From: Acidobacteriota bacterium
GTDB taxonomy: Bacteria; Acidobacteriota; UBA6911; RPQK01; JADFOI01
Reading direction: 5' to 3'
DNA: 64,000 bases
Assembly: GCA_963663035.1 (NCBI GenBank)
Contig: OY760074.1
Location: forward strand, 3,296,001 to 3,360,000
The notes beneath the pieces are model-generated. The model saw only the letters and a program-made list of their open reading frames with translations. It had not been told where the DNA came from and made no database searches. The position numbers were made by a program, and so were the translations under genes. This document shows positions 1 to 64,000 of this stretch, one piece after another (positions within the stretch are counted from its first letter, which is position 1; the number at the start of each line of letters is the position of its first letter).

Positions 1-3000
1 GACACCACCCAGACCTCGATAGAGTTCCGAACCGGCCCCCGGGAAAAGAACCAGCGGCAGCATCGCTAGAACGCTGGTGGAAACACTCATGAAAATGGGC
101 CGAATGCGGTTTTCCACAGCTTTTCCAATGGCTTCGTCCGAAGGCAGCCCTTCTTCACGAATGTGGTTGAGTGACTGGTGGACGATCAAAATCGCATTAT
201 TCACGACTGTACCAATCAGGATGATGAAGCCCAGCATGGTCAGAACATCCATCGGCTGATAGGTCAGAAAAAGATTGATGGCCTTCAGCCCGAGAAAGCC
301 TCCCAAGGCTGCCAATGGTACGCTAAACATGATCACGAAGGGATAGAGAAAACTCTCGAACAGAGCCGAAAGTAAGAGATAGGTAATCACCAAAGCCAGA
401 ATCATATTCAACTGGAGGGCACGGCCGGCCTGGGCCAGCTTGTCGGCGGTTCCGCTGAGGGACACGCGGTATAGACCGCCCAATTGGCCAGCCTCCGTCA
501 TGGGTCCGAGAACTTGCTCTTCGATCAGCTCCATCGCCAATTCGATGGGCATCCGTTCGGCTGGGTTCACGCGCAGCGTAATGACTCGCTCCCGCTCACG
601 GTGGTTGATCTGTACCGGTCCATCGACTCGGGAAATCTCTGCCACTGAACCAAGCGTGACCAGCTGCCCCGATGGAGTGGCGATGGGCAGCTGCTCAAGC
701 AAATGGGTGCGTCTCTCGTAATCCTCCTCCAACATGATCTTCAGATCGATTTCCTGGCTCTGGTATCGAAAATCACTGGCTTTGACTCCGTCAATGAGTG
801 CGCTGACCGTAAAGCCGAGATCCCGATTGGAAAGGCCCACTTCAGCCGCTCTTTGTCGGTGGATCAACACTTGAAGTTCGGGGTTTCCAAGGTCCAGACT
901 CGGAATGGGAAGGATCTGGGCATCCGGCATGATTCCCAGCAGCCTGCCAAATGCCTCGCCCCCCAGCTCAATGAGTCTTTCCAGCTCGGGGCCCGTAAAT
1001 TCGATGTCGATGTTTCGCCCCTCGTTCATGGCGGTCTGAAAAATACTGTACTGGCTGAGTACCACAAACGACCCGGGAAGCTGGAAACCGACCTTCTGAA
1101 ACTCTGGAAGCAGTTCCCGAACCCGCAGCGGATCGCGCGATTGCACTCCCATGAAAGCACTGTCACTCAGGGCCACGGTAAAGAACCCACTGATGCCGCC
1201 CCCCGGCTGGGCCTCAGCTTCAGGGGAACCGGGTGTACTTTCCCACAGATGTGAGAGCGCCTGCACATAGGGTTGGCGCATCTCGGCGACTTGATCCACG
1301 CTGTAGCCTGGCGGGGGAAGGATGAAACCGAACAGGAAGTTCTGATTTCCCACCGGTAGATACTCTGCACTGGGCATGAGCCGATAACTGAATCCGAGGG
1401 CGGCAGCGGTTAAAATGACGATCACCGCCAGGCGCGCCAGTGTCGATCTGTTGATCCAGGTGACGACATGGACGATCAGGCGGGTAAAGGCCCGGCCTGG
1501 GTGGAACCTTCTCCAGGTGCTGGAAGGAACACCAGCATCGGACTTGTTCGTTCCCGCTTTCAGGATTTTAGCCGACAGGGAAGGGATCACGGTGATGGAA
1601 ACGATCAAACTCAGTCCCACTGCACAGGTGACAGCGATGGCGATGTCGCCAAAGAGTTGACCCACTTCCTCCTGCATGAAAGCTATCGGCAAAAAGACGG
1701 CGATGGTGGTCAGGGTGCTGGCCAGAACCGCCCCCCACACTTCTCTGGTGGCCTCAAAGGCTGCCCTCCGGCGAGACTCTCCACCCTGGCGATGGCGATG
1801 GATGTTCTCCAGCACCACGATGGAGTTGTCCACCACCATGCCAACGGCAAAAGCCAGACCCGCCATACTGACCACGTTCAGTGTCCGTCCGAACCAGTAC
1901 ATCATCAGCAGGCTGCCGACAAGGCTGATGGGAATGGCCACAGAGATGATCAGTGTGGAGGAAAAGCTGCGCAAAAAGAGAAGCAGTACCAGGATAGCCA
2001 GAATCCCCCCAATAAAGAGGCTCTGACTAACCAGCTCTATAGCGCTGTGGATGTATTCTGTCTGGTCGTAGACCTGGGCCAACTCCAAGCCCCGGCCAGC
2101 CAGCAGGTCGCCGTTAAGGCGCTCGACGGTCTGCTTCACTTCGGCCATCACCTGGAGGACGTTTGCGCCGGGCGTCCGGATGGCGTTGAGGATGATGATC
2201 TCTGTGCCCATCATAAAGACCCTGGCCGCCGGTTTGCGGAAGCCGAGTTCGGCCCGAGCCACATCTCTTAGGTAGACGGGAATCCCGTTGCGAACCGCCA
2301 CAACAATGTTTTCGATATCTTCGGTCGAGCGATATTCGCCTACCGTGCGAACGATATAACGGCGTTTTCCCTCCTCGAAGTCGCCGCCGCTGTAGTTGCG
2401 ATTTTCCCGGTCCAAAGCGTCGCCCAGTTCATTGATCGTCACCCGGCGAGCGGCCAGCTCCGCAGGATCGAAGATGACCTGCATTTCACGCGGCTCTCCC
2501 CCGTAGAAGTTGGACTGGGCCACTCCGGGAACCCGTTCCAGCTCGGGCTTTATCGAATCGTTCACAAAGTCATACAGTGAGACAATATCTCCCACAAAAC
2601 CGCTCTCTTGAGTGGGGCGAAGCGCGAACCAGGCCATGGCACTTTCGTCAACATTGGTAGTGGCGAGAACCGGCTTTTCCGCGTTATCCGGATAGGCGGG
2701 AACCTGTTCTAGCCGATTGGCGACCTGCAAGAGCGCGGTATCGCTCCTGGTGCCCACCACGAAGGTCAGGGTCAGGGTACCCGTGCTGTCACGGCTGGAA
2801 CTCTCCATTTTGACCAGGCCTTCCAGCGATTTCAGCTGTTCCTCCTGCTCATCAATGATCTCGTGCTCAATTTCCTGGGGACTTGCTCCTGGCCAGAGAG
2901 TGGTGACCAAGACCCGGGGAAGTTCAACCTCGGGAGTCAACTGGACTGGAATTTGGGTCAAGGCCAGCCCGCCGAACAAGAGCATCAGGATCACGCCCAC

Positions 3001-3045
3001 GGCCGTCGTCACGGGATAACGGATGGATTCCTGGATGATCTTCAC
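1..3045 (-). CDS. RND efflux transporter permease subunit (AcrB/AcrD/AcrF family), runs off window start
   Basis: Not in the ORF track because it is open at the window edge. Reading the minus strand from GTG at 3045 gives MKIIQESIRYPVTTAVGVILMLLFG..., with RND hallmarks such as LAGLAFAVGMVVDNSIVVLENI. The start overlaps the TGA of the upstream adaptor gene (GTGA). Confidence 0.9.
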   Translation of the reverse strand, partial: MKIIQESIRYPVTTAVGVILMLLFGGLALTQIPVQLTPEVELPRVLVTTLWPGASPQEIEHEIIDEQEEQLKSLEGLVKMESSSRDSTGTLTLTFVVGTRSDTALLQVANRLEQVPAYPDNAEKPVLATTNVDESAMAWFALRPTQESGFVGDIVSLYDFVNDSIKPELERVPGVAQSNFYGGEPREMQVIFDPAELAARRVTINELGDALDRENRNYSGGDFEEGKRRYIVRTVGEYRSTEDIENIVVAVRNGIPVYLRDVARAELGFRKPAARVFMMGTEIIILNAIRTPGANVLQVMAEVKQTVERLNGDLLAGRGLELAQVYDQTEYIHSAIELVSQSLFIGGILAILVLLLFLRSFSSTLIISVAIPISLVGSLLMMYWFGRTLNVVSMAGLAFAVGMVVDNSIVVLENIHRHRQGGESRRRAAFEATREVWGAVLASTLTTIAVFLPIAFMQEEVGQLFGDIAIAVTCAVGLSLIVSITVIPSLSAKILKAGTNKSDAGVPSSTWRRFHPGRAFTRLIVHVVTWINRSTLARLAVIVILTAAALGFSYRLMPSAEYLPVGNQNFLFGFILPPPGYSVDQVAEMRQPYVQALSHLWESTPGSPEAEAQPGGGISGFFTVALSDSAFMGVQSRDPLRVRELLPEFQKVGFQLPGSFVVLSQYSIFQTAMNEGRNIDIEFTGPELERLIELGGEAFGRLLGIMPDAQILPIPSLDLGNPELQVLIHRQRAAEVGLSNRDLGFTVSALIDGVKASDFRYQSQEIDLKIMLEEDYERRTHLLEQLPIATPSGQLVTLGSVAEISRVDGPVQINHRERERVITLRVNPAERMPIELAMELIEEQVLGPMTEAGQLGGLYRVSLSGTADKLAQAGRALQLNMILALVITYLLLSALFESFLYPFVIMFSVPLAALGGFLGLKAINLFLTYQPMDVLTMLGFIILIGTVVNNAILIVHQSLNHIREEGLPSDEAIGKAVENRIRPIFMSVSTSVLAMLPLVLFPGAGSELYRGLGGV

Positions 3046-4112
3046 GGTAAAGGATACTCCAGCTGCTCGGCTCGGACTCGCTGACCGTCCTGCAGGCGTT
3101 CATTTCCCTGGGTGACAACCTTGTCACCCTGAAGCGTCCCTTCTACCTGCACCCACCCTCCAACTCCAACCCCGCTTCGAACCGCGGTGCGGCGAACCGA
3201 ATCGTCTTCGTTCAACAGGTAGACAAATTGCTGTGTACCTTGGGTGACGACGGCATCCTTGGGAACGAGCGTACCGGTGTAGGGGTCGCCCATGGGAAGG
3301 GTGACGCGGGCCAGCATGCCGACTGCAATCCGACCCTGGGGATTGGAAAGACTCAGCTTAATGGGTAAGGTGCGTGCCTGTGGATCGGCCCGCGGGATGA
3401 TGCTCTGGACCTGGCCGTCGAACTCTATTCCCAGCAGTGACTCGAAGCTGATCCGGACTGGCGCTTTCATGCTGAGGGCATCAAAGTATCGCTCCGGAAG
3501 GTCCACTGACACCTCCAGCTGCTCCAGCGACAACAACTCCACCACCGCTCCTCCTGCTTCCAGCCACTCGCCGACCTGGGTACTTTCGACAACCACCACC
3601 CCGTCATAGGGGGCACGGATGGTCGTCTGTTCAATGTCGTGCTTGAATTGCTCGATCTCTGCCCTGAGCCGTTCAATTCGGCCCTGCCAGGCATTAAATT
3701 CGAAAAGGGCGTCGTCCAGCTGCTGTCGGCTGTAGACTCCGCCTTCGGACAGCTCGCGAGCTCGCTCGAGTGTCCTCTCGGCCAGCTTTTGGCGGGCTTC
3801 GTCTTCCTTCAGTTGGGCCACCGCCGCACGCAGCCGCAGTTCCAGACTGGTTTGTCGAAGCTGGGCCAGAACCTGTCCTTGTTTGACCTCCTGGCCTTCC
3901 CGAGCCAGGAAACTCTCAACCACGCCCGAGATTTCGCCGGCCACCGTACTGACCAGTCGCGACTCCACCGTGCCAGGCAGTCGCACCGATGGCTTGATGA
4001 GCTGAGAACGAACTTCGGTGAACCGAATCAAGACCCCTTCGGGGGCTTGCCCCAGGACAGGGAGCAGAGTGAAGCTCAAGAAGAGGCCGAGTCGAAACAC
4101 CGAGAAAAGCAT
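3042..4112 (-). CDS. RND efflux periplasmic adaptor (membrane fusion protein)
   Basis: N-terminal signal/TM, lipoyl-like halves (EGQEVKQGQVLAQL ... TIRAPYDGVV), coiled hairpin and LVPKDAV. Translationally coupled to the permease. Confidence 0.9.
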   Translation of the reverse strand: MLFSVFRLGLFLSFTLLPVLGQAPEGVLIRFTEVRSQLIKPSVRLPGTVESRLVSTVAGEISGVVESFLAREGQEVKQGQVLAQLRQTSLELRLRAAVAQLKEDEARQKLAERTLERARELSEGGVYSRQQLDDALFEFNAWQGRIERLRAEIEQFKHDIEQTTIRAPYDGVVVVESTQVGEWLEAGGAVVELLSLEQLEVSVDLPERYFDALSMKAPVRISFESLLGIEFDGQVQSIIPRADPQARTLPIKLSLSNPQGRIAVGMLARVTLPMGDPYTGTLVPKDAVVTQGTQQFVYLLNEDDSVRRTAVRSGVGVGGWVQVEGTLQGDKVVTQGNERLQDGQRVRAEQLEYPLP

Positions 4113-4167
4113 GACATTTACTCAAGATAAATTGCTCACTACACAGTTCCAATCAGGAGACCCCATT

Positions 4168-5013
4168 CTACATGGGTTCATCTTCCCTGGCATTCTCCCA
4201 AACGAACTTGAGCAAACGGTAGAACTCGACTGTGCCTTCCTTGAGGTGTCCAAGCCGAATGGTTTGGCCAATGCGAAGACGAACCACGATGCCTTCGCCT
4301 CCTTGTTCACCGAGACCGATCCAGCTGATTTCCGCATAAGGGATTTCAGAGAGTTTTAGCAAGTACGTGACCATCAAATTCTCAGCGGTGACCGTGACTC
4401 GTCTGACACCAGGCCCCAGGGTACTAACCATGAGCGCCAAAAAGGCCCCTACCAGGAGCAAGTCACCTCCGGTCGCCCCCTCGCACCACATCCAGAACAT
4501 CGCAACAGTCAAAGCGACCACTAAACCTACCGTGAAAGAGGCGCGAACACCCGCATCTCGGTGAAACTCTCTCGGTAGCGACGAGTTTAGTGCGAGATTT
4601 TCAGTACGTTCCACGATTAGATCTCGCAGACGGTGGAAATTTTCCAACGCGTAATCCAGCATCACGGACCTTCCCTGGGCATCGGTCACCCTTAGTCTGG
4701 TCGTCTTGTGTTTCACACTTCGGATATCGAGCCACTTCAGGTGAGTTTTCTGACCGCGCACGACATGAGTGACTCCGCTATCATCCGCCACCACGTAGTC
4801 ATCAACATGTCTCAGACCCCAGGCTACCAGCCCACTCAAGCCTAGAGCTATTAAGGCCAGGGGCGCGATTGTCCAGCTGTTCTCTTTCGGATCAAGGACT
4901 GGCAGGAGAAAAGTATAGACAGTCAGAGCTAGAAAAAAGGCAAAGCCGACCCTGAATACCCCTTTGTACCCCTTCGGAAGCCGAAAGATGTATTGTCGTT
5001 CTTCTCTGGTCAT
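4168..5013 (-). CDS. Hypothetical membrane protein, two (TM-TM + PH-like) halves
   Basis: 281-aa ORF with four hydrophobic segments. Each pair is followed by a beta-rich segment (LKWLDIRSV / IPYAEISWI). Confidence 0.6.
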   Translation of the reverse strand: MTREERQYIFRLPKGYKGVFRVGFAFFLALTVYTFLLPVLDPKENSWTIAPLALIALGLSGLVAWGLRHVDDYVVADDSGVTHVVRGQKTHLKWLDIRSVKHKTTRLRVTDAQGRSVMLDYALENFHRLRDLIVERTENLALNSSLPREFHRDAGVRASFTVGLVVALTVAMFWMWCEGATGGDLLLVGAFLALMVSTLGPGVRRVTVTAENLMVTYLLKLSEIPYAEISWIGLGEQGGEGIVVRLRIGQTIRLGHLKEGTVEFYRLLKFVWENAREDEPM

Positions 5014-5273
5014 CGAACGTCAGCGAAGATTCGAAAAGATCTCTGCCCCCTTGTTTCCTGCCCTATTAGCTTAGCCGAAGGAGTGCATCGGCTGACGAGT
5101 CAGCCTACCTGACAAGGTGATACCCATCACAGCCTGCTAGCCTATCGCTGTGTAGACTGCTCTGGAGGTTACACCTCGCATCTGTTTCGAAAGTGGACTG
5201 TGGATTTGGATAGATGGAAACAGATTCTGTAAACATTCCCAGAGTTACAGTACAGGGGTTATCTCCTTTAGCG

Positions 5274-5591
5274 ATGGCACTGATTGCGGCCATTCTGGTA
5301 CCGCTGTTGGAAGTGCTTGTCTTGGATTGGGACCTATTTACGATCATGTTTATCTTCTGACTGGAGAACGCTGTCGTGGGTCTGTATAAGGCCTTGAAGT
5401 TACTTTTTTTCTGTACCTTGGAAAGCTTCTTCCTGAGCCACGGTGTGTCCTTTTCTTATAACTTCGTTGGGAAGCAGGACTTTCTCCGTACGGAACCCGA
5501 AGGGCAAATGATGGCGCCCTATAAGAGGATTGCTTTGATGCATTTCACGGTCCTTTTTGGGGGCATCGGCTTTCAAACAGCACGGCGCTAG
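5274..5591 (+). pseudogene. DUF6498-like membrane protein pseudogene
   Basis: ATG 5274 reads MALIAAILVPLLEVLVLDWDLFTIMFIF*LENAVVG. The TGA at 5358-5360 sits where the family usually has W (WLEN). Later SHGVSF...MAPYKRIALMHFTVLFGG follows. Appears internally deleted and truncated. Family recognised from memory. Confidence 0.55.
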
Positions 5592-6001
5592 CTGGCAGGG
5601 CTGACAGTTCTTCTTCTCACCAATAGCCAATGAGGTAGAAACACCAGCACATCAATCACCAGTACAATGGCCATCATCGTAAGGCTTTGCCCCGCTCTCC
5701 TCTGCTCTGACCTGAGTGCCGTTTGCTAGCTTGCTTCCCGCTGTCTGGTTTGCTCCTCTTCTGACTGTTCTGTCGGTCCTACAGGAATCGCTGGAGAAAT
5801 TCCACGAAATTCTCTAACAGAAGTGGGTCTAAACGCCTCATTTGACTGATGTCTCTCGTATTCGTACGCACTGAGGGTAAACTCCGGATTAGCGATCTGT
5901 ATCAGATCATAAACCCCAATTCCTAGCGCAGTGATCAAGCAGAGCAGTGCTACAAAGCATATGGCTAAGGCGTAGACTTCAAGAAGTGTTTTTTTCATCA
6001 T
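5588..6001 (-). pseudogene. Small two-TM hypothetical protein with in-frame TAG
   Basis: MMKKTLLEVYALAICF...TRQREAS stops at TAG 5726-5728. The same frame continues QTALRSEQRRAGQSLTMMAIVLVIDVLVFLPHWLLVRRR... to a stop at 5588, giving a second TM helix. Confidence 0.55.
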
Positions 6002-6221
6002 GTGAGTGCCCATTTCCAAAATCGAACAATGCATCCTACGGTCAGTGAAAAATCTAGCACAAAGCTCAAGACGTTGACGCTCATTGAAAAGTTTCAAAGG
6101 TGAGCCAGCCTTGTCGAATTTCCAACAAAAGTCTTCATCCCTTGTCGCAGAGACACGCAATTTCTACCACATTTCTAGCACAGATTCTTATTTACTCCTG
6201 TGCTACCATATCCTCATTCCT

Positions 6222-8114
6222 ATGATGCGAAACCGTTCTCGATTCGGCCCGTTTCTCGCCGCGCTGGTTCTCCTTCTGTTGGCGTCCACGGTCAACGCGC
6301 AGGAAGGCGATCGCGCGCAGATCCCGGAGAAGTACACCTGGGATCTCACCCACCTCTATCCCACCACCGTCGCCTGGCGTTCGGCCAAGGACGCTCTACA
6401 GGCAAAGATCCCCGATCTCGGCGGTTTCAAGGGCCAACTAGCGACCTCAGCGGAAACGCTGGCCGACGCGCTCGACAGGATGTACACGCTAGACAAGGAT
6501 CTGGCGCGACTGGCGGGCTATGCGAGCATGCTGGCCGATCAGGACACACGCGATTCCGAGCACCAAGGCATGCGGCAGGAGATACAGCAGCTCAGGGCGG
6601 CATTCAGGGCCGAGGTCTCGTATTTGCGCCCCGAGATCCTTCGAATCGACACGGTGCGGCTGCAGACATTCCTGGCCTCTGAGCCCCGCCTCTCGGTCTA
6701 CCGCTTCTTCATCGAAAACGTGGTCCGCCGGAGAGCACATGCGCTCGATGATGCGGAAGAGAAAATTCTCGCCGACGTGGGGCCCCTCTCAACCTCCGCG
6801 TCGAGTATCTTTCGCATCCTGTCCAATGCCGACCTGCCCTACCCGACGGTGACGCTTGGAGATGGCCGCACTGCCAGGCTCGACCAGTCTGCCTACACCG
6901 AGCTTCGCGCGCTGCCGGACCGATCCGATCGCCAGAAGGTGATGTCGTTGTTCTTTCAGACGCTGGGAAGCTTTGGCCGCACCTTCGGGACCACCATGAA
7001 CGGCGAGGTCCAGAAGGTAATGTTCTTCGCCAAGACGCGGAACTATACTTCGGCGCTGGAAGCAACGCTCGACTGGCCGAATATTCCCGCGTCCGTTTAC
7101 ATGCGGCTGATCGAGGGCGTGAATCGCCACCTGGCTACTTTCCACCGGTATCTGAAACTTCGCAAGCGGATGATGGGGGTCGACCAGTTCCATTACTATG
7201 ATCTCTATGCGCCGCTGGTCGGGTCAGTCCAGCTCCGATACACGCCGGAAGACGCCCAGGCTCTCGTTCTCGCAGCTGTCGAGCCCCTCGGTCTGGACTA
7301 CGCTGCGGTCGTCGGGCGAAGCTTTCGTGATCGTTGGATCGACTGGTATCCGGCCGAGGGGAAGTGGGCCGGCGGTTACTCGACCGGTGCCGCTTACGAC
7401 GTCCATCCCTACATTCTCCTGAACTACAACGGCCAGTACGCGGACGTCAGCACGCTGGCACACGAGCTGGGTCATTTGATGCACAGCTACTATACGAACA
7501 AGACTCAACCATACGCGCTAAAGGCCTACCCGATCTTCGTGGCTGAGGTCGCCTCTACTTTCAACGAGGTGCTGCTCATGGACCATATGCTGAAGAACAT
7601 CCGGGACAGGGACACCCGGCTGGCGCTCCTCGGCAATTACCTCGAGAAGGTCAGGACGACGGTGTTCCGCCAGACGCTGTTCGCCGAGTTCGAGCTGGGC
7701 ATGCACGAGATGGCCTGGCGTGGCGAGCCCGTGACCGGCGAGGCGCTCTCCAGTCTTTACCTCAACATTACAAGAAGGTACTACGGCCACGACCAGGGTG
7801 TTTCGATTGTGGACGACTACGTCGCCCATGAATGGAGCTACGTTCCGCATTTCTACTCGGAGTTCTACGTCTTCCAGTACGCCACATCGTTTTCCGCCTC
7901 GATAGCGCTGGCCCAGAAAGCCAAAGCGAGCGGACCGGCCGGCGTCGAAGCGACCAAGCGGTTTCTTGCCTTCCTCGCGTCCGGTGGATCCAAGTATCCG
8001 ATCGATCTGCTAAAGGACGCGGGCGTCGACATGACGACTGACGAGCCACTAGAGCTCACGATGCGGGAAATGAACCGGGTCATGGACGAGATGGAGACGC
8101 TACTGGCGCCCTGA
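6222..8114 (+). CDS. pepF: Oligoendopeptidase F (peptidase M3B) with signal peptide
   Basis: IPEKYTWDLTHLY N-terminus, GGYS..HPYILLNY, HELGH zinc motif, AEVASTFNE, HFY..FYVFQYATS and SGGSKYPIDLLK. Start moved to ATG 6222. Confidence 0.9.
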   Translation: MMRNRSRFGPFLAALVLLLLASTVNAQEGDRAQIPEKYTWDLTHLYPTTVAWRSAKDALQAKIPDLGGFKGQLATSAETLADALDRMYTLDKDLARLAGYASMLADQDTRDSEHQGMRQEIQQLRAAFRAEVSYLRPEILRIDTVRLQTFLASEPRLSVYRFFIENVVRRRAHALDDAEEKILADVGPLSTSASSIFRILSNADLPYPTVTLGDGRTARLDQSAYTELRALPDRSDRQKVMSLFFQTLGSFGRTFGTTMNGEVQKVMFFAKTRNYTSALEATLDWPNIPASVYMRLIEGVNRHLATFHRYLKLRKRMMGVDQFHYYDLYAPLVGSVQLRYTPEDAQALVLAAVEPLGLDYAAVVGRSFRDRWIDWYPAEGKWAGGYSTGAAYDVHPYILLNYNGQYADVSTLAHELGHLMHSYYTNKTQPYALKAYPIFVAEVASTFNEVLLMDHMLKNIRDRDTRLALLGNYLEKVRTTVFRQTLFAEFELGMHEMAWRGEPVTGEALSSLYLNITRRYYGHDQGVSIVDDYVAHEWSYVPHFYSEFYVFQYATSFSASIALAQKAKASGPAGVEATKRFLAFLASGGSKYPIDLLKDAGVDMTTDEPLELTMREMNRVMDEMETLLAP

Positions 8115-8257
8115 AAAGCCCAAAGGAGTCGGTCCAAATGAAGCGTCCCCACCTCTCCCCGTAAAGACGCTTGTCGGAAAAGTAACACTTTAGTCGCTAG
8201 ACTTTTCTGGCACCTCCCGCTAGGCTTAGGCGGACCAAACTTAAGATAGGAGGTTTC

Positions 8258-8917
8258 ATGACGTTACGCATAGGTGCAGAAGCACCCGATTTCAGCGCGG
8301 AGACGACAGAAGGGAACATCAACTTTCACGAATGGATTGGGGACGGATGGGCGCTCCTGTTTTCGCATCCGAAAGATTTCACCCCGGTCTGCACCACCGA
8401 GCTCGGCGCAGTGGCCGGTCTCAAGGGGGAGTTTGAAAAACGTAATTGCAAGATCCTGGGCATCAGTGTGGATGGTGTCGCTGATCATCAGGCCTGGTCA
8501 AAGGACATCGAGGCGTCCCAAGGCCATGCCCTAAACTACCCGTTAATCGGAGATCCCGGACTCAAAGTGGTCAAGCTTTACGACATGTTGCCGGCTGAGG
8601 CGGGCGACACGTGTGAGGGGCGAACGGCGGCCGACAACGCCACTGCCCGGTCGGTTTTCGTGATCGGTCCAGACAAGAAGATTAAGGCAACGCTCACCTA
8701 TCCGATGAGTACGGGTCGCAATTTCGTTGAGATTCTCCGTCTATTGGACTCTTGCCAGCTGACGGCCACCGAGAAGGTAGCGACGCCGGCCAATTGGGAA
8801 CAGGGCAAGGACGTGATCATCCTTCCGGCGGTGTCCGATGAGGACGCCAAGGCGAAGTACCCAGACGGCTGGCAGCAGCCCTTGCCTTACATCCGGATAG
8901 TGCCTCAGCCAAAGTAG
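8258..8917 (+). CDS. Peroxiredoxin (Prx6/1-Cys type)
   Basis: FSHPKDFTPVCTTE, YPMSTGRNF and ATPANW motifs; AGGAGG RBS. Confidence 0.95.
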   Translation: MTLRIGAEAPDFSAETTEGNINFHEWIGDGWALLFSHPKDFTPVCTTELGAVAGLKGEFEKRNCKILGISVDGVADHQAWSKDIEASQGHALNYPLIGDPGLKVVKLYDMLPAEAGDTCEGRTAADNATARSVFVIGPDKKIKATLTYPMSTGRNFVEILRLLDSCQLTATEKVATPANWEQGKDVIILPAVSDEDAKAKYPDGWQQPLPYIRIVPQPK

Positions 8918-9028
8918 TCGAGAATTCGCAAACTGCTGAGAATCTTCCCTGACCCGCTTCGACCATCGCTCATCCGGTGACGTTTCGGAAGGCTTTTTCT
9001 GGAGGGGAGGGGCCTGCCCCGCACTCTT

Positions 9029-9502
9029 TTACTGCTTATCGAAAACCTCTACCCTGCTAAACGGCTTACCCTCCGAATTGGTCCCCATCGTTTTGAAGGT
9101 GAAGGTTTTTCCATCCAGAGAGACGGAGCGCATAAAAACCGTGATCAACTTCCCGCCCTTCATGGACATCCCCTCCAGATTATAGGCATCAATGCGCCTA
9201 TCCATCGTGGCGTCACTTCTGGGAGAAGGATTTGCCCTGGGGTGCTCTTCGCCGTCGAAAGCGAGTATGAGCTCGGTGTGGGACGATTTCCCATTGGCAT
9301 CAACCGTATCGCGGGTATTCTTATATGTATCTTCGCCCACTGACTCATACTGGTGTACCAGACTCCGCGGCGCCGGACCCGGGTCGTATATCGATTTGGA
9401 CAGATTGAGCTTCCAAGTACCGATCAATGGGTCGCTCTGCGCCCAGACACTACTAGCCAGGGCCAGGAAAGCCACGGCCGCAATTCCGCTGTACTTTTTC
9501 AT
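9029..9502 (-). CDS. Secreted hypothetical beta-barrel (lipocalin-like) protein
   Basis: Signal peptide MKKYSGIAAVAFLALASSVWAQ followed by DPLIGTWKLNLSKS ... VFDKQ. Confidence 0.7.
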   Translation of the reverse strand: MKKYSGIAAVAFLALASSVWAQSDPLIGTWKLNLSKSIYDPGPAPRSLVHQYESVGEDTYKNTRDTVDANGKSSHTELILAFDGEEHPRANPSPRSDATMDRRIDAYNLEGMSMKGGKLITVFMRSVSLDGKTFTFKTMGTNSEGKPFSRVEVFDKQ

Positions 9503-9641
9503 GGGCTGCTCCTTTACAATTTCTCCACGCATAGACTTCACCTGCCCGATAGTCTAGCCTCCTCATTAAAATAAAGATACACCTCCGCTTGAGTTTCCTA
9601 GGTGGACGAAAAGTGAACGGATGTCTTCACGAAAATGGCTC

Positions 9642-10976
9642 TTATCCTTGAACTTTCTCATCGGTCTTGAGTGAATACCAATCCACCTTCCGAGTTAGGT
9701 ACATCACCCCGGCTAAGATCAGGAATAGACCGATTGACCCTACCAGCAGCGCGTAGTCCTGATTTCTTAGGAGAATGTAGAGATACAAATAGAGCGCTGT
9801 CAGGATAAAGCCCATTATCGAAGCGCGCTGTAAGCCGCCAAGGACTGCAGCACTGTACCCAAAGATCAGAGCAACGACTGATGCCGTCGCGATAACGTAT
9901 GCTGCAAGAAAACCGAGCTGTTCCGAAAGCGAGAGCTCAAGCAAATAAAAAAGACACATGCCCGCTCCTACAAGGAGGTATTGAAGCGAGTGGACGCGAA
10001 TTCCAGCCAGCACTTCAAAGAGCCATAGTGATCCGAATGTTAGAAAGAGGAAAAGCGCTGAATACTTTACGCTTCGCTGGGCCATGCGGTAGTGATCGAC
10101 CGGAGTGATGAGGTTCACACCGAATCGGGAGGCAGAGATTGCTTCGCCGACACTGGAACTGGAATCCCATTTCTGAGGATAATTCCTGCCAAGAGAAGGG
10201 ATTTTCCATGTCGCCTCAAATCCATCTTTATCTATCGACCGATCCGTGGGTAGCCAGCTTCCCTGAAAACTCGGATCACTCCAGGTGGATTCAAGCTGCA
10301 CGGTCGTATCTCGGCCGAAGGGCACAAAGAAAACGCCGACACTCCCATTGAGGGACAACGAAAAGTTGAATTCTCCGTTCTCGACTTGTGCAAGCTTTGC
10401 TACGGGTGCATGGATCCCGGGATCTGGAACTTCTGACTCACCTGGACCGGGGAGGAAGCCGATTTTCGATCCGTTCCAGGAGAGTGTTGCCTGCTCTTGA
10501 ATTGATCGGGCATCAGAGATCTTGACCACCAGGTGCGATCGTTCCCACAAGATCTCGTCTGGCTCCACCTCCCAATCGGAGAAGTCAGGTTGTCCAAAAT
10601 CGCCGCTGAACTCGAGATCCAGCCGGTAGACCGGCACTTCGAAGATGCCCCGATACCGAACTTCGCTGGCAACCCTTCCGGAGATCGCCAAAGTGTTTGG
10701 AAGGAAGTGTGCGTACCCAATCTCGGTTCTTGTACGGGATCCTGTCGATGTCTCCTCAATCCATTTCTTGAGATACGGAACGATGAGTTTAGGGCCAACG
10801 ATAGACTGCTCACCGCCCCACTTTCCGGTTACCTCCTCAATTGCCTCCGCGCGGGTCGATTCGCGTTCGCTGATCACACCACTAATCATCAAAGCTGGAA
10901 TTTGAAGCAGTAGCACTAAGAAGACGATCAGTAAAATTCGAAGAAGCGGTAAGTTATTTCTTTTCGGACCGGTCAT
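9642..10976 (-). CDS. creD: Inner membrane protein CreD
   Basis: ISERE, KWGGEQSIVGP, RYRGIFEVPVY, PSFQGSWLP, HSLQYLLVG, LLELSLSE and MYLTRKVDWY. Confidence 0.92.
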   Translation of the reverse strand: MTGPKRNNLPLLRILLIVFLVLLLQIPALMISGVISERESTRAEAIEEVTGKWGGEQSIVGPKLIVPYLKKWIEETSTGSRTRTEIGYAHFLPNTLAISGRVASEVRYRGIFEVPVYRLDLEFSGDFGQPDFSDWEVEPDEILWERSHLVVKISDARSIQEQATLSWNGSKIGFLPGPGESEVPDPGIHAPVAKLAQVENGEFNFSLSLNGSVGVFFVPFGRDTTVQLESTWSDPSFQGSWLPTDRSIDKDGFEATWKIPSLGRNYPQKWDSSSSVGEAISASRFGVNLITPVDHYRMAQRSVKYSALFLFLTFGSLWLFEVLAGIRVHSLQYLLVGAGMCLFYLLELSLSEQLGFLAAYVIATASVVALIFGYSAAVLGGLQRASIMGFILTALYLYLYILLRNQDYALLVGSIGLFLILAGVMYLTRKVDWYSLKTDEKVQG

Positions 10977-11195
10977 CGAATCTCCTTGTGGATCTCCAAG
11001 CTTGGCCAAAAATGATTTGCGCCGTAATAAGTGATTCTATCAGTATTACCGGGATCGTAATTTCCGAAGGCCCTCCTGACACGAGCGTCTTGGATGTGAT
11101 AGAGCGCGAAGACAAGTTGTCAGGTTGCTCGAAGGTTTGACTCGTGACTTCTTGAGGCACACCTGATGCACTCTGTGCCAGGCTGGAGGGAAACA

Positions 11196-11330
11196 TGGTG
11201 CCGGAGGGGGGAGTCGAAACCTCACGAGAGTCACCCTTCGCCGTATTTATGAAGTGAGCCACTAAGGTGAGTCCACTCGACTAGTGAAGAAAAGCTAATG
11301 TTTTCAATCGCTTCCCTGATTTATCGCCAA
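11196..11330 (-). repeat. att junction A: degenerate tRNA-Leu 3' copy plus diverged distal arm
   Basis: TGGTGCCGGAGGGGGGAGTCGAAACCTCACGAGAGTCACCCTTCGCC at 11196-11242 (3 mismatches to the tRNA; anticodon part decayed). CCACTCGACTAGTGAAGAAAAGCT follows and matches the arm at the other junctions. Confidence 0.85.
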
Positions 11331-11652
11331 TCATAAATAGGAAGAACGAGTTTTCGGAAGCCACCGGAAAGAGTCCTCACGCCTTGGTGGTGGGGTCATC
11401 CAGGATGTGTCGGGTTCGGGGAGGAAACGAGCATCGCGTACTACAAGCCAGCCTTGCGGAAGAGGCATGCGCGAGAGTGTTCCTCTGCGCGTCACCCACT
11501 TCATAGCACCACGATCCTGGCATAGTCTTGCGAGCTCAAGTGTTGCCGTTGCATCGCGTGTGTTGTAATCGAGCACCTCAGCATGTTGACCTTGCCCCCT
11601 AAAACGAGTCCAGTTTGAATGTTAGGATTTCCGGTTTAGGAAGGAGGCAAGG

Positions 11653-11931
11653 ATGGCAGGGAAGCGGTTTAGGGCAGAACAGATCATCATGAAGCTGCGT
11701 GAGGCAGAGGTGGGTCTGGCCCAAGGACAGAGGGTGGGACAGGTGTCGAAGCAGATGGGGGTGAGCGAGCAGACCTACTACCGGTGGCGCAAAGAGTACG
11801 GAGGGCTCCGGTTGGACCAGGCCAAGAGGTTGAAGGTGTTGGAGAAGGAGAATACCCGGTTGAAGAAGCTGGTGGCGGATCTGTCTTTGGACAAGCAGAT
11901 CCTGAAGGAAGTGTCCTCGGGAAACTTCTAG
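11653..11931 (+). CDS. IS3 OrfA (HTH + leucine zipper)
   Basis: [16 protein letters not shown]...[15 protein letters not shown]. Ends at the G GGA AAC -1 slippery heptamer. Confidence 0.9.
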
Positions 11932-12824
11932 GCCCGGCGAACAGGAGACGAGCGGTGATGTGGGTACGAGAGCGATTAGGAGCAGAGCGAGTCTCCGAAC
12001 GTCGGGCCTGCCAAGTGCTGGGACAGGTTCGATCGACCCAGCGAAGGGAAAGGCAAATTCCCGATGATGAGGCCCGATTGGTGGCCCGGATGGTGGAGTT
12101 GGCTACGCAATACGGGCGTTATGGCTACCGGCGGGTCACGGCGATACTTCATGGGGAAGGGTGGAAGGTGAATCCTAAGCGGGTGGAGAGGCTGTGGAGA
12201 CAAGAAGGGCTGAAAGTCCCGTCCAGACAGCCGAAACGAAGGAGGCTGTGGCTTAATGACGGTTCCTGTGTTCGGTTACGAGCGGCTCGCAAGAACCACG
12301 TCTGGAGCTATGATTTCGTGCATGAACGGACCCATGATGGGCGAGCCTTTCGGCTATTGACGATCCTGGATGAGTACACCAGAGAGTGCCTCGCCATTGA
12401 TGTGAAACGGCAGATGAATCACCAAGACGTGTTGGACCGGCTGGCGGAGTTATTCGTTGATCGGGGAGTGCCTGAGTTTATCCGGTCCGATAACGGATCG
12501 GAGTTTACGGCACAGGCGGTCCGGGACTGGCTGCAGGCTGTTGGGGTAAGGACCTTGTACATCGAGCCGGGCAGCCCCTGGGAGAATGGGTACATTGAGA
12601 GTTTCAACGGGAAACTACGGGATGAGCTGCTGAACATGGAGATCTTCGACACGCTGGGGGAAGCCAAGGTGTTGGTAGAACGCTGGCGGAGGGATTACAA
12701 TCAGATCCGGCCTCACAGCGCCTTGGCCTATCGGCCGCCGGCGCCAGAGGCCAAACTACCTAGGTCGCAGGCACTGGATCCAATCCCTTGGAGTGGACTT
12801 CAAATGGTCCCGGGTCTAGCATAG
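11919..12824 (+). CDS. IS3 OrfB DDE transposase (reached by -1 frameshift; start approximate)
   Basis: [36 protein letters not shown] and [10 protein letters not shown]. Confidence 0.9.
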
Positions 12825-13403
12825 AGGGTGGACTCGTTCGTGGGGGCAGGTCAATGTCGACCCTCAGCCCACAAGATAGGAGCCTTCGAGCCTTTAATCC
12901 CTGAATGCTTTCCCTTAATACCCATTCCCTGTGCCGCCTTGTCAAGACTAACTAAATGTCCCAGGACGCAAACTGCGTGAAACATAATGTCAACGTGTCC
13001 AAGCGCTAGACTGGCGCACTCCTCGACTAGACCCGACTCTTCGGCAAGAATGTTGAAGTCAAAGTTCAGACCATTCCAGGTAAGGAGAGTGAAGCCGTTG
13101 TTCACCAGGTTAACCAAGTCGAGCACCATCCGCTTGCTCTCTTCATGGCTCATAGATTCCGCGGGCTCCCCAAGTTTGGAACGACCATGCCAAATAAGTG
13201 GTGTCGCATGATCTTCTCTTACCCCAGCTGCACAGCAGATCCCAAGTGGTCTGTGAGACAGTAGATCAGATGTGGTCTCGGGTAGTACCTTAGCCGTTTC
13301 AAGATCGAATGCCAGATATTTCCTTTTCATCCTGTGAGGCTACGGCTTGAGTCTGGTCAAAGTTTCCTTGGTTGAGGAACGACAAACAAAATAAGGAAGA
13401 TGT

Positions 13404-13673
13404 TCAACGGTAAGTCTTTTCACTCCCGGAGAGAATAGCAGAGATTATAATACGACGTGGGGGTTCAGAGAGAGGAACAAAAATAAGGCGATACCGACCA
13501 ACGCGTTTACGGTATCGCCCTTCCCAACCCGCACCCTTAAGAGCCTTTGAATCACCAGCGAAAGGGTCTTTCTTGAGTGTTTCAATGGCCTTGCTAATGC
13601 GTTGCTGGGTGTCACAGGGGAGTTTGCGCAACTGCTTTACAGCGGTACGGGTAAGCTGGACTGACCAGGTCAT
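13404..13673 (-). CDS. Type II toxin, RelE/ParE family
   Basis: 89-aa basic protein: WSVQLTRTAVKQLRKL...YRKRVGRYRLIF. Confidence 0.85.
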   Translation of the reverse strand: MTWSVQLTRTAVKQLRKLPCDTQQRISKAIETLKKDPFAGDSKALKGAGWEGRYRKRVGRYRLIFVPLSEPPRRIIISAILSGSEKTYR

Positions 13674-13677
13674 TTCG

Positions 13678-13941
13678 TTAGAGCTTTAATTCGGTCTTCA
13701 CATCTTCCCAAGCCACAACCTCACCCCGTTGGATATCTTGTTCGGCCTTGCGAACAATGGCTTCCTCTTTTGCGGTGAGAACGTCATCAGGGTCTACAAG
13801 TTTCTTAGGTTTGATGACAACAGTACCGTTTTTTGCGTTCCGGACGACCTCAACGAAATCACCTTGCTTTAGGTTAAGCGCTTCACAAATGTCTTTAGGA
13901 ATGACTACCTGACGGCGTTGACCTAGCTTACTAACAGGCAT
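13678..13941 (-). CDS. AbrB/MazE-like antitoxin
   Basis: KLGQRRQVVIPKDICEALNLKQGD swapped-hairpin domain and an acidic RelB-like tail (AEQDIQRGEVVAWEDV). AAGGAGG RBS; lies 4 bp upstream of the toxin. Confidence 0.85.
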   Translation of the reverse strand: MPVSKLGQRRQVVIPKDICEALNLKQGDFVEVVRNAKNGTVVIKPKKLVDPDDVLTAKEEAIVRKAEQDIQRGEVVAWEDVKTELKL

Positions 13942-13978
13942 AGTTTATGCCCTCCTTAAGGTTGGTGTTTGCCTAGTT

Positions 13979-14007
13979 ATCATACTGTCAGATTCACAGA
14001 TTGTCAG
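13979..14007 (-). promoter_or_regulatory. Putative sigma70 promoter of TA operon with TCTGACA direct repeats
   Basis: Minus strand CTGACA-17 nt-TATGAT. TCTGACA occurs twice across it (possible operator). Confidence 0.4.
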
Positions 14008-14094
14008 AAATACGTCAAGCGACGAGAGTTACAGGAATTATCCCCCACTGACTTGAGGTGCCAATTTGGAGCCTCAAGTCATCAAACTCGGAGA

Positions 14095-14323
14095 TGGGGA
14101 CGAAATGGGAACAGAAGCCTTCTGTTGTGGGAAAAGATGGTGCCGGAGGGGGGAGTCGAACCCCCACGAGAGTCACCCCTCACCAGATTTTGAGTTTGAG
14201 CTAAATCCACTCGATTTGTGAAGAAAAGCTGATATTTATCAACAGGTTCTCGGATTATTCACCAATCCAAATAAGTGAAAGATGACGAAAGATTGAGCTT
14301 TCAACCGGGCCAAAAACGGGCAA
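14095..14323 (-). repeat. att junction B: tRNA-Leu 3' copy (14138-14195) with arms
   Basis: The 58-bp copy has 1 mismatch. The right arm ends in CGGGCCAAAAA-CGGGC (14306-14321). The left side differs from the other junctions but has TGGGGACGAAA-TGGGAACAGAA (14095-14116). Confidence 0.9.
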
Positions 14324-14536
14324 TAATAATCGGGTAGTAAAGGGATACAACAAGCTTAGTACCGAAAAGATTCGGAAAGCGTTAGGAATGTGGAGAGTCC
14401 ATACCGTTGGGTTCCTCACCCAAAGACGCAGAATGCCCCCATCCATCTTTCTGATTCGTATATACAGCAGCTGATATTCCCTTCTAACCTCCCAAAGTCT
14501 TACTTAACATCTCGGAACAATCCGAGGGAGGCTCCG

Positions 14537-14636
14537 ATGCTCGGGACGACCATTTTCCATTACCGCATTCTGGAGAAAATCGGAGAAGTGAGGTGGGGGA
14601 AGTGTCTCGCGTGGAGGATACCAATCTGAAGCGACG
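14537..14636 (+). pseudogene. N-terminal fragment of Hanks-type Ser/Thr protein kinase
   Basis: GGAGG RBS, then [17 protein letters not shown] and, after a frameshift, GEVSRVEDTNLKR. This is a degenerate [26 protein letters not shown]. It stops at the attC-like site. Confidence 0.75.
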
Positions 14637-14730
14637 GTATAACAGTGCCGTTCAGCGGCGAACGGCGCGTCTGCATGAAGCCCTTTTGGCCATAACCGCG
14701 CCGGTCGTCCGCTGCAACGGCGAGTTAGAT
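14637..14730 (+). other. Integron attC-like recombination site (orphan)
   Basis: GTATAAC ... GTTAGAT ends. Inner arms GTTCAGCGG / CCGCTGCAAC pair with an extra base, and CGAACGGCGCG pairs with CGCGCCGGTCG. Length 94 bp. Confidence 0.7.
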
Positions 14731-14911
14731 GCCGGTGTCACGAAGTGCCAAACCCACAGCGCCAAAAGACCCTCATCTGACCCGTTTCCACCTTATCTGA
14801 AAGTGCGAAATCTAATAGTAAGCTCTGGCTCTCGCCACTAATATCCTCCACGATCATGCTTCATGTATGATGCGGCGGGAGCCACATTTTTCCTTTTTCC
14901 ACTCCGTGGCG

Positions 14912-16032
14912 TTAGCCAGTATCTTGGCCCCCATGACGGACCGCCACTAGTGGGCGTGGAAGACAGATATCAACTTTTCTCTCAGTCTCCATAGTCAACC
15001 ATAACTTCGGTAGAGGAAGCTTGCTAGTCGTGCTATTTTCCTTCTCTTCACAGCGTTCCTCCGCTTTTAAAGACGCTTCATAGGGCAATTTGGAGAGGAA
15101 AGAAGCCGAGAATAACTTAGAGGGTAAATCGTCTACGTTGATTTCAATCGAACCTCCCGGCGAAAGAAGTTGATCCACTTGATGGATGTACCCCTCTGCT
15201 TCGAGTTGTTTGACATGCACAGGGCAAGAGCCATGACTCTGGACTTGAATCGTTGAGGAGATCCTGAACTCACCAACCCGGCGAAAGTGAAGAAGAAAAT
15301 CCAAATTCCGATTCACACGCAAGCGTTCCACTTCCTCGAAACTAAATCGTTCTTCTTGCCGAAGGCTCGAGTCCAAGATCTCAATCCACTGGGAGGAATA
15401 CTCTTTTAGAATGCCTTCATACTCAACGGAAGTCTCCCCTTGCAATGCTTCGGCTACCACTCGATGACCGATGTAACGCTCAAGAATAGGTTCAAAAGCA
15501 TTTGGCACTGCTCCCAACACCATTTGACCCATCTGGTTCAAACGGGCATCCTGTGACTGCAAAACCGGTGATTCGACTGACCTCTTTGTTTTCGCTGCGA
15601 TCACGCCAAATGATTGGGTCAATGCATCGCGAAAGGTATTTAAAAAACTCCGGAGACCTCGACGCACAGAACGCCAGAATTTAGGAGGAGCAGCTCGCTC
15701 AATTTCTCGAATCCTCCGTCTTTGATTCTCTTGGGACAACTCGTCATGATAACGGTAAATTGTCCGTAGGCGCGCCAGGTCGCTTTGATACAGAATAAAA
15801 CTGGTCTCGATATGTCCCGCTGAGTCTGATGAGGCGTCGGATAAAGCAATTCAACACTGTTGAAAAAAACATTCAGGCGCCCCCAAACGCACTTACCGTC
15901 ATTCATCTCGATTGTCACGTTGAAACCGGTGAAGTCGTTAAGGCAAAGATCTCGGCTTCGTCGCTGGATGTAAGTCCCTACCAGGGCCGTTACGAAAATA
16001 AAAAGAAGCGTGGCAATGAAGATTGAGTCCAT
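14912..16032 (-). pseudogene. Hypothetical N-anchored membrane protein, frameshifted near 15830
   Basis: ORF 16032 (MDSIFIATLLF...ELLYPTPH) joins, via an alternative frame (DSAGHIETSFILYQSDLARLRTIYRYHDEL), to ORF 15739-14912 (SQENQRRR...). Confidence 0.6.
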
Positions 16033-16263
16033 AGCTTTTCAAGACCACCCTTTACACTACCAGGAACAATGATCGCACCAACCGCCGCCCGCAGCACCCA
16101 TCCAATGGTGCGAAGCTGAGCCGGAGGATATTTCCAATAGATTCACGCTCATTCACCCTCTTTAGAGAGAAGATTGACATTGTTGTGTTCGTTCTTGCGT
16201 CTTTGGGGCGGTAACTCTGTCTGTGCTTTGGCTCACATTCGTGAAGTCAATGCGGGGGCATCA

Positions 16264-16836
16264 TTAATCGTTTTGACAGGCTTCACCTATTGTCTCCCCG
16301 AGTAGGCGTGTCAGGTCCTCGTTGTCGTATCTCATACCTCCCACGATTTCCTTTGCCCGTGATGAGAGTCGTTGATAGCCCCACGTACAACGGCTTTTGG
16401 TTTCCACGCAGCCTTCGCGTTGGTAGTACAAAGGCATGTTCACCTCAAAGAAGGAAATACTATCTGCATCTTTGAGCAGGTCAGAACGCGGATCACCTCC
16501 AACCTCATGAAGGGTCACCAACCGGCAAGCCTCGTCAGCCGTAGCTTTGGTTACACGGCACTTTTCCAGGATCGCTCCCAGAATATCAGCCCCATTACGC
16601 GCATGAGCAGCCTTGAAGGCGTCATAGTTGTCATAATGAGAGCGACGTACCTTTTGGGCTGTGACGGCTCGCTCAATGTCATGGGCGAGAGCGGCAATTT
16701 GCAATGCTTCGTCACTTTTGGGAGCGAGTCTTAACAGCCACTCAAGGGTATTTTCGGCATGGTGAGGGTCTTCTGGAACATCGGAGCCTGCAATAATCGC
16801 TTTGGTTCTTACTTTTGCGCATTCTATGCTATCCAT
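16264..16836 (-). CDS. HD-domain / DUF4202-like protein
   Basis: HAENT..W, AALAHDIERA, HARNGA, HEVGG and LKDADSISFF. ATG 16836 overlaps the upstream stop region. Confidence 0.75.
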   Translation of the reverse strand: MDSIECAKVRTKAIIAGSDVPEDPHHAENTLEWLLRLAPKSDEALQIAALAHDIERAVTAQKVRRSHYDNYDAFKAAHARNGADILGAILEKCRVTKATADEACRLVTLHEVGGDPRSDLLKDADSISFFEVNMPLYYQREGCVETKSRCTWGYQRLSSRAKEIVGGMRYDNEDLTRLLGETIGEACQND

Positions 16837-18145
16837 GATCGCGGCAAACGATAACACGGCGGATGGTTTCAAAGTTCATCGCTATGGCAAGCACAAAGAG
16901 CGTCAAATAAGGCTGGTTGAATAGGGCACCTAAGAATATCAGCAAGAGTCGGAGGTCGCGGCCCACACGAAGTCCCTTGCCCCAACGGCCGAGCATGCGC
17001 TTGTCGTATTTGTCCGCGGTATAGCTCACCATGAAGGAACCGGTAATCGCCAGAAATCCAGTCAATAGGATGAGGCTATCCAAATCGTTTGCGTAGGCGT
17101 GCCAGGTGAGGCCAAAAAGAAGGGCTGCGTCGGCATAACGGTCCAGGACCGCATCGAGCCATCCTCCGTAATGGCTGCTTTGGAACTTGAGCCGCGCTAC
17201 TTCCCCATCGCATCCGTCGATGACCGAGGCGAACTGGACCAGCAAACCGCCCAGCAAAAGCATGGCATAACTCCCCAGAGAAAACAGACCAGCGGCCAGT
17301 ACCGAACACAGGAAGGAAAACAGGGAGATTTGATTGGGGGTGATCGGGTACTTCATCAATTGGCGGGAAATCCTTGCCGACAACGGTCGGTTGACGTGAC
17401 GTGAGACAGGCCCATCGCTGGGCTTGTCCCCCAGATTAGCCAACAGCGCGTTCTCTGCCCGCCTAAAGGCCGTGGGATCATCTACGTCAATCACGAAGTA
17501 ACCCCTAACCTCAACAGTTTTAACCCGATCCTGGCCGGCCAGGACACGCACCGCTGCGGACAGACTCGTATCGCCGTATTCCTTTGCGCAATACTCCAAC
17601 GCATCAAAAATGGAAGGAGTGCAGAGGAAAATACCAGTGTCAAAGCCATTGAAGTCCGTCAAGCCCTTACCGATGTCACGTAACTTGTCCCCTTCCGTCT
17701 TGACTCGGGTGACATCCTCCATATCGATGAGGGGATTGCCAATATTACTGTCTACGCCCAGGATGATTTCGCCGTCGGTTCGAGGAACCCTCATCAACTC
17801 GCGGGCAATGGTTGGATCAAAGAGATGATCCGCCATCAGCAACAGAAAGGATCCACGCAGATACTTCCGTGCCTTGAGCACCGAAAGGCCGTTTTCTTTT
17901 TTCCAGTCCTCGTTAACAATTGGGGTGATATGAACTTCCAGACGGTCGGTCAGACGGTTCAGAAAGTCTTGAACACGCCTCCCCTGGTATCCGGTAACTA
18001 CATAAAAGTCATCCACTCCGGCCTCCAGCCCTGAGCGGATGACCCTTTCAATCAAGGGAACCCCTAAAATGGGGGTGAGCGGTTTGCAACTACCGTTCTG
18101 CCGTAGCCGGCTTCCCTCCCCAGCCGCGATAATGAGACACTTCAC
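16829..18145 (-). CDS. Bifunctional NTP-transferase / CDP-alcohol phosphotransferase (IPCT/DIPPS-like)
   Basis: KCLIIAAGEGSRL..KPL, ENGLSV, LLMADH, DTGIF and DVDD; then DGPVSRHVNRPLS, TPNQIS and DGCDGEVAR...GGWLDAVLDRYAD. Start GTG 18145. Confidence 0.85.
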   Translation of the reverse strand: MKCLIIAAGEGSRLRQNGSCKPLTPILGVPLIERVIRSGLEAGVDDFYVVTGYQGRRVQDFLNRLTDRLEVHITPIVNEDWKKENGLSVLKARKYLRGSFLLLMADHLFDPTIARELMRVPRTDGEIILGVDSNIGNPLIDMEDVTRVKTEGDKLRDIGKGLTDFNGFDTGIFLCTPSIFDALEYCAKEYGDTSLSAAVRVLAGQDRVKTVEVRGYFVIDVDDPTAFRRAENALLANLGDKPSDGPVSRHVNRPLSARISRQLMKYPITPNQISLFSFLCSVLAAGLFSLGSYAMLLLGGLLVQFASVIDGCDGEVARLKFQSSHYGGWLDAVLDRYADAALLFGLTWHAYANDLDSLILLTGFLAITGSFMVSYTADKYDKRMLGRWGKGLRVGRDLRLLLIFLGALFNQPYLTLFVLAIAMNFETIRRVIVCRDHG

Positions 18146-18316
18146 ACTCACCGACTCAGTCGTTCGTGGCGCCCCAAGCGTGACCGCTAGCCCAGCGCAA
18201 TCAGCTGGCATCTGTTTTGGAGTATCAGTGACAATCTCTGGCGATGGGCTTGCTTGGAAAACGGTCGAGTCCCGGCCCGGCTTAAAACTGCCAGGCGGTG
18301 TCAGACCCGTGCCCGT

Positions 18317-18353
18317 CGGTACCTCCAACACCCTTCGAGTGTTGGAGGTACCG
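18317..18353. repeat. Perfect 15-bp inverted repeat (REP-like hairpin)
   Basis: CGGTACCTCCAACAC-CCTTCGA-GTGTTGGAGGTACCG. Confidence 0.8.
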
Positions 18354-18740
18354 GAACGAATCATGTGCAGCAGTGAAGTCCACATTTCAGTTCTCCAAAC
18401 ACACTCGCACTCCGGTTGCAGTGCGGTCGAAGCAATTCATCTGACCGACTATGGTTCCGGACTTGGTGACTCGACACACCTGGTTTTGAGCTGCCTCTGT
18501 ATCTTCTGCGTTGCTGTGCCTAAAAAGGAAAAAGAGGGGCAAGCTCTTGTGGTCTCCCCAGGGGAGAAGAGAGGTTCTTAACCGCCCTTATCTTCACCCG
18601 CCACCACGGCCCTGTCAAGGGGGAAGCGCTTTTCCGGTGATTCCTCCCGAACTGCGACCACTGGAGTCCTCTGATTAACAGACCGAAATAGGGGAGATCA
18701 CAAAAGTAAGACGGGACGGAACTCTTTTGGTTTTTGACCA

Positions 18741-19160
18741 GATGGCTTGATTGTAAGCATTAGGCGTGCTCAATAGTGGGCACAGTCTGGGCACATCACC
18801 CAACTAACTTACGTTTTATCAATAGGTTGAAATGCCGCACTAGATCTCCTGTCTGGAGAGCACCAGCTGAAACCCAAGGAATAAACGGGTTTCAGCCGAT
18901 GTGGGAGACGGAGACAGGGGAGTCAGCTTTCTCGAGTCTGAAAAAGAGAGAAGACTTTTCTGGAGTGAAAACCATGGTGCCGGAGGGGGGGGAGTCGAAC
19001 CCCCACGAGAGTCACCCCTCGCCAGATTTTGAGTCTGAGTGAGTTCCACTCGATTTGTGAAGAAAAGCTTATATTTATCAACCAGTTCCAGGATTCTTCG
19101 CCAATCCAAATAAGTGAAACATTACGAAAGATTGAGGTTTGAAGCGGGCGAAAAACGGGC
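18741..19160 (-). repeat. att junction C: complete attP-like site (left arm, tRNA-Leu 3' core 18975-19037, right arm)
   Basis: GGGCACA-GTCT-GGGCACA at 18778-18795 and TATCAATAGGTTG at 18817-29. The core has 2 extra G. CGGGCGAAAAA-CGGGC at 19145-19160. Confidence 0.92.
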
Positions 19161-19164
19161 GGCG

Positions 19165-19254
19165 GGCACAAACCGCTTCCTTGTCATGTCTTGCCTCATT
19201 TTTAAATCGAAAAGCCTAACATGCAACCTGGACTCGTTTTAGGGTGTAAGGTCA
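19165..19254 (-). mobile_element. Remnant left end of an IS3-family element
   Basis: Reverse complement TGACCTTACACCCTAAAACGAGTCCAGGTTGCATGTTAGG...GAGGCAAGACATGACAAGGAAGCGGTTT closely parallels the IRL and orfA start of the IS at 11587. Confidence 0.8.
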
Positions 19255-19630
19255 ATTTCTTGCGAGAGAATAGCCTTGATGCTGGGCTGAGTTATGATGA
19301 GAAAGATCATGAGAAGCGATTGGCAGAAGAATTTTCCTTGGTGGAAAGAAGGAAGAAGAAGAGGAAGAGGATAGGGACCCAGAAGAATTGAGGAGACGTC
19401 TTATCGAGCAACACAATCAGCAGACAAATCAAAAGTATCCAGAAATCTCCGCTGAACTTCTAGCCTTGTTATGAGACTGAAAGTGTAAGTAGTGTAATCA
19501 ACCTAGAAACTGAGTCAGGTATCAGACTCGGGTTAACCGGATTGGGGATTTGCAGTCCGCACACGATTCTTGGAGGAATGCGCTTGAACTTGGATACAAC
19601 AATTTCAAAATTCGAGTGTGCTACTTCCCG

Positions 19631-21835
19631 CTAACCGCTCAGCCATGCCTGCAGAATGGCCTTGATCTGGTTCCAAAAAAGGGCGCTCAGGAGCGCGACA
19701 GTGAGCAGAGCGGCCAGCAGGGCAACCAGGCCGACACGAGTCCAACGAAACACGCCGTATCCGGTTTGACGTAGAAAGAGGGTGACCAGGTCGCGGCGTT
19801 CCTTGCGTGCCCCTTCTGGCAAGTGGGGCGTGTGGCTGAAGAGATAGCCGAGCCGTCGCGTCATGTACATGCGGAAATTCACCGCCCAGCCGCACGCCTC
19901 CAACAGAGCGCTCATGTCCCGCTTGCGCAGCTTGTTCCAACCCGAAAGTGCACTGAACAGGGCCACCACCAGCACCAGGCTCACCAAGGCAATGCCGGCT
20001 TTCAGAAAGCTGATCTGCGAAAGTGTCTTGATCAGGTAGACCAGCGAGGAACCGACAGCGGCGAAGGCAATGCCGCCACCCAGCAGCAGGTCGCGCATGC
20101 CAGGGCTGGAAGGGGGTGCCGCTCCCGCCGATGGCACCTGGGTAGGCTGCTGGAGCGACTCGCCTTTTTCCATCTTCGTTGTGATCTCGGTGGTGGCCTT
20201 TTCCAGAGACCCGGCCCGGGTGCCTGCAAAGGCTTCAACCTTCTCGGAGAATAGCTTTTTTGCTTTCACAAAAGGCGACTTGATCGCCTCCCACAGGCTG
20301 ATGGGATTCTCGACCATATCCACTACTCGTGCGTCCCACTCCTTGCCCTGCAGATCATAGAAGATACCGCGCTTGCCAATTTCGAGGGCCCCCTGGCCGC
20401 CAGCCGTGAGGGCGGCGGCAATCTCGAAACTCCGCCCCTGCTCCTGGGGCATGGTGATCTCGGCGTACACCAGAAACATCTTGCTGGTCTGGGCGATCTT
20501 CTTGTGCTCGGCGCGGTTTCGGACCTTCACTGTAAAGGCAAGTTCGCGGCCGTCAATGATCAGGTCGCCTAATTCAAACAGGGCACGGCGACTGGGGTCG
20601 TACAGCGCCGAGAAACTTACAAAGTTGTTGGCCAGTTCCAGGAGCCAGCGCTGGTACAGGATGAGCTTCTCCAGGTCAGTCACTTGCTTCACCTCATCCT
20701 TTACCGCCAGATCCTCCAGTAGGAGCTGGAGAAGTCTTTTCTGAGCCGGACCATCTAAGTATTCTTTCAGCGTGGTCTCACTCAACTCACTGACGCCATC
20801 CGATGGCTTCTCCGCCTTCCACGCACAATAGGGCTCGAAGATGGTCTTGACCTGCTGCCAGCCGATCCGCGTGAGAGATTCGTGGGAGTCCGGCTGGGCA
20901 CGGGCAAGGACCCGGTCTTGTAGTTCGTCCATCTGATCCTGGTAGTACGGATTGATGGGGCCCTGCAAGTTCAATACACCTTCAGCATTAGGCGTTTGCA
21001 GTGGCGCTTGCGCGAGCTGTTTTTCCATGGCCCCGAGGTCGGAGCCGTCCAGGTTTTGGAGATCTTGTTGACTCAGGCTGATCCGTTCGGCGGTGCGGGC
21101 ATCGAGCTTTACCAGGTCGCACTGCCAGAAGAACTGTTCGATCTTGGCATCGAGTTCAGACGTGAGCTTCACGGCGGCCGCCGTGTCGTCGCCCCAGGGC
21201 AGAATCCCTGCCGCGCCGTCATCTTCGGCGAGTGCCTTCCAGGCCAGGTAATTCCTCACACCATCCAGGAATTGGCACAGGTGACCTTCGTTGATGCCGT
21301 CTGCGCCGCTCATATCCTTGGTACTGCCCACCTGCTCGAGTACGTCACTTGCCAACTGTGCCGCAGCCGGATCCGAAACGTGCTGGGGGGGGAGTACCCC
21401 GTCGCCGTTGGGAGGGGTCATCCCGTACGTATTCCGAAAGATGCGCACCTGTTCCAGGCTTATCTCGTCCAAGTTCTTGACCTTCAGTTGTCCCAGGATA
21501 TGGATCGCGGCTTCCTTGAGCTTCCGGCCCTCCTCGTGGCTGGTATCCAGGTCCGCGAGGCGAAGGACGTCTGAGGAATCGGCCATTCGGTCGCCTTTCG
21601 CTATCATACGGAACATCCATCTCACTGCCGCCCGCAAATGCTCGGCACGGATGGTCCCGCTACCGTCCTGATTCAAGTACTTGAGGAACGCGGGATCGCA
21701 CTGTAGGCTTTCGATCTGCACGCTGGTGGCGGCCCAGCGAGCTGGGTGGAGCTGGTGGATGAAGGCAAGATCCTCCGCGCTCTCGATGCGCAGTTGGTGG
21801 ATCCCGCCGTAATTTCGGAAGACAATGGGCTTCAT
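19631..21835 (-). CDS. Uncharacterised 734-aa protein with EF-hand-like loops and C-terminal TM helices
   Basis: ATG 21835 MKPIVFRNYGGIHQLRI. Loops NQDGSGTIRAE, NGDGVLP and DMSGADGINE; GKRGIFYD..GKEWDA. Three hydrophobic C-terminal segments. Confidence 0.75.
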   Translation of the reverse strand: MKPIVFRNYGGIHQLRIESAEDLAFIHQLHPARWAATSVQIESLQCDPAFLKYLNQDGSGTIRAEHLRAAVRWMFRMIAKGDRMADSSDVLRLADLDTSHEEGRKLKEAAIHILGQLKVKNLDEISLEQVRIFRNTYGMTPPNGDGVLPPQHVSDPAAAQLASDVLEQVGSTKDMSGADGINEGHLCQFLDGVRNYLAWKALAEDDGAAGILPWGDDTAAAVKLTSELDAKIEQFFWQCDLVKLDARTAERISLSQQDLQNLDGSDLGAMEKQLAQAPLQTPNAEGVLNLQGPINPYYQDQMDELQDRVLARAQPDSHESLTRIGWQQVKTIFEPYCAWKAEKPSDGVSELSETTLKEYLDGPAQKRLLQLLLEDLAVKDEVKQVTDLEKLILYQRWLLELANNFVSFSALYDPSRRALFELGDLIIDGRELAFTVKVRNRAEHKKIAQTSKMFLVYAEITMPQEQGRSFEIAAALTAGGQGALEIGKRGIFYDLQGKEWDARVVDMVENPISLWEAIKSPFVKAKKLFSEKVEAFAGTRAGSLEKATTEITTKMEKGESLQQPTQVPSAGAAPPSSPGMRDLLLGGGIAFAAVGSSLVYLIKTLSQISFLKAGIALVSLVLVVALFSALSGWNKLRKRDMSALLEACGWAVNFRMYMTRRLGYLFSHTPHLPEGARKERRDLVTLFLRQTGYGVFRWTRVGLVALLAALLTVALLSALFWNQIKAILQAWLSG

Positions 21836-21963
21836 AACGCACATTCTACTCCATTGCAGGGAATGTAAGGCAGTACGAGATCTGAACAGGTCAAGGCTCG
21901 GGCTTGGGCATGTGCAGCCGACACCTCTCCCTGACTTGGCTGAGTCCGAGAGGAAGGAAGAAG

Positions 21964-23410
21964 TTATGAAAGGAGTCGTGCCAGCACGAGCAGGTTGTAG
22001 CTCAGGACCGAAAGGTGCGCGTAGCGCTGAAAGTGAGACCAAAGACCCGCTTGGCCATGGAGATGCAACCTTCAATGCCGGCTCGGAATCACCTCAGCTG
22101 TTTGTAGACCCAACTGGATCGGACCAGGTCCTGGATTTTCGATCCTAATTTCTTGGCAAAGGCCACGTCCTTGACGCCTTGCTTTTTGGCCCATTTGAGA
22201 TTGCCCGAAGAAGCAAAGCCGCCATCCAAACTGGCCTGGCGAGGGTAACGCCCGTACAAGTCGCACTGACGCTCCAGCAGGGGCTCGAGCTGTTGGCTGT
22301 CGGCTGGATTGCCTCTGAGCAAAAGAGCATCCAGGATCAGCGAGGACTTGCCAGCGGTCGGATAGAGCTTATGGCCAAAGAGGCTCTCGCGTGCGCCTTT
22401 TTCGATAATGTCGGTGTGTTCTTCAAAGATGGAGACGATCTTTTCGGTAGCCGGGACCTTCTGGCCCAGGATCACCCGACGGTGAGTTTGTTGGATCACT
22501 CGTCCCAGCAGATCCAGATGGTGGGCCAACGCACCGGCGCCAGGACTGGGCTGATGGGGTCCTGCCACTGCGGTGCCTGCTCCAGTGCCCGGGTGCCGTA
22601 ACCAAGGGTCCAGCCAGCGATCTTCAAGAGATCCCGATAATGCTTTTTGCGCTTCTCGCCCCGACTATTTCAGATGTTCAAACAACGTTTTTTGGCATGT
22701 CTGGAATGATCCACAAAAGAGAGGGACTCAGACGGGTTCAACTGCTTTAAAAGGCGGGTCACGACCCGAATCGAATTGTAAAGCAACTGGCTATCGAGCG
22801 GATAGCGGATGTTGCTTTGGACTCCGGTGGCATCCCCTCGAATCTTACGCCCTTTTTCCAAACCTTGTCTTATCAGCCCAACTGACCAGCACCCGATTGA
22901 CGGCCTGCCCAGTGGAGGCTTCAATCCGCGAGATGTTCTCCTGCAAGGTGGATTTGCTGGGGGTGAACCCAAAGGGCAGCCGGCAGAAAGTCCGAAAGCT
23001 CTGCGAGTCGACCAGGTGAAAAGCCAGCTTTTCATAACTGAACTGGTGGGTTTGTTTGATCAGAGCACAACGCAGGACTTGCTCAGCCGTCATGCCCCGG
23101 GCTCCCTTCTTGGAGCTGATTTTGTCACACAGATCGTGTAGAACGAGATCGGAGATCGATGGATTTTGATCCAGGATCTTGGAGATCGATTCCAGTTCCC
23201 GGGCCAGGCGATGATCGGGCCAAGAAGGGGAAAGAGGGAGTTGATTTTCTCGGTTCTTACGCATTTTCGGGCTCCTGGTTTTGTTTTAAGTCGTTTTTTT
23301 TATTGGTTTATACCAAATGACTTATCAAACGACCCCGACGAAATCAAGGCTCGAAAACGCGTACTTACCCTTTTATTTCCAACCATTTACAGGATCCCGG
23401 ATGGGATCTA
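21964..23410 (-). mobile_element. Degraded ISNCY-like IS (transposase pseudogene 21964-23264)
   Basis: Fragments MRKNRENQLPL..GMTAEQVLRCA..FSYEKLAFHL, NIRYPLDSQLL, EKIVSIFEEHTDII, GNPADS, SLDGGFAS, KQLR*FRAGIEG and SYNLLVLAR, with several frameshifts and stops. Probable end TAGATCCCATCCGGGA at ~23410; the other end was not located. Confidence 0.8.
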
Positions 23411-23766
23411 TCTAACTAACACTCTATCAATAGGTTAAAATACCGCACTAGATCTGCGGTCTGCAGAGGCACCCGCTGAAACCCAAGGAATAAGCGGGTT
23501 TCAGCCGATGTGGGAGACGGAGACAGGGGAGTCAGCTTTCTCGAGTCTGAAAAAGAGAGAGGACTTTTCTGGCGGGAAAAAATGGTGCCGGAGGGGGGAG
23601 TCGAACCCCCACGAGAGTCACCCCTCGCCAGATTTTGAGTCTGAGCTAAATTCACTCGATTTGTGACGAAAAGCTGATATTTATCAACCAGTTCCCGGAT
23701 TTGTCACCAGTCCAGAAAAGTGAAAGGTTACGAAAGATTGAGCTTTGAAGCGGGCGAAAAACGGGC
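23411..23766 (-). repeat. att junction D: perfect 61-bp tRNA-Leu 3' copy (23583-23643) with arms; left arm cut by IS
   Basis: The core is identical to 26104-26164. The left arm is near-identical to junction C from AACTAAC onward, with TATCAATAGGTTA at 23425-37. CGGGCGAAAAA-CGGGC at 23751-23766. Confidence 0.93.
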
Positions 23767-23965
23767 GCACTGTCTTGGTTAGACAGGGTTCATTCATTAG
23801 GTTACAAAGTGTAGGCCCGCCAAAACTCCGCCTCACCATAGAACGCAAAAGTCGAGTATTTGCGCTGACGCGTGGTCTGCAGAAGACGATGCTTGTGGAC
23901 ACCCCTGTAACGTAGTATTGTCCTTGTTGTAATTTCGGAACGGAATTGGAGGGACTCCAACCCCT

Positions 23966-25615
23966 ATGAATATTTTGCTCTATAACCCCGACAACCAGAT
24001 GACGCGGAACTACATGCCCCATCTCTGGATGTTTGTTCTCAAAGCCCTGACTCCACGGCAGCATCAGGTGTTCCTGATCGATGGGAATGCCCAGCCCATC
24101 AGTGAGCAAGAGATGGCGCAGTTCATTCGAGAAAAAGAAATCCAACTGGTGGGCATCGGAGCCATGACGCGAATGGCTGCCAGCGCCTACCGGATGGCAG
24201 ATGCCATCCGCGCCGCCGGTGCTTTGGTGGTGATGGGAGGGCCCCACGTCAGCGAGGTGCCCGACGAGCCGATCGGACGAGAAGAGGAACCTCGCCACGC
24301 CGACGCCGTCGCTTTGGGTGAGGTTGACGACATCTGGGCAGACATCGTGCGAGATGCAGAGCGAGGTCAACTCCGGGAAGTCTATCGCCACACCGACGAG
24401 TCGGGCAAGGACATGAGGCCCTCGCTGGAGAACTACCCGGAGATCCCCTGGGAAGAGATCGATCTGAGGCAGTTCGACCTGCTAGGGAAGGTCCCGGCCT
24501 GGGGAAGATACCTCCTGAGACGGGTCGGCATGGACTGGAATAGTCTCTACATCCTTCCCGTCGAGTCGGGCCGCGGGTGCCCTTATGGCTGCGATTTTTG
24601 CACGGTCACAGGGTTCTTTGGCAAGTCGATCCGCTTTCGCAGCAACGAAAGCGTCATCAATGAACTTCTGCGCCTCAAAGCGCGGGCCGCTTCCGAGAAA
24701 GGCAAGGTGGGTGTCTTTTTTATCGACGACAACTTTGCCATCAACATCAAGCGAACCAAATCGCTGCTGCGGGACATGATTGCCCAGAATGCCACGCTAC
24801 CTTGGGTGGCTCAGATCAGCATGAACCTGCTGCGGGATGAGGAACTGGTTGATCTGATTGCCCAGAGCGGGGGGCGTTGGATTTTTATGGGGCTGGAGTC
24901 GATCGATCCCGCGAGTCTGAAGGAAGTGAACAAGGGCTTCAATGATCCCCAGCAATACCAAGCCGTTCTTGATCGGCTGGCCAAACGGGGTGTCTACGCC
25001 ATCACCTCTTTCATCTTCGGAATGGACGGAGATCGACCCGGAGTAGCCGACAAAACCCTTGAAGCGATTGAGTCATGGCCTCCCGGCCTCCCTGTCTTTG
25101 GACTTCTCACCCCTTACCCTGCCACCCCCCTCTATGATCGTCTCCTCGAGAATAAGCGCCTCACGCGCCCCAAGCACTGGCTGGACTTTCGGCCTTTCCA
25201 GATGGCCTTCACACCGGAGCATATCAGTATCGAGCAGGCCGAGCAGGAGGTACGGCAGGCCTGGAGCCGCTGCTACAGCCCCGAAGCCATTGCCTCGGAT
25301 CTGAAGAAACTCGAAGGACGCCCCTTTAACGAGCGTGCCGTCCTCTTTTTCACGCGGCTGGCTTTTCGCGGCATCTATTTCCCTCAGATGACCTTGAGGC
25401 AATGGCTGGGGTTGTTTTTCAGCAACGGCCGAAGCCTTCTGCGTCTGGTGGGAGAGGGTTTCGCGACTCATCGCCGGCACCGGCGCAAGCAGCGCGAGAC
25501 CTCTCCTGCTGACGGGTCGGTGAATCAGGCTAGTGGTGTCCCCTCGCCCGCTATTGGGATCGAGGCCACACCGGCGGGCCCCGTTGCCGAGCGCCCTGTG
25601 GTCGGCCGGACTTAG
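23966..25615 (+). CDS. Cobalamin-binding radical SAM protein (class B methyltransferase-like)
   Basis: N-terminal B12-binding domain (LVGIGAMT, VVMGGPHVS, ALGE), ESGRGCPYGCDFC, FIDDNF, FMGLES, FIFGMDGD and TPYPATPLY. Confidence 0.9.
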   Translation: MNILLYNPDNQMTRNYMPHLWMFVLKALTPRQHQVFLIDGNAQPISEQEMAQFIREKEIQLVGIGAMTRMAASAYRMADAIRAAGALVVMGGPHVSEVPDEPIGREEEPRHADAVALGEVDDIWADIVRDAERGQLREVYRHTDESGKDMRPSLENYPEIPWEEIDLRQFDLLGKVPAWGRYLLRRVGMDWNSLYILPVESGRGCPYGCDFCTVTGFFGKSIRFRSNESVINELLRLKARAASEKGKVGVFFIDDNFAINIKRTKSLLRDMIAQNATLPWVAQISMNLLRDEELVDLIAQSGGRWIFMGLESIDPASLKEVNKGFNDPQQYQAVLDRLAKRGVYAITSFIFGMDGDRPGVADKTLEAIESWPPGLPVFGLLTPYPATPLYDRLLENKRLTRPKHWLDFRPFQMAFTPEHISIEQAEQEVRQAWSRCYSPEAIASDLKKLEGRPFNERAVLFFTRLAFRGIYFPQMTLRQWLGLFFSNGRSLLRLVGEGFATHRRHRRKQRETSPADGSVNQASGVPSPAIGIEATPAGPVAERPVVGRT

Positions 25616-25862
25616 CCGCACCGGATATCTGCCTCCCTTCTGACCTACGACCCATTTCGAAAAACGGGTTCTCCTAAGCCCGTATTGGAAATTTCTCCGA
25701 GTCATTAGATATTCATTAAATGGAGGCCGTTTTTGGCCCTCTCAGGGTAGATTGGATTCTCGTAATTTACTGATTCTATTGTGCCCGGTGGGGAATCCGC
25801 ACCCTCACGAGGGAACGCTCCAACCGCTCCCCGGGCTGCAGTACGCACACAGTTCTGAGCAG

Positions 25863-26103
25863 AAATGGTTTGATTTCAGGAATTAGAACAGGTCAATTGA
25901 GCTCAATAGTGGGCACAGTCTGGGCACACTTTCCCAATAAGTGTTTTTTTCAGAGACTTAAAATGCCGCACTAGATCTCCTGTCTGGAGAGCACCCTTGA
26001 AACCCAACGGGTTCAAGGGGTTCAGCCAAATACGGCTGAGGGAGACAGTCGAATGAGCTTTCTCGGATTGTCAAAAGAGACAGAGGACTCTGGCGGGAAA
26101 ACA
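25863..26103 (-). repeat. Conserved arm immediately downstream of tRNA-Leu (end of the proximal unit)
   Basis: GCTCAATAGTGGGCACAGTCTGGGCACA and AAATGCCGCACTAGATCTCCTGTCTGGAGAGCACC are identical to junction C. Confidence 0.9.
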
Positions 26104-26192
26104 TGGTGCCGGAGGGGGGAGTCGAACCCCCACGAGAGTCACCCCTCGCCAGATTTTGAGTCTGGTGCGTCTGCCAATTCCGCCACTCCGGC
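26104..26192 (-). tRNA. tRNA-Leu (anticodon CAA)
   Basis: GCCGGAGTGGCGGAATTGGCAGACGCACCAGA-CTCAAAA-TCTGG, long variable arm, GGGGGTTCGACTCCCCC-CTCCGGC-A-CCA; 89 nt. Confidence 0.97.
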
Positions 26193-26257
26193 GCGTGAAG
26201 GCAGTATAACCCGATGAATTCAAGGGGGCCAGGGGAGCGGAGGTCGAAAGCACGAAC

Positions 26258-29200
26258 TCAGTCGGGATCTCTTCTGTTGGCCAGGGAACGGTAGTACTCT
26301 TCCACTCGCTGGCGAAACTCGGGCGGCACTTCATCTCTATCCACCAGCCTCAGCAGGTTCTCAACTTCCTCATCCAAGGTTCTGTTGATCTCCAGTTCCA
26401 GCTGGCGAAAGCCGTCGATAACCTGAGATTTCAGGTGGGCCAGTTCTTCCGCGTCAGTGAAGAGGCGCTCGGCATCCAGCTGACGCATTCTCCGGATCAT
26501 ACTTGCGACGTCCCTTCCCAACTCGGGACGCCCCTCCATCAGGCCGCGTAAGTCCTCGGCATCCTGCAGGCGCTCGCGCCACTCCCGTCCCACTTGGCGG
26601 GGATCGACTCCGGTAGCGTTGGGATTCCTTCCCGCTTGACGAGAGACACCGCTGGGAGATTGCCCGCCCTGGGCCGACTCCGAGCCCTGCTGTCCCTGCT
26701 GTTCTCCCGGTTGCTGTCCTTCCTGCTGGCCTTGCTGTTGCTCCTGATCCTGGCTTTCCTGACCGTTACCCGAGGCGCGGTCTTCCAGGGACTCGAGATT
26801 TTCCACCAGGGATCCAACCTGATTCAGAGCGCGCTGCAATCGTTCCCGTGGAGTTTCTTCAGTGCCCGAGCCCAAAGCTCTCTCGGCCTCTCGAATCATG
26901 TTGGCCAATTGCTCCAGATCCCCCATGATTCCCCGCTCACGCTCCTGGGCCATGTCTGTCCAGCCGCGCGCCAGAAGGTTGGTACCGTCTTCCATCTTTT
27001 CCGGGATCCGTTGATCTCGAATGTCGAGTGCCGCTTGCTTGAGTTTGCGCGAGGCTTCAGTTTGGTTGGACTCCATTTTCCGAGCACCTTCATGGAGGTT
27101 TCCTTCCAGCTGCTGAAGATCTTCCTGCAACTCGGTCTTGTCGCGCAGCACACTTCGGAGCTGCTGGATAGAACTCTCGTCGAGCCTTCCCGAGCGGACG
27201 GCCTCGTTGAGATCCTCAACCTGATCCAGCACTTCCCTTTGCCCTTCCACCAGGCGCTCAGACTGCTCCTTGAGTTGCTCTAGATCGTCAGCGAGCTGCT
27301 CGCGGCGCTGTTGTCCCAGACCCTCGCGGGCCTCCTGAAGCCGCTCCAAGGCTTGCTGAGCACGCATCTGGGCCTCCTGGTTGTTCTCACCACTGGACTG
27401 GGCTTGACGCATATCGCGCACAGCCTGCCTCAAACTGCGGCTGATATTCTGTAGCTGGGGATCCTGCTGCTGGCGTGACAGGCGCTCCAGTTCGCGGGCT
27501 ACCCGCTCTGCCTCTTCGATCAATTCCTGTTGAGACATATTGGAGCCGGAGGATCCTTGCATGGCCTGCTGACGGTGTCGTTCCACAAGCTGCTCCTGGC
27601 GCCTGGCCAACTCCTTGAGTTTTTCCAGGGCCTCATCCAGGGCCTGCTCGCGATCGGTCTCGCGATTCTGCTGCAGGGTCTCATACTGGTTCTTGGTCCT
27701 GTCCAATTCGAGATCAACCAGGTCCGCCAGATCCTGGGCTGAAGCCCCTCCTCCGCCCTGGTTCTGGGAGAAAGCAACCTGGATTTCCTTAAAAAGAGCC
27801 TCGGCATGCAGCAGCTGCTGTAACGATTTTTGCTCTTCCGGTAGAGCTTCCTTGGTCTGAAGCTCACTCAGATGGTGGTGTGCCGGTTCCATGTGAGTGA
27901 TGGCCTCTTTCAGGTGCTCGGACATCTTCTGAAAGCGGGGATCCGTCACCGCGGCGCTGCGGCGCTCCATCCGCTCTATTACGGTTTCGACCTCGCCCTG
28001 AAGCCGTTGTTGAACCAGAGCCAAAGTCTGGCTGTCCTCGTCAAGTTCACTCTCCTCATAACGTTCGCGGTCTCGTTCCAGCTTAAAAGTGGCGGCGATG
28101 AGTTCCTTTTGCCGTTTCGCGAAGTCAATGTTCTCCTGCTGGCCGCCCCCGCCTCCCGCTCCTCCCGACTGCTGAGATTGGTAATATTCCCGATCGAAAG
28201 GCTCGACTTCGAAAAAGTAGATGTCGGTGGCCGAGGTGGAAACGGAGTCTCGGGCCTCTGCGTAGTAGGAGACGAAATCTCCGGGCTCCAGATTAAACTC
28301 TTCCAGATAAAAAGTGTGGGAGGTCGAGAAGGACCTCGAGCCCTGGGGGTAGTCCAGCTGAGCTTCCTGCTCGGGGTCTCCATTCAAGGAAAAACGCAGC
28401 GCCAGCCCGTCGATCCCGTAGTCATCCTCAGCCTTGATCTGGGCGAAGATCTCCTCGATATTGGTCACTTTCTGATCGCGACCGGGGCGGATAAAGCTCA
28501 ATATGGGAGGTTGATCCTCGAGGGCTTGGATCAGATACTCATCAGAAGCCGGATTCCAAAAATCCTCCTGGTCCTGAAGGTGGAACCGATAGTAGTCGTC
28601 TTCGCTGATCTCGAATACCCCACGCAGCTCCTGAGGTGCCAGAAGCTCCAGGGAGACTTCTCCTCCCTGTTCCAGGTTGATCTTTCCGGCCTGAACGGGC
28701 TGATCGACTCGGATGAAAAGCTCAGCCTGGGTTCCCACCAGTGCCCGGATGTCACCCTCATCCTCCAATGTCAGGTTCTCCAGACCGGTGTAGCCTGGGA
28801 ATTGAAGTACCACTGTCAGGGATTCAACACGGGGAATCTCTGAAACCTCAAGGGTGTACGTTTCTGATTGGATTCCGTCGGCGGTAACGTAATAGTCGAT
28901 GGGATCCCGAATATCAAAAAAGATAAAAACGAAATCCCCACCCTGGAGATCTGGGCGCATGGTGGTCTCTTCCCATTGGGGCTGATTCTCATAGCGGACC
29001 ATCAGCTGCGCTGTCTCTGAATCGAAGCCCTTCAGGGTGGCTCGAATTTTCTGGTCGGAACGTTTTCCCACCGTGACGTTGCCCGGAGTGACCTCAATGG
29101 AATAGATGGGAGCTTGCGAGTCATCATACCAGAGCAATAATTTGTTCAGGCTGTAAGGATAAACCTCGGGACCCATGAGAAAGAGCAAAGTAAAAATCGC

Positions 29201-29662
29201 CAGAGAAGAGAATAGAGCCACCAGGGAGACAAGGCTCTTTTGCCGGTAATAGAGGCCCGGTTGAGAGATTTTAGCCAGCTGCTTTCGCGCGTCGCCTCGA
29301 ATCAGTCTTTGAAGCTCCGGATGGACCTTGGAAGCGGTGTTCTTAAGTTCTACGGCAGTCGACACTCGTTCTTCCAGTTGTGGATACCGTTCCTCCAGGA
29401 AACGAGCGACCTGTCCCGTTGAGGGTGAGTACCAGAGAGGCCGGAAAATGTAGTAGCCGAACAGCAACAGTGAGCCCAGGATCCCAACCAGACGGCTCCA
29501 CCACAGCGCATCGTCAGAGAAGTTATAGCGGGCCATAAGAAAAGTGGAAAGGAAGGAACCCACCAGGAGAAAGGCGATCAGGATGGCGGCTCCCTTGACG
29601 AGACGCTCCAGTTGGAGTTTTCTCCTGGCCCGGCTAATGGTCTGTGTGATGCTGTTTTTCAT
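26258..29662 (-). CDS. Large membrane-anchored coiled-coil protein (DUF4175-like)
   Basis: Three N-terminal TMs, PQLEERVSTAVEL, Ig-like middle (AEDDYGI), long Q/E-rich helical region and C-terminal VPPEFRQRVEEYYRSLA. Confidence 0.75.
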   Translation of the reverse strand: MKNSITQTISRARRKLQLERLVKGAAILIAFLLVGSFLSTFLMARYNFSDDALWWSRLVGILGSLLLFGYYIFRPLWYSPSTGQVARFLEERYPQLEERVSTAVELKNTASKVHPELQRLIRGDARKQLAKISQPGLYYRQKSLVSLVALFSSLAIFTLLFLMGPEVYPYSLNKLLLWYDDSQAPIYSIEVTPGNVTVGKRSDQKIRATLKGFDSETAQLMVRYENQPQWEETTMRPDLQGGDFVFIFFDIRDPIDYYVTADGIQSETYTLEVSEIPRVESLTVVLQFPGYTGLENLTLEDEGDIRALVGTQAELFIRVDQPVQAGKINLEQGGEVSLELLAPQELRGVFEISEDDYYRFHLQDQEDFWNPASDEYLIQALEDQPPILSFIRPGRDQKVTNIEEIFAQIKAEDDYGIDGLALRFSLNGDPEQEAQLDYPQGSRSFSTSHTFYLEEFNLEPGDFVSYYAEARDSVSTSATDIYFFEVEPFDREYYQSQQSGGAGGGGGQQENIDFAKRQKELIAATFKLERDRERYEESELDEDSQTLALVQQRLQGEVETVIERMERRSAAVTDPRFQKMSEHLKEAITHMEPAHHHLSELQTKEALPEEQKSLQQLLHAEALFKEIQVAFSQNQGGGGASAQDLADLVDLELDRTKNQYETLQQNRETDREQALDEALEKLKELARRQEQLVERHRQQAMQGSSGSNMSQQELIEEAERVARELERLSRQQQDPQLQNISRSLRQAVRDMRQAQSSGENNQEAQMRAQQALERLQEAREGLGQQRREQLADDLEQLKEQSERLVEGQREVLDQVEDLNEAVRSGRLDESSIQQLRSVLRDKTELQEDLQQLEGNLHEGARKMESNQTEASRKLKQAALDIRDQRIPEKMEDGTNLLARGWTDMAQERERGIMGDLEQLANMIREAERALGSGTEETPRERLQRALNQVGSLVENLESLEDRASGNGQESQDQEQQQGQQEGQQPGEQQGQQGSESAQGGQSPSGVSRQAGRNPNATGVDPRQVGREWRERLQDAEDLRGLMEGRPELGRDVASMIRRMRQLDAERLFTDAEELAHLKSQVIDGFRQLELEINRTLDEEVENLLRLVDRDEVPPEFRQRVEEYYRSLANRRDPD

Positions 29663-29728
29663 GGTCTCTTTGCCTTTTACCTTGAAATGGATTGAACTCT
29701 TCCCATATTACTATTTTCCCTCTGCTTC

Positions 29729-31795
29729 TCACAATGTGGATTCCTGTTGTAAACCACTTGCTGGACGGGTCCGATTGGCCACCAGCCACTCAGCCATGAA
29801 GACGGCCACGCCCACCAGCAGGAAAAGCCACCACAGCGACTGCTGCCTGTCCTTCTCCAGGACCGATTGCTGCGGGCTGACTTCAGTTTCCACGCGTGCT
29901 TCACGGGGAACGAAAACCGCCTGAAATTCCTCCACTGCCACAGCACTCAGGTCAGACTCCTCGGGTGGAGTATTGACGGCAACCCAGTCGGTCCCTTTGT
30001 TGCTCCGAACTTCGTAGTGCCCGGGCATCTTTAATTGAATAAAGCCGGGCTTTTCATCGCTCAGCCCAAGGACCCGTTGACCTCGTGGATCGAGCAGGGT
30101 CCAGGCTCCTGAGGTTCCCTCAGAAGAGTCATCGAGTGAGTCTTCAACGGATAAAACTTGATTGATCCGAAGTGCTGCCGGGGTTGTCTGCCAACGGCCT
30201 GCATATTGAGCCATGCGGTACCAGAACGGGACATAGGCACTGCGTAGTGGAAAATCTGTCCAGATCGGATCCAGTGAAGAAGCAAAGACCAAGACCCGGC
30301 CTTTTCCGACCGATTGTTCAACCAGAGCCGGATCCCCTTCGCTAAAGCGAGCCAAGACCGTGGCTTCCGGTTTGGGCAGCAGTTGCCAATAGCTGTAGAA
30401 CTGGGTGCTGGCAATGGCTGCTTTGTGCACATCCTGGAAAATCCAGAAGATGGGATGCTCCCAGTTGACCTGGGTGATGGAGGTAAAAGGTTTGGTTTGC
30501 TTGCGAACAAAGTTCCGCTCCAGTAACTCCACAGGAAGCAGTTCGGGCCATTGGCGATTGTAAGTCTCTCCCAGAACGCTGTTGCTGAGAACCACGATCA
30601 GACCTCCCCCGCTTTCAACGTAGGACTGCAGGAGGGAGAGTCTGGGCGGTTGACGCAGGTCATTGAGCACCACCAGAGGAGTGTCTGAGGCATTGATCTC
30701 GCTGGGGCCGGGTGAATCGGATATCTCCACGGCAAAGGGCAGGTTCTCGCCAGCGGAAAGAGCACTCTCAAGATAGAATGCCGAGGAGGTGTCTTTATCC
30801 TGAAGAACCAGGATGCGGCGAGGTTCTTGTTTTTCCACCACAAAGTAATAAGCGTTGTCGGCAGCCAGCTCATCGGTTGGTTCGATGACGATTTTTCCCC
30901 GCGAGACGCCCTCCTCCAACTCGAAGGGTTTAAAGGTCACATTTACTGCACCTTCGCTTTCCATCTTAAAGGCGGTTCGATCGATCAGGTTCCCTTCCAG
31001 AAAAAGCTGTGCTTCGCCCTCTACGGGCTGCGCCGGATTACCACTCACGCGAGCCAGGATCACATGGGGGTACTGGTTCGTAAAAACTTCCCTCTCCACG
31101 CGAGCCTCTTCAACGAAGAGATTGGGAATCTCACGGCCCACATTCTCGATCTCAACAGAAACCTCAACCGGGACTCTCCAGCCAGCTGCAGCTTCCATTC
31201 CGGCATGCTGCAAATCTGTGATCAGGTAAATTTCCTTCTTGGTGTTTCGGGCTCCCTCGAGCTGATCCACAGCAACCCGTAAGGCTTCTACGTAGGAGGT
31301 CGCTTCAAAGGAGGGTTGGGTGCGCCCTAAAATTTCTCGCAGCTGCTGGGGAGATTCCTCCCACTGGGAAAGGACCTCAGCTGCCTCACCAAACTGGACA
31401 ATCAAGGCCTCGTCGGCCTGGCTCAGAGATTGGATCTTTTCCTCGGCCGCCTGCAGCGCCGCATCCCAAATGGGCTGGGGAGTCATGCTGAGAGAGTGAT
31501 CGAGGAGAATCACAACAGAGCGGGCCAGCAGAGGATTAACCTGATTCAGCCACATTCCAGTGACCACCGGGCGCCCAAAGGCAAGAACTAAAAGGAGAAT
31601 GCCGAGGCAGCGCAGGAAAAGCAAAAAAAGGTGAGTCAGACGTCGTCGTCGCATTTCCTTGAAGGGAATCTTGCGTATGAACATGAGGGAGGCAAAAGGA
31701 GTGCGTTTGGTTCTTTCCCGGTGAACCAGATGTAAGTAGATGGGGACCCCAATCGCCAGCCCACCGATCAAAAACAGTGGAGTTAAAAACAGCAT
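29729..31795 (-). CDS. BatA + vWA domain membrane protein
   Basis: MLFLTPLFL..PIYLHL..FASLMF BatA N-terminus, DHSLSM MIDAS, LITDLQ, GATase-like region and C-terminal TM (EWLVA). Confidence 0.85.
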   Translation of the reverse strand: MLFLTPLFLIGGLAIGVPIYLHLVHRERTKRTPFASLMFIRKIPFKEMRRRRLTHLFLLFLRCLGILLLVLAFGRPVVTGMWLNQVNPLLARSVVILLDHSLSMTPQPIWDAALQAAEEKIQSLSQADEALIVQFGEAAEVLSQWEESPQQLREILGRTQPSFEATSYVEALRVAVDQLEGARNTKKEIYLITDLQHAGMEAAAGWRVPVEVSVEIENVGREIPNLFVEEARVEREVFTNQYPHVILARVSGNPAQPVEGEAQLFLEGNLIDRTAFKMESEGAVNVTFKPFELEEGVSRGKIVIEPTDELAADNAYYFVVEKQEPRRILVLQDKDTSSAFYLESALSAGENLPFAVEISDSPGPSEINASDTPLVVLNDLRQPPRLSLLQSYVESGGGLIVVLSNSVLGETYNRQWPELLPVELLERNFVRKQTKPFTSITQVNWEHPIFWIFQDVHKAAIASTQFYSYWQLLPKPEATVLARFSEGDPALVEQSVGKGRVLVFASSLDPIWTDFPLRSAYVPFWYRMAQYAGRWQTTPAALRINQVLSVEDSLDDSSEGTSGAWTLLDPRGQRVLGLSDEKPGFIQLKMPGHYEVRSNKGTDWVAVNTPPEESDLSAVAVEEFQAVFVPREARVETEVSPQQSVLEKDRQQSLWWLFLLVGVAVFMAEWLVANRTRPASGLQQESTL

Positions 31796-31800
31796 AACGC

Positions 31801-32703
31801 TCAGTACCGTTTTTCCCGGACTGACAGATATCGATGTAGTGCCTGGTCCAGGGGTTTCTCCGTGTTCAGAAGCTCGTAATCAATTTGAATGTTGCGACAT
31901 TCCTTTCGCAGCCCCTCGATATGTTCTTTGAGCAGATCGAAGTAAGCGGTGCGAGAATGTTCCGGCACATAGGACAGATGGTCCTGAGTTTCCATGTCCT
32001 CTAAAGTGGAGATATCCTCAAACGGCATTTCCAATTCTACCGGGTCAAGCACGTGAAAGAGAATGAGATCATTGCCGCGATGGTGAAAAAAACGCAGGGT
32101 TTTAGCCATCTTTTCGAGATCCTGATAGAAATCGCTGATGATAACCACCACCGCCCTTCTCCGGATCAGGTGGACAATTTTTTCAATGGCAGCACTGATG
32201 TCCGTTTTGCCGGTCAGCTGGAGATGCTCCAGGTGACTCAAAAGGGTAAAAAAGTGCCCCCGCCTTGTGCGCGGCGGAACTTGGTCGACCACATCCCGGT
32301 CGAATGAAATCAGGCCCGCTGCATCGTTTTGTCGCATCGCAAGGTAGGCCAGCGAGGCAGCCAGGTAGCGGGCATAGTCGAACTTGGACACCTTTTGACT
32401 GCTGAAGCCCATGCTTTTGCTGACATCAAGCAAGATGTACAGCTGAGCGTTGGTGTCCCCCTCGTATTTCTTGACGTAAAGGCGGTCAGTTCTGCCATAA
32501 ACCATCCAGTCCACTCGTCGAGGGTCGTCACCCGGTGCGTATTCTCTATATTCGGCAAAGTCCAGACTAAAGCCATGGTAAGGGGAGCGATGCAAGCCGG
32601 TCAGGAATCCTTCCACTACGGTTTTGGCGACCAGCTGAAGGTCTCTGATGCTGGACAGCACGTGGGGATCGATGAATCTGTTTGAAACTGAAGTCCTGAT
32701 CAT
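31801..32703 (-). CDS. DUF58 domain protein
   Basis: GLHRSPYHGFSLDFAEYREYAPGDDPRRVDW, LDVSKSM and ISDF. Confidence 0.92.
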   Translation of the reverse strand: MIRTSVSNRFIDPHVLSSIRDLQLVAKTVVEGFLTGLHRSPYHGFSLDFAEYREYAPGDDPRRVDWMVYGRTDRLYVKKYEGDTNAQLYILLDVSKSMGFSSQKVSKFDYARYLAASLAYLAMRQNDAAGLISFDRDVVDQVPPRTRRGHFFTLLSHLEHLQLTGKTDISAAIEKIVHLIRRRAVVVIISDFYQDLEKMAKTLRFFHHRGNDLILFHVLDPVELEMPFEDISTLEDMETQDHLSYVPEHSRTAYFDLLKEHIEGLRKECRNIQIDYELLNTEKPLDQALHRYLSVREKRY

Positions 32704-32704
32704 C

Positions 32705-33730
32705 TCACAGTCCTGATTGGGGGGGCGGAACGGCTTTCAGCAGTCGTTCGATGATGTCGTCTGGCTGGATGCTTTCCGATTCGGCATGAAAGTTGGTCAG
32801 GATGCGATGGCGCATCACGGGCTTGGCCAGGGCGCGGATGTCCTCAGTGGAAACGGTGAAGCGTCCCTTCAGGAGGGCTCGCGCTTTCCCTCCCCACACC
32901 ATGTATTGAGAGGCGCGCAGACTGGCCCCGTATCTCACCCACTCGTTGATGAAATCATGCTGTGAATCATCGCCGGGGCGAGTACCGCCCGTGAGTTGGA
33001 CTGCGTATTTCACGATCTCTTCATTGGCTGGAATCTTTTTCACAAGTTCCTGATAGCGCAAAATTTCTTTGCCCGATACCACCTGGGTAATGCCCTCCGG
33101 CGGTTCACCCGTGGTCCTCTTCACCACCTCCACCTCCTCTGCAGCGGGGAGATAATCAATCATGATGTTGAACATGAACCGGTCGAGTTGGGCTTCAGGC
33201 AGTGGATAAGTTCCCTCCAGTTCAATGGGGTTCTGGGTGGCCAGAACGAAGAAGGGAAGGTCCAGATTGTAGGTGATTCCCCGAGTGGTGACTTCTCGTT
33301 CCTGCATCGCTTCCAGCAAAGCTGCCTGAGTCTTGGGAGGCGTACGATTGATTTCATCGGCCAGAACGACGTTGGCAAAAATAGGACCAGGAACAAATTC
33401 CAAACGGCGGTGACCCGTCGCCGGGTCTTCTTCGATAATCTCGGTTCCGGTAATGTCGGTTGGCATGAGATCAGGAGTGAATTGAATACGCTTGAAGGTC
33501 AGCCCCAGTGTTTGCGCTACACTGTGGACCAGGAGCGTCTTGGCCAGTCCTGGGAGTCCCGTAATGAGACAATGTCCACCCACATAAAGTGAGATCAGAA
33601 CCTGTTCGATCACTTCGTCCTGACCAACGATGACTTTTCGCAGTTCCTGAAGGATTTTCTTCTGCGAATCCTGCATTTCCTCGACCAGTTGCTCTAGGCC
33701 AGTTTCCTCGGCTTGAGTTACCTCTTCCAT
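32705..33730 (-). CDS. MoxR-family AAA+ ATPase
   Basis: GLPGLAKT, RIQFTPDLMP, LADEINRTPPKTQAALLEAM and ATQNPIELEGTYPLPEAQLDRF. Confidence 0.95.
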   Translation of the reverse strand: MEEVTQAEETGLEQLVEEMQDSQKKILQELRKVIVGQDEVIEQVLISLYVGGHCLITGLPGLAKTLLVHSVAQTLGLTFKRIQFTPDLMPTDITGTEIIEEDPATGHRRLEFVPGPIFANVVLADEINRTPPKTQAALLEAMQEREVTTRGITYNLDLPFFVLATQNPIELEGTYPLPEAQLDRFMFNIMIDYLPAAEEVEVVKRTTGEPPEGITQVVSGKEILRYQELVKKIPANEEIVKYAVQLTGGTRPGDDSQHDFINEWVRYGASLRASQYMVWGGKARALLKGRFTVSTEDIRALAKPVMRHRILTNFHAESESIQPDDIIERLLKAVPPPQSGL

Positions 33731-33773
33731 TTTTCTCTCTTTCTTGCGATCTACGTAAGCGCGCTTTCTGCGC

Positions 33774-34523
33774 TCAGTGGGTTAGAGCATAGATGATGTA
33801 ATTTACTCCAAGTTTGAAAGCTTCATTGGACAGGCTGACCGGAGTAAGTGACTCGTCTGCCCATTCCCAGTAGTCCCCGATGTCGTTATTATAGTTGGCC
33901 ACAGCCAGAAGCCGCTTCTTGTCATCGAACATGCCGTAAAACATGGGCCTGCCGGGGACATTGTAAGGCGGAATCATGTCCAGTGTCTCGATATCGTAGA
34001 AGCAGTGAAAAACGGGATCATCCAGGGTAAGCTCTTGAAAGCTTCGCTCGGGAAGGACCTTCTTCATGGCCGTGGTCAGGTTTTCCCATTCCTGGGTGCC
34101 CCGAAAATCATCAAAAATCATAAAGCCTCCTCGAGAGAGGTATTCTCGAAGGTTGGCAGCTTCCTCGTCCGTGATGTTCCAATACCCGGGCTCACTGACA
34201 TAGAGACTGGGGTAATTCATGATCTCAGGATCGTCAAGATCCAGGATCAGATAGGAGTCCGGCGTTGTCTGTATGGATGTGACTTCCAGCAGAATCTTCA
34301 AAAAGTTCCTTTCTGCGCGGGGGTAATCATGCATCCAGGGAGGGGGGCCGAAGTTCCCCATTCCCAGAAAATCCACATAACCGTTGTAACGGATACGCAC
34401 GAATTGAAAGAGGTTGACATCGCCGGAGTCTCTGGCAGGATCCACTTCGTCCACACTCAGGACGGGTACCAGTGAACTCGAGAGAATCAGGAGAGCCAGC
34501 GCCAAACCAAATGTTCGTTTCAT
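33774..34523 (-). CDS. DUF4159 domain exported protein
   Basis: Signal peptide, FVRIRY, WMHDYPRAERN, LREYLSRGGFMIFDDF, NNDIGDYWE and GVNYIIYALTH. Confidence 0.85.
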   Translation of the reverse strand: MKRTFGLALALLILSSSLVPVLSVDEVDPARDSGDVNLFQFVRIRYNGYVDFLGMGNFGPPPWMHDYPRAERNFLKILLEVTSIQTTPDSYLILDLDDPEIMNYPSLYVSEPGYWNITDEEAANLREYLSRGGFMIFDDFRGTQEWENLTTAMKKVLPERSFQELTLDDPVFHCFYDIETLDMIPPYNVPGRPMFYGMFDDKKRLLAVANYNNDIGDYWEWADESLTPVSLSNEAFKLGVNYIIYALTH

Positions 34524-37015
34524 CTTCGAACCAGCTGCAAGAGTAGCTTTTGTGCCTCCTGGTAGGCCGGTGCAATCTCCAAGGATAACAGCACGTGCTG
34601 GCGGGCGCCTGTCCTGTCTCCCGATTGAAAGAGGGCCTGGGCCAGCTTATAGTGGGCCGCCGCTGCGTCAACAGTACTGAGACTTAAAAACACTGTAAAT
34701 TCTCGCACCGCCTTTTCCATCTCACTGGACTGTAAATAGAGATCTCCCAGCCTGAGATGCGTTTCGGATTGAAAAGGATCCACATACATGACTTCTTCCA
34801 GGTATTTTGCTGCCTCCTGTGGTCGATTCCTGTCGGAAAGCAGACTCGCCACCTGGTGAGCATTCTCAGTGAACAGAGGTGCAGCCCGCCACCAGCGCTG
34901 GCGTATTTCAAGGGCCTTGTCGGACTGGCCCGTCTCTTCATAGATTTCCGAAAGCAGCTGATAAGGACTTCCTCTTCCTGCCTGAGTGGGGAATATCTCC
35001 AGGGCCTTTTCCAAATAAGGAATCGCCTCCTGGAAGCGACCGGCAGAGTTCAGTCTTGTTCCCAGGCGGTGATTGAGAAAATAATTTTCAGGAAAAGCTT
35101 CCCAGGCGTTCAGCAAGCTGTCCAAATCGTCTTCTAGAACTTCCTCCGAGCCTTCCTTGCCTTCCAGGTCCTCTCCGTTTTCACCGAGAAGCAGGTTCAC
35201 AAAGGAGACCTCTTCGGGAGCCTGAAGCGGTTCCAAGAGCGGTTTCAGAGTTTCATCCATTTCTTGGCGGAACTGCCGATCAATCTCTTCCACCGAGGTG
35301 CTCAGGACTTGTTGGAAAACTTCCTCCGTGGAGTGTTCTTCTCCAAAGGCTACCAGCATGGCTGTGATTGCCTCAAACCCATAGCGTGAAGCCAGAAATT
35401 CGCAGATCCATCCAGCCTGGAAGTAAGCTATGGTCAGGGATTGGCCAGATTTGGGCCGCTCGAATCCGGAATTCAGTTCTGCCAGGGGGAGTAGATCGTC
35501 GTTCTGGTAAGCTCTCACAAAGCCAATGTTGAGATAATCTCCCCATCCTTCACCTGCCTGGCGTTCCTCCATCATGGAGAGTCCCTCCGTGAACCATCTG
35601 GGAACCCTGTCCTGGCTCAGGGAGAGAGTGACCACATGGGCGAGTTCATGCCAGAGCGTTGAGCCCCAATGGAACTCTCCCTTGGGCCGTGCTGAGGGAG
35701 AGTCCATAGCCACGACTCGTCCAAAAGTGGCACCCAGCGCTCCCAGGCCTGGGAGTCCCATGGTTCGAACTGCAAAATCTTCGTGGTCGGGATACATTTC
35801 AAAGACATACTTGTCCCCGACCTGATGATTATATCTCTGCTCCAACGTTCTCAAGCTTCTCTCCGCTAGTTCCTCCACGTAAGGCCTGAGGGCAGCGGCC
35901 TCCTTTTCATGCAACTTGACTTTGAAATGTGGAGTTTCGAAGCGGACAAAGGACTCAAAACTATCCAACAGTCTGAGGGTATTGACCGTCCAGATGTTAA
36001 AGGGATCGTTGGTGTAGGCCTCTTCCAAGACTCGCGTGCCCTCTTCCTCCTGGTCCAGGCGAAGCAGATTGAGACCCAGGGCCGCGCGGGCGGATTCCTG
36101 GCGGGGGTTTCGTTCCAGAGCTTCCCGATAAAACTCGGTCGCCTTCTCAAGGAGCCGGTTAGTGATGGCCAGATCCCCGAGTGTTTCAAAAAGATCGCCA
36201 TCATGGGGATTCATCTCGAGAACGTGTTGTTGGAGCTTTTCAAATTCTCCGCTCTCTCCCCGAAAATAGAGGTAGGCACATTTGAGCTCCAACAGAGGGA
36301 GATAGAGTTCGTTGATCTCGAGTCCCTTTTCGATCCAGTCACGGGCACCCTGCCAGTCCTTTTCTCCGATAGCGAGCGAAGCCTGCAAGGCCAAGGCTTC
36401 TAAATTTTGAGAGTTCAGCTCAAGCGCCTGGGTCAGGGCCTCCTCACTCCCTGGCTTAAATTGGCCTTCGAAGGCCTCTGCCACTCCCACATAGGCGGCA
36501 TCAACTCCCCAGCGAGAGTATCCTGAAGAGGGGTGGCCGGCTTGGATTCCATCTTGAAAGATCGATTCGGCTTCACTCGAATTATACTTGTCCAGGTAGA
36601 GGTTGCCCCAGTCGACAAACAGCGAGACCGAAACGGGTTTGATCGCTGCCGCTTCCATGAAGAGTTGGTTGGCATCTTGCCACAAGGCGAGCTGCGACGC
36701 CGCATAAGCAGCCTGAGCGATCTCCTGGGAAGTGCTCAGCTGACCTGATTGGTAGAGGCCCAGAAGCCTTCGCGCGTAAATGTCCGCTTCATCTCTTCTT
36801 CCTTCGCGGGTCGTCAGTTCCAGCAGAAGCCGCAAAACATAGGGATCCAGATCGGAGGAGTCTTTCAACTGCTCTTCCGCCTGGCTGTAGCGACCCCGCT
36901 GCATCAATTGCTGGACCTCGTTCAGGAGTTCGAGGGGCGCTCGATCCGATGCAGAACTCGCTTGGTAGGCAAGGGCAGTCGAGAGAGTGAAAAAGAGAAA
37001 GACCAGCCGCTTCAC
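34520..37015 (-). CDS. Exported TPR-repeat protein with gluzincin (peptidase MA-like) domain
   Basis: Signal peptide and TPR-like helices flanking HELAH...PRWFTEG. Confidence 0.8.
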   Translation of the reverse strand: MKRLVFLFFTLSTALAYQASSASDRAPLELLNEVQQLMQRGRYSQAEEQLKDSSDLDPYVLRLLLELTTREGRRDEADIYARRLLGLYQSGQLSTSQEIAQAAYAASQLALWQDANQLFMEAAAIKPVSVSLFVDWGNLYLDKYNSSEAESIFQDGIQAGHPSSGYSRWGVDAAYVGVAEAFEGQFKPGSEEALTQALELNSQNLEALALQASLAIGEKDWQGARDWIEKGLEINELYLPLLELKCAYLYFRGESGEFEKLQQHVLEMNPHDGDLFETLGDLAITNRLLEKATEFYREALERNPRQESARAALGLNLLRLDQEEEGTRVLEEAYTNDPFNIWTVNTLRLLDSFESFVRFETPHFKVKLHEKEAAALRPYVEELAERSLRTLEQRYNHQVGDKYVFEMYPDHEDFAVRTMGLPGLGALGATFGRVVAMDSPSARPKGEFHWGSTLWHELAHVVTLSLSQDRVPRWFTEGLSMMEERQAGEGWGDYLNIGFVRAYQNDDLLPLAELNSGFERPKSGQSLTIAYFQAGWICEFLASRYGFEAITAMLVAFGEEHSTEEVFQQVLSTSVEEIDRQFRQEMDETLKPLLEPLQAPEEVSFVNLLLGENGEDLEGKEGSEEVLEDDLDSLLNAWEAFPENYFLNHRLGTRLNSAGRFQEAIPYLEKALEIFPTQAGRGSPYQLLSEIYEETGQSDKALEIRQRWWRAAPLFTENAHQVASLLSDRNRPQEAAKYLEEVMYVDPFQSETHLRLGDLYLQSSEMEKAVREFTVFLSLSTVDAAAAHYKLAQALFQSGDRTGARQHVLLSLEIAPAYQEAQKLLLQLVRR

Positions 37016-38007
37016 GGTCCATCCTCCAACTGTTCGATGCTTTCATTGAGGATGGCCAGTTTCACCAAAAGCTCTTCCAGAACGCGGTAAAATTCGTCTT
37101 CTGGAAGCTGGTTCTTGCGAAACTTCAAGTCTTCGATTTCACGCTCGATCTCCACCTGCAGCGAAGCCAACTGTGCAGCTTCTGCGCTGCGGTACATTCG
37201 CTCGACGGATGGGGAGAGGTAGGCCATGGAGGCAAGAAGAGTGCCCTGGCTGCTTGGATCTCTCTCAAGGATGTTTTGCTTTTCCAGGCGAACCTGGCCG
37301 TGGTCTTCCAACATGGAGTGTTCTGTTTGAATCCGTCCCTTCTCTTCAAACCAGGCAGCTACCTTCTGATGGCTGAAGAGAAACGCTTCCAAGAGTGACA
37401 CCTTGTCGTCTTTATCCGTGTCGGCCTCCTCAGAGGTGACCGCTTCCATGAAGAAGGACATGAAGAGGGGAGGTTGTCTCTCCAATTCGTTTTTTGTAGC
37501 AGTGACGATAACCCTATTCTCTTGACTCAGCTGAGAGGCGAGGATACCGCTGGCGCTGGTGGCAGCGATCAGGTAAGTTCTCACGCCCCCCAGGGCGTCG
37601 AGAAAAGCTTTGATCTCCTCGTCAGTCAAGTCGGGTCCGGAGATATTGAACTTGTAGTGTCCGTTATCGTGGCTGGCGTGCCCAATCAAGAAAAGCCACA
37701 CCTCCCCAGAAGGTGGAGATGAGGAGACTTGATCAAAGAGTTGGAGTATGTCGCCTTTTTTTTGTTGTCGGCCATCGATGCGATAAACGATGCTCTCGAG
37801 TTCATCCCTGAAGAGCGCCTCTGTTTGACGAGCCCAGCTGAGAAAGTTCTCTTCATACTCGGGCATCCCCCCCAGCCCGGTGATGACAATGCACACCTTC
37901 TCACCCGGTGCATTCTTCTCACCCTGTGCAAATGCACAGGGTGAGAAGAGAGAGAAGTAGAGAAAGAGAGAAAGAGAGAAAAAGAGAGCGTGCTCAGCAC
38001 GAGTCAT
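37012..38007 (-). CDS. Exported hypothetical protein (caspase-like fold suspected)
   Basis: TAATG-coupled start at 38007. LFLIGHAS, FNISGPDL, RVIVTATK and an EF-hand-like ADTDKDDKVSLLEAF. Confidence 0.7.
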   Translation of the reverse strand: MTRAEHALFFSLSLFLYFSLFSPCAFAQGEKNAPGEKVCIVITGLGGMPEYEENFLSWARQTEALFRDELESIVYRIDGRQQKKGDILQLFDQVSSSPPSGEVWLFLIGHASHDNGHYKFNISGPDLTDEEIKAFLDALGGVRTYLIAATSASGILASQLSQENRVIVTATKNELERQPPLFMSFFMEAVTSEEADTDKDDKVSLLEAFLFSHQKVAAWFEEKGRIQTEHSMLEDHGQVRLEKQNILERDPSSQGTLLASMAYLSPSVERMYRSAEAAQLASLQVEIEREIEDLKFRKNQLPEDEFYRVLEELLVKLAILNESIEQLEDGP

Positions 38008-40322
38008 TAGATGAGACCCCGTCGCTTGCGAAGTATCCACTCACCAAAAAGCAAGGCCATGAGCAACAGGAGATTGAAGGGCATATCCCAGAGATCGAGC
38101 ACTTCGACTATGGATGTTTGAGATTCCGTATAAAGAATTTCTTCCGGCAAACTTTCCACATCGGATACCGTGTAATAGTTTCCACCCGTTTCCTGTGCCA
38201 GCTTTTCCAGAAAGTCCCTTTTCTGGAATGCCTCAAAATATTCCCGCGTCCCGGTGGAGGTCAGAAAGGAGGTCTTGGCTTGCGGAGGGCTCTCGTCTTC
38301 GCCAAAGGCACTGGACTCAACCTCAATTTCAACCACATAGAAACCGTCTTCCTGAGGCGCCAACTGGCCCCGATAGACTCCATCGTCCCGAGCGTCCCAC
38401 TGAAGGGGCAGCTCGAATGTTTCTCCGGAGGGAGAGGTGATAGTGGCCTGAACCCGAGCGTCATTGATTCGATTGAAAGCCTTGTCATTCACCTCGGCTC
38501 GAATATCGACGAGCTCGTTTTGTGAGTAGACCTCGCGCTTCGTTTCAAGGGTGATGGGATCCTTTGCAGAATTGACCAGCCAGCGCAGGATCTGTCTCCA
38601 AAACGTCTCGTGTTTCTGATCCTCGTGATCTTCAAGCATCTGCCAGCGCCAGCTGCTGCCGGTCAGCAGGGCTAAGGTGTGGCCGCGTCCGTATCGTTGA
38701 AAAACGACCAGCGGAACCTCCGGCAGGCTGGAATTCACACTCGAGAAGTCATCGACTCGGGCCAGAACCGTGGCCCCCGATTTGATCTCTCGGACAACAT
38801 TCCAATCCGTCAAAAACGGAACATCATCCCACTCCGAAATGCTCGGGTCTTCTGCCAACGAAAGCTGGAGCGCGGGATGCCGCAGGCCCTGCTCTGTCAA
38901 TTTCAACCTGCTTTCACCCTGGACATACACCGGCTCAGAGTCGACAGAATCTTCATCGCTGTCCTGCAGCCAGACTGGGAGTATTTCCTCAATGGGAGTA
39001 TTCTGATATCGACCGGCACCGAAGGAAGCACTGCCCCCCAGCATCATAAATCCGCCCCCTCGCTTCCCCACAAAATCGCGCACCAATTCCATCTGATGGT
39101 AGGAAAAGAAGGAGGACTCAACACTCCCAAAGATGATGCCCTGGTACTCGAAGAGCTCTTCTCTTTCAGCAGGAAAGCCGGTTGCCAGGGTGGTCTCTTC
39201 TTCTATTCCCTGGCGGAAAAATTTGTTCAGAGCTGTGCGCAGCAACGTGACCAGGCGGACATTTTTGTCTTCGCTCATAGCACGGCGAATAAATTTATAT
39301 TCCCAGCGCGGATGCCCTTCCACATAGAGAACCCGGGCAGCCAGGTTTTGGACCGCAATAATGGTGCTTCGAGAGTTATTCTCCTGGATCTCTTCGCCTT
39401 CCAGCGGCGCCAGGGAGAAGTTATAACTCCTTATTCCCTCCGACTTAGGTATGATCTTCACGTCAACGGTAAAGGTCTCGGAATCGCGCGGAAAGTGGAC
39501 TTCCTGTGTCTTTACCAGAGAGTTTCCCTCGCGAACTTCCAGCCGTCCGCGACTCCCACCGAAGCCGCTTTGCCGGAAAGTCACACGAGCAACTGAGATG
39601 GTCCCGGGTATGGAAACCCGGGGTGCACTGACGTGAGTGATCTCCACGTCCTGTTTCAGTGACTCGGGACCCAGACCGATGGTGTGAACGGGAATCTGGC
39701 GAGCCTTCAATTCAGTGAGAACTTCCTGCAAGTCCCGGTAGCTGTTGTCGGAGCCATCCGTGAAAAGGAGTATTCCGGCCAGGGGTAAATTCTTAGTCTC
39801 CGCCAATACCCCTTCCAATCCACTGACGATGTTGGTTTGGTCTCCCTGCCAATCCAGATCGAGAGACTCTTCGACTCTTTGAATCCGTGAGTCAAAACGG
39901 AAAAGTCGAACATAGAATCTCTCATCCAGTGCCTCCTGGAAGTCCGATTCCCCATTGAACAGTTCCAGTGCCGTCTGGCCTCTCGGTTGGTTCAGCTCGG
40001 TAGGAAGACCCATGCTCCGTGAATTATCGACCAGGACGGCCAGCAGGTTCTCTTTGGGAACCAGCCTCGAGAGGACAAGACCCGGCCTCATGGTCAACAG
40101 AAAGAGAAGGAGGAAGAAGCTGCAGCGAAGGGTCAAGAGGGTCCAGCCCGACTTACCCTTGAGATAGAGCAACCTGTGGCGATAGACCAGGAGAAGCAGG
40201 ACCGAAAGAGCTAGGATCATCAAGCCAACTGTCCAGTAGCTGAAGCCCCACTGAAAGGTGAACTCGCCCCTTTGAAAAAAGAATGGCCGGTATTTAAAAA
40301 GAAAGGTGAATAGACTTTCCAT
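38007..40322 (-). CDS. Membrane protein with vWA and class I glutamine amidotransferase-like domains
   Basis: DNSRSM, FTDGSDN, VLYVEGHPRWEYKFIRRA, GGGFMMLGG, WRWQM and C-terminal EWILRKRRGLI. Confidence 0.85.
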   Translation of the reverse strand: MESLFTFLFKYRPFFFQRGEFTFQWGFSYWTVGLMILALSVLLLLVYRHRLLYLKGKSGWTLLTLRCSFFLLLFLLTMRPGLVLSRLVPKENLLAVLVDNSRSMGLPTELNQPRGQTALELFNGESDFQEALDERFYVRLFRFDSRIQRVEESLDLDWQGDQTNIVSGLEGVLAETKNLPLAGILLFTDGSDNSYRDLQEVLTELKARQIPVHTIGLGPESLKQDVEITHVSAPRVSIPGTISVARVTFRQSGFGGSRGRLEVREGNSLVKTQEVHFPRDSETFTVDVKIIPKSEGIRSYNFSLAPLEGEEIQENNSRSTIIAVQNLAARVLYVEGHPRWEYKFIRRAMSEDKNVRLVTLLRTALNKFFRQGIEEETTLATGFPAEREELFEYQGIIFGSVESSFFSYHQMELVRDFVGKRGGGFMMLGGSASFGAGRYQNTPIEEILPVWLQDSDEDSVDSEPVYVQGESRLKLTEQGLRHPALQLSLAEDPSISEWDDVPFLTDWNVVREIKSGATVLARVDDFSSVNSSLPEVPLVVFQRYGRGHTLALLTGSSWRWQMLEDHEDQKHETFWRQILRWLVNSAKDPITLETKREVYSQNELVDIRAEVNDKAFNRINDARVQATITSPSGETFELPLQWDARDDGVYRGQLAPQEDGFYVVEIEVESSAFGEDESPPQAKTSFLTSTGTREYFEAFQKRDFLEKLAQETGGNYYTVSDVESLPEEILYTESQTSIVEVLDLWDMPFNLLLLMALLFGEWILRKRRGLI

Positions 40323-40400
40323 GGTTGATCCTGGCTACTTGGGCGGACACTAAGGTCCCTTCATCATATCAGGCTTTTCGGAAAAGATAGAACCGAATGG

Positions 40401-40440
40401 GGGAAATGTGGGGACAGAGTAGACTGTCCCCACATTTCCC
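40401..40440. repeat. Perfect 17-bp inverted repeat in divergent intergenic region
   Basis: GGGAAATGTGGGGACAG-AGTAGA-CTGTCCCCACATTTCCC. Confidence 0.85.
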
Positions 40441-40459
40441 TGCGATACTTGAGGGTCTA

Positions 40460-41794
40460 ATGCCGTCAACACCTCAGAACTCTCCCTTCGAATTTCGTGT
40501 GGCTCTGGCCGGACTGGGAACGGTCGGACAGGGTGTGGTACGACTTTTACAGGAAGAAGGTCCCCGTTATCGTGAAAGGTTCGGGATCGATTTACAGCTT
40601 GTATCGATCCTGGACAGGAGCTATCAACAAAAGGACACTTCCTGGATTTCGTCGCCTGTGAGGTGGAGCGAGTCGCTGGAAGATTTTCTGGAAACTCCTT
40701 CTGATATCGTCGTGGAACTGATTGGAGGTATGGATCCAGCCGATCAGATCATTCGTAATGGTCTGGAGCAGGGAAGAAGTGTCGTCACCGCCAACAAGCT
40801 GGTGATGGCCCGCTGTGGCCCCGACTATTTAGAGCTGGCGGCCCGAAAGAATTCCTATTTGGGCTTCGAAGCCTCCGTGGCGGGAGGCATCCCGATTATT
40901 CGAATGGTCAGTCATTCTCTTTTTCCCGACCGGGTCTCGCAGGTGCGAGGTATCCTCAATGGAACCTGTAACTTCATTCTTTCGGAGATGGCTGACGGTG
41001 GACGGGATTACCAGGATGCTCTGACCCAGGCTCAATCGCTGGGCTATGCGGAGGCCGATCCTGCCCTGGATGTGTCGGGGGGAGATGCCAGGGACAAGCT
41101 GGCCATCTTGAGCACCCTTTGTTTCCATACCGGCATTTGCCCCGATGAGATCCCAACCCAAGGCATCACCGAACTTGTGCCGGTTGACTTCCTCTATGCA
41201 CGGAGACTGGATTCGACCATCAAGCTGTTGGGTGTGGCTGCAAGACAGGGTGAGCATCTGTGTCTGCGTGTGAGCCCTTTCTTGATCGACAATCAACTTC
41301 CGCTGTCGAAGATCTCCGGAGTCCTCAATGCAGTGGAAGTCACGGGAGCTACGGTAGGGTCGGTCCTGATTAGCGGCAAAGGTGCTGGGGAGGGTCCAAC
41401 TGCCGTCTCAGTTTTGGCGGACATCTTAAATGCCGCAAGGTGGAAGAGAGACACCTCGCATGCACAGGCGGCAGCTGGGATGGAGGGTGACGCTGAAAGT
41501 GGGCAGTTTGACCAGATAGCGAGCTGTGGGGAGGATGAGCGCTATCCTTTTTATGTGCGCTTTATCGTAGAGGACCGACCGGGCATCACTGCCACCCTGA
41601 CCCATATCCTGGCTGAAAGGGAAATCAATATTGATCTGGTACTACAGGAAAGCTGGTCTGATCGCGGAAACCTTCCCTTTGTCATCACGGTCGAACCCAC
41701 GCTCTATTCCTCCATGCAAGAGGCGGTCGCTGAGATGAAGAAGCTGGATTTTAACCGCGTGGAACCTTTTGCTCTCCCCATGTTGAAGGAGTGA
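40460..41794 (+). CDS. hom: Homoserine dehydrogenase with ACT domain
   Basis: GLGTVGQG, VVTANK, FEASVAGGIPII, GILNGTCNFIL, GYAEADP and GKGAGEGPTA; ACT domain EDRPGI. Confidence 0.95.
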   Translation: MPSTPQNSPFEFRVALAGLGTVGQGVVRLLQEEGPRYRERFGIDLQLVSILDRSYQQKDTSWISSPVRWSESLEDFLETPSDIVVELIGGMDPADQIIRNGLEQGRSVVTANKLVMARCGPDYLELAARKNSYLGFEASVAGGIPIIRMVSHSLFPDRVSQVRGILNGTCNFILSEMADGGRDYQDALTQAQSLGYAEADPALDVSGGDARDKLAILSTLCFHTGICPDEIPTQGITELVPVDFLYARRLDSTIKLLGVAARQGEHLCLRVSPFLIDNQLPLSKISGVLNAVEVTGATVGSVLISGKGAGEGPTAVSVLADILNAARWKRDTSHAQAAAGMEGDAESGQFDQIASCGEDERYPFYVRFIVEDRPGITATLTHILAEREINIDLVLQESWSDRGNLPFVITVEPTLYSSMQEAVAEMKKLDFNRVEPFALPMLKE

Positions 41795-41814
41795 GTTATA
41801 ATTTCTCATTTCAT

Positions 41815-41887
41815 GGCGGTGTAGCTCAGTGGTCAGAGCAAGCGGCTCATATCCGCTGCGTCGGGGGTTCAAATCCCTCCACCGCCA
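41815..41887 (+). tRNA. tRNA-Met (CAT), elongator type, CCA not encoded
   Basis: GGCGGTG-TAGCTCAGTGGTCAGAGC-A-AGCGG-CTCATAT-CCGCT...GGTTCAAATCC-CTCCACCGCC-A. The 1:72 pair is intact, so it is not fMet. Ile2 cannot be formally excluded. Confidence 0.9.
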
Positions 41888-41933
41888 TAGCACTCCTTCA
41901 GCTTTCGAGAGCGTTACGGACTTCAGGATAACC

Positions 41934-42938
41934 ATGAAGCCATACTTCCGGCCCCGTCGTCTGCGCGAGAATCCGATCTTGAGAAGAATGGTCCGGGAGG
42001 CACGGCTCTCAGTTGATCAGCTGATTTATCCCGTTTTTGTGTGCGAGGGAAAGGGAATTCGAGAAGAGATCTCCTCCATGCCGGGTCAATTTCGTTTCTC
42101 CCCGGACATGCTGATGGAGGAATTGCGGTCTGTTCAGGAGCTCTCGATTCCAGCCGTCATCCTGTTTGGAATTCCCGCCCAGGAAAAGAAAGATCCCATG
42201 GGAAGCGCTGCTTATGCTCGAGACGGGGTTGTCTGTCAGGCTCTGGAGTTGGCCAGGAAAAATGTTCCAGATGTCCTTTTAATCGCTGATGTGTGTCTTT
42301 GTGAGTACACTGACCATGGACACTGTGGAATAGTCCGGGAAGGCCCTGAGACGGGTCAGGGAACAATCCAGAACGATGAGACTTTGGAACTCCTCGCCCG
42401 GACAGCGCTGGTCTATGCCAAAGCAGGGGCCCATGTGATCGCCCCTTCCGACATGATGGACGGCCGGGTTGGAGCCATTCGAGAGACTTTGGATGAACAG
42501 CAATTTGAGCATGTGCCCATTCTCTCCTACGCGGCCAAGTATGCATCTGCTTTTTATGGCCCTTTTCGAGAAGCGGTTGAGTCCGCTCCCAAGTTTGGGG
42601 ACCGGAAGAGCTACCAGATGGATCCAGCCAACTCTCGCGAAGCCTTAAAAGAGGTCGAACTGGATCTGGATGAGGGTGCTGACATCGTCATGGTCAAACC
42701 AGCCCTCCCCTATCTCGATGTCATCTTTCAGGTTCGGCAATTGACCACGGTCCCGGTGGCAGCCTATCAGGTGAGCGGAGAGTATTCCGCCTTGTGTGCG
42801 GCCTTCTCTCAAAATTGGCTGCACCGCGAATCAACCCTCGTGGAGAGCCTGCTGGCGATTCGCCGCGCTGGAGCCGATCTTCTGGTGACCTACTTCGCCA
42901 AGGAAGCGGCCCAATTAATGAAGAAGGGAGAGTTCTAG
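41934..42938 (+). CDS. hemB: Porphobilinogen synthase
   Basis: RPRRLR, DVCLCEYTDHGHCG, APSDMMDGR, YGPFREA, MVKPAL and YQVSGEY. Confidence 0.97.
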   Translation: MKPYFRPRRLRENPILRRMVREARLSVDQLIYPVFVCEGKGIREEISSMPGQFRFSPDMLMEELRSVQELSIPAVILFGIPAQEKKDPMGSAAYARDGVVCQALELARKNVPDVLLIADVCLCEYTDHGHCGIVREGPETGQGTIQNDETLELLARTALVYAKAGAHVIAPSDMMDGRVGAIRETLDEQQFEHVPILSYAAKYASAFYGPFREAVESAPKFGDRKSYQMDPANSREALKEVELDLDEGADIVMVKPALPYLDVIFQVRQLTTVPVAAYQVSGEYSALCAAFSQNWLHRESTLVESLLAIRRAGADLLVTYFAKEAAQLMKKGEF

Positions 42939-44577
42939 CCGCAATTATTCATAAGTTTGGGGTGAGTGTCGATTTTCTGCGGAAGTTCAGGGCTGAGAGT
43001 GTGTTCAGGTGCGATTACAAGGCGTCCAAGCTTGTTGAGCCGAATAGAGATGAAGCGAGAGCCCCTTCCGGAAACAGCTCGGCCCGCAGGGGGCTGTATA
43101 TCTGTGTTGGCGCAGGGAGTCAGGGGACCGTCAGGTGGGACACAGACGGTGCATCAGTAATGCGAAGAGCTTTTGTTCGGGATAAGACGATGCCAGGTGC
43201 ACCCAGATGCGACGAGAAGTTTCCCGAACCCGGGCACCGATTTTGAACAGGCGGCGGCGGAGCGTCTCAATCTCCAGGTTGTGCCAGGGAGTCCCGCACA
43301 GGTAATCCCGCAGGCGCAGGATTAAGACATAGGCCAGGGCGTGGATGAAGAGTCGGAACTGGTTGGCCAGGAAACGGTGGCAGCTCAAGCGATCCATGGC
43401 CAGATCTTTTTTGAAAGCTTTCACGAAGTTCTCGCACTGGCCCCGTCCGATGTAGTGGTCATACAGCTGCCCGGCCGTGAGATCCTGGCGGTTGGTGACC
43501 ACAAAGCGACGGTTGAACCCGCGCTCGCTCACTTCCACCTTGGCCACCATGCGCCGCTCCCGGTCCCAACTGTCGGCCTGATAGACGAGCTCGGTGAACT
43601 GGCGTTGCTTTTCTCCTGAGTCGTCATAGTCTGCTTGCACCTGCTCAACCAAGGGCTCGACGGTGGCCGCCAGCCGGGAGTTGCGGGCAAAGCCCACCAC
43701 ATACTGCAGTTTTTCCTCCTCACAGAACTCGTACAGTGCCGGCGTCGCAAAGCCACTGTCGGCTCGCACTTCGATCGGAACATCGGATCCCAGAACCTGG
43801 CGCATCCGGGCCACCACCCGTTTGAGAACCGCCACCGCGTGGGCGGCCGCCCCCTGGTTGCCGGGCCGCAGTAGCGCACATACCAGATCGCCCGTCTCGC
43901 CATCGAATAGCAGCAGCGGATGATACATGTGCTCGCGATAATAGCCGTGGTAAAAGCTGAACTCCTGCTGCCCATGCGTGACGTCATCCGTGCTGTCGAT
44001 GTCCAGGATGATCTTCTCGGGCCGGCTCTTCTTGCGGTGCTTCAAGTAGGTCTCCAGCAGCCACTGTCCCAGGCGAGTGAGATCCTTCGAGTCCACCGAG
44101 TTCTCCAGTCGCGACAGCGTGGGTTGAGAAGCCAGATCCGGATCGCTTTCCGGCAGCCGATCACACACGGTCTTGAAGATGGGATCCGAGCGCAAGCTGT
44201 CGGCATCGTTGCAGTCCTCATAGCCGGCCACGATCTGAAAGCTGCGCTGGGTGAGCAGTTCGCGAATCTGGTGGCGGACGTAGCGGCTATCTCGAGCGTC
44301 CTTCAGGCAGGAGGCAAAGCCAGCCGTCAGTCCGTGCTGTTGATCCAGGGCGTACAGACACAGCAGCCCGGCATCGGAGGAGAGCCGGCCTCCATCGAAT
44401 CGAGCCACCACTTTTCTGTCAGGGTGAGATGGCAAGTTGATCTGGCAGACTGATGCATCGCTGGGCCGTACCTTTTTGGTTTGGAGTTGTTTCATAACCC
44501 CTTTTATATCAAAGAGGTACGGCATCTTTTTGTGCCCTCGATCAGACCCCTTCTTCAGAATTTATGAATAATCCCGG
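42939..44577 (-). mobile_element. IS1380-family element, intact
   Basis: Terminal IRs CCGCAATTATTCATAA / CCGGGATTATTCATAA; CTAG duplicated at 42935-38 and 44578-81. Confidence 0.93.
43131..44495 (-). CDS. IS1380 DDE transposase
   Basis: FDGGRLSSDAG, GYEDCNDAD, ASQPTLSRLEN, DIDSTDD..HGQQE, RADSGF and YIGRGQCEN. Confidence 0.93.
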   Translation of the reverse strand: MKQLQTKKVRPSDASVCQINLPSHPDRKVVARFDGGRLSSDAGLLCLYALDQQHGLTAGFASCLKDARDSRYVRHQIRELLTQRSFQIVAGYEDCNDADSLRSDPIFKTVCDRLPESDPDLASQPTLSRLENSVDSKDLTRLGQWLLETYLKHRKKSRPEKIILDIDSTDDVTHGQQEFSFYHGYYREHMYHPLLLFDGETGDLVCALLRPGNQGAAAHAVAVLKRVVARMRQVLGSDVPIEVRADSGFATPALYEFCEEEKLQYVVGFARNSRLAATVEPLVEQVQADYDDSGEKQRQFTELVYQADSWDRERRMVAKVEVSERGFNRRFVVTNRQDLTAGQLYDHYIGRGQCENFVKAFKKDLAMDRLSCHRFLANQFRLFIHALAYVLILRLRDYLCGTPWHNLEIETLRRRLFKIGARVRETSRRIWVHLASSYPEQKLFALLMHRLCPT

Positions 44578-44587
44578 CTAGAGGGGC

Positions 44588-45100
44588 TTAGTTGGTTTGT
44601 CCCTGGACTCGCTGGTAGCTCGAGGTGAGTTCTCCATCGACCGTCTCCTCCACGTCCGTGAGAGGCCGGTCTTCAACGGTGGCAATCTCTGAGACGACCA
44701 ATTGACGGGCACGGTCGAACATTTTCTTTTCGCGAAAAGAAAGGCTTTTCTGAAAGCTCAGGAAAAAGAGTGTTTTCAGGACCTGAGCGACTTCAAAGAT
44801 CGATCCTGAGTTCATCTTCTCCACATTATCTTTATAGCGGTTTTTCCAGTCGGGGTTGTATTCGTCGAGATCCTCCTTGAGGATACGAAAAAGCTTCTTC
44901 ACCTGAGCGGGCTCGCAAAGTCTGCGAATTCCGACGTTCTCGGCATTGGAGATGGGGATCATCACCTTGGAGTTGTTGGACATGATCCGGAGCATGTAAT
45001 ATTTTTCTGACTGCCCGGCGATGTCCTTTATGGAGATTTCCTCAATAACCCCAACTCCCTGATTCGGGTAGATTACCTTCTCTCCAACTTTGTATTCCAT
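44588..45100 (-). CDS. carD: CarD/CdnL family transcription factor
   Basis: YKVGEKVIYPNQGVGVI, WKNRY and LSFREKKMFDRARQLVVSEI. Confidence 0.9.
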   Translation of the reverse strand: MEYKVGEKVIYPNQGVGVIEEISIKDIAGQSEKYYMLRIMSNNSKVMIPISNAENVGIRRLCEPAQVKKLFRILKEDLDEYNPDWKNRYKDNVEKMNSGSIFEVAQVLKTLFFLSFQKSLSFREKKMFDRARQLVVSEIATVEDRPLTDVEETVDGELTSSYQRVQGQTN

Positions 45101-45139
45101 GTAGCCTCCCAGAAATTGTCAAGTGAGCTGGGCTTTCTT

Positions 45140-45168
45140 ATTGTACGAGACGGCAGCCTTATTGTCAA
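45140..45168 (-). promoter_or_regulatory. sigma70 promoter of carD
   Basis: Minus strand TTGACA-17 nt-TACAAT. Confidence 0.7.
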
Positions 45169-45188
45169 AGCCGCACGAAGTCACCCAT

Positions 45189-46439
45189 TCACGAATCGGC
45201 GGAAAGCTTCTTCCGTACCAGATCGGAGAGATCGAACGCTTGGTGAATGGTTTGAATGGCACGATTCAATTGATCTTCCTGGATGATACAGGCGATCCGG
45301 ACCTCTGATGAACTGATGAGTTGGATGTTGATTTTTTCATCGGCCAGGGACTGAAACATGCGGGCGGCAACGCCGGGAGTACTGGCCACCCCGGAGCCAA
45401 TGACGGAGACCCGGGCAACACTGCTATCCACCAGAATCTCTTGGGCTCCTACTTCACTCTTCACTTTCTGCAAAATCTCCTGGCATTGTTGGCTGTCCTC
45501 CTGAGAGATGATCAGTGAGAAGTCATTGCCCTCATCATGCCGAATTCCCTGAATGATCAGCTGAATGCCGATGTCGGCATCAGCCAGAGTCTGAGAGATC
45601 TGAGCTGCCACGCCAGGAATATCCTTGACCCGGATCAGTGCAACACGGGCAATCCGGGCGTCACCTGTCACACCGGTGATCGCTACTTTTTCCAAAATTT
45701 CCTCCCTCATTACAGTTGTTCCTGGTCGATGAGTGAGGCTCGACCGTACCTCCAGGGGTATATCAAACTTACTGGCAATCTCAACACACCGCAGAGACAA
45801 GACGTCCGAGCCCGAAGCGGCAAATTCCAGCATCTCCTCGTAGCTAATAAAGTCCAGGAGACGGGCGTCCGAGACGATCCTGGGATTGGCCGTGAACACA
45901 CCGTCCACGTCCGTGTAGATCTCGCACACGGGAGATTTCAGTGCTGCAGCCAGGGCAGTTGCTGTGGTATCGGAGCCTCCCCGTCCCAAGGTGGTAATTT
46001 CTTGATCTGAAGTCACCCCCTGAAAGCCAGCTACGATGACGATGTTCCCTTCTTTCAGTAACTTCTGGATCTTATCTGTGGCGATATTCTGAATCCGAGC
46101 ACGAGCAAACTTCCCATCAGTCAAGATTCCACACTGAGCACCAGTCAGGGCGACGGCGTTGACTCCCAAGTCATGGACGGCCATGGCAAGCAAAGCGATC
46201 GACACCTGTTCACCAGTGGTGAGCAGCATGTCCAACTCCCTGCCTCGGGGTTTTTGGGTGACCTGTAAGGCCATCTCCAGCAACTGGTCCGTGGTCTTGG
46301 CCATGGCCGAGACCACGACCAACTGCGGTATTCCCCGTTGGTGGTCCGACACCAGCTCCCGGGCCACGTCACGGATGTACTCCACGGTCGCGACCGAGGT
46401 GCCGCCATACTTTCTCACCTTGACTGGCTGGTTGATCAT
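45189..46439 (-). CDS. lysC: Aspartate kinase
   Basis: KYGGTSV, VVSAM, LGRGGSDTTA, YTDVDGV and two ACT domains. Confidence 0.95.
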   Translation of the reverse strand: MINQPVKVRKYGGTSVATVEYIRDVARELVSDHQRGIPQLVVVSAMAKTTDQLLEMALQVTQKPRGRELDMLLTTGEQVSIALLAMAVHDLGVNAVALTGAQCGILTDGKFARARIQNIATDKIQKLLKEGNIVIVAGFQGVTSDQEITTLGRGGSDTTATALAAALKSPVCEIYTDVDGVFTANPRIVSDARLLDFISYEEMLEFAASGSDVLSLRCVEIASKFDIPLEVRSSLTHRPGTTVMREEILEKVAITGVTGDARIARVALIRVKDIPGVAAQISQTLADADIGIQLIIQGIRHDEGNDFSLIISQEDSQQCQEILQKVKSEVGAQEILVDSSVARVSVIGSGVASTPGVAARMFQSLADEKINIQLISSSEVRIACIIQEDQLNRAIQTIHQAFDLSDLVRKKLSADS

Positions 46440-47692
46440 GCAGGTGTCTCGACGGGAGCCAGTCTTTCCTCTGCCTCAAACCAGTCACGAAAAACCTTCA
46501 AATTGGGTCGCAGGGTCACATCGACTTCGAACTGGGACTCGAAAACATCCAGGGTTTTATACCCATTTCCGGTAATCGCCACCACGATGCTCTCCTCAGG
46601 ATTGATGCGCTTCTGCTGGAGCAGTTTCATCGTTGCCGCCAATGTGGTCCCGCCAGCGGGCTCGGTGAAGATCCCTTCCGTTTCTGCCAGCAACTCTATG
46701 GCCTCCAGGATCTCGCTATCGCTGGCAGTCGCTCCCCAGCCACCCGAGCTGCGGACTTCTTGAAGGACATAGATACCGTCTGCCGGATTGCCGATTGCGA
46801 TTGACTTGGCCAAGGTGTGAGGCTTTTCCGGATTGATATGGTCCAGGCCCTGGAGAAGTGCTCGAACGACCGGGGCACAGCCCTCTGCCTGTGCAGAATA
46901 GATCCGGCATTTCCCCTTAGCCCATCCCAGCTCGGTGAGCTCATGAAAGGCCCTGGCAACTTTGGGCAGGAGCGTTCCGCCGGCAGTGGGCAGGACTAAA
47001 TGGTCCGGCAGTCTCCAGCCCAGCTGCTCGGCGATCTCATAACCCATGGTTTTGGCACCTTCGGTGTAGTAGGGCCTGAGATTGACGTTCACAAATCCCC
47101 ACCCGTAATGATCGCCGATCTCAGCACACAGACGGTTTACGTCGTCATAATTCCCTTCCAGGGCCACCACTTTTGGTTTGCAGATGAGTGAGCCGTCGAT
47201 CTTGGCTGCTTCAATATCCTGTGGAATGAAGAGCAGACAAGGAAATCCTGCTTGGGCGCAGTGAGCTGCAACCGCGTTCGCGAGATTTCCGGTGGAGGCA
47301 CAGGAGAAGACGGTGTAACCCAGTTCAGCTCCTCGACTCAAGGCAACGGACACGACCCGGTCCTTGTAGGAGAGGGTGGGATGGTTGACGGAATCGTCCT
47401 TTAAATAGAGTTCCTTGACCCCAAGATGCTCGGCCAGGCGCCTGGCTTTGATCAAAGGTGTATAGCCCGAATGGAAGCCTGTAATGGGTTCTCCCATCAC
47501 AGGAAGCAACTCCCGATAGCGCCAAAGATTCTGCTCACGCTGGGCGATAATCTTGGGATTCAGATCGGACTGGATTTTGGAGTAGTCATAGAGGACTTCC
47601 AGGGGGCCAAAACACTCCAGACAGATGAAACTTCGATCGGCCGGATACTCAGTCCCACAGTGTTTGCACCTTAAGCCTTTGACATAACTCAT
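46436..47692 (-). CDS. thrC: Threonine synthase-like PLP enzyme
   Basis: N-terminal CxxC..CxxC, PTLSYKDR (PLP lysine), CASTGN, EGAKT, SIAIGNP and ITGNGYK. Actual activity uncertain (see findings). Confidence 0.75.
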   Translation of the reverse strand: MSYVKGLRCKHCGTEYPADRSFICLECFGPLEVLYDYSKIQSDLNPKIIAQREQNLWRYRELLPVMGEPITGFHSGYTPLIKARRLAEHLGVKELYLKDDSVNHPTLSYKDRVVSVALSRGAELGYTVFSCASTGNLANAVAAHCAQAGFPCLLFIPQDIEAAKIDGSLICKPKVVALEGNYDDVNRLCAEIGDHYGWGFVNVNLRPYYTEGAKTMGYEIAEQLGWRLPDHLVLPTAGGTLLPKVARAFHELTELGWAKGKCRIYSAQAEGCAPVVRALLQGLDHINPEKPHTLAKSIAIGNPADGIYVLQEVRSSGGWGATASDSEILEAIELLAETEGIFTEPAGGTTLAATMKLLQQKRINPEESIVVAITGNGYKTLDVFESQFEVDVTLRPNLKVFRDWFEAEERLAPVETPA

Positions 47693-47787
47693 GCAGCAAC
47701 CTTCTCCTCTCTGGAAACGGCTCGCACCGTCTCAAGGGGGCACCAGCCGGCAGAAGCGACTTCAGCCCCCGAAAGGTCCAAGTTGAT

Positions 47788-47817
47788 AAAAAAAAGCCCT
47801 TTCTGGAAAGAAAGGGC
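47788..47817 (-). terminator. Intrinsic terminator of the riboswitch expression platform
   Basis: GCCCTTTCT-TTCC-AGAAAGGGC followed by a T run. Confidence 0.85.
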
Positions 47818-47836
47818 CTCGATAGCTTTCGACGCC

Positions 47837-47939
47837 GAACTTATCTTCCAGATCGAGCTGCAGGAATTAGCACCACACCTCAAGGGTTGGTTGCTGTGGC
47901 ATCGACGGGCCCGTTCCCTCCGCCACTCCTGATAAGTTC
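47837..47939 (-). ncRNA. SAM-I (S-box) riboswitch
   Basis: GAACTTATCAGGAGTGGCGGAGGGAACGGGCCCGTCGATGCCACAGCAACC...GGTGCTAATTCCTGCAG...CTGGAAGATAAGTTC has the canonical SAM-I core and a perfect P1. Confidence 0.95.
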
Positions 47940-47947
47940 AAAGTGTG

Positions 47948-47977
47948 ATAATACGACCAGTTCAGCTATTCTGTCAA
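47948..47977 (-). promoter_or_regulatory. Putative sigma70 promoter of riboswitch leader
   Basis: TTGACA-18 nt-TATTAT just upstream of the aptamer. Confidence 0.55.
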
Positions 47978-47991
47978 GTAGGGAGAAGCCT

Positions 47992-49464
47992 GTGAGAACT
48001 CTCACCAGAAAAGTTTTGCAGACAATTCACCGATATCAGCTTCTGAAAGAGGGAGATCGGGTCATTGTCGCCCTTTCAGGAGGCGCCGACTCGGTCGCAC
48101 TTCTGCTGGCCTTGAAGGAGTTAGAGGAGAGTTTTTCACTTCGACTCTGTGCGGCCCACCTGAATCACCAGTTGAGGGGAAGCGAATCTGACCAGGATGA
48201 GCAATTCGTGCAGCGCCTTTGCCAGCAGTTTGAACTTCCCATTGAGGTCAAGGGTGTCAACACGCAGCAGGAGATGCGAAAGAGTGGAGAGAACCTGGAG
48301 AGCTGCGCGCGGAGACTGCGCTATGATTTTCTCTTTCAATTGGCGCTGAAAGAAGGCAGTAAAGTAGCAACCGGGCACACACTCAATGATCAGGCTGAAA
48401 CTTTCTTGATGAAGCTGGTTCGAGGAGCTGGGCCAGGTGGTCTTTCCGGGATCTGCCCATTGCGAGTCCATCAGATTGGAACTCCCCAGGGACCTCTTTC
48501 CGTCACCGTCGTGAGACCGCTCCTTGAGGTTCGGCGCCAGGAGGTTCTGGATTTCCTGGCGGATCAAAACCAGAGTTTCCGGGTCGATAGCTCTAATCAA
48601 GATCTCAGCTTTGACAGAAATTGGGTCCGTCATCAGCTCATCCCGCTGCTGAAGGAAAAACTGAATCCGGCACTGCTGGAGACTCTCCAGAGAACAACTG
48701 AGCTCTTTAGAGAAGTTGAGGAGTTCCTGGCCCATCAAGGAAAAGAGGCCTTTGAGCGGTGCAGGTTAGGCGAGTCTCCAGAAACGAGGCTCAGCATTAA
48801 GGAGCTGGGAGACTGTCCCGCCATAATCGCAAAGGAGGTTGTTCGACGCGCCGTAGCGGCCGCCAAGGGAGATCTACGCGACATCAACCTCAAGCACATT
48901 GAGGAAATCCTCCAGGTGAGTCGCACGCTCAGTGGAAAGGAGACACATTTGCCCGGAGGGTTGAAAGTCCAGCGAGAATTTGGCGATTTACGGTTTACTC
49001 TGGAATCACCTCCCGGCTTCTTTTCGTATCAACTGAAGGTCCCGGGTGAACTTTTCGTGAGGGAAGTGTCTAAGCATGTGGTGGCGCGGAGAGAGAGAAA
49101 GAAAGAGAGGGAAGGGGAGAAATCTGTTGTGATCAAGTGGAGTGGCGAGAGCCTGACCATTCGTAATCGCCGCCCTGGAGATGTGTACCGCACTTCCTTG
49201 GACGCTGAGGGAAAGAAGCTCAAGGAGCTGTTTCAAAAAAACAAGATTCCCAAGAGCCAGCGAGACAAACTGGTGATTGTTGAAGGAGACAACGAGATTA
49301 TCTGGGTAGAGGGTTTCCCTGCTCCGCCGAAGTATCGAGCCTCTCGGAGTAGTGCACGAACCGTGGAAATCCAGGTACGAAATGAAACTTCGGATGGCGA
49401 AAAGCTTCTAAAAGAAGGAGAGAAGAATTCGGAAAATGAAACAAGCCCAGGAAGAAACGCGTAA
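47992..49464 (+). CDS. tilS: tRNA(Ile)-lysidine synthetase
   Basis: ALSGGADS, HLNHQLRG, ARRLRY, TGHTLNDQAET, RPLL, DSSN and RNWVRH. Start GTG 47992. Confidence 0.95.
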   Translation: MRTLTRKVLQTIHRYQLLKEGDRVIVALSGGADSVALLLALKELEESFSLRLCAAHLNHQLRGSESDQDEQFVQRLCQQFELPIEVKGVNTQQEMRKSGENLESCARRLRYDFLFQLALKEGSKVATGHTLNDQAETFLMKLVRGAGPGGLSGICPLRVHQIGTPQGPLSVTVVRPLLEVRRQEVLDFLADQNQSFRVDSSNQDLSFDRNWVRHQLIPLLKEKLNPALLETLQRTTELFREVEEFLAHQGKEAFERCRLGESPETRLSIKELGDCPAIIAKEVVRRAVAAAKGDLRDINLKHIEEILQVSRTLSGKETHLPGGLKVQREFGDLRFTLESPPGFFSYQLKVPGELFVREVSKHVVARRERKKEREGEKSVVIKWSGESLTIRNRRPGDVYRTSLDAEGKKLKELFQKNKIPKSQRDKLVIVEGDNEIIWVEGFPAPPKYRASRSSARTVEIQVRNETSDGEKLLKEGEKNSENETSPGRNA

Positions 49465-49578
49465 AAGAAAGCAGCTGCCTGCACAGTTGGCTAACAAGGG
49501 CTCAATAGCCTATAATGTAAGTGGCGACGCCTTCAGGGCGGCCTGGGCCCTCTCAGTTCTGGTTGGAGGTTTTGAAAG

Positions 49579-51525
49579 TTGAACATCACTGCTAAAAACG
49601 TTTTTCTCTGGATTGTCATCATCGTGGCTGTGGTCGTTCTATGGAATTTCCTCAACACAGTTCGCAGCGGCAATATCGATGAGCTGAACTACTCTGAATT
49701 CACCTCTCTGGTGAAGGAGGACAAGCTGAGAAGTTACCCCACCTCTCCCGTCACCTTGACCGGAAACGAAGTAGAGGGCAAATACCTTGACTCTGGTACT
49801 GATACAGAGCGCCAGTTTCGAGTGATCATTCCCAAGGGATCTGAGGAAACCATTGCCAATACCCTGAACGAAAAGGACATCATTGTCCGAGTCAACGACG
49901 ATGAGCAGAACTCTTTCGTGTACATGCTCCTGACCTCCTGGTTTCCCATTATCCTCTTCGTGGGCTTCTGGATTTTTCTGATGCGGCAGATGCAAAGTGG
50001 TGGAAACAGGGCGCTTTCCTTTGGAAAGAGCCGTGCTAAATTATCCACCAGCAATCAGAAGAAGGTTACCTTTAAAGACGTGGCCGGGGTGGAGGAAGCC
50101 AAAGAGGAACTTCAGGAAATCATTGAATTCCTCAAAGAACCTCAAAAATTCCAGAAGTTGGGCGGACGGATTCCCAAAGGTGTGCTCCTGATGGGCCCGC
50201 CCGGGACGGGAAAGACTCTCTTGGCTCGAGCCATTGCTGGGGAAGCAAGCGTCCCATTCTTCAGCATCAGTGGGTCTGATTTTGTTGAGATGTTTGTCGG
50301 TGTGGGGGCAAGTCGTGTCAGAGATCTTTTTGACCAGGGAAAAAAGAATGCTCCCTGCATCATCTTCATTGATGAGATTGACGCCGTTGGGCGACATCGT
50401 GGTGCCGGTCTGGGAGGAGGTCATGACGAAAGAGAACAAACTCTGAACCAGTTACTGGTGGAAATGGATGGTTTCGAGACCAACGAGGGGGTGATTCTCA
50501 TTGCTGCCACCAACCGCCCCGATGTCCTGGATCCTGCTCTGTTACGCCCTGGCCGCTTTGATCGTGAAATCGTGGTGACACTGCCCGATATCAAGGGAAG
50601 GGAAGGCATCCTCAAAGTCCACACTCGGCGAATTCCGTTGGGGAAGGACTTCAATATCTCGATTCTCGCTCGAGGAACCCCGGGATTCTCGGGAGCCCAG
50701 TTGGCGAATTTGGTCAATGAGGCGGCTCTCAATGCGGCCAGATTCAGCCACACCGCTGTGACCATGGACGACTTCGAAGAAGCGAAAGATAAAGTGTTGA
50801 TGGGCAAGGAGCGAAAGTCCATGATCATGAGCGACCAGGAGAAGCGCAATACTGCCTATCACGAAGCAGGTCATGCCCTTGTGGCCTCTAAGGTTCCCGA
50901 GGCCGATCCGTTGCACAAAGTCACCATTATCCCTCGGGGACGAGCCTTGGGTGTGACGATGCAGCTCCCCGAGGAAGATAAGTACAGCTACACCAAAGAA
51001 TACATGGAAGCTTCCGTCGCTATTCTTCTGGGCGGGCGAGCTGCGGAAGAAATCTTTCTGGGAAGCTGCACCACAGGTGCCTCCAATGATCTGGAACGGG
51101 TAACGGAGCGAGCGCGAAAAATGGTGTGTGAATGGGGTATGAGCGAAGAAATGGGACCCTTGACCTACGGTAAGAAGGAAGAACAGATCTTCCTGGGCAG
51201 GGAGATCGCACAGCACCAGGATTACAGTGAAGCAACTGCTATGGAGATCGACCAGGAAGTCAAGAAAGTTGTGCTGAAAGGTAACGCCCTTGCCCGCAAA
51301 ATTTTGGAAAAGAACCGGAAAGCCCTGATTAGGGTGGCGGAAGCCCTCTTGGAGTACGAAACCCTGGATGCTGAAGAGATCAAACTTGTCATCAAGGGCG
51401 GCAAGATCCAGCGGGAACTTGAAGTGGAAACCCCCAGTGAGCCTGAGCCCAAGCAGGAAGAGAAGGAGCGAAAAAAGTCGCTGCCGTCTCTGGCCAAGCC
51501 TGACGAACGTCCAGCCCCCGCGTAG
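49579..51525 (+). CDS. ftsH: ATP-dependent zinc metalloprotease FtsH
   Basis: Two TMs, [21 protein letters not shown] and HEAGH. Confidence 0.98.
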
Positions 51526-51590
51526 CTGCTTGAGCCAGGAACCTTTTACTTTTCTTCTGGGCCCGGCTTCCGATTGGCTCCAAGGTGTCG

Positions 51591-52451
51591 ATGTTCAGAA
51601 GAGCCTATGTTCTACAGGCCCGCGATAAAAGACTGGAACTCGGAAGACGTACACGGGTCATGGGAGTGGTCAATATTACTCCCGACTCCTTTTCTGATGG
51701 AGGCCGCTTTCTCGAGCGTTCAAAAGCAGTTGAATGCTGTTTGCAGTTGGTTGAGGGTGGCGCACACATTCTCGATTTGGGAGGGGAATCTTCCCGCCCT
51801 GGGGCCCAGCCGGTTTCAGCTGATGAGGAATTGGAGCGGATCTTACCCGTGCTGCAGGAGGTTCGTAAGCAGGTGTCCGTGCTTATCTCGATTGACACCT
51901 ATAAATCTGTGGTGGCCCGCGAGACATTGAAAGAAGGTGCAGATATCGTGAATGACATCAGTGCGTTTGGCTTTGATCCCGAACTGCCTCAGGTCGTCGC
52001 GGAATGGGATGCGGCAGTGGTGCTGATGCACATGCGTGGAACTCCCCAAACCATGCAAGAGATTTCTCCCAGCCAGGATATCCTCGAAGAAGTTCAAAGT
52101 GATTTGAAGGCTGCTGTATCGAAAGCCTTCGAACATGGGATATCCAAAGAGAGGATGATCATCGATCCTGGTATCGGTTTCGGCAAAACCGTTGAAGACA
52201 ATTGCAAGATCTTGAACCGGTTGTCGTTTCTCGAGACCTTCGATTTACCGATAATGGTGGGAACTTCTCGAAAGAGTTTCCTTGGCAAAATTTTAGGCCT
52301 TTCCGCTCAAGAGCGAATTTGGGGTAGTGCAGCGTCGGTGGCGATTGCCATCATGCGGGGAGCCCACATCGTGAGACTACACGATGTGGCAGAGATGGAC
52401 CAGGTCGCCCAAATCAGTGATGCCGTCCTGGCGGAGAGTCCTGTGCAATAA
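51591..52451 (+). CDS. folP: Dihydropteroate synthase
   Basis: MGVVNITPDSFSDGG, GGESSRPG, DPGIGFGK, SRKS and RLHDV. Confidence 0.97.
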   Translation: MFRRAYVLQARDKRLELGRRTRVMGVVNITPDSFSDGGRFLERSKAVECCLQLVEGGAHILDLGGESSRPGAQPVSADEELERILPVLQEVRKQVSVLISIDTYKSVVARETLKEGADIVNDISAFGFDPELPQVVAEWDAAVVLMHMRGTPQTMQEISPSQDILEEVQSDLKAAVSKAFEHGISKERMIIDPGIGFGKTVEDNCKILNRLSFLETFDLPIMVGTSRKSFLGKILGLSAQERIWGSAASVAIAIMRGAHIVRLHDVAEMDQVAQISDAVLAESPVQ

Positions 52452-53263
52452 TGGCCTTTCTTCAGCTTGATCTTCCGGATGTCATTGACATCCTGGTCAT
52501 CGCCTTCATTATCTATCGCCTGTTGCTCCTGATTAAGGGTACCCGCGGATGGCAGATGACCCTGGGCATTACCTCGCTGTTCTTAATTTACTACCTGGCC
52601 GGTTTCCTGGGATTGAGAACGATCGAATTAGTGTTGGCCAAGTTCTTTCCCTACTTCATCTTTGCCCTGGTGGTGATCTTTCAGTCAGAGATTCGCAGAG
52701 GACTGGCTCAAATAGGAAAGGGACGTTTCTTTCTCCGACTCTCAGCTAAGAAGAGTCAGGAACAATTCGATGAAATTGTCCTGGCTGCCACCACCCTCTC
52801 CAGCCAGAGAATAGGAGGGCTGATTGTCATCGAGAGAGACATAGGACTCAAGAACTACATTGAAAGTGGGATCAAGCTGGATGCCTTTATGACTTATGAT
52901 CTTCTGGTCACGATTTTTAATCCCAAGACCCCCTTACATGATGGTGCTGTCATCGTACAGGGAGACCGAATCAGTGCAGCCGCATGCTTTCTTCCACTGA
53001 CTCTGGATCCCTACTTGAGTAAGGAACTGGGTACCCGACACCGGGCTGCCATTGGAATCACCGAGGAAACCGACGCGGTTGCTATAGTCGTTTCTGAGGA
53101 GACCGGTAAGACCTCGGCTGTTTTTGGCGGAGAGATTATGCGCAATCTAGATGGACCTCGCTTACTGAAGGTTTTGCAGAAAACGGTAGCCGGCCAGGCA
53201 GAGGTCTTACCCATTCAAACCGAACAGCGGAGTGAAACAGAGCCGCAGCAGGAAGCGGTATGA
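52451..53263 (+). CDS. dacA: Diadenylate cyclase CdaA
   Basis: Three TMs, LHDGA, GTRHRAA and VSEETG. Confidence 0.95.
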   Translation: MAFLQLDLPDVIDILVIAFIIYRLLLLIKGTRGWQMTLGITSLFLIYYLAGFLGLRTIELVLAKFFPYFIFALVVIFQSEIRRGLAQIGKGRFFLRLSAKKSQEQFDEIVLAATTLSSQRIGGLIVIERDIGLKNYIESGIKLDAFMTYDLLVTIFNPKTPLHDGAVIVQGDRISAAACFLPLTLDPYLSKELGTRHRAAIGITEETDAVAIVVSEETGKTSAVFGGEIMRNLDGPRLLKVLQKTVAGQAEVLPIQTEQRSETEPQQEAV

Positions 53264-54189
53264 AGATTTTGCGGGGGCTGGTTTTCAACAACCTTGGGTT
53301 AAAAGGAATCTCTCTTGGGCTGGCCGTGCTGGTGTGGTTTCAAGTAGCTGGCCAGCAACTTGTCCAACAGCCCCTTTTGCTGCCAGTCCAATTTGTCAAT
53401 ATGCCCCCCCAGACGGAGATTTCTAACGACTATGAGAAACAAGTGGAGGTGGTCATACGCTCCCGCAGCAGCATTCCCAGCTCCGGTGACGGAAGTCTGG
53501 CCGTCGTCATTGACTTAAGAGATGCCACTCCAGGCCCCGAAAAGTCGTTTTCTTTAAGCGAAGAAGATATCGAAGACAAGCCTTCCGGTGTGGAAATTGT
53601 CAGTATCACTCCCAACAGAATCCGCCTGTGGTTGGAGAATACAGTACAAAAGAGTGTCGAGGTAGTGCCTGAACTGGAGGGTGAGCTGGCTGAAGGGTTT
53701 GAAGTCACCAAAGTACAGGCTCAGCCGGTGCTTATTACTGGCCCCCAATCGCGGGTCGAGAAAGTATCTGAAGCTCAGACAGAACCCATCAGTATAGAGG
53801 GGCTGTCATCGACGTTGGTCCGAAACGTCTCAGTGGACATCGATGATCTTGCTCTGCGCATGGACCTGGCCACGGTGAGCGTTGTCGTCACCATTGAGGA
53901 AAAGAGGCAGGAAGTGCAGGTTCGCCGGGTCCTGATCGAGGTGCTCCCGGAGAACATTGAAGCCTCTCTGATGACCCGCAGGGCGGATCTGGTGGGGACA
54001 GTGCCTCTCTCATTTGAAGGCGAACTCACGGCAGCTGATTTTCGAGCTACGGTGAATGTCGAAGCACTGGAGCCCCAACAGGAGTCCTACGAGGTTTTCC
54101 CACAAATTACGGTATCTGAACAGTATGCTGGCATTTTCCGACTCGAATCGGTGACTCCGGAGAGTGTTAAGGTCAGAAGAATCAGGTGA
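53260..54189 (+). CDS. YbbR/CdaR-like regulator
   Basis: NLGLKGISLGLAVLVWF anchor and repeated beta domains (ITGPQSRV); lies between dacA and glmM. Confidence 0.85.
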   Translation: MKILRGLVFNNLGLKGISLGLAVLVWFQVAGQQLVQQPLLLPVQFVNMPPQTEISNDYEKQVEVVIRSRSSIPSSGDGSLAVVIDLRDATPGPEKSFSLSEEDIEDKPSGVEIVSITPNRIRLWLENTVQKSVEVVPELEGELAEGFEVTKVQAQPVLITGPQSRVEKVSEAQTEPISIEGLSSTLVRNVSVDIDDLALRMDLATVSVVVTIEEKRQEVQVRRVLIEVLPENIEASLMTRRADLVGTVPLSFEGELTAADFRATVNVEALEPQQESYEVFPQITVSEQYAGIFRLESVTPESVKVRRIR

Positions 54190-54190
54190 C

Positions 54191-55549
54191 ATGTGTGAGC
54201 TGTTCGGAACCGATGGCATTCGCGGAATAGCCGGAGAATACCCATTAGATCTTCCTACCGTTTACAAGCTGGGCAAGGCAGTGGTTCGCTCCGGCAAACG
54301 GAGCATACTGATTGGCAGAGATACTCGAGCCAGCGGACTCTGGATCGAGAAGGCACTTCAGCAAGCCATTCTCTCGCAGGGGGGAGAAGTGACTCTAGCG
54401 GACGTGATCACGACGCCTGGAGTTGCCATTCTCTCCCGCAATGTTCCATTTGATACGGGAATCGTTGTCTCGGCTTCACACAATCCTTACCAGGACAATG
54501 GGATAAAGATGTTCTCCAGAAACGGAATCAAACTGAGCGACGAGGAAGAAAGTTGGATTGAACAGGCAGTGGCCGGAGATGCGGATCTGGATTCTGTTAC
54601 AGAGATCTCTGAAGACCGGAACCAGGATGAGATCATCGCCTTGAATCAGGGATTGGTGAGCCGCTACATCGATTTCTTGCGGGCAGCCTCATCCGTGCCT
54701 ACCTTGAAGCCTTTGAAGGTAGTTCTCGATTGTGCCCATGGTGCCGCATTTCACATTGCTCCTCAGCTTTTCAAAGAGCTAGGGGCTGAGGTGATCGCTA
54801 TCAATGCCCAGCCCAATGGGCGGAACATCAATCTCAATTGTGGGGCCGTTCATCCTCAACAGATGGCCCAAACTGTCCTGGAGTCTCAAGCTTCCTTCGG
54901 CGTAGCCTTTGATGGTGATGGTGATCGCGCCATCTTCAGTGATGAAAAGGGGAACCTCCTGGATGGCGATTACACTCTCTTTATGCTGGCGCGATCTCTT
55001 CAAAAGAAGGGACAGTTGGAGTCCGGGTGTGTGGTCCTCACGGTCATGGCCAACAAAGGACTGGAGGTGGCACTGCAAAGAGAAGACATACGGACAGTGC
55101 GTACCCGGGTGGGAGATCGTTTTGTCATGGCAGAGATGCTCCGCGGAAACCACTCCTTGGGAGGAGAGCAGTCTGGACACGTCATCATGAAAGCTGGGTT
55201 CCTCGTGGGAGATGGCATCTTGAGCGCTCTGAAGATCGGCAATCTCGTGCTGGAGGAGGGTTGCTCGTTGAGTGAGCTGGCGCGGGGCTTCGAGAAGTTC
55301 CCCCAGGTTCTCATCAATGTGCGGGTCAGGGAGAAACTTGATTTCTCAAAGATCACCGAGATTCAGCGGGACATTGAGGGAGCTCAGGAAAGTCTGGGGG
55401 AGAAAGGACGAGTTATGATCCGCTACTCTGGAACAGCGCCGCTGGTGAGAATTATGCTGGAAGGAGAAAGCGCGGGAGAAATCAACAAGTATGCGGAAGG
55501 GATCGCCGCCCGCTTTCAGGAGCAGTTGGGGGAAACGGCTGACAGCTGA
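54191..55549 (+). CDS. glmM: Phosphoglucosamine mutase
   Basis: LFGTDGIRG, SASHNP, FDGDGDR, GGEQSGH and RYSGT. Confidence 0.95.
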   Translation: MCELFGTDGIRGIAGEYPLDLPTVYKLGKAVVRSGKRSILIGRDTRASGLWIEKALQQAILSQGGEVTLADVITTPGVAILSRNVPFDTGIVVSASHNPYQDNGIKMFSRNGIKLSDEEESWIEQAVAGDADLDSVTEISEDRNQDEIIALNQGLVSRYIDFLRAASSVPTLKPLKVVLDCAHGAAFHIAPQLFKELGAEVIAINAQPNGRNINLNCGAVHPQQMAQTVLESQASFGVAFDGDGDRAIFSDEKGNLLDGDYTLFMLARSLQKKGQLESGCVVLTVMANKGLEVALQREDIRTVRTRVGDRFVMAEMLRGNHSLGGEQSGHVIMKAGFLVGDGILSALKIGNLVLEEGCSLSELARGFEKFPQVLINVRVREKLDFSKITEIQRDIEGAQESLGEKGRVMIRYSGTAPLVRIMLEGESAGEINKYAEGIAARFQEQLGETADS

Positions 55550-55559
55550 CAGCTGACAA
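55539..55559. repeat. Heptamer tandem repeat (CTGACAG)x3
   Basis: CTGACAG CTGACAG CTGACAA spanning the glmM stop. Confidence 0.6.
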
Positions 55560-55562
55560 GTG

Positions 55563-56096
55563 ATGGAACCAACCAGGAGAAAGATCAAGTCCCGCCAGGA
55601 CCTTAGAGAGATCCTGGGGCAACTGAAAGCCGAGGGCAAAAGGATTGTCTTTACCAACGGGTGCTTTGATCTGCTCCATCCTGGGCACGTGCGTTATCTG
55701 GAGAAAGCGAAGGCTCAGGGGGATGTGCTGGTGGTGGCTTTGAACAGCGATGCTTCGGTGAGAGAAATCAAGGGCGGGGACCGCCCCGTGCTCTGTGAGG
55801 AGGAGCGCTGTGAGGTCATCAGTGCACTTACCAGTGTTGACTTTGTGACAACTTTTGAGGAGAGAACCCCTCAAACTATTATTGAAGAGTTGATACCGCA
55901 AGTCCTGGTAAAGGGCGGTGACTGGCCCATCGATGAGATTGTGGGCCGGCAGATTGTGGAATCCAATGGTGGAAAGGTTATTTCAGTAGATTTTGAAAAA
56001 GAATTCTCTACAACAGGCATCATTGACCGAATCCGAAGCTCAGGAAAAGAGCAAATTCCCCAGGACCGCCACCCAGATCTCTCGAAGTCTGGCTGA
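55563..56096 (+). CDS. rfaE2: D-glycero-beta-D-manno-heptose 1-phosphate adenylyltransferase (stand-alone RfaE2/HldC)
   Basis: [27 protein letters not shown] and STTGII. Confidence 0.9.
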
Positions 56097-59000
56097 AAGA
56101 CTCCAGGGGTTCAGTATCCTGGAAGGCCTTCATGGTTCGGATTGTGCCTTTCTCTTCGCCTCCCTTTTTCGGCAATCGCCAACCCCCTCTCTGTGGCTGT
56201 GTCTCAACAACCGCCAGGCCGAAAAGATCGCTGAGGATCTGCGTTTCTTTCTCCCAGAGGGGAGTAAAGATCAGGTCCTGGTTATTCCCGGCTCAGAAGC
56301 GGACCCCTATCGCGGCCTGTCGCCCCATCCGGAGATCGCAGCTAAAAGAGCGGTCGCTTTGTGGAGGCTCCAGCAGAAAGATCCGGGATTCATTGTCACC
56401 ACCCTCGCTTCGATACTGACTCGGTTGCCCTCGCCAGCTGAGTATCTGAGCCACTGTGTTCATCTTGAAGTCGGCAGCTTTCTGCCCTTGGATCACCTGG
56501 TGGAGGGACTGGGGAAGATGGGTTATGTGCGGGAGGATCCGGTGAGCGAGGTCGGCGAATATTCGATTCGGGGAGGGATTGTCGATGTCTTTTCCCCAGC
56601 CTATGAAAATCCTGCTCGAATTGAGTTTTTCGGAGACCAGATTGAGTCGATGCGCGACTTTGATCCCAGCACACAGCGATCTATTGGGCTCATCTCTTCT
56701 TGTCAGGTTGTGCCCATGCGAGAAATGATTCTGTCCGAAACTGAGATTGCGCGCTGGCACAAGGAGGCTCCTGAAAATTGGAATGAAGTTCGCTTCGCAG
56801 ATGCTCTGCAGGAGAAGTGTCAGTTCACTGAAAACCGCGAGTTGTTCAATGGCTTTGAATTTGTCTTTCCACTGGTGATGGACAACCAGCATCATCTCTT
56901 GGAGTTCCTGACCGAGCCACAAGATTTGCACATCGTGCTCCCAGAGGCTGACGAGTTCCTGGGGGAACTTGAGAAATTTTGTTCCCGTCAACAGGAAGCG
57001 TTTCAGGAGCAACAGGCCAATGGAGAGCTCGTCTTGCCTCCTGAGCAGTTGTTTTTCGACAAGAACTGGATGGATGGAGTCCTGAAGAACAGGCAAGCCT
57101 TCTTCATTAAACAACTCTCGGATATGCCTCATACGGCTTGCCGTTTCGATTTTCAGCTCGAACGCACCTATGAAAGCCGAATCCAGGACCTTCTTTCCGA
57201 CCTCAGTCGGTGGCGCGATGCAGATGAGCGAGTCGTTCTGGTGATGGGCTCGCGAGGAATGACAGAACGTGTCGCCCACCTCTTGGCAGAGTATGGTGTG
57301 CCAGTTCACCTTGTGGAAAATGGGCTCGATGAAGCTCTTTCTCACCCTTTGTCTGTCATACAAGGCAAACTCTCCAATGGTTTCTATTCTCCCAGCTTAG
57401 GGCTTCATATCCTCACTCAGGAGAATATCTTCCAGGAAAGCCAGCTCAAAGCTGCCAGAAAGCCGGTCCATCTGGAGATTGCTACTCAATTTCTTTCTGA
57501 TTTCCGAGACCTCAAGGAAGGGGACTATGTCGTTCACATTGATCACGGAATTGGGATTTTTCAGGGTCTGGAACGGATCGGAGTGGGGAAGGAGCTCAAG
57601 GAGTTTGTGGTACTGGTCTACCGTAAAGGTGCCAAATTATACGTCCCAATCGATCGTCTGGGCCTGATACAGAAGTACAGTGGAGTAGGCGGGGCAAAAC
57701 TTCAGATTGACCTTCTGGGGGGAGTTTCCTGGGGGAAAACCAAGCAGCGCATTAAGAAGTCTATGCGGCACATGGCCGAGGACTTGCTCAAGCTCTATGC
57801 TCGTCGAGACATGGCCAAGGGACACGCTTTCTCTGCCGATGACTCCCTGAGCCGGGAATTTGAGGAAGCATTTGAATTTGAGGAAACACCCGACCAACTG
57901 GCCGCCATTCAGGATGTCAGCCGGGACATGGAAGCAATACGGCCAATGGATCGGTTGATTTGTGGCGATGTGGGTTACGGAAAGACAGAAGTCGCCATGC
58001 GGGGGGCTTTCAAGGCCGTCAACGATAGCAAACAGGTGGCAGTGCTGGCTCCCACTACGGTCCTGGCCTTCCAGCATTACAATTCCTTTAGAGAGCGCTG
58101 TCAGGGTTTTCCCGTAACCGTTGAGATGGTCAGTCGCTTTCAAAGTCGAGTGGAGCAAACTGAGATACTCCGACGCACATCCCTGGGTCTGGTGGATATC
58201 CTGATCGGCACCCATCGACTCTTGTCAAAGGATGTCCACTTTCAGGATCTAGGACTGATTGTGGTGGATGAAGAACAGCGCTTTGGGGTGGCTCAGAAGG
58301 AGAGACTCAAACAGCTGAAAACCGAAGTTGATGTTTTAGCACTTTCCGCAACGCCGATTCCTCGCACCTTGAACATGTCGCTCATTGGTCTTCGAGACCT
58401 CTCCATTATCGAGACTCCCCCCCTGGACAGGCTAGCGATTCAGACTGTGGTGGTGAGGTTCAACAAGAACATCATCCGAACTGCCATAGACCTGGAGATG
58501 AAGCGTGACGGGCAAGTCTTCTTTGTCCACAACTCGGTGGAGACCATTTATTCAATCGCCACTATGATTCAGGAGACCGTGCCGGAGGCGCGTGTGGCAG
58601 TGGCTCATGGGCAGCTGAGGGAAGGACAGCTCCAGAAGGTCATGGTTGACTTCCTCAACTACCGATACGATGTCCTGGTTTCAACCACGATCATTGAAAA
58701 CGGCCTGGACATTCCCCGCGCTAATACTTTGATCGTCAATCGAAGTGATCAGTTTGGATTGGCCCAGCTATACCAGTTGAGGGGGCGGGTGGGGCGATCC
58801 AACCGTCGTGCGTATGCCTTCTTGATGACGCCACCGCCGGAAACTCTGACCCCGGAGGCTGGAAAGCGTCTGGCTGCAATCAAGGAGTTCAGTGAGCTGG
58901 GTGCGGGTTTCCGCATTGCGGCACTGGATCTGGAGATTCGCGGTGCCGGGAACTTGTTGGGTTCTGAGCAGCACGGACACATTGGTGCGATTGGACTTGA

Positions 59001-59505
59001 ATTGTATACGAAACTGCTGGAGCAGACCATCAGAGAGTTGAGAGGTGAAGAGGTTCCTGAAGAGGTGCAAACTAAGCTTGATCTCCGCATGGATGTCCAG
59101 ATTCCCGAGCACTACATCGATGACTCTACGCTGCGCCTGTGGCTTTACAAAAGGGTTTCCTCAGCTCCTGACAACTCTGCTCTTGAAAATTTGAAGGGGG
59201 AGGTGGTGGATCGGTTTGGGAAATATCCCAAGTCCGTCTCAAACCTGTTTGAATATGCAAGACTTCGCTTGCGCGCTCAGCTGTTGAAGATCTTCGTACT
59301 GGAGCGAAAAGGATCTCGGGTCCTTCTAAAATTTCGAGAAGATACCCCTGTTTCCCGTGAGCATGTCATCGATCTCGTGCGGCGCAGCGGGGAATTGTCC
59401 TTGACTCCAGAGGGAAACATGAGTGCAGAGATCTCCTCCACTCTTCCCAGTGAGGTCTTTCGATATGTGGATACCCTGTTGGATGAGGTGTCTGTGCTAG
59501 AATGA
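56023..59505 (+). CDS. mfd: Transcription-repair coupling factor (start uncertain)
   Basis: [54 protein letters not shown] and [12 protein letters not shown]. Confidence 0.96.
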
Positions 59506-60425
59506 GCGGCTTCAGGAACATGATCTTAAAACGCTGTATCACTCTGCTCGCGCTTGTCCCTCTTGGGGGCTGTGGGGAAGAGCCTGAAGAAATTCAGGCC
59601 ACCCGACCTCAATCTCCAACCATCGCAGTCATGAATGGTCGTCCCCTGCTGCGGGACCAGTTCGAAGGCTTTCTGTCCCTGGCCCCGGCTGACTCGGAAG
59701 AGGAACCTACCCATTCTCGGAGGGAAGAACGGTTTAGGGAGTTTCTCCTGGAGCAACTTTTACTCCAGGAAGCGACAAGACAGAAGATCACAGTGGAAGA
59801 AGAGGAGGTGGAGCGACAGCTGGTTCTGTGGCTTTCCCAAGAACAAGAGGTTACAGAGCAGTTGCGTGAGCGCGTCCGGACCTTTCTGACCATTCAGAGA
59901 TTCATAAAGGAAGAGATTGTCTCCAAGATCGAAATGGGCAATCAGGAGATCTATCGGTATTACCAGACTCATGCGAACCAATACATCATCGAGGATGAGG
60001 CTCACGTTCTGGAGGTCATGGTGGAGGATCGAGAGCAGGCGGAGGAGATTCGAGAACAGTTGAACTTTGGAGATACTCGAACGTTCAAGAGTATGGCACA
60101 GGGCTATTCCCAGGGATTGACCGCACAAGCTGGAGGCGATTTGGGAACCTTCCTGCGTGGGCAACTTCCTGAGAACTTCGAAAAGACGATCTTTCAACTC
60201 AAGCCAGGAGAGATCAGTCCGGTCTTTCGCTCTCCCGAGGGATACCATATCTTCATGATGGAAGAATGGGTTCCGCGCCACGCCCAGAAGTTTTACGAAG
60301 TGCAGGAAACCATTTTTGAGGAACTTGTGGCTGCTAAGGAACGTGTCGCCCTGGATGAGTATGAGAAGCGATTATTTGAGGGTGCCTCCATAGAAATTCA
60401 TGACGAGACCTTAACTATCGAGTGA
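59502..60425 (+). CDS. Parvulin-type PPIase (SurA/PrsA-like), probable lipoprotein
   Basis: LGGC lipobox-like, SurA-N helices, GGDLG, LKPGEISPV and GYHI. Confidence 0.85.
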   Translation: MSGFRNMILKRCITLLALVPLGGCGEEPEEIQATRPQSPTIAVMNGRPLLRDQFEGFLSLAPADSEEEPTHSRREERFREFLLEQLLLQEATRQKITVEEEEVERQLVLWLSQEQEVTEQLRERVRTFLTIQRFIKEEIVSKIEMGNQEIYRYYQTHANQYIIEDEAHVLEVMVEDREQAEEIREQLNFGDTRTFKSMAQGYSQGLTAQAGGDLGTFLRGQLPENFEKTIFQLKPGEISPVFRSPEGYHIFMMEEWVPRHAQKFYEVQETIFEELVAAKERVALDEYEKRLFEGASIEIHDETLTIE

Positions 60426-60435
60426 AAAGATCCGA

Positions 60436-61458
60436 ATGCAACCCTCCAATCGATTTGTGGAATTTCGCTTAGCCTTGATTGTCATACTCCTGATGGGATC
60501 GATTCCCGCGCTTTCGGCACAAGAGATCGTCCTGCTGGACGAAATCGTGGCGAGAGTGAACCGTGAAATCATCACTATGATTGACCTGAACAAGGAACTG
60601 AGAATCTTGAGAGCGAGTCTGGTACAGGACACTCAGAATCCGGAGCAGCTGGAGCAAGAGTTCCAGAGGGAGAAGCGAACTCTGTTGAGAACCATGATCC
60701 AAACCAGGATGTTGGCTCAAAGAGCTGAGGAATTTGGCATCAGCGCCAACATCGAGGGGGACGTCACTAATTTCATCGAAGAGATGCGTAAAAGTGCCGG
60801 TATCCCCAATCTTGAGATTCTCGATCAGGTTCTCCAGGAGCAGGGCTCCTCACTGGAGGACTATCGACAGTCGCTGAGACAGCGACTCACTATTGACTCA
60901 TTACTTCAGCAGTTCGTTTATTCCAAGCTCACCCTTCTCACACCTGAAATCGAGGCCTACTACCAGGAACACATCGAAGAATATACCGAAAAGGCTCAGG
61001 TGGAACTGAAGGAGCTATTGTTTCTGACCGAGGGGGAGGACAAGGCGCAGTTGAGAGAGAAAGCAGAAGAAGTTCTGGCCCAGTTACGGGCTGGTGCTTC
61101 CTTCGAGGAATTGGCCGAGCAGTATTCAGACGGCCCCACCGCTGCCCGAGGTGGAGATATTGGCAGCTTCAAGCAGGGTTCGATGTCGCCGCTCATCGAA
61201 GAGGTGGCGTTTCAGTTGAAGGAAGGCGAAATCAGCGGCATCATCGAGACCGACTATGGACTTCAAATCATCAAAGTGGTGAGCCACACAGCAGATCGAC
61301 TCAGGCCGGTGGAGGAAGTTCGTCCAGAAATCTCACGTCAGCTCTACGAACGAAAGGCTCAACCTGGGTTGAGAAAATTCATGGATGAGCTGCGAGAGCA
61401 AAGTTATGTCTATATAGCCCCGAACTACCGGGAAGAGTATGACACCGAGGGACTGTAA
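60436..61458 (+). CDS. SurA-like periplasmic chaperone/PPIase
   Basis: Signal peptide, DEIVARVNREII, FEELAEQYS..GGDIG and LKEGEIS. Confidence 0.88.
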   Translation: MQPSNRFVEFRLALIVILLMGSIPALSAQEIVLLDEIVARVNREIITMIDLNKELRILRASLVQDTQNPEQLEQEFQREKRTLLRTMIQTRMLAQRAEEFGISANIEGDVTNFIEEMRKSAGIPNLEILDQVLQEQGSSLEDYRQSLRQRLTIDSLLQQFVYSKLTLLTPEIEAYYQEHIEEYTEKAQVELKELLFLTEGEDKAQLREKAEEVLAQLRAGASFEELAEQYSDGPTAARGGDIGSFKQGSMSPLIEEVAFQLKEGEISGIIETDYGLQIIKVVSHTADRLRPVEEVRPEISRQLYERKAQPGLRKFMDELREQSYVYIAPNYREEYDTEGL

Positions 61459-61461
61459 ACA

Positions 61462-61489
61462 CTGACAACTGACAACTGACCGCTGACAG
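61462..61489. repeat. Heptamer tandem repeat (CTGACNN)x4
   Basis: CTGACAA CTGACAA CTGACCG CTGACAG fills the gap between two convergent stops. Confidence 0.65.
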
Positions 61490-62545
61490 TTATTCTTCCA
61501 GACGTTCTCGTCGCTTTTTGAAAATCCAAGAGATTCCGATGCTGATCACATAGAGCACCAGCATCGGGCCACTCCACAGAAACAGATTCAAGACGTCAGC
61601 CGTAGGTGAGATGACGGCTGCCACGATCAGGATCACAAGGAAGGCATAACGGAAGTTCTTCCACAGGAACCCGGGTGAAATGAGTCCGAAAAGAGAAAGA
61701 AATGCCACCAGGACCGGAAGTTGAAAAATCAGCCCCATACCCACCAAAACGATAACCTCGAAATTAAAGTACTCGATGGCACTCACCATGGCACGGAAGG
61801 GTCTCCCAAATTGATTGATGAGAAACTCCAGTGCTGTGGGGAGAATGATGTAGTAAGCGAAAGCTCCACCCACCAGGAAGAGGAGTGTGGAGGACACCAG
61901 AAAGGGAATGGCGTAGGATTTTTCCTTTCGATACAGTCCTGGGGCAATAAATAACCACACCTGGAGAAGTAAGTAGGGAGCGGACAGGAAGAGGGCCCCC
62001 ACAAAGGATACCTTTATCCAGATGGAAAAAGGCTCAGTGGGTCTGAGGAAGACCAGCTCCTTCATGCCTGCTTCAACGTCCTGACCGGGAGCGACAACAT
62101 TTGCGATGGGCACGGCCAGAAAAGTGAAGATTTGCTCACTGAATGCCCAGCAGATAGAAAACGCAATCGCCATGGCCGCCGCACTGTGAAGGAGCCGTTT
62201 TCGCAGTTCGTCCAGATGTTCCAGGAAAGTCATCGCGCCACCCAGGGCCCCCCACTCTCTATCATCGGGGGGGGCTTCTTCCGGGGTCCCCAGGTCGGGG
62301 GGAGGTGCCGGAGGTGAATCGGGTGGCGTTAGATCCTGGGTGGGCTCTTCCCCGCTCTCCTCTTCTGTTGAGGTGGGTGGCGATTGATCCTGAGCGAGCT
62401 CTTGCTCGTGCTCCTCTTCTGTTGAGGTGGGTGGCGATTGATCCTGAGCGAGCTCTTGCCCGCCCTCCTCTTCAGTTGAGGCGGGAGCGTCGGACTCCGA
62501 TTCTGGAGGAACGGTTGGAGGAGACTTGCCAGAGTCTTCTGTCAT
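61490..62545 (-). CDS. tatC: Twin-arginine translocase TatC with acidic repeat N-terminal extension
   Basis: MTFLEHLDELRKRL, QVWLFIAPGLY and FQLP; 54-bp repeats at 62357/62411/62465. Confidence 0.95.
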   Translation of the reverse strand: MTEDSGKSPPTVPPESESDAPASTEEEGGQELAQDQSPPTSTEEEHEQELAQDQSPPTSTEEESGEEPTQDLTPPDSPPAPPPDLGTPEEAPPDDREWGALGGAMTFLEHLDELRKRLLHSAAAMAIAFSICWAFSEQIFTFLAVPIANVVAPGQDVEAGMKELVFLRPTEPFSIWIKVSFVGALFLSAPYLLLQVWLFIAPGLYRKEKSYAIPFLVSSTLLFLVGGAFAYYIILPTALEFLINQFGRPFRAMVSAIEYFNFEVIVLVGMGLIFQLPVLVAFLSLFGLISPGFLWKNFRYAFLVILIVAAVISPTADVLNLFLWSGPMLVLYVISIGISWIFKKRRERLEE

Positions 62546-62593
62546 AAGCAGTTACTGGGAAAGTACTGGGAAGGGCTGATTATGGCTCAGAAC

Positions 62594-62824
62594 CTATTCG
62601 AGGTCGCTTTGAATCTTCTTCAAATCTTCAGCTTCCACGTCGACTTCGTGTTTGACTGCTTCGACTTCATCCTCCCAGGTCCGCTTGAGCTCGTTTGAAG
62701 CCCTCTTGAATTCGGTCAGTCCTTTACCCAGAGAACGGCCCAGTTCAGGCAGTTTCCGGGGGCCGAAAATGACCAGGGCAACAATAAAGATAATGACTAA
62801 TTCAGGAAAGCCTAGATTCCACAT
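62594..62824 (-). CDS. tatA: Twin-arginine translocase TatA/TatB family subunit
   Basis: LGFPELVIIFIVALVIFGPRKLPELGRSLGKGLTEFK. Confidence 0.88.
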   Translation of the reverse strand: MWNLGFPELVIIFIVALVIFGPRKLPELGRSLGKGLTEFKRASNELKRTWEDEVEAVKHEVDVEAEDLKKIQSDLE

Positions 62825-62850
62825 TTGACGGTCCAGTCTCCTTACTCATC

Positions 62851-62879
62851 AGTCTATGCCAGCCGCTGTAGCAAGTCAA
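62851..62879 (-). promoter_or_regulatory. Putative sigma70 promoter of tatA-tatC
   Basis: TTGACT-17 nt-TAGACT. Confidence 0.55.
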
Positions 62880-62913
62880 TGATGCAGGCTAGCAAAGATC
62901 ACCCGTCTGTTCG

Positions 62914-62942
62914 TTGACAGTTGAGCTAGGAAAAACTATCTT
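62914..62942 (+). promoter_or_regulatory. Putative sigma70 promoter of coxS-like operon
   Basis: TTGACA-17 nt-TATCTT. Confidence 0.55.
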
Positions 62943-62950
62943 AAGGCTCA

Positions 62951-63424
62951 ATGCGACAGCTGATCCAGGTGAGAGTTAATGGGCAAATGTACGAGGAAGA
63001 AGTTGAGCCGCGGATGCTTCTTTCCTTTTTCCTCAGAGAGGGCATTGGACTGACCGGAACCCACGTGGGCTGCGTGGTGGGAGAATGCGGTGCCTGCTCT
63101 ATTCTCCTGGATGGCCGGCTGGTCAAGTCGTGTCTGCTTCTGGCCGTACAGGCCCATGGGAGAGAGATCACCACGGTGGAGGGTTTGGCAGGAAAGGAAG
63201 CCTTGCATCCCATCCAGGAGGCCTTCGTGAAGAACTACGCTCTTCAGTGTGGCTACTGTACATCGGGAATGCTCCTGGCCAGCCACTACCTGCTCACCAG
63301 AAAACCCGATTCCAGCGAGGAAGAGATCCGACGGGGACTGGCAGGCAATCTGTGTATGTGTACCGGTTACACCCAGATTGTCGACGCGGTAAAGGAAGCG
63401 GGGAGGGAGTATAAAAAGGAATGA
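62951..63424 (+). CDS. 2Fe-2S small subunit of xanthine dehydrogenase/CoxS family
   Basis: GLTGTHVGCVVGECGAC, VKSC, QCGYC and GNLCMCTGY. Confidence 0.92.
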   Translation: MRQLIQVRVNGQMYEEEVEPRMLLSFFLREGIGLTGTHVGCVVGECGACSILLDGRLVKSCLLLAVQAHGREITTVEGLAGKEALHPIQEAFVKNYALQCGYCTSGMLLASHYLLTRKPDSSEEEIRRGLAGNLCMCTGYTQIVDAVKEAGREYKKE

Positions 63425-64000
63425 GTCAGACAAAATACATCGGGAAAAGGATTCGGAGTAAAGAGGGGCCGCGCCATGTGAGTGGTGGCGGACAATTCAC
63501 CGATGACATGACTCTTCCCGGGATGCTGCATGCGGTCATCCTGCGCAGCTCTTTTGCCCATGCTCGGATTGGTGACATTGATTCGCGTGCAGCCCTGGAG
63601 GTCCCCGGTGTAGTGGCCGTTCTCACCGGGAAGGAGGTCAAGGAAATATCGCGTCCCTTTAAGCCGGGTCGCTATTCAGCCGGTCTCAAGACGCCGATTC
63701 CTGAGTTTGCCACTGCCATGGAGAAGGTTCGCTATGTGGGAGAGCCGCTTGCCATGGTGGCAGCTCGCAGTCGTGCTGCGGCCGAGGACGCTCTGGACCT
63801 CATCTCTGTGGAATACGAACCTCTGCCGGCGGTCGTGGACCCCTGGCAAGCGATGGAACCGACCGCATCTGTCCTCTTCGAGGAGCTGGGCTCCAACATT
63901 GCCTGGGCGGGAGCAGTCTCTTACGGGGATGTGGATGAGGCCTTTCGATCGGCGGATCAGATTGTGAAGGAAAAACTGAAAACGCATCGCTACAGCTCGA
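63421..64000 (+). CDS. Molybdopterin-binding large subunit (CoxL/XdhA family), runs off window end
   Basis: ATG 63421 MSQTKYIGKRIRSKEGPRHVSGGGQFTDDM...ILRSSFAHARI...KVRYVGEPLA..VEYEPLP. Confidence 0.9.
   Translation, partial: MSQTKYIGKRIRSKEGPRHVSGGGQFTDDMTLPGMLHAVILRSSFAHARIGDIDSRAALEVPGVVAVLTGKEVKEISRPFKPGRYSAGLKTPIPEFATAMEKVRYVGEPLAMVAARSRAAAEDALDLISVEYEPLPAVVDPWQAMEPTASVLFEELGSNIAWAGAVSYGDVDEAFRSADQIVKEKLKTHRYSS

Follow-up and report, generated by a model that had tools for sequence, protein, structure and literature searches.

The region behind a tRNA-Leu(CAA) gene in the genome of an uncultured Acidobacteriota bacterium raises the question of how four units with common ends and unrelated contents came to lie in tandem at a single tRNA, and what could have moved them there. 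The window (the whole 64,000-nucleotide stretch of DNA that was analysed) contains one intact tRNA-Leu(CAA) at positions 26104-26192 on the minus strand, identified with ARAGORN and matched to the Rfam tRNA family with 58.4 bits. A repeat search of the window returned a 76-nt family of five members, the tRNA and four partial copies, with starts at 11181, 14123, 18962, 23568 and 26089 (start-to-start spacings of 2942, 4839, 4606 and 2521 nt) and 74-100% identity to the reference copy; this confirmed the first-pass annotation, in which four tRNA 3' halves were described as dividing the region. The copies are direct repeats of the 3' ~61 nt of the tRNA, all on the minus strand: copy D (23583-23643; 61 nt, 100% identical to the tRNA 3' part), copy C (18975-19037; 63 nt, with two additional C in the T arm), copy B (14138-14198) and copy A (11196-11256), which is the farthest from the tRNA and the most decayed, with a mutated anticodon loop. 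The stretch matching the tRNA opens within the anticodon stem, in its 5' strand (CAGACTCAAAATCTGG), and ends approximately 15 nt beyond the tRNA end. The intact tRNA forms attL of the array and its anticodon stem-loop (CCAGACTCAAAATCTGG, 26149-26165, recovered by a core pattern) the core, so that the core and tRNA 3' part are present in five direct copies, with flanking arms in constant order and orientation. The order of the cassettes rests on this assembly, as no public contig was found which spans a whole junction and both adjacent cassettes.

Two types of non-coding arm were distinguished on the tRNA strand. The first, armL (approximately 125 nt), precedes each tRNA copy and was located at 23644-23770 (unit 4, the P arm), 19038-19164 (unit 3), 14199-14325 (unit 2) and, in diverged form, 11265-11338 (unit 1; nhmmer E 2.3e-6, profile positions 53-122, repeat family D5). 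The second, armR (170-240 nt), follows the tRNA and copies C and D. In unit 4 this P' arm occupies 25901-26103 (start approximate), is 77% identical to the copy-C arm over 210 nt and contains a mimic of the anticodon stem-loop (CCAGACAGGAGATCTAG, 25971-25987); forms lacking its proximal 180-220 nt were found in other samples and also in G005 and L083. The armR of unit 2 is full length (18768-18974; mimic at 18840-18856) and 98% identical to that of L080, while that of unit 3 is truncated (23412-23582; 91% identical to the copy-C arm over 169 nt). No armR-like sequence was found behind copies B or A. The arms reported in the first-pass annotation (one beside every copy, a second beside the tRNA and copy C, truncated at copy D) were therefore recovered, but only units 4 and 2 keep both; unit 3 is without the distal part of armR and unit 1 without armR altogether. 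Within the whole 3.59-Mb genome the arms are confined to the array, with the exception of one diverged orphan armL (C1:74479-74594).

Both arm types contain a tandem motif, GCCCR-N6-GCCCR, at 23751-23766 (GCCCGTTTTTCGCCCG) in the armL of unit 4, at 25910-25925 (GCCCAGACTGTGCCCA) in its armR and at 18777-18792 in the armR of unit 2, while the truncated armR of unit 3 gave no motif match. The window contains five matches where 0.74 would be expected, and every one lies in an arm, on the tRNA strand, although the motif was defined post hoc from the arms and the arm copies are related by descent, which reduces the count to approximately two independent occurrences.

The cargo differs from unit to unit. 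Unit 4 encodes a B12-binding radical SAM protein of 549 amino acids (23966-25615, plus strand; PF04055 1.1e-15, PF02310 3.5e-11) and also bears a tRNA-Leu(TAA) 3' fragment (25726-25815, minus strand; 78% over 90 nt to the gene at C1:2363179-2363268), which is a relic of an older att site. In unit 3 the cargo previously described as a 734-amino-acid membrane protein is an ORF of 795-814 amino acids (19631-22075, minus strand) with C-terminal hydrophobic segments and no match in Pfam or PADLOC; its nearest Atlas clusters ('EF-hand domain-containing/hypothetical') are a lead only. Unit 2 encodes, on the minus strand, a fused nucleotidyltransferase and CDP-alcohol phosphatidyltransferase (IPCT/DIPPS-like) of 518 amino acids (16829-18385; PF12804 1.1e-13, PF01066 3.1e-10), a DUF4202/HD-domain protein of 202 amino acids (16264-16872; PF13875 1.6e-20) and two overlapping ORFs of 130 and 275 amino acids (14912-16032) without a Pfam or PADLOC match. 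Unit 1 carries, also on the minus strand, a MazE/AbrB-type antitoxin (13678-13941; PF04014 1e-10) with a ParE-type toxin (13404-13673; PF05016 4.1e-8) and the N-terminal 159 amino acids of an RNase H-fold 3'-5' exonuclease (12851-13330; PF13482 7.6e-7). These annotations, together with the repeats, support the description of units bounded by att-like repeats, with arms in common and unrelated cargo.

An IS3 element and an IS5-like remnant were overlooked in the first-pass annotation, which recognised no integrase, excisionase, relaxase or replication gene. The exonuclease is cut by an intact 1271-bp IS3-family element (11583-12853, plus strand; two overlapping ORFs, HTH_Tnp_1 and rve; PF01527, PF00665, PF13683), of which approximately 46 full-length copies at ≥99.2% identity are present in the genome. 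By arithmetic on the coordinates, the exonuclease frame resumes in ORF 11331-11576 once the IS3 is removed. Contigs of two runs carry an IS-less allele (joint 11582>12854), and a 3352-nt contig without the element otherwise differed at 0-2 letters. The IS3 is a recent insertion, outside the att system. Unit 3 contains a decayed IS5-like transposase (22089-23264, minus strand; DUF772 and DDE_Tnp_1 pieces in different frames, PF05598 1.4e-8, PF01609 0.0025) which is single-copy in the genome. It is missing from the corresponding cassette of L083 and from contigs of other samples, with a joint at 21910>25830 in three runs and a nearby joint at 21923>25828 in a fourth.

Neither whole nor broken genes for a tyrosine or serine recombinase were found in the window: none of the 8 genome matches to PF00589 and neither of the 2 to PF00239 fall inside it, a purpose-built integrase HMM gave no match in any window frame, and ten small ORFs had no Pfam match. 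The earlier statement that no integrase is recognisable in the array holds.

Neither the cassettes nor their conserved ends are restricted to this locus, both being found in other genera as well. Of the order's 76 genomes, 15 contain armL, as do 12 of the 13 metagenome contigs that were fetched; in every case its point of junction with a tRNA 3' half (from Leu-CAA, probably Leu-TAG, Arg-TCG or Arg-TCT) is the same, and the adjoining non-mobility cargo is varied. No integrase was found in the metagenome armL contigs or beside any other cassette, except for one truncated integrase in L089. Further integrase-less arrays or elements with these arms occur in G074 (tRNA-Leu(CAA) and three copies; PF00589 gave no match within 33 kb), L091 and L085. 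Comparison with relatives, which the first-pass annotation had proposed, revealed that the cargoes of three of the four units recur elsewhere at 91-96% identity, against 79-83% (G005), 77-83% (G001) and 68-71% (G009) for flanking genes. The radical SAM cassette (91% identical in G005, 95% in G009:C151) is first in the array here and second in G005, behind a 10-kb island; the 814-amino-acid cassette (95% in G001:C62, 96% in L083) has different neighbours in each; and the IPCT cassette of L080 (93%) is preceded by another cassette. The 15-kb interval is missing from the corresponding place in G002, G003, G013 and G005. In the closest relative, G002 (92% identity over 14 kb of flank), an integrase and a DUF3631 gene stand at the tRNA, and there is no armL.

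A tyrosine integrase lies directly beside tRNA-Leu(CAA) in G001, G002 and G003, with a fragment in G004 and a remnant in G005; these form one family (43-63% identical). In its autonomous members the integrase is convergent with the tRNA, with 25-50 nt between it and the tRNA 3' end. A link between integrase and arms was partly borne out: in L089 an element at tRNA-Arg(TCG) has a truncated integrase (approximately 225 amino acids) and armL as its boundaries, and in L075 cargo, armL and a tRNA copy are followed by the P' sequence of a G002-type integrase element, but no element was found with an intact integrase and armL together, and G002 and G003 (88-89% complete, with intact integrases at tRNA-Leu(CAA)) gave no Leu-CAA-type armL. 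G009 likewise counts against the link: its bin, 95% complete, contains two armL cassettes but no recombinases beyond two Xer-like ones. The tandem motif was located 170-184 nt upstream of the ends of tRNA copies in 15 instances among the fetched loci and 51-186 nt downstream of tRNA or copy ends in 6. Among these 6 are elements of G001, G003 and L089 that carry an integrase, and there the motif falls within the 3' end of the integrase gene; in sister genomes, islands with an integrase likewise have it directly behind the tRNA. A second site, TGTCTCC(C), approximately 62-75 nt behind the tRNA end, is common to armR and to elements with an integrase (G004 and G054). On this sequence evidence the arms are real att arms, and the motif is a putative integrase-binding site.

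We consider it fairly probable that the units are CIME-like, integrase-less cassettes moved in trans by this family of tRNA-specific tyrosine integrases. Repeated site-specific recombination at the anticodon stem-loop would have placed four small recombinase-less elements in tandem, each laid out as a tRNA 3' copy with P' arm (armR), cargo and P arm (armL), and stacking of such elements would leave attP-like junctions (armL, tRNA copy, armR) between units. The arms would belong to a family of tRNA-targeting integrase islands in this Acidobacteriota order, and the enzyme for excision and integration, supplied in trans or via accretion in cis, may have come from an integrase-bearing member located at the same tRNA, as in the sister genomes; such movement, presumably through circular intermediates, could have spread the cassettes between genera. 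Strand exchange at the core predicts breakpoints there: armL and core alone are joined to unrelated DNA in L054, L074 (identical to L078) and L073, and in G005 the partner of armL is the stem-loop mimic of armR. Neither an excised circle nor an empty site nor a single-cassette deletion was seen in Logan contigs, in which the short sides of arm joints measured 26-49 nt. None of the observations named beforehand as contrary to such cassettes (deletion remnants in relatives, integrase fragments in the units, arms at this locus only) was made.

An alternative, possible but rather unlikely, is that each unit was an autonomous integrase-bearing island which integrated itself and later had its integrase deleted, as in the classical origin of a CIME; the array would never have moved in trans, and cassettes found in several genomes would go back to vertical inheritance with loss or to ordinary recombination. 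Decay is common in this genome, which is rich in broken integrases and in other tRNA relics without nearby integrases (Ala-TGC x3, Asn x2, Asp x2, Leu-TAA x3), and its sole member of the integrase family is frameshifted. Integrase remnants lie beside the same tRNA in G005 and G024, the L089 integrase is truncated, armR is missing or truncated in units 1 and 3, and over the first ~58 nt behind the tRNA copy the cassettes of G005 and L083 are similar to the P' start of elements with an integrase, which fits simple deletion of the integrase gene. However, neither the four units here nor the three of G074 contain an integrase fragment (PF00589 and our own HMM), and a homologous non-coding armR keeping the tandem motif (truncation in unit 3 apart) is common to three units, which is not expected from independent deletions. 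The cassettes are also far more similar between genomes than their flanks (68-83%), and their neighbours differ.

The junction modules (armL, tRNA copy, armR; 200-430 bp) are 77-95% identical within and between genomes and could serve as portable homology for transformation and RecA exchange between strains, an integrase being needless after the first integrations. Chimeric arms in contigs of other samples, with joints at equivalent arm positions (23701>14258 and 23463>18815), are consistent with such shuffling, but we regard it as improbable: in L054, L074/L078, L073 and G005 the breakpoints coincide with the 17-nt core or its mimic and are not scattered along the arms, armL variants travel with their cargo (those linked to the radical SAM and 814-amino-acid genes each have signature bases across genomes), and the arm motif is common to integrase-bearing elements. 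A dispersed tRNA-derived repeat (MITE/SINE-like) landed between ordinary, non-mobile chromosomal genes is disfavoured and highly improbable, since, although the module is non-coding and repeated and one orphan armL with core lies elsewhere, the copies all share one orientation and one locus directly behind the parent tRNA, the 15-kb interval is missing at the same place in four other genomes, and the intervening genes are found in other genomes between the same arms.

The cassette interpretation proposed in the first-pass annotation is partly supported, as regards arms, their spread, the recurrence of cargoes and the integrases of relatives. No intact family integrase is present here. The array in this genome is probably frozen, because its only family integrase is frameshifted, the distal P' sites of unit 3 were lost to IS insertion and unit 1 is without a P' arm.

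The proposed likeness to an integron is loose and does not hold for the architecture: no integrase resides next to a dedicated attI, no folded site resembling attC is present, and nothing points to a shared promoter. The array is comparable to streptococcal CIMEs, to the ssrA islands of Dehalococcoides and to tycheposon islands. The building of genomic islands from such packets is already known; the locus described here presents it in a clean, cassette-like form.

The tRNA-Leu(CAA) gene was located on the minus strand at 26104-26192 and is followed, on its lower-coordinate (downstream) side, by four direct partial copies of its 3' part: copy D at 23583-23643, copy C at 18975-19037, copy B at 14138-14198 and copy A at 11196-11256, which close units 4, 3, 2 and 1, respectively. 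Start-to-start spacings from the tRNA outward were 2521, 4606, 4839 and 2942 nt. Identity to the tRNA begins, in the copies, within the 5' strand of the anticodon stem (CAGACTCAAAATCTGG), passes the CCA end and continues for approximately 15 nt. On the tRNA strand all four copies are preceded by a P arm of approximately 125 nt (armL), which is 86-92% identical pairwise at copies B, C and D and diverged at copy A; nhmmer E values for the four members of this family in the window ranged from 9e-36 to 2e-6. A P' arm (armR) is present behind the tRNA gene, copy C and copy D, and is missing behind copies B and A. The arms behind the tRNA and behind copy C share 77% identity over 210 nt, and the truncated arm behind copy D is 91% identical to that of copy C over 169 nt. 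Site-specific integration at the core of the tRNA, i.e. the anticodon stem-loop, is close to certain as the origin of the array. The cassette order given is that of this assembly alone; public-run cover of the locus consists of assembled Logan contigs rather than reads, and in the parts covered no contig spans any junction together with both neighbouring cassettes and no circle junction or empty site was seen.

Within the 3.59-Mb single-contig genome (G000) the arms are confined to this locus, bar a diverged orphan armL at C1:74479-74594. The orphan borders the Leu(CAA) anticodon stem-loop core, which is followed by non-tRNA DNA, and near it lie two Leu(TAA) 3' halves (69830 and 74043) and a copy of the stem-loop-mimic segment of armR (80566-80613); the region possibly represents another array, now decayed, that is not located at a tRNA gene. 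No further copies of the tRNA end or of the arms were detected left of copy A (window 1-11195) using blastn-short and nhmmer. CreD, considered as a conserved far flank, was not found with this query in five relatives, which leaves the far island boundary uncertain. Synteny of the segment from about 5100 to 11195, containing ORFs of 676, 219 and 170 aa and CreD, is absent in the relatives, and a 29-nt tRNA-end remnant was seen in G002 (contig C179), 0.8 kb from the homologue of window 4183-5062; together these suggest that the island may once have extended to about 5.1 kb of the window.

The cargo genes lie on both strands. Unit 4 encodes a B12-binding radical SAM protein, unit 3 a protein of 795-814 aa belonging to no family together with a decayed DUF772/DDE_Tnp_1 transposase, and unit 2 a fused nucleotidyltransferase/CDP-alcohol phosphatidyltransferase (IPCT/DIPPS-like), a DUF4202/HD protein and two family-less ORFs, while in unit 1 an IS3-family element interrupts the RNase H-fold exonuclease that accompanies a MazE/ParE-type pair. 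A 3' fragment of tRNA-Leu(TAA) was also observed in unit 4 at 25726-25815, flanked by armR and the radical SAM gene; the copy of this cassette in G005, a genome of the same genus, lacks it, and relics of different tRNAs are likewise mixed in two other arrays (L084 and L087). The IS3 element (1271 bp, 11583-12853) is present in approximately 46 full-length genomic copies at at least 99.2% identity, a recent IS burst, and has no counterpart in a 3352-nt contig from a different sample whose sequence otherwise matches to within 0-2 letters, indicating a recent insertion unconnected with the att system. Defence-system models applied to 10 cargo proteins gave a single, weak radical-SAM hit, to PDC-M51A (26.9 bits), leaving a defence role without support.

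The first-pass annotation had recognised no integrase, relaxase or replication gene in the units, and profile searches bore this out. None of the eight PF00589 and neither of the two PF00239 matches in the genome falls inside the window, and an integrase HMM trained on six of the genome's own integrases and the G001 ORF matched no window frame, so that no integrase fragment was found within the units either. A tblastn search of the window with the integrases of G001 and G004 (both of the same genus) returned nothing better than E 0.6. Among 20 ORFs of at least 81 aa and 10 small ORFs of the array screened against Pfam, IS transposases were the sole mobility genes, the small ORFs had no match, and no relaxase, coupling-protein or T4SS family appeared in the results.

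The arms were then searched for in relatives, as the first-pass annotation had proposed, and armL was recovered beside varied cargo in 15 of 76 genomes of the order. Its most conserved block was found in 11 of the 137 genomes of the class and in none of the 61 outside the order; viral contigs gave no match to this block, and armL occurred in 12 of 13 metagenome contigs, these having been fetched by pattern. The arm is widespread yet limited to one Acidobacteriota order. In all loci it joins a tRNA 3' half at one constant point. That half derives from Leu(CAA) in the window's family and G073, from a second Leu tRNA in G003:C52, G004:C61, L076 and L077, from Arg(TCG) or Arg(TCT) in G024, G049, G053, G054 and G074, and is degenerate and Arg(TCG)-like in G051. 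In one locus of G053 (L089), tRNA-Arg(TCG) and a convergent truncated integrase are separated by approximately 6 kb of cargo from armL, which in turn is followed by an exact 3' half of tRNA-Arg; by this layout armL is the distal (P) arm in a family of integrase islands that target tRNAs. The cargo beside armL in other loci was varied and included no mobility gene: a Na/Ca exchanger, LemA with DUF2207, ankyrin repeats, an LCAT-like hydrolase, an amidohydrolase, GSDH, SelO, DUF2306, an OEP/HlyD efflux pair, a glycosyltransferase, a gluconolactonase, a dicarboxylate symporter, a TonB-dependent-receptor-like outer-membrane protein and a rhomboid protease.

In a subset of loci (L080:1668-1785, L075, L079, L083, L072, L052, L050, L071 and L053) a conserved arm was seen to continue for approximately 115-135 nt inward of armL at 87-96% identity between loci; the window's cassettes are without this extension. 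Two other identities for the arms were rejected. For armR as a decayed integrase gene, the tblastn search gave nothing better than the E 0.6 above, and tblastx and blastn against the integrase loci matched only the cassettes' own arms. For armL as an RNA gene, Rfam was silent beyond the tRNA-like parts and folding of an alignment of 20 copies yielded no conserved structure on either strand (RNAalifold gave 0 pairs on one strand and 13 on the other, none with a compensatory change). A small ORF in armL seems less likely, its variation being, by eye, not codon-like.

Both arms contain a tandem motif, GCCCR-N6-GCCCR, with five matches in the 64-kb window compared to 0.74 expected, a count reached by no shuffle; these statistics are indicative only, since the motif was defined after inspection and the arm copies share descent. 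All five matches are on the tRNA strand, in armL of copies B, C and D and in armR behind the tRNA and behind copy C, so that units 4 and 2 bear the pair in both arms, and units 3 and 1 in armL only or in decayed form. In 565 kb of fetched loci 42 matches were found, 15 of which (three being refetches of the same contigs) lie 170-184 nt upstream of the end of a partial tRNA and six 51-186 nt downstream of a tRNA or partial tRNA end. The latter are at +51 in the integrase-bearing element L089, at +61 in the integrase-bearing elements of G001 and G003, where the match falls inside the 3' end of the integrase gene, at +82 in a G074 unit, and at +183 and +186 in armR of L080 and L081. A second site, TGTCTCC(C), is found approximately 62-75 nt behind the tRNA end in armR and in the integrase-bearing elements of G004 and G054, in which it forms an 11-nt-spaced tandem. 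As a putative arm-type site, the tandem motif ties the window's arms to the integrase-bearing elements. A further candidate, AGCTCAWT, was discarded as not significant (8 window matches against 5.15 expected, with 14 of 100 shuffles reaching 8).

A tyrosine integrase convergent with tRNA-Leu(CAA) and 25-50 nt from its end was identified in G001, G002 and G003; that of G002 is 363 aa in length (PF00589, 1.3e-28) and has a DUF3631 gene next to it. With the contig-end integrase fragment at the tRNA in G004 and the 93-aa remnant in G005, five of the six same-genus genomes have an integrase or a piece of one at this tRNA, and none was seen in the fragmented sixth (G006). The gene sits on the cassette side of the tRNA. 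Convergent integrases abutting a tRNA were also found in L087 and L089, and all of these tRNA-side genes, together with one gene of the present genome, constitute one family at 43-63% identity. The latter, the sole family member in the genome, is located at C1:2030905-2031977 beside tRNA-Arg(TCT) (2032032-2032109), and its N-terminal ~50 residues are in another frame than the remainder, reflecting either a frameshift or an assembly error. The first-pass annotation had proposed looking for a tyrosine integrase next to the same arms elsewhere; the truncated gene accompanying armL in L089 is such a case, and no element combining armL with an intact integrase was recovered among the relatives, most of which are fragmented bins, where assembly of islands and repeats is poor. 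In L075, cargo, armL and a partial tRNA are followed by the P' sequence of a G002-type integrase element, so that cassettes and integrase-bearing members share one array elsewhere. Separately, two of the four tRNA-Leu(TAA) genes of the genome were observed 12 kb apart (C1:1248845-1260880), with a 338-aa tyrosine recombinase of another family between them (C1:1255782-1256795).

Comparison of array content across genomes, also proposed in the first-pass annotation, revealed shared cassettes with changed neighbours in G001, G005, L080 and L083. The radical SAM cassette is 91% identical to its counterpart in G005 over 1990 nt (flanks 79-83%) and 95% identical to that in G009, of a different genus, over 534 nt (flanks 68-71%). 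For the 814-aa cassette of unit 3 the values were 95% over 2245 nt in G001 (flanks 77-83%) and 96% over 2504 nt in L083, and for the IPCT cassette of unit 2 93% over 1668 nt in L080. The radical SAM cassette is first in the array here, but in G005 it is preceded by a 10-kb island that contains an integrase remnant; G001 and L083 carry the 814-aa cassette beside different neighbours and without the IS remnant; and the cassette upstream of IPCT in L080 differs from the 814-aa one. A form without the IS remnant, with position 21910 joined to 25830, was present in contigs of three runs, and a nearby joint (21923 to 25828) in those of a fourth. In the closest relative, G002 (92% identity over 14 kb of flank), an integrase element occupies the place of the array and armL is absent. 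Cassette breakpoints fall at the core: in L054, L074 (the same as L078) and L073, armL and 17-20 nt of core alone are fused to unrelated DNA, and the armL of G005 is fused to CCAGACAGGAGATCTGG, a mimic of the anticodon stem-loop that armR contains here at 25971-25987 and 18840-18856.

Integrase-less arrangements with related arms were also encountered elsewhere. In G074 tRNA-Leu(CAA) is followed by three partial copies with no PF00589 match within 33 kb, approximately 5 kb separates tRNA-Arg(TCT) from armL and its partial tRNA in L091, and armL lies 50 nt behind tRNA-Arg(TCG), cargo being absent, in L085. The G074 array (L097/L098, G074:C22:705064-730830), which belongs to a distant family of the order, was observed to consist of three integrase-less units, one ending in an armL-family arm and two in another shared arm that keeps a GGCGAAAAA..AAATCCGGGG block. 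Partial copies of other tRNAs were noted in the present genome, namely Ala-TGC (three within 3.7 kb), Asn (two), Asp (two) and Leu-TAA (three), at C1:2354464-2358102, 1393718-1395311, 2701866-2704716, 69830-74101 and 2880764-2880832. Some are far from the parent tRNA and no PF00589 match adjoins the Ala and Asp sets, so that integrase-less arrays of att relics seem to be a genome-wide habit.

With moderate confidence, the units are regarded as non-autonomous elements on which a family integrase, provided in trans or through accretion, would act, an integrase binding the arm motif being the candidate for the trans-acting role. This reading draws on the shared, non-coding and site-bearing armR, the complete lack of integrase debris, the spread across genera with changing neighbours and the precision of the breakpoints at the core. 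The main rival, by which autonomous islands decayed independently into the present units, is considered less likely. In its favour are the many other partial tRNA relics and broken integrases of the genome and a P' start in the G005 and L083 cassettes that is like the one in integrase-bearing members; no integrase fragment was found in the units. Exchange of cassettes by homologous recombination through the junction modules is less probable still, although chimeric arm joints in contigs of other samples are compatible with some contribution from it.

For the non-autonomous elements favoured here, it is tentatively suggested, at rather less than even confidence, that they are dedicated miniature integrative cassettes which circulate among Acidobacteriota genera and could be exchanged singly by any co-resident family integrase. 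Each would keep only the two sets of arm sites and a tRNA 3' copy around 1-4 cargo genes; the integrase would insert, excise and reshuffle cassettes one at a time; and the tRNA would serve as the anchor of an integron-like exchangeable array, related arms acting likewise at Arg and other Leu tRNAs. The units are small and sharply bounded and have kept both sets of arm sites across many cargoes and genera, which points to their being propagated as minimal cassettes and not merely left behind as wreckage. The array in this genome is itself probably immobile, as no intact family integrase is present, the distal P' sites of unit 3 (next to the IS remnant) are lost and unit 1 is without a P' arm. 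The clean ends, the conserved arms and motif and the recurrence in other genera suggest that uncultured Acidobacteriota of marine sediments may regularly exchange genes by way of non-autonomous cassettes. The locus provides a defined test system (arm-motif pair, core and candidate integrase family) for the trans-mobilisation of minimal integrative elements and, should trans-mobilisation fail, would still be a well-resolved case of island growth through accretion and decay.

Integrase-less members of tandem tRNA/tmRNA islands are already known and are usually taken as wreckage; distinctive here are the clean ends, the kept arms and a cross-genus cargo at identity far above that of the core genome. 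No description of Acidobacteriota arrays of this kind was found in the main texts of the literature, island catalogues in supplements being outside the scope of the search. By structure the units fall within the definition of CIMEs, being att-bounded and without genes for integration, excision, conjugation or transfer; the primary papers on CIMEs are reportedly those of Pavlovic (2004) and Bellanger (2011). In the outline available from PMC5704250, CIMEs keep attL and attR, have lost their integration and transfer genes, and derive from ICEs or IMEs by decay, their mobilisation occurring in cis through a neighbouring ICE. As in the islands of the streptococcal ICESt1/ICESt3 type, to the extent that these are outlined there, the units are att-bounded, without integration or transfer genes and in tandem at the 3' end of the target gene, with chimeric att junctions. 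Set against the same outline, the units differ in their size of 2.5-4.8 kb, their 1-4 cargo genes, the lack of any trace of conjugation genes and the absence of an ICE, and in having both non-coding arms conserved as modules over many cargoes and several genera. With respect to descent from an ICE or IME, no remnants of such genes were found in the units, and the P' start of some cassettes is like that of integrase-bearing elements; a cassette adjoining an integrase-type element is seen in L075.

In the portion of the Dehalococcoides work drawn on here (McMurdie et al. 2011, PMC3146451), multiple tandem islands bounded by direct repeats of the 3' end lie at ssrA, 15 of them lacking an integration module and being proposed as possible CIMEs. 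The likeness is in tandem islands downstream of one small-RNA gene with direct repeats of its 3' end, but that system, as described there, has an ssrA target, a 20-bp repeat and the serine integrase DsiB, whereas here the target is a tRNA, the repeat is of ~61+15 nt, the integrase family is of the tyrosine type and long conserved P/P' arms carry tandem motifs. Tycheposons of Prochlorococcus, according to the passages of Hackl et al. (10.1101/2020.12.28.424599) that concern them, integrate at tRNAs, are flanked by partial tRNAs and push older insertions inward, and their islands contain scattered degenerate elements, extra partial tRNAs and adaptive cargo. The tRNA-proximal growth and the integration at a tRNA with a flanking partial copy are found here too. 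Tycheposons are, however, defined in those passages by an integrase and a replication module of their own, and fragments left by their degeneration are said to "lack clear boundaries", while all four units lack a tyrosine or large serine recombinase and a replication module of their own (the only hint of one being the DUF3631 gene beside the G002 integrase) and are sharply bounded with both arms kept.

The first-pass annotation had likened the array to an integron, and the likeness holds in function, as an array of recombinase-dependent cassettes that are ordered, promoter-less-looking and mostly of single function, share sites and rely on a tyrosine recombinase encoded outside the cassette. 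It fails in architecture and site type: no intI adjoins a dedicated attI, cargo orientation is mixed, and the sites are double-stranded lambda-type arms and core rather than attC hairpins folded from a single strand. Lambda Int uses arm-type sites, and the resemblance to a lambda-type attP lies in an inverted-repeat core (anticodon stem of 5 bp, 7-nt loop) between arms with 11-nt-spaced direct repeats, which would place candidate arm sites on both sides of the core; no xis or IHF-type sites were identified. With its own integrase-bearing family the array shares an armL-family P arm joined at the anticodon stem and, in units 4 and 2, the tandem motif in both arms, and a convergent integrase abutting the tRNA is absent from it. 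If the units do propagate as miniature cassettes, they would stand to tyrosine-integrase islands as MITEs stand to transposons.
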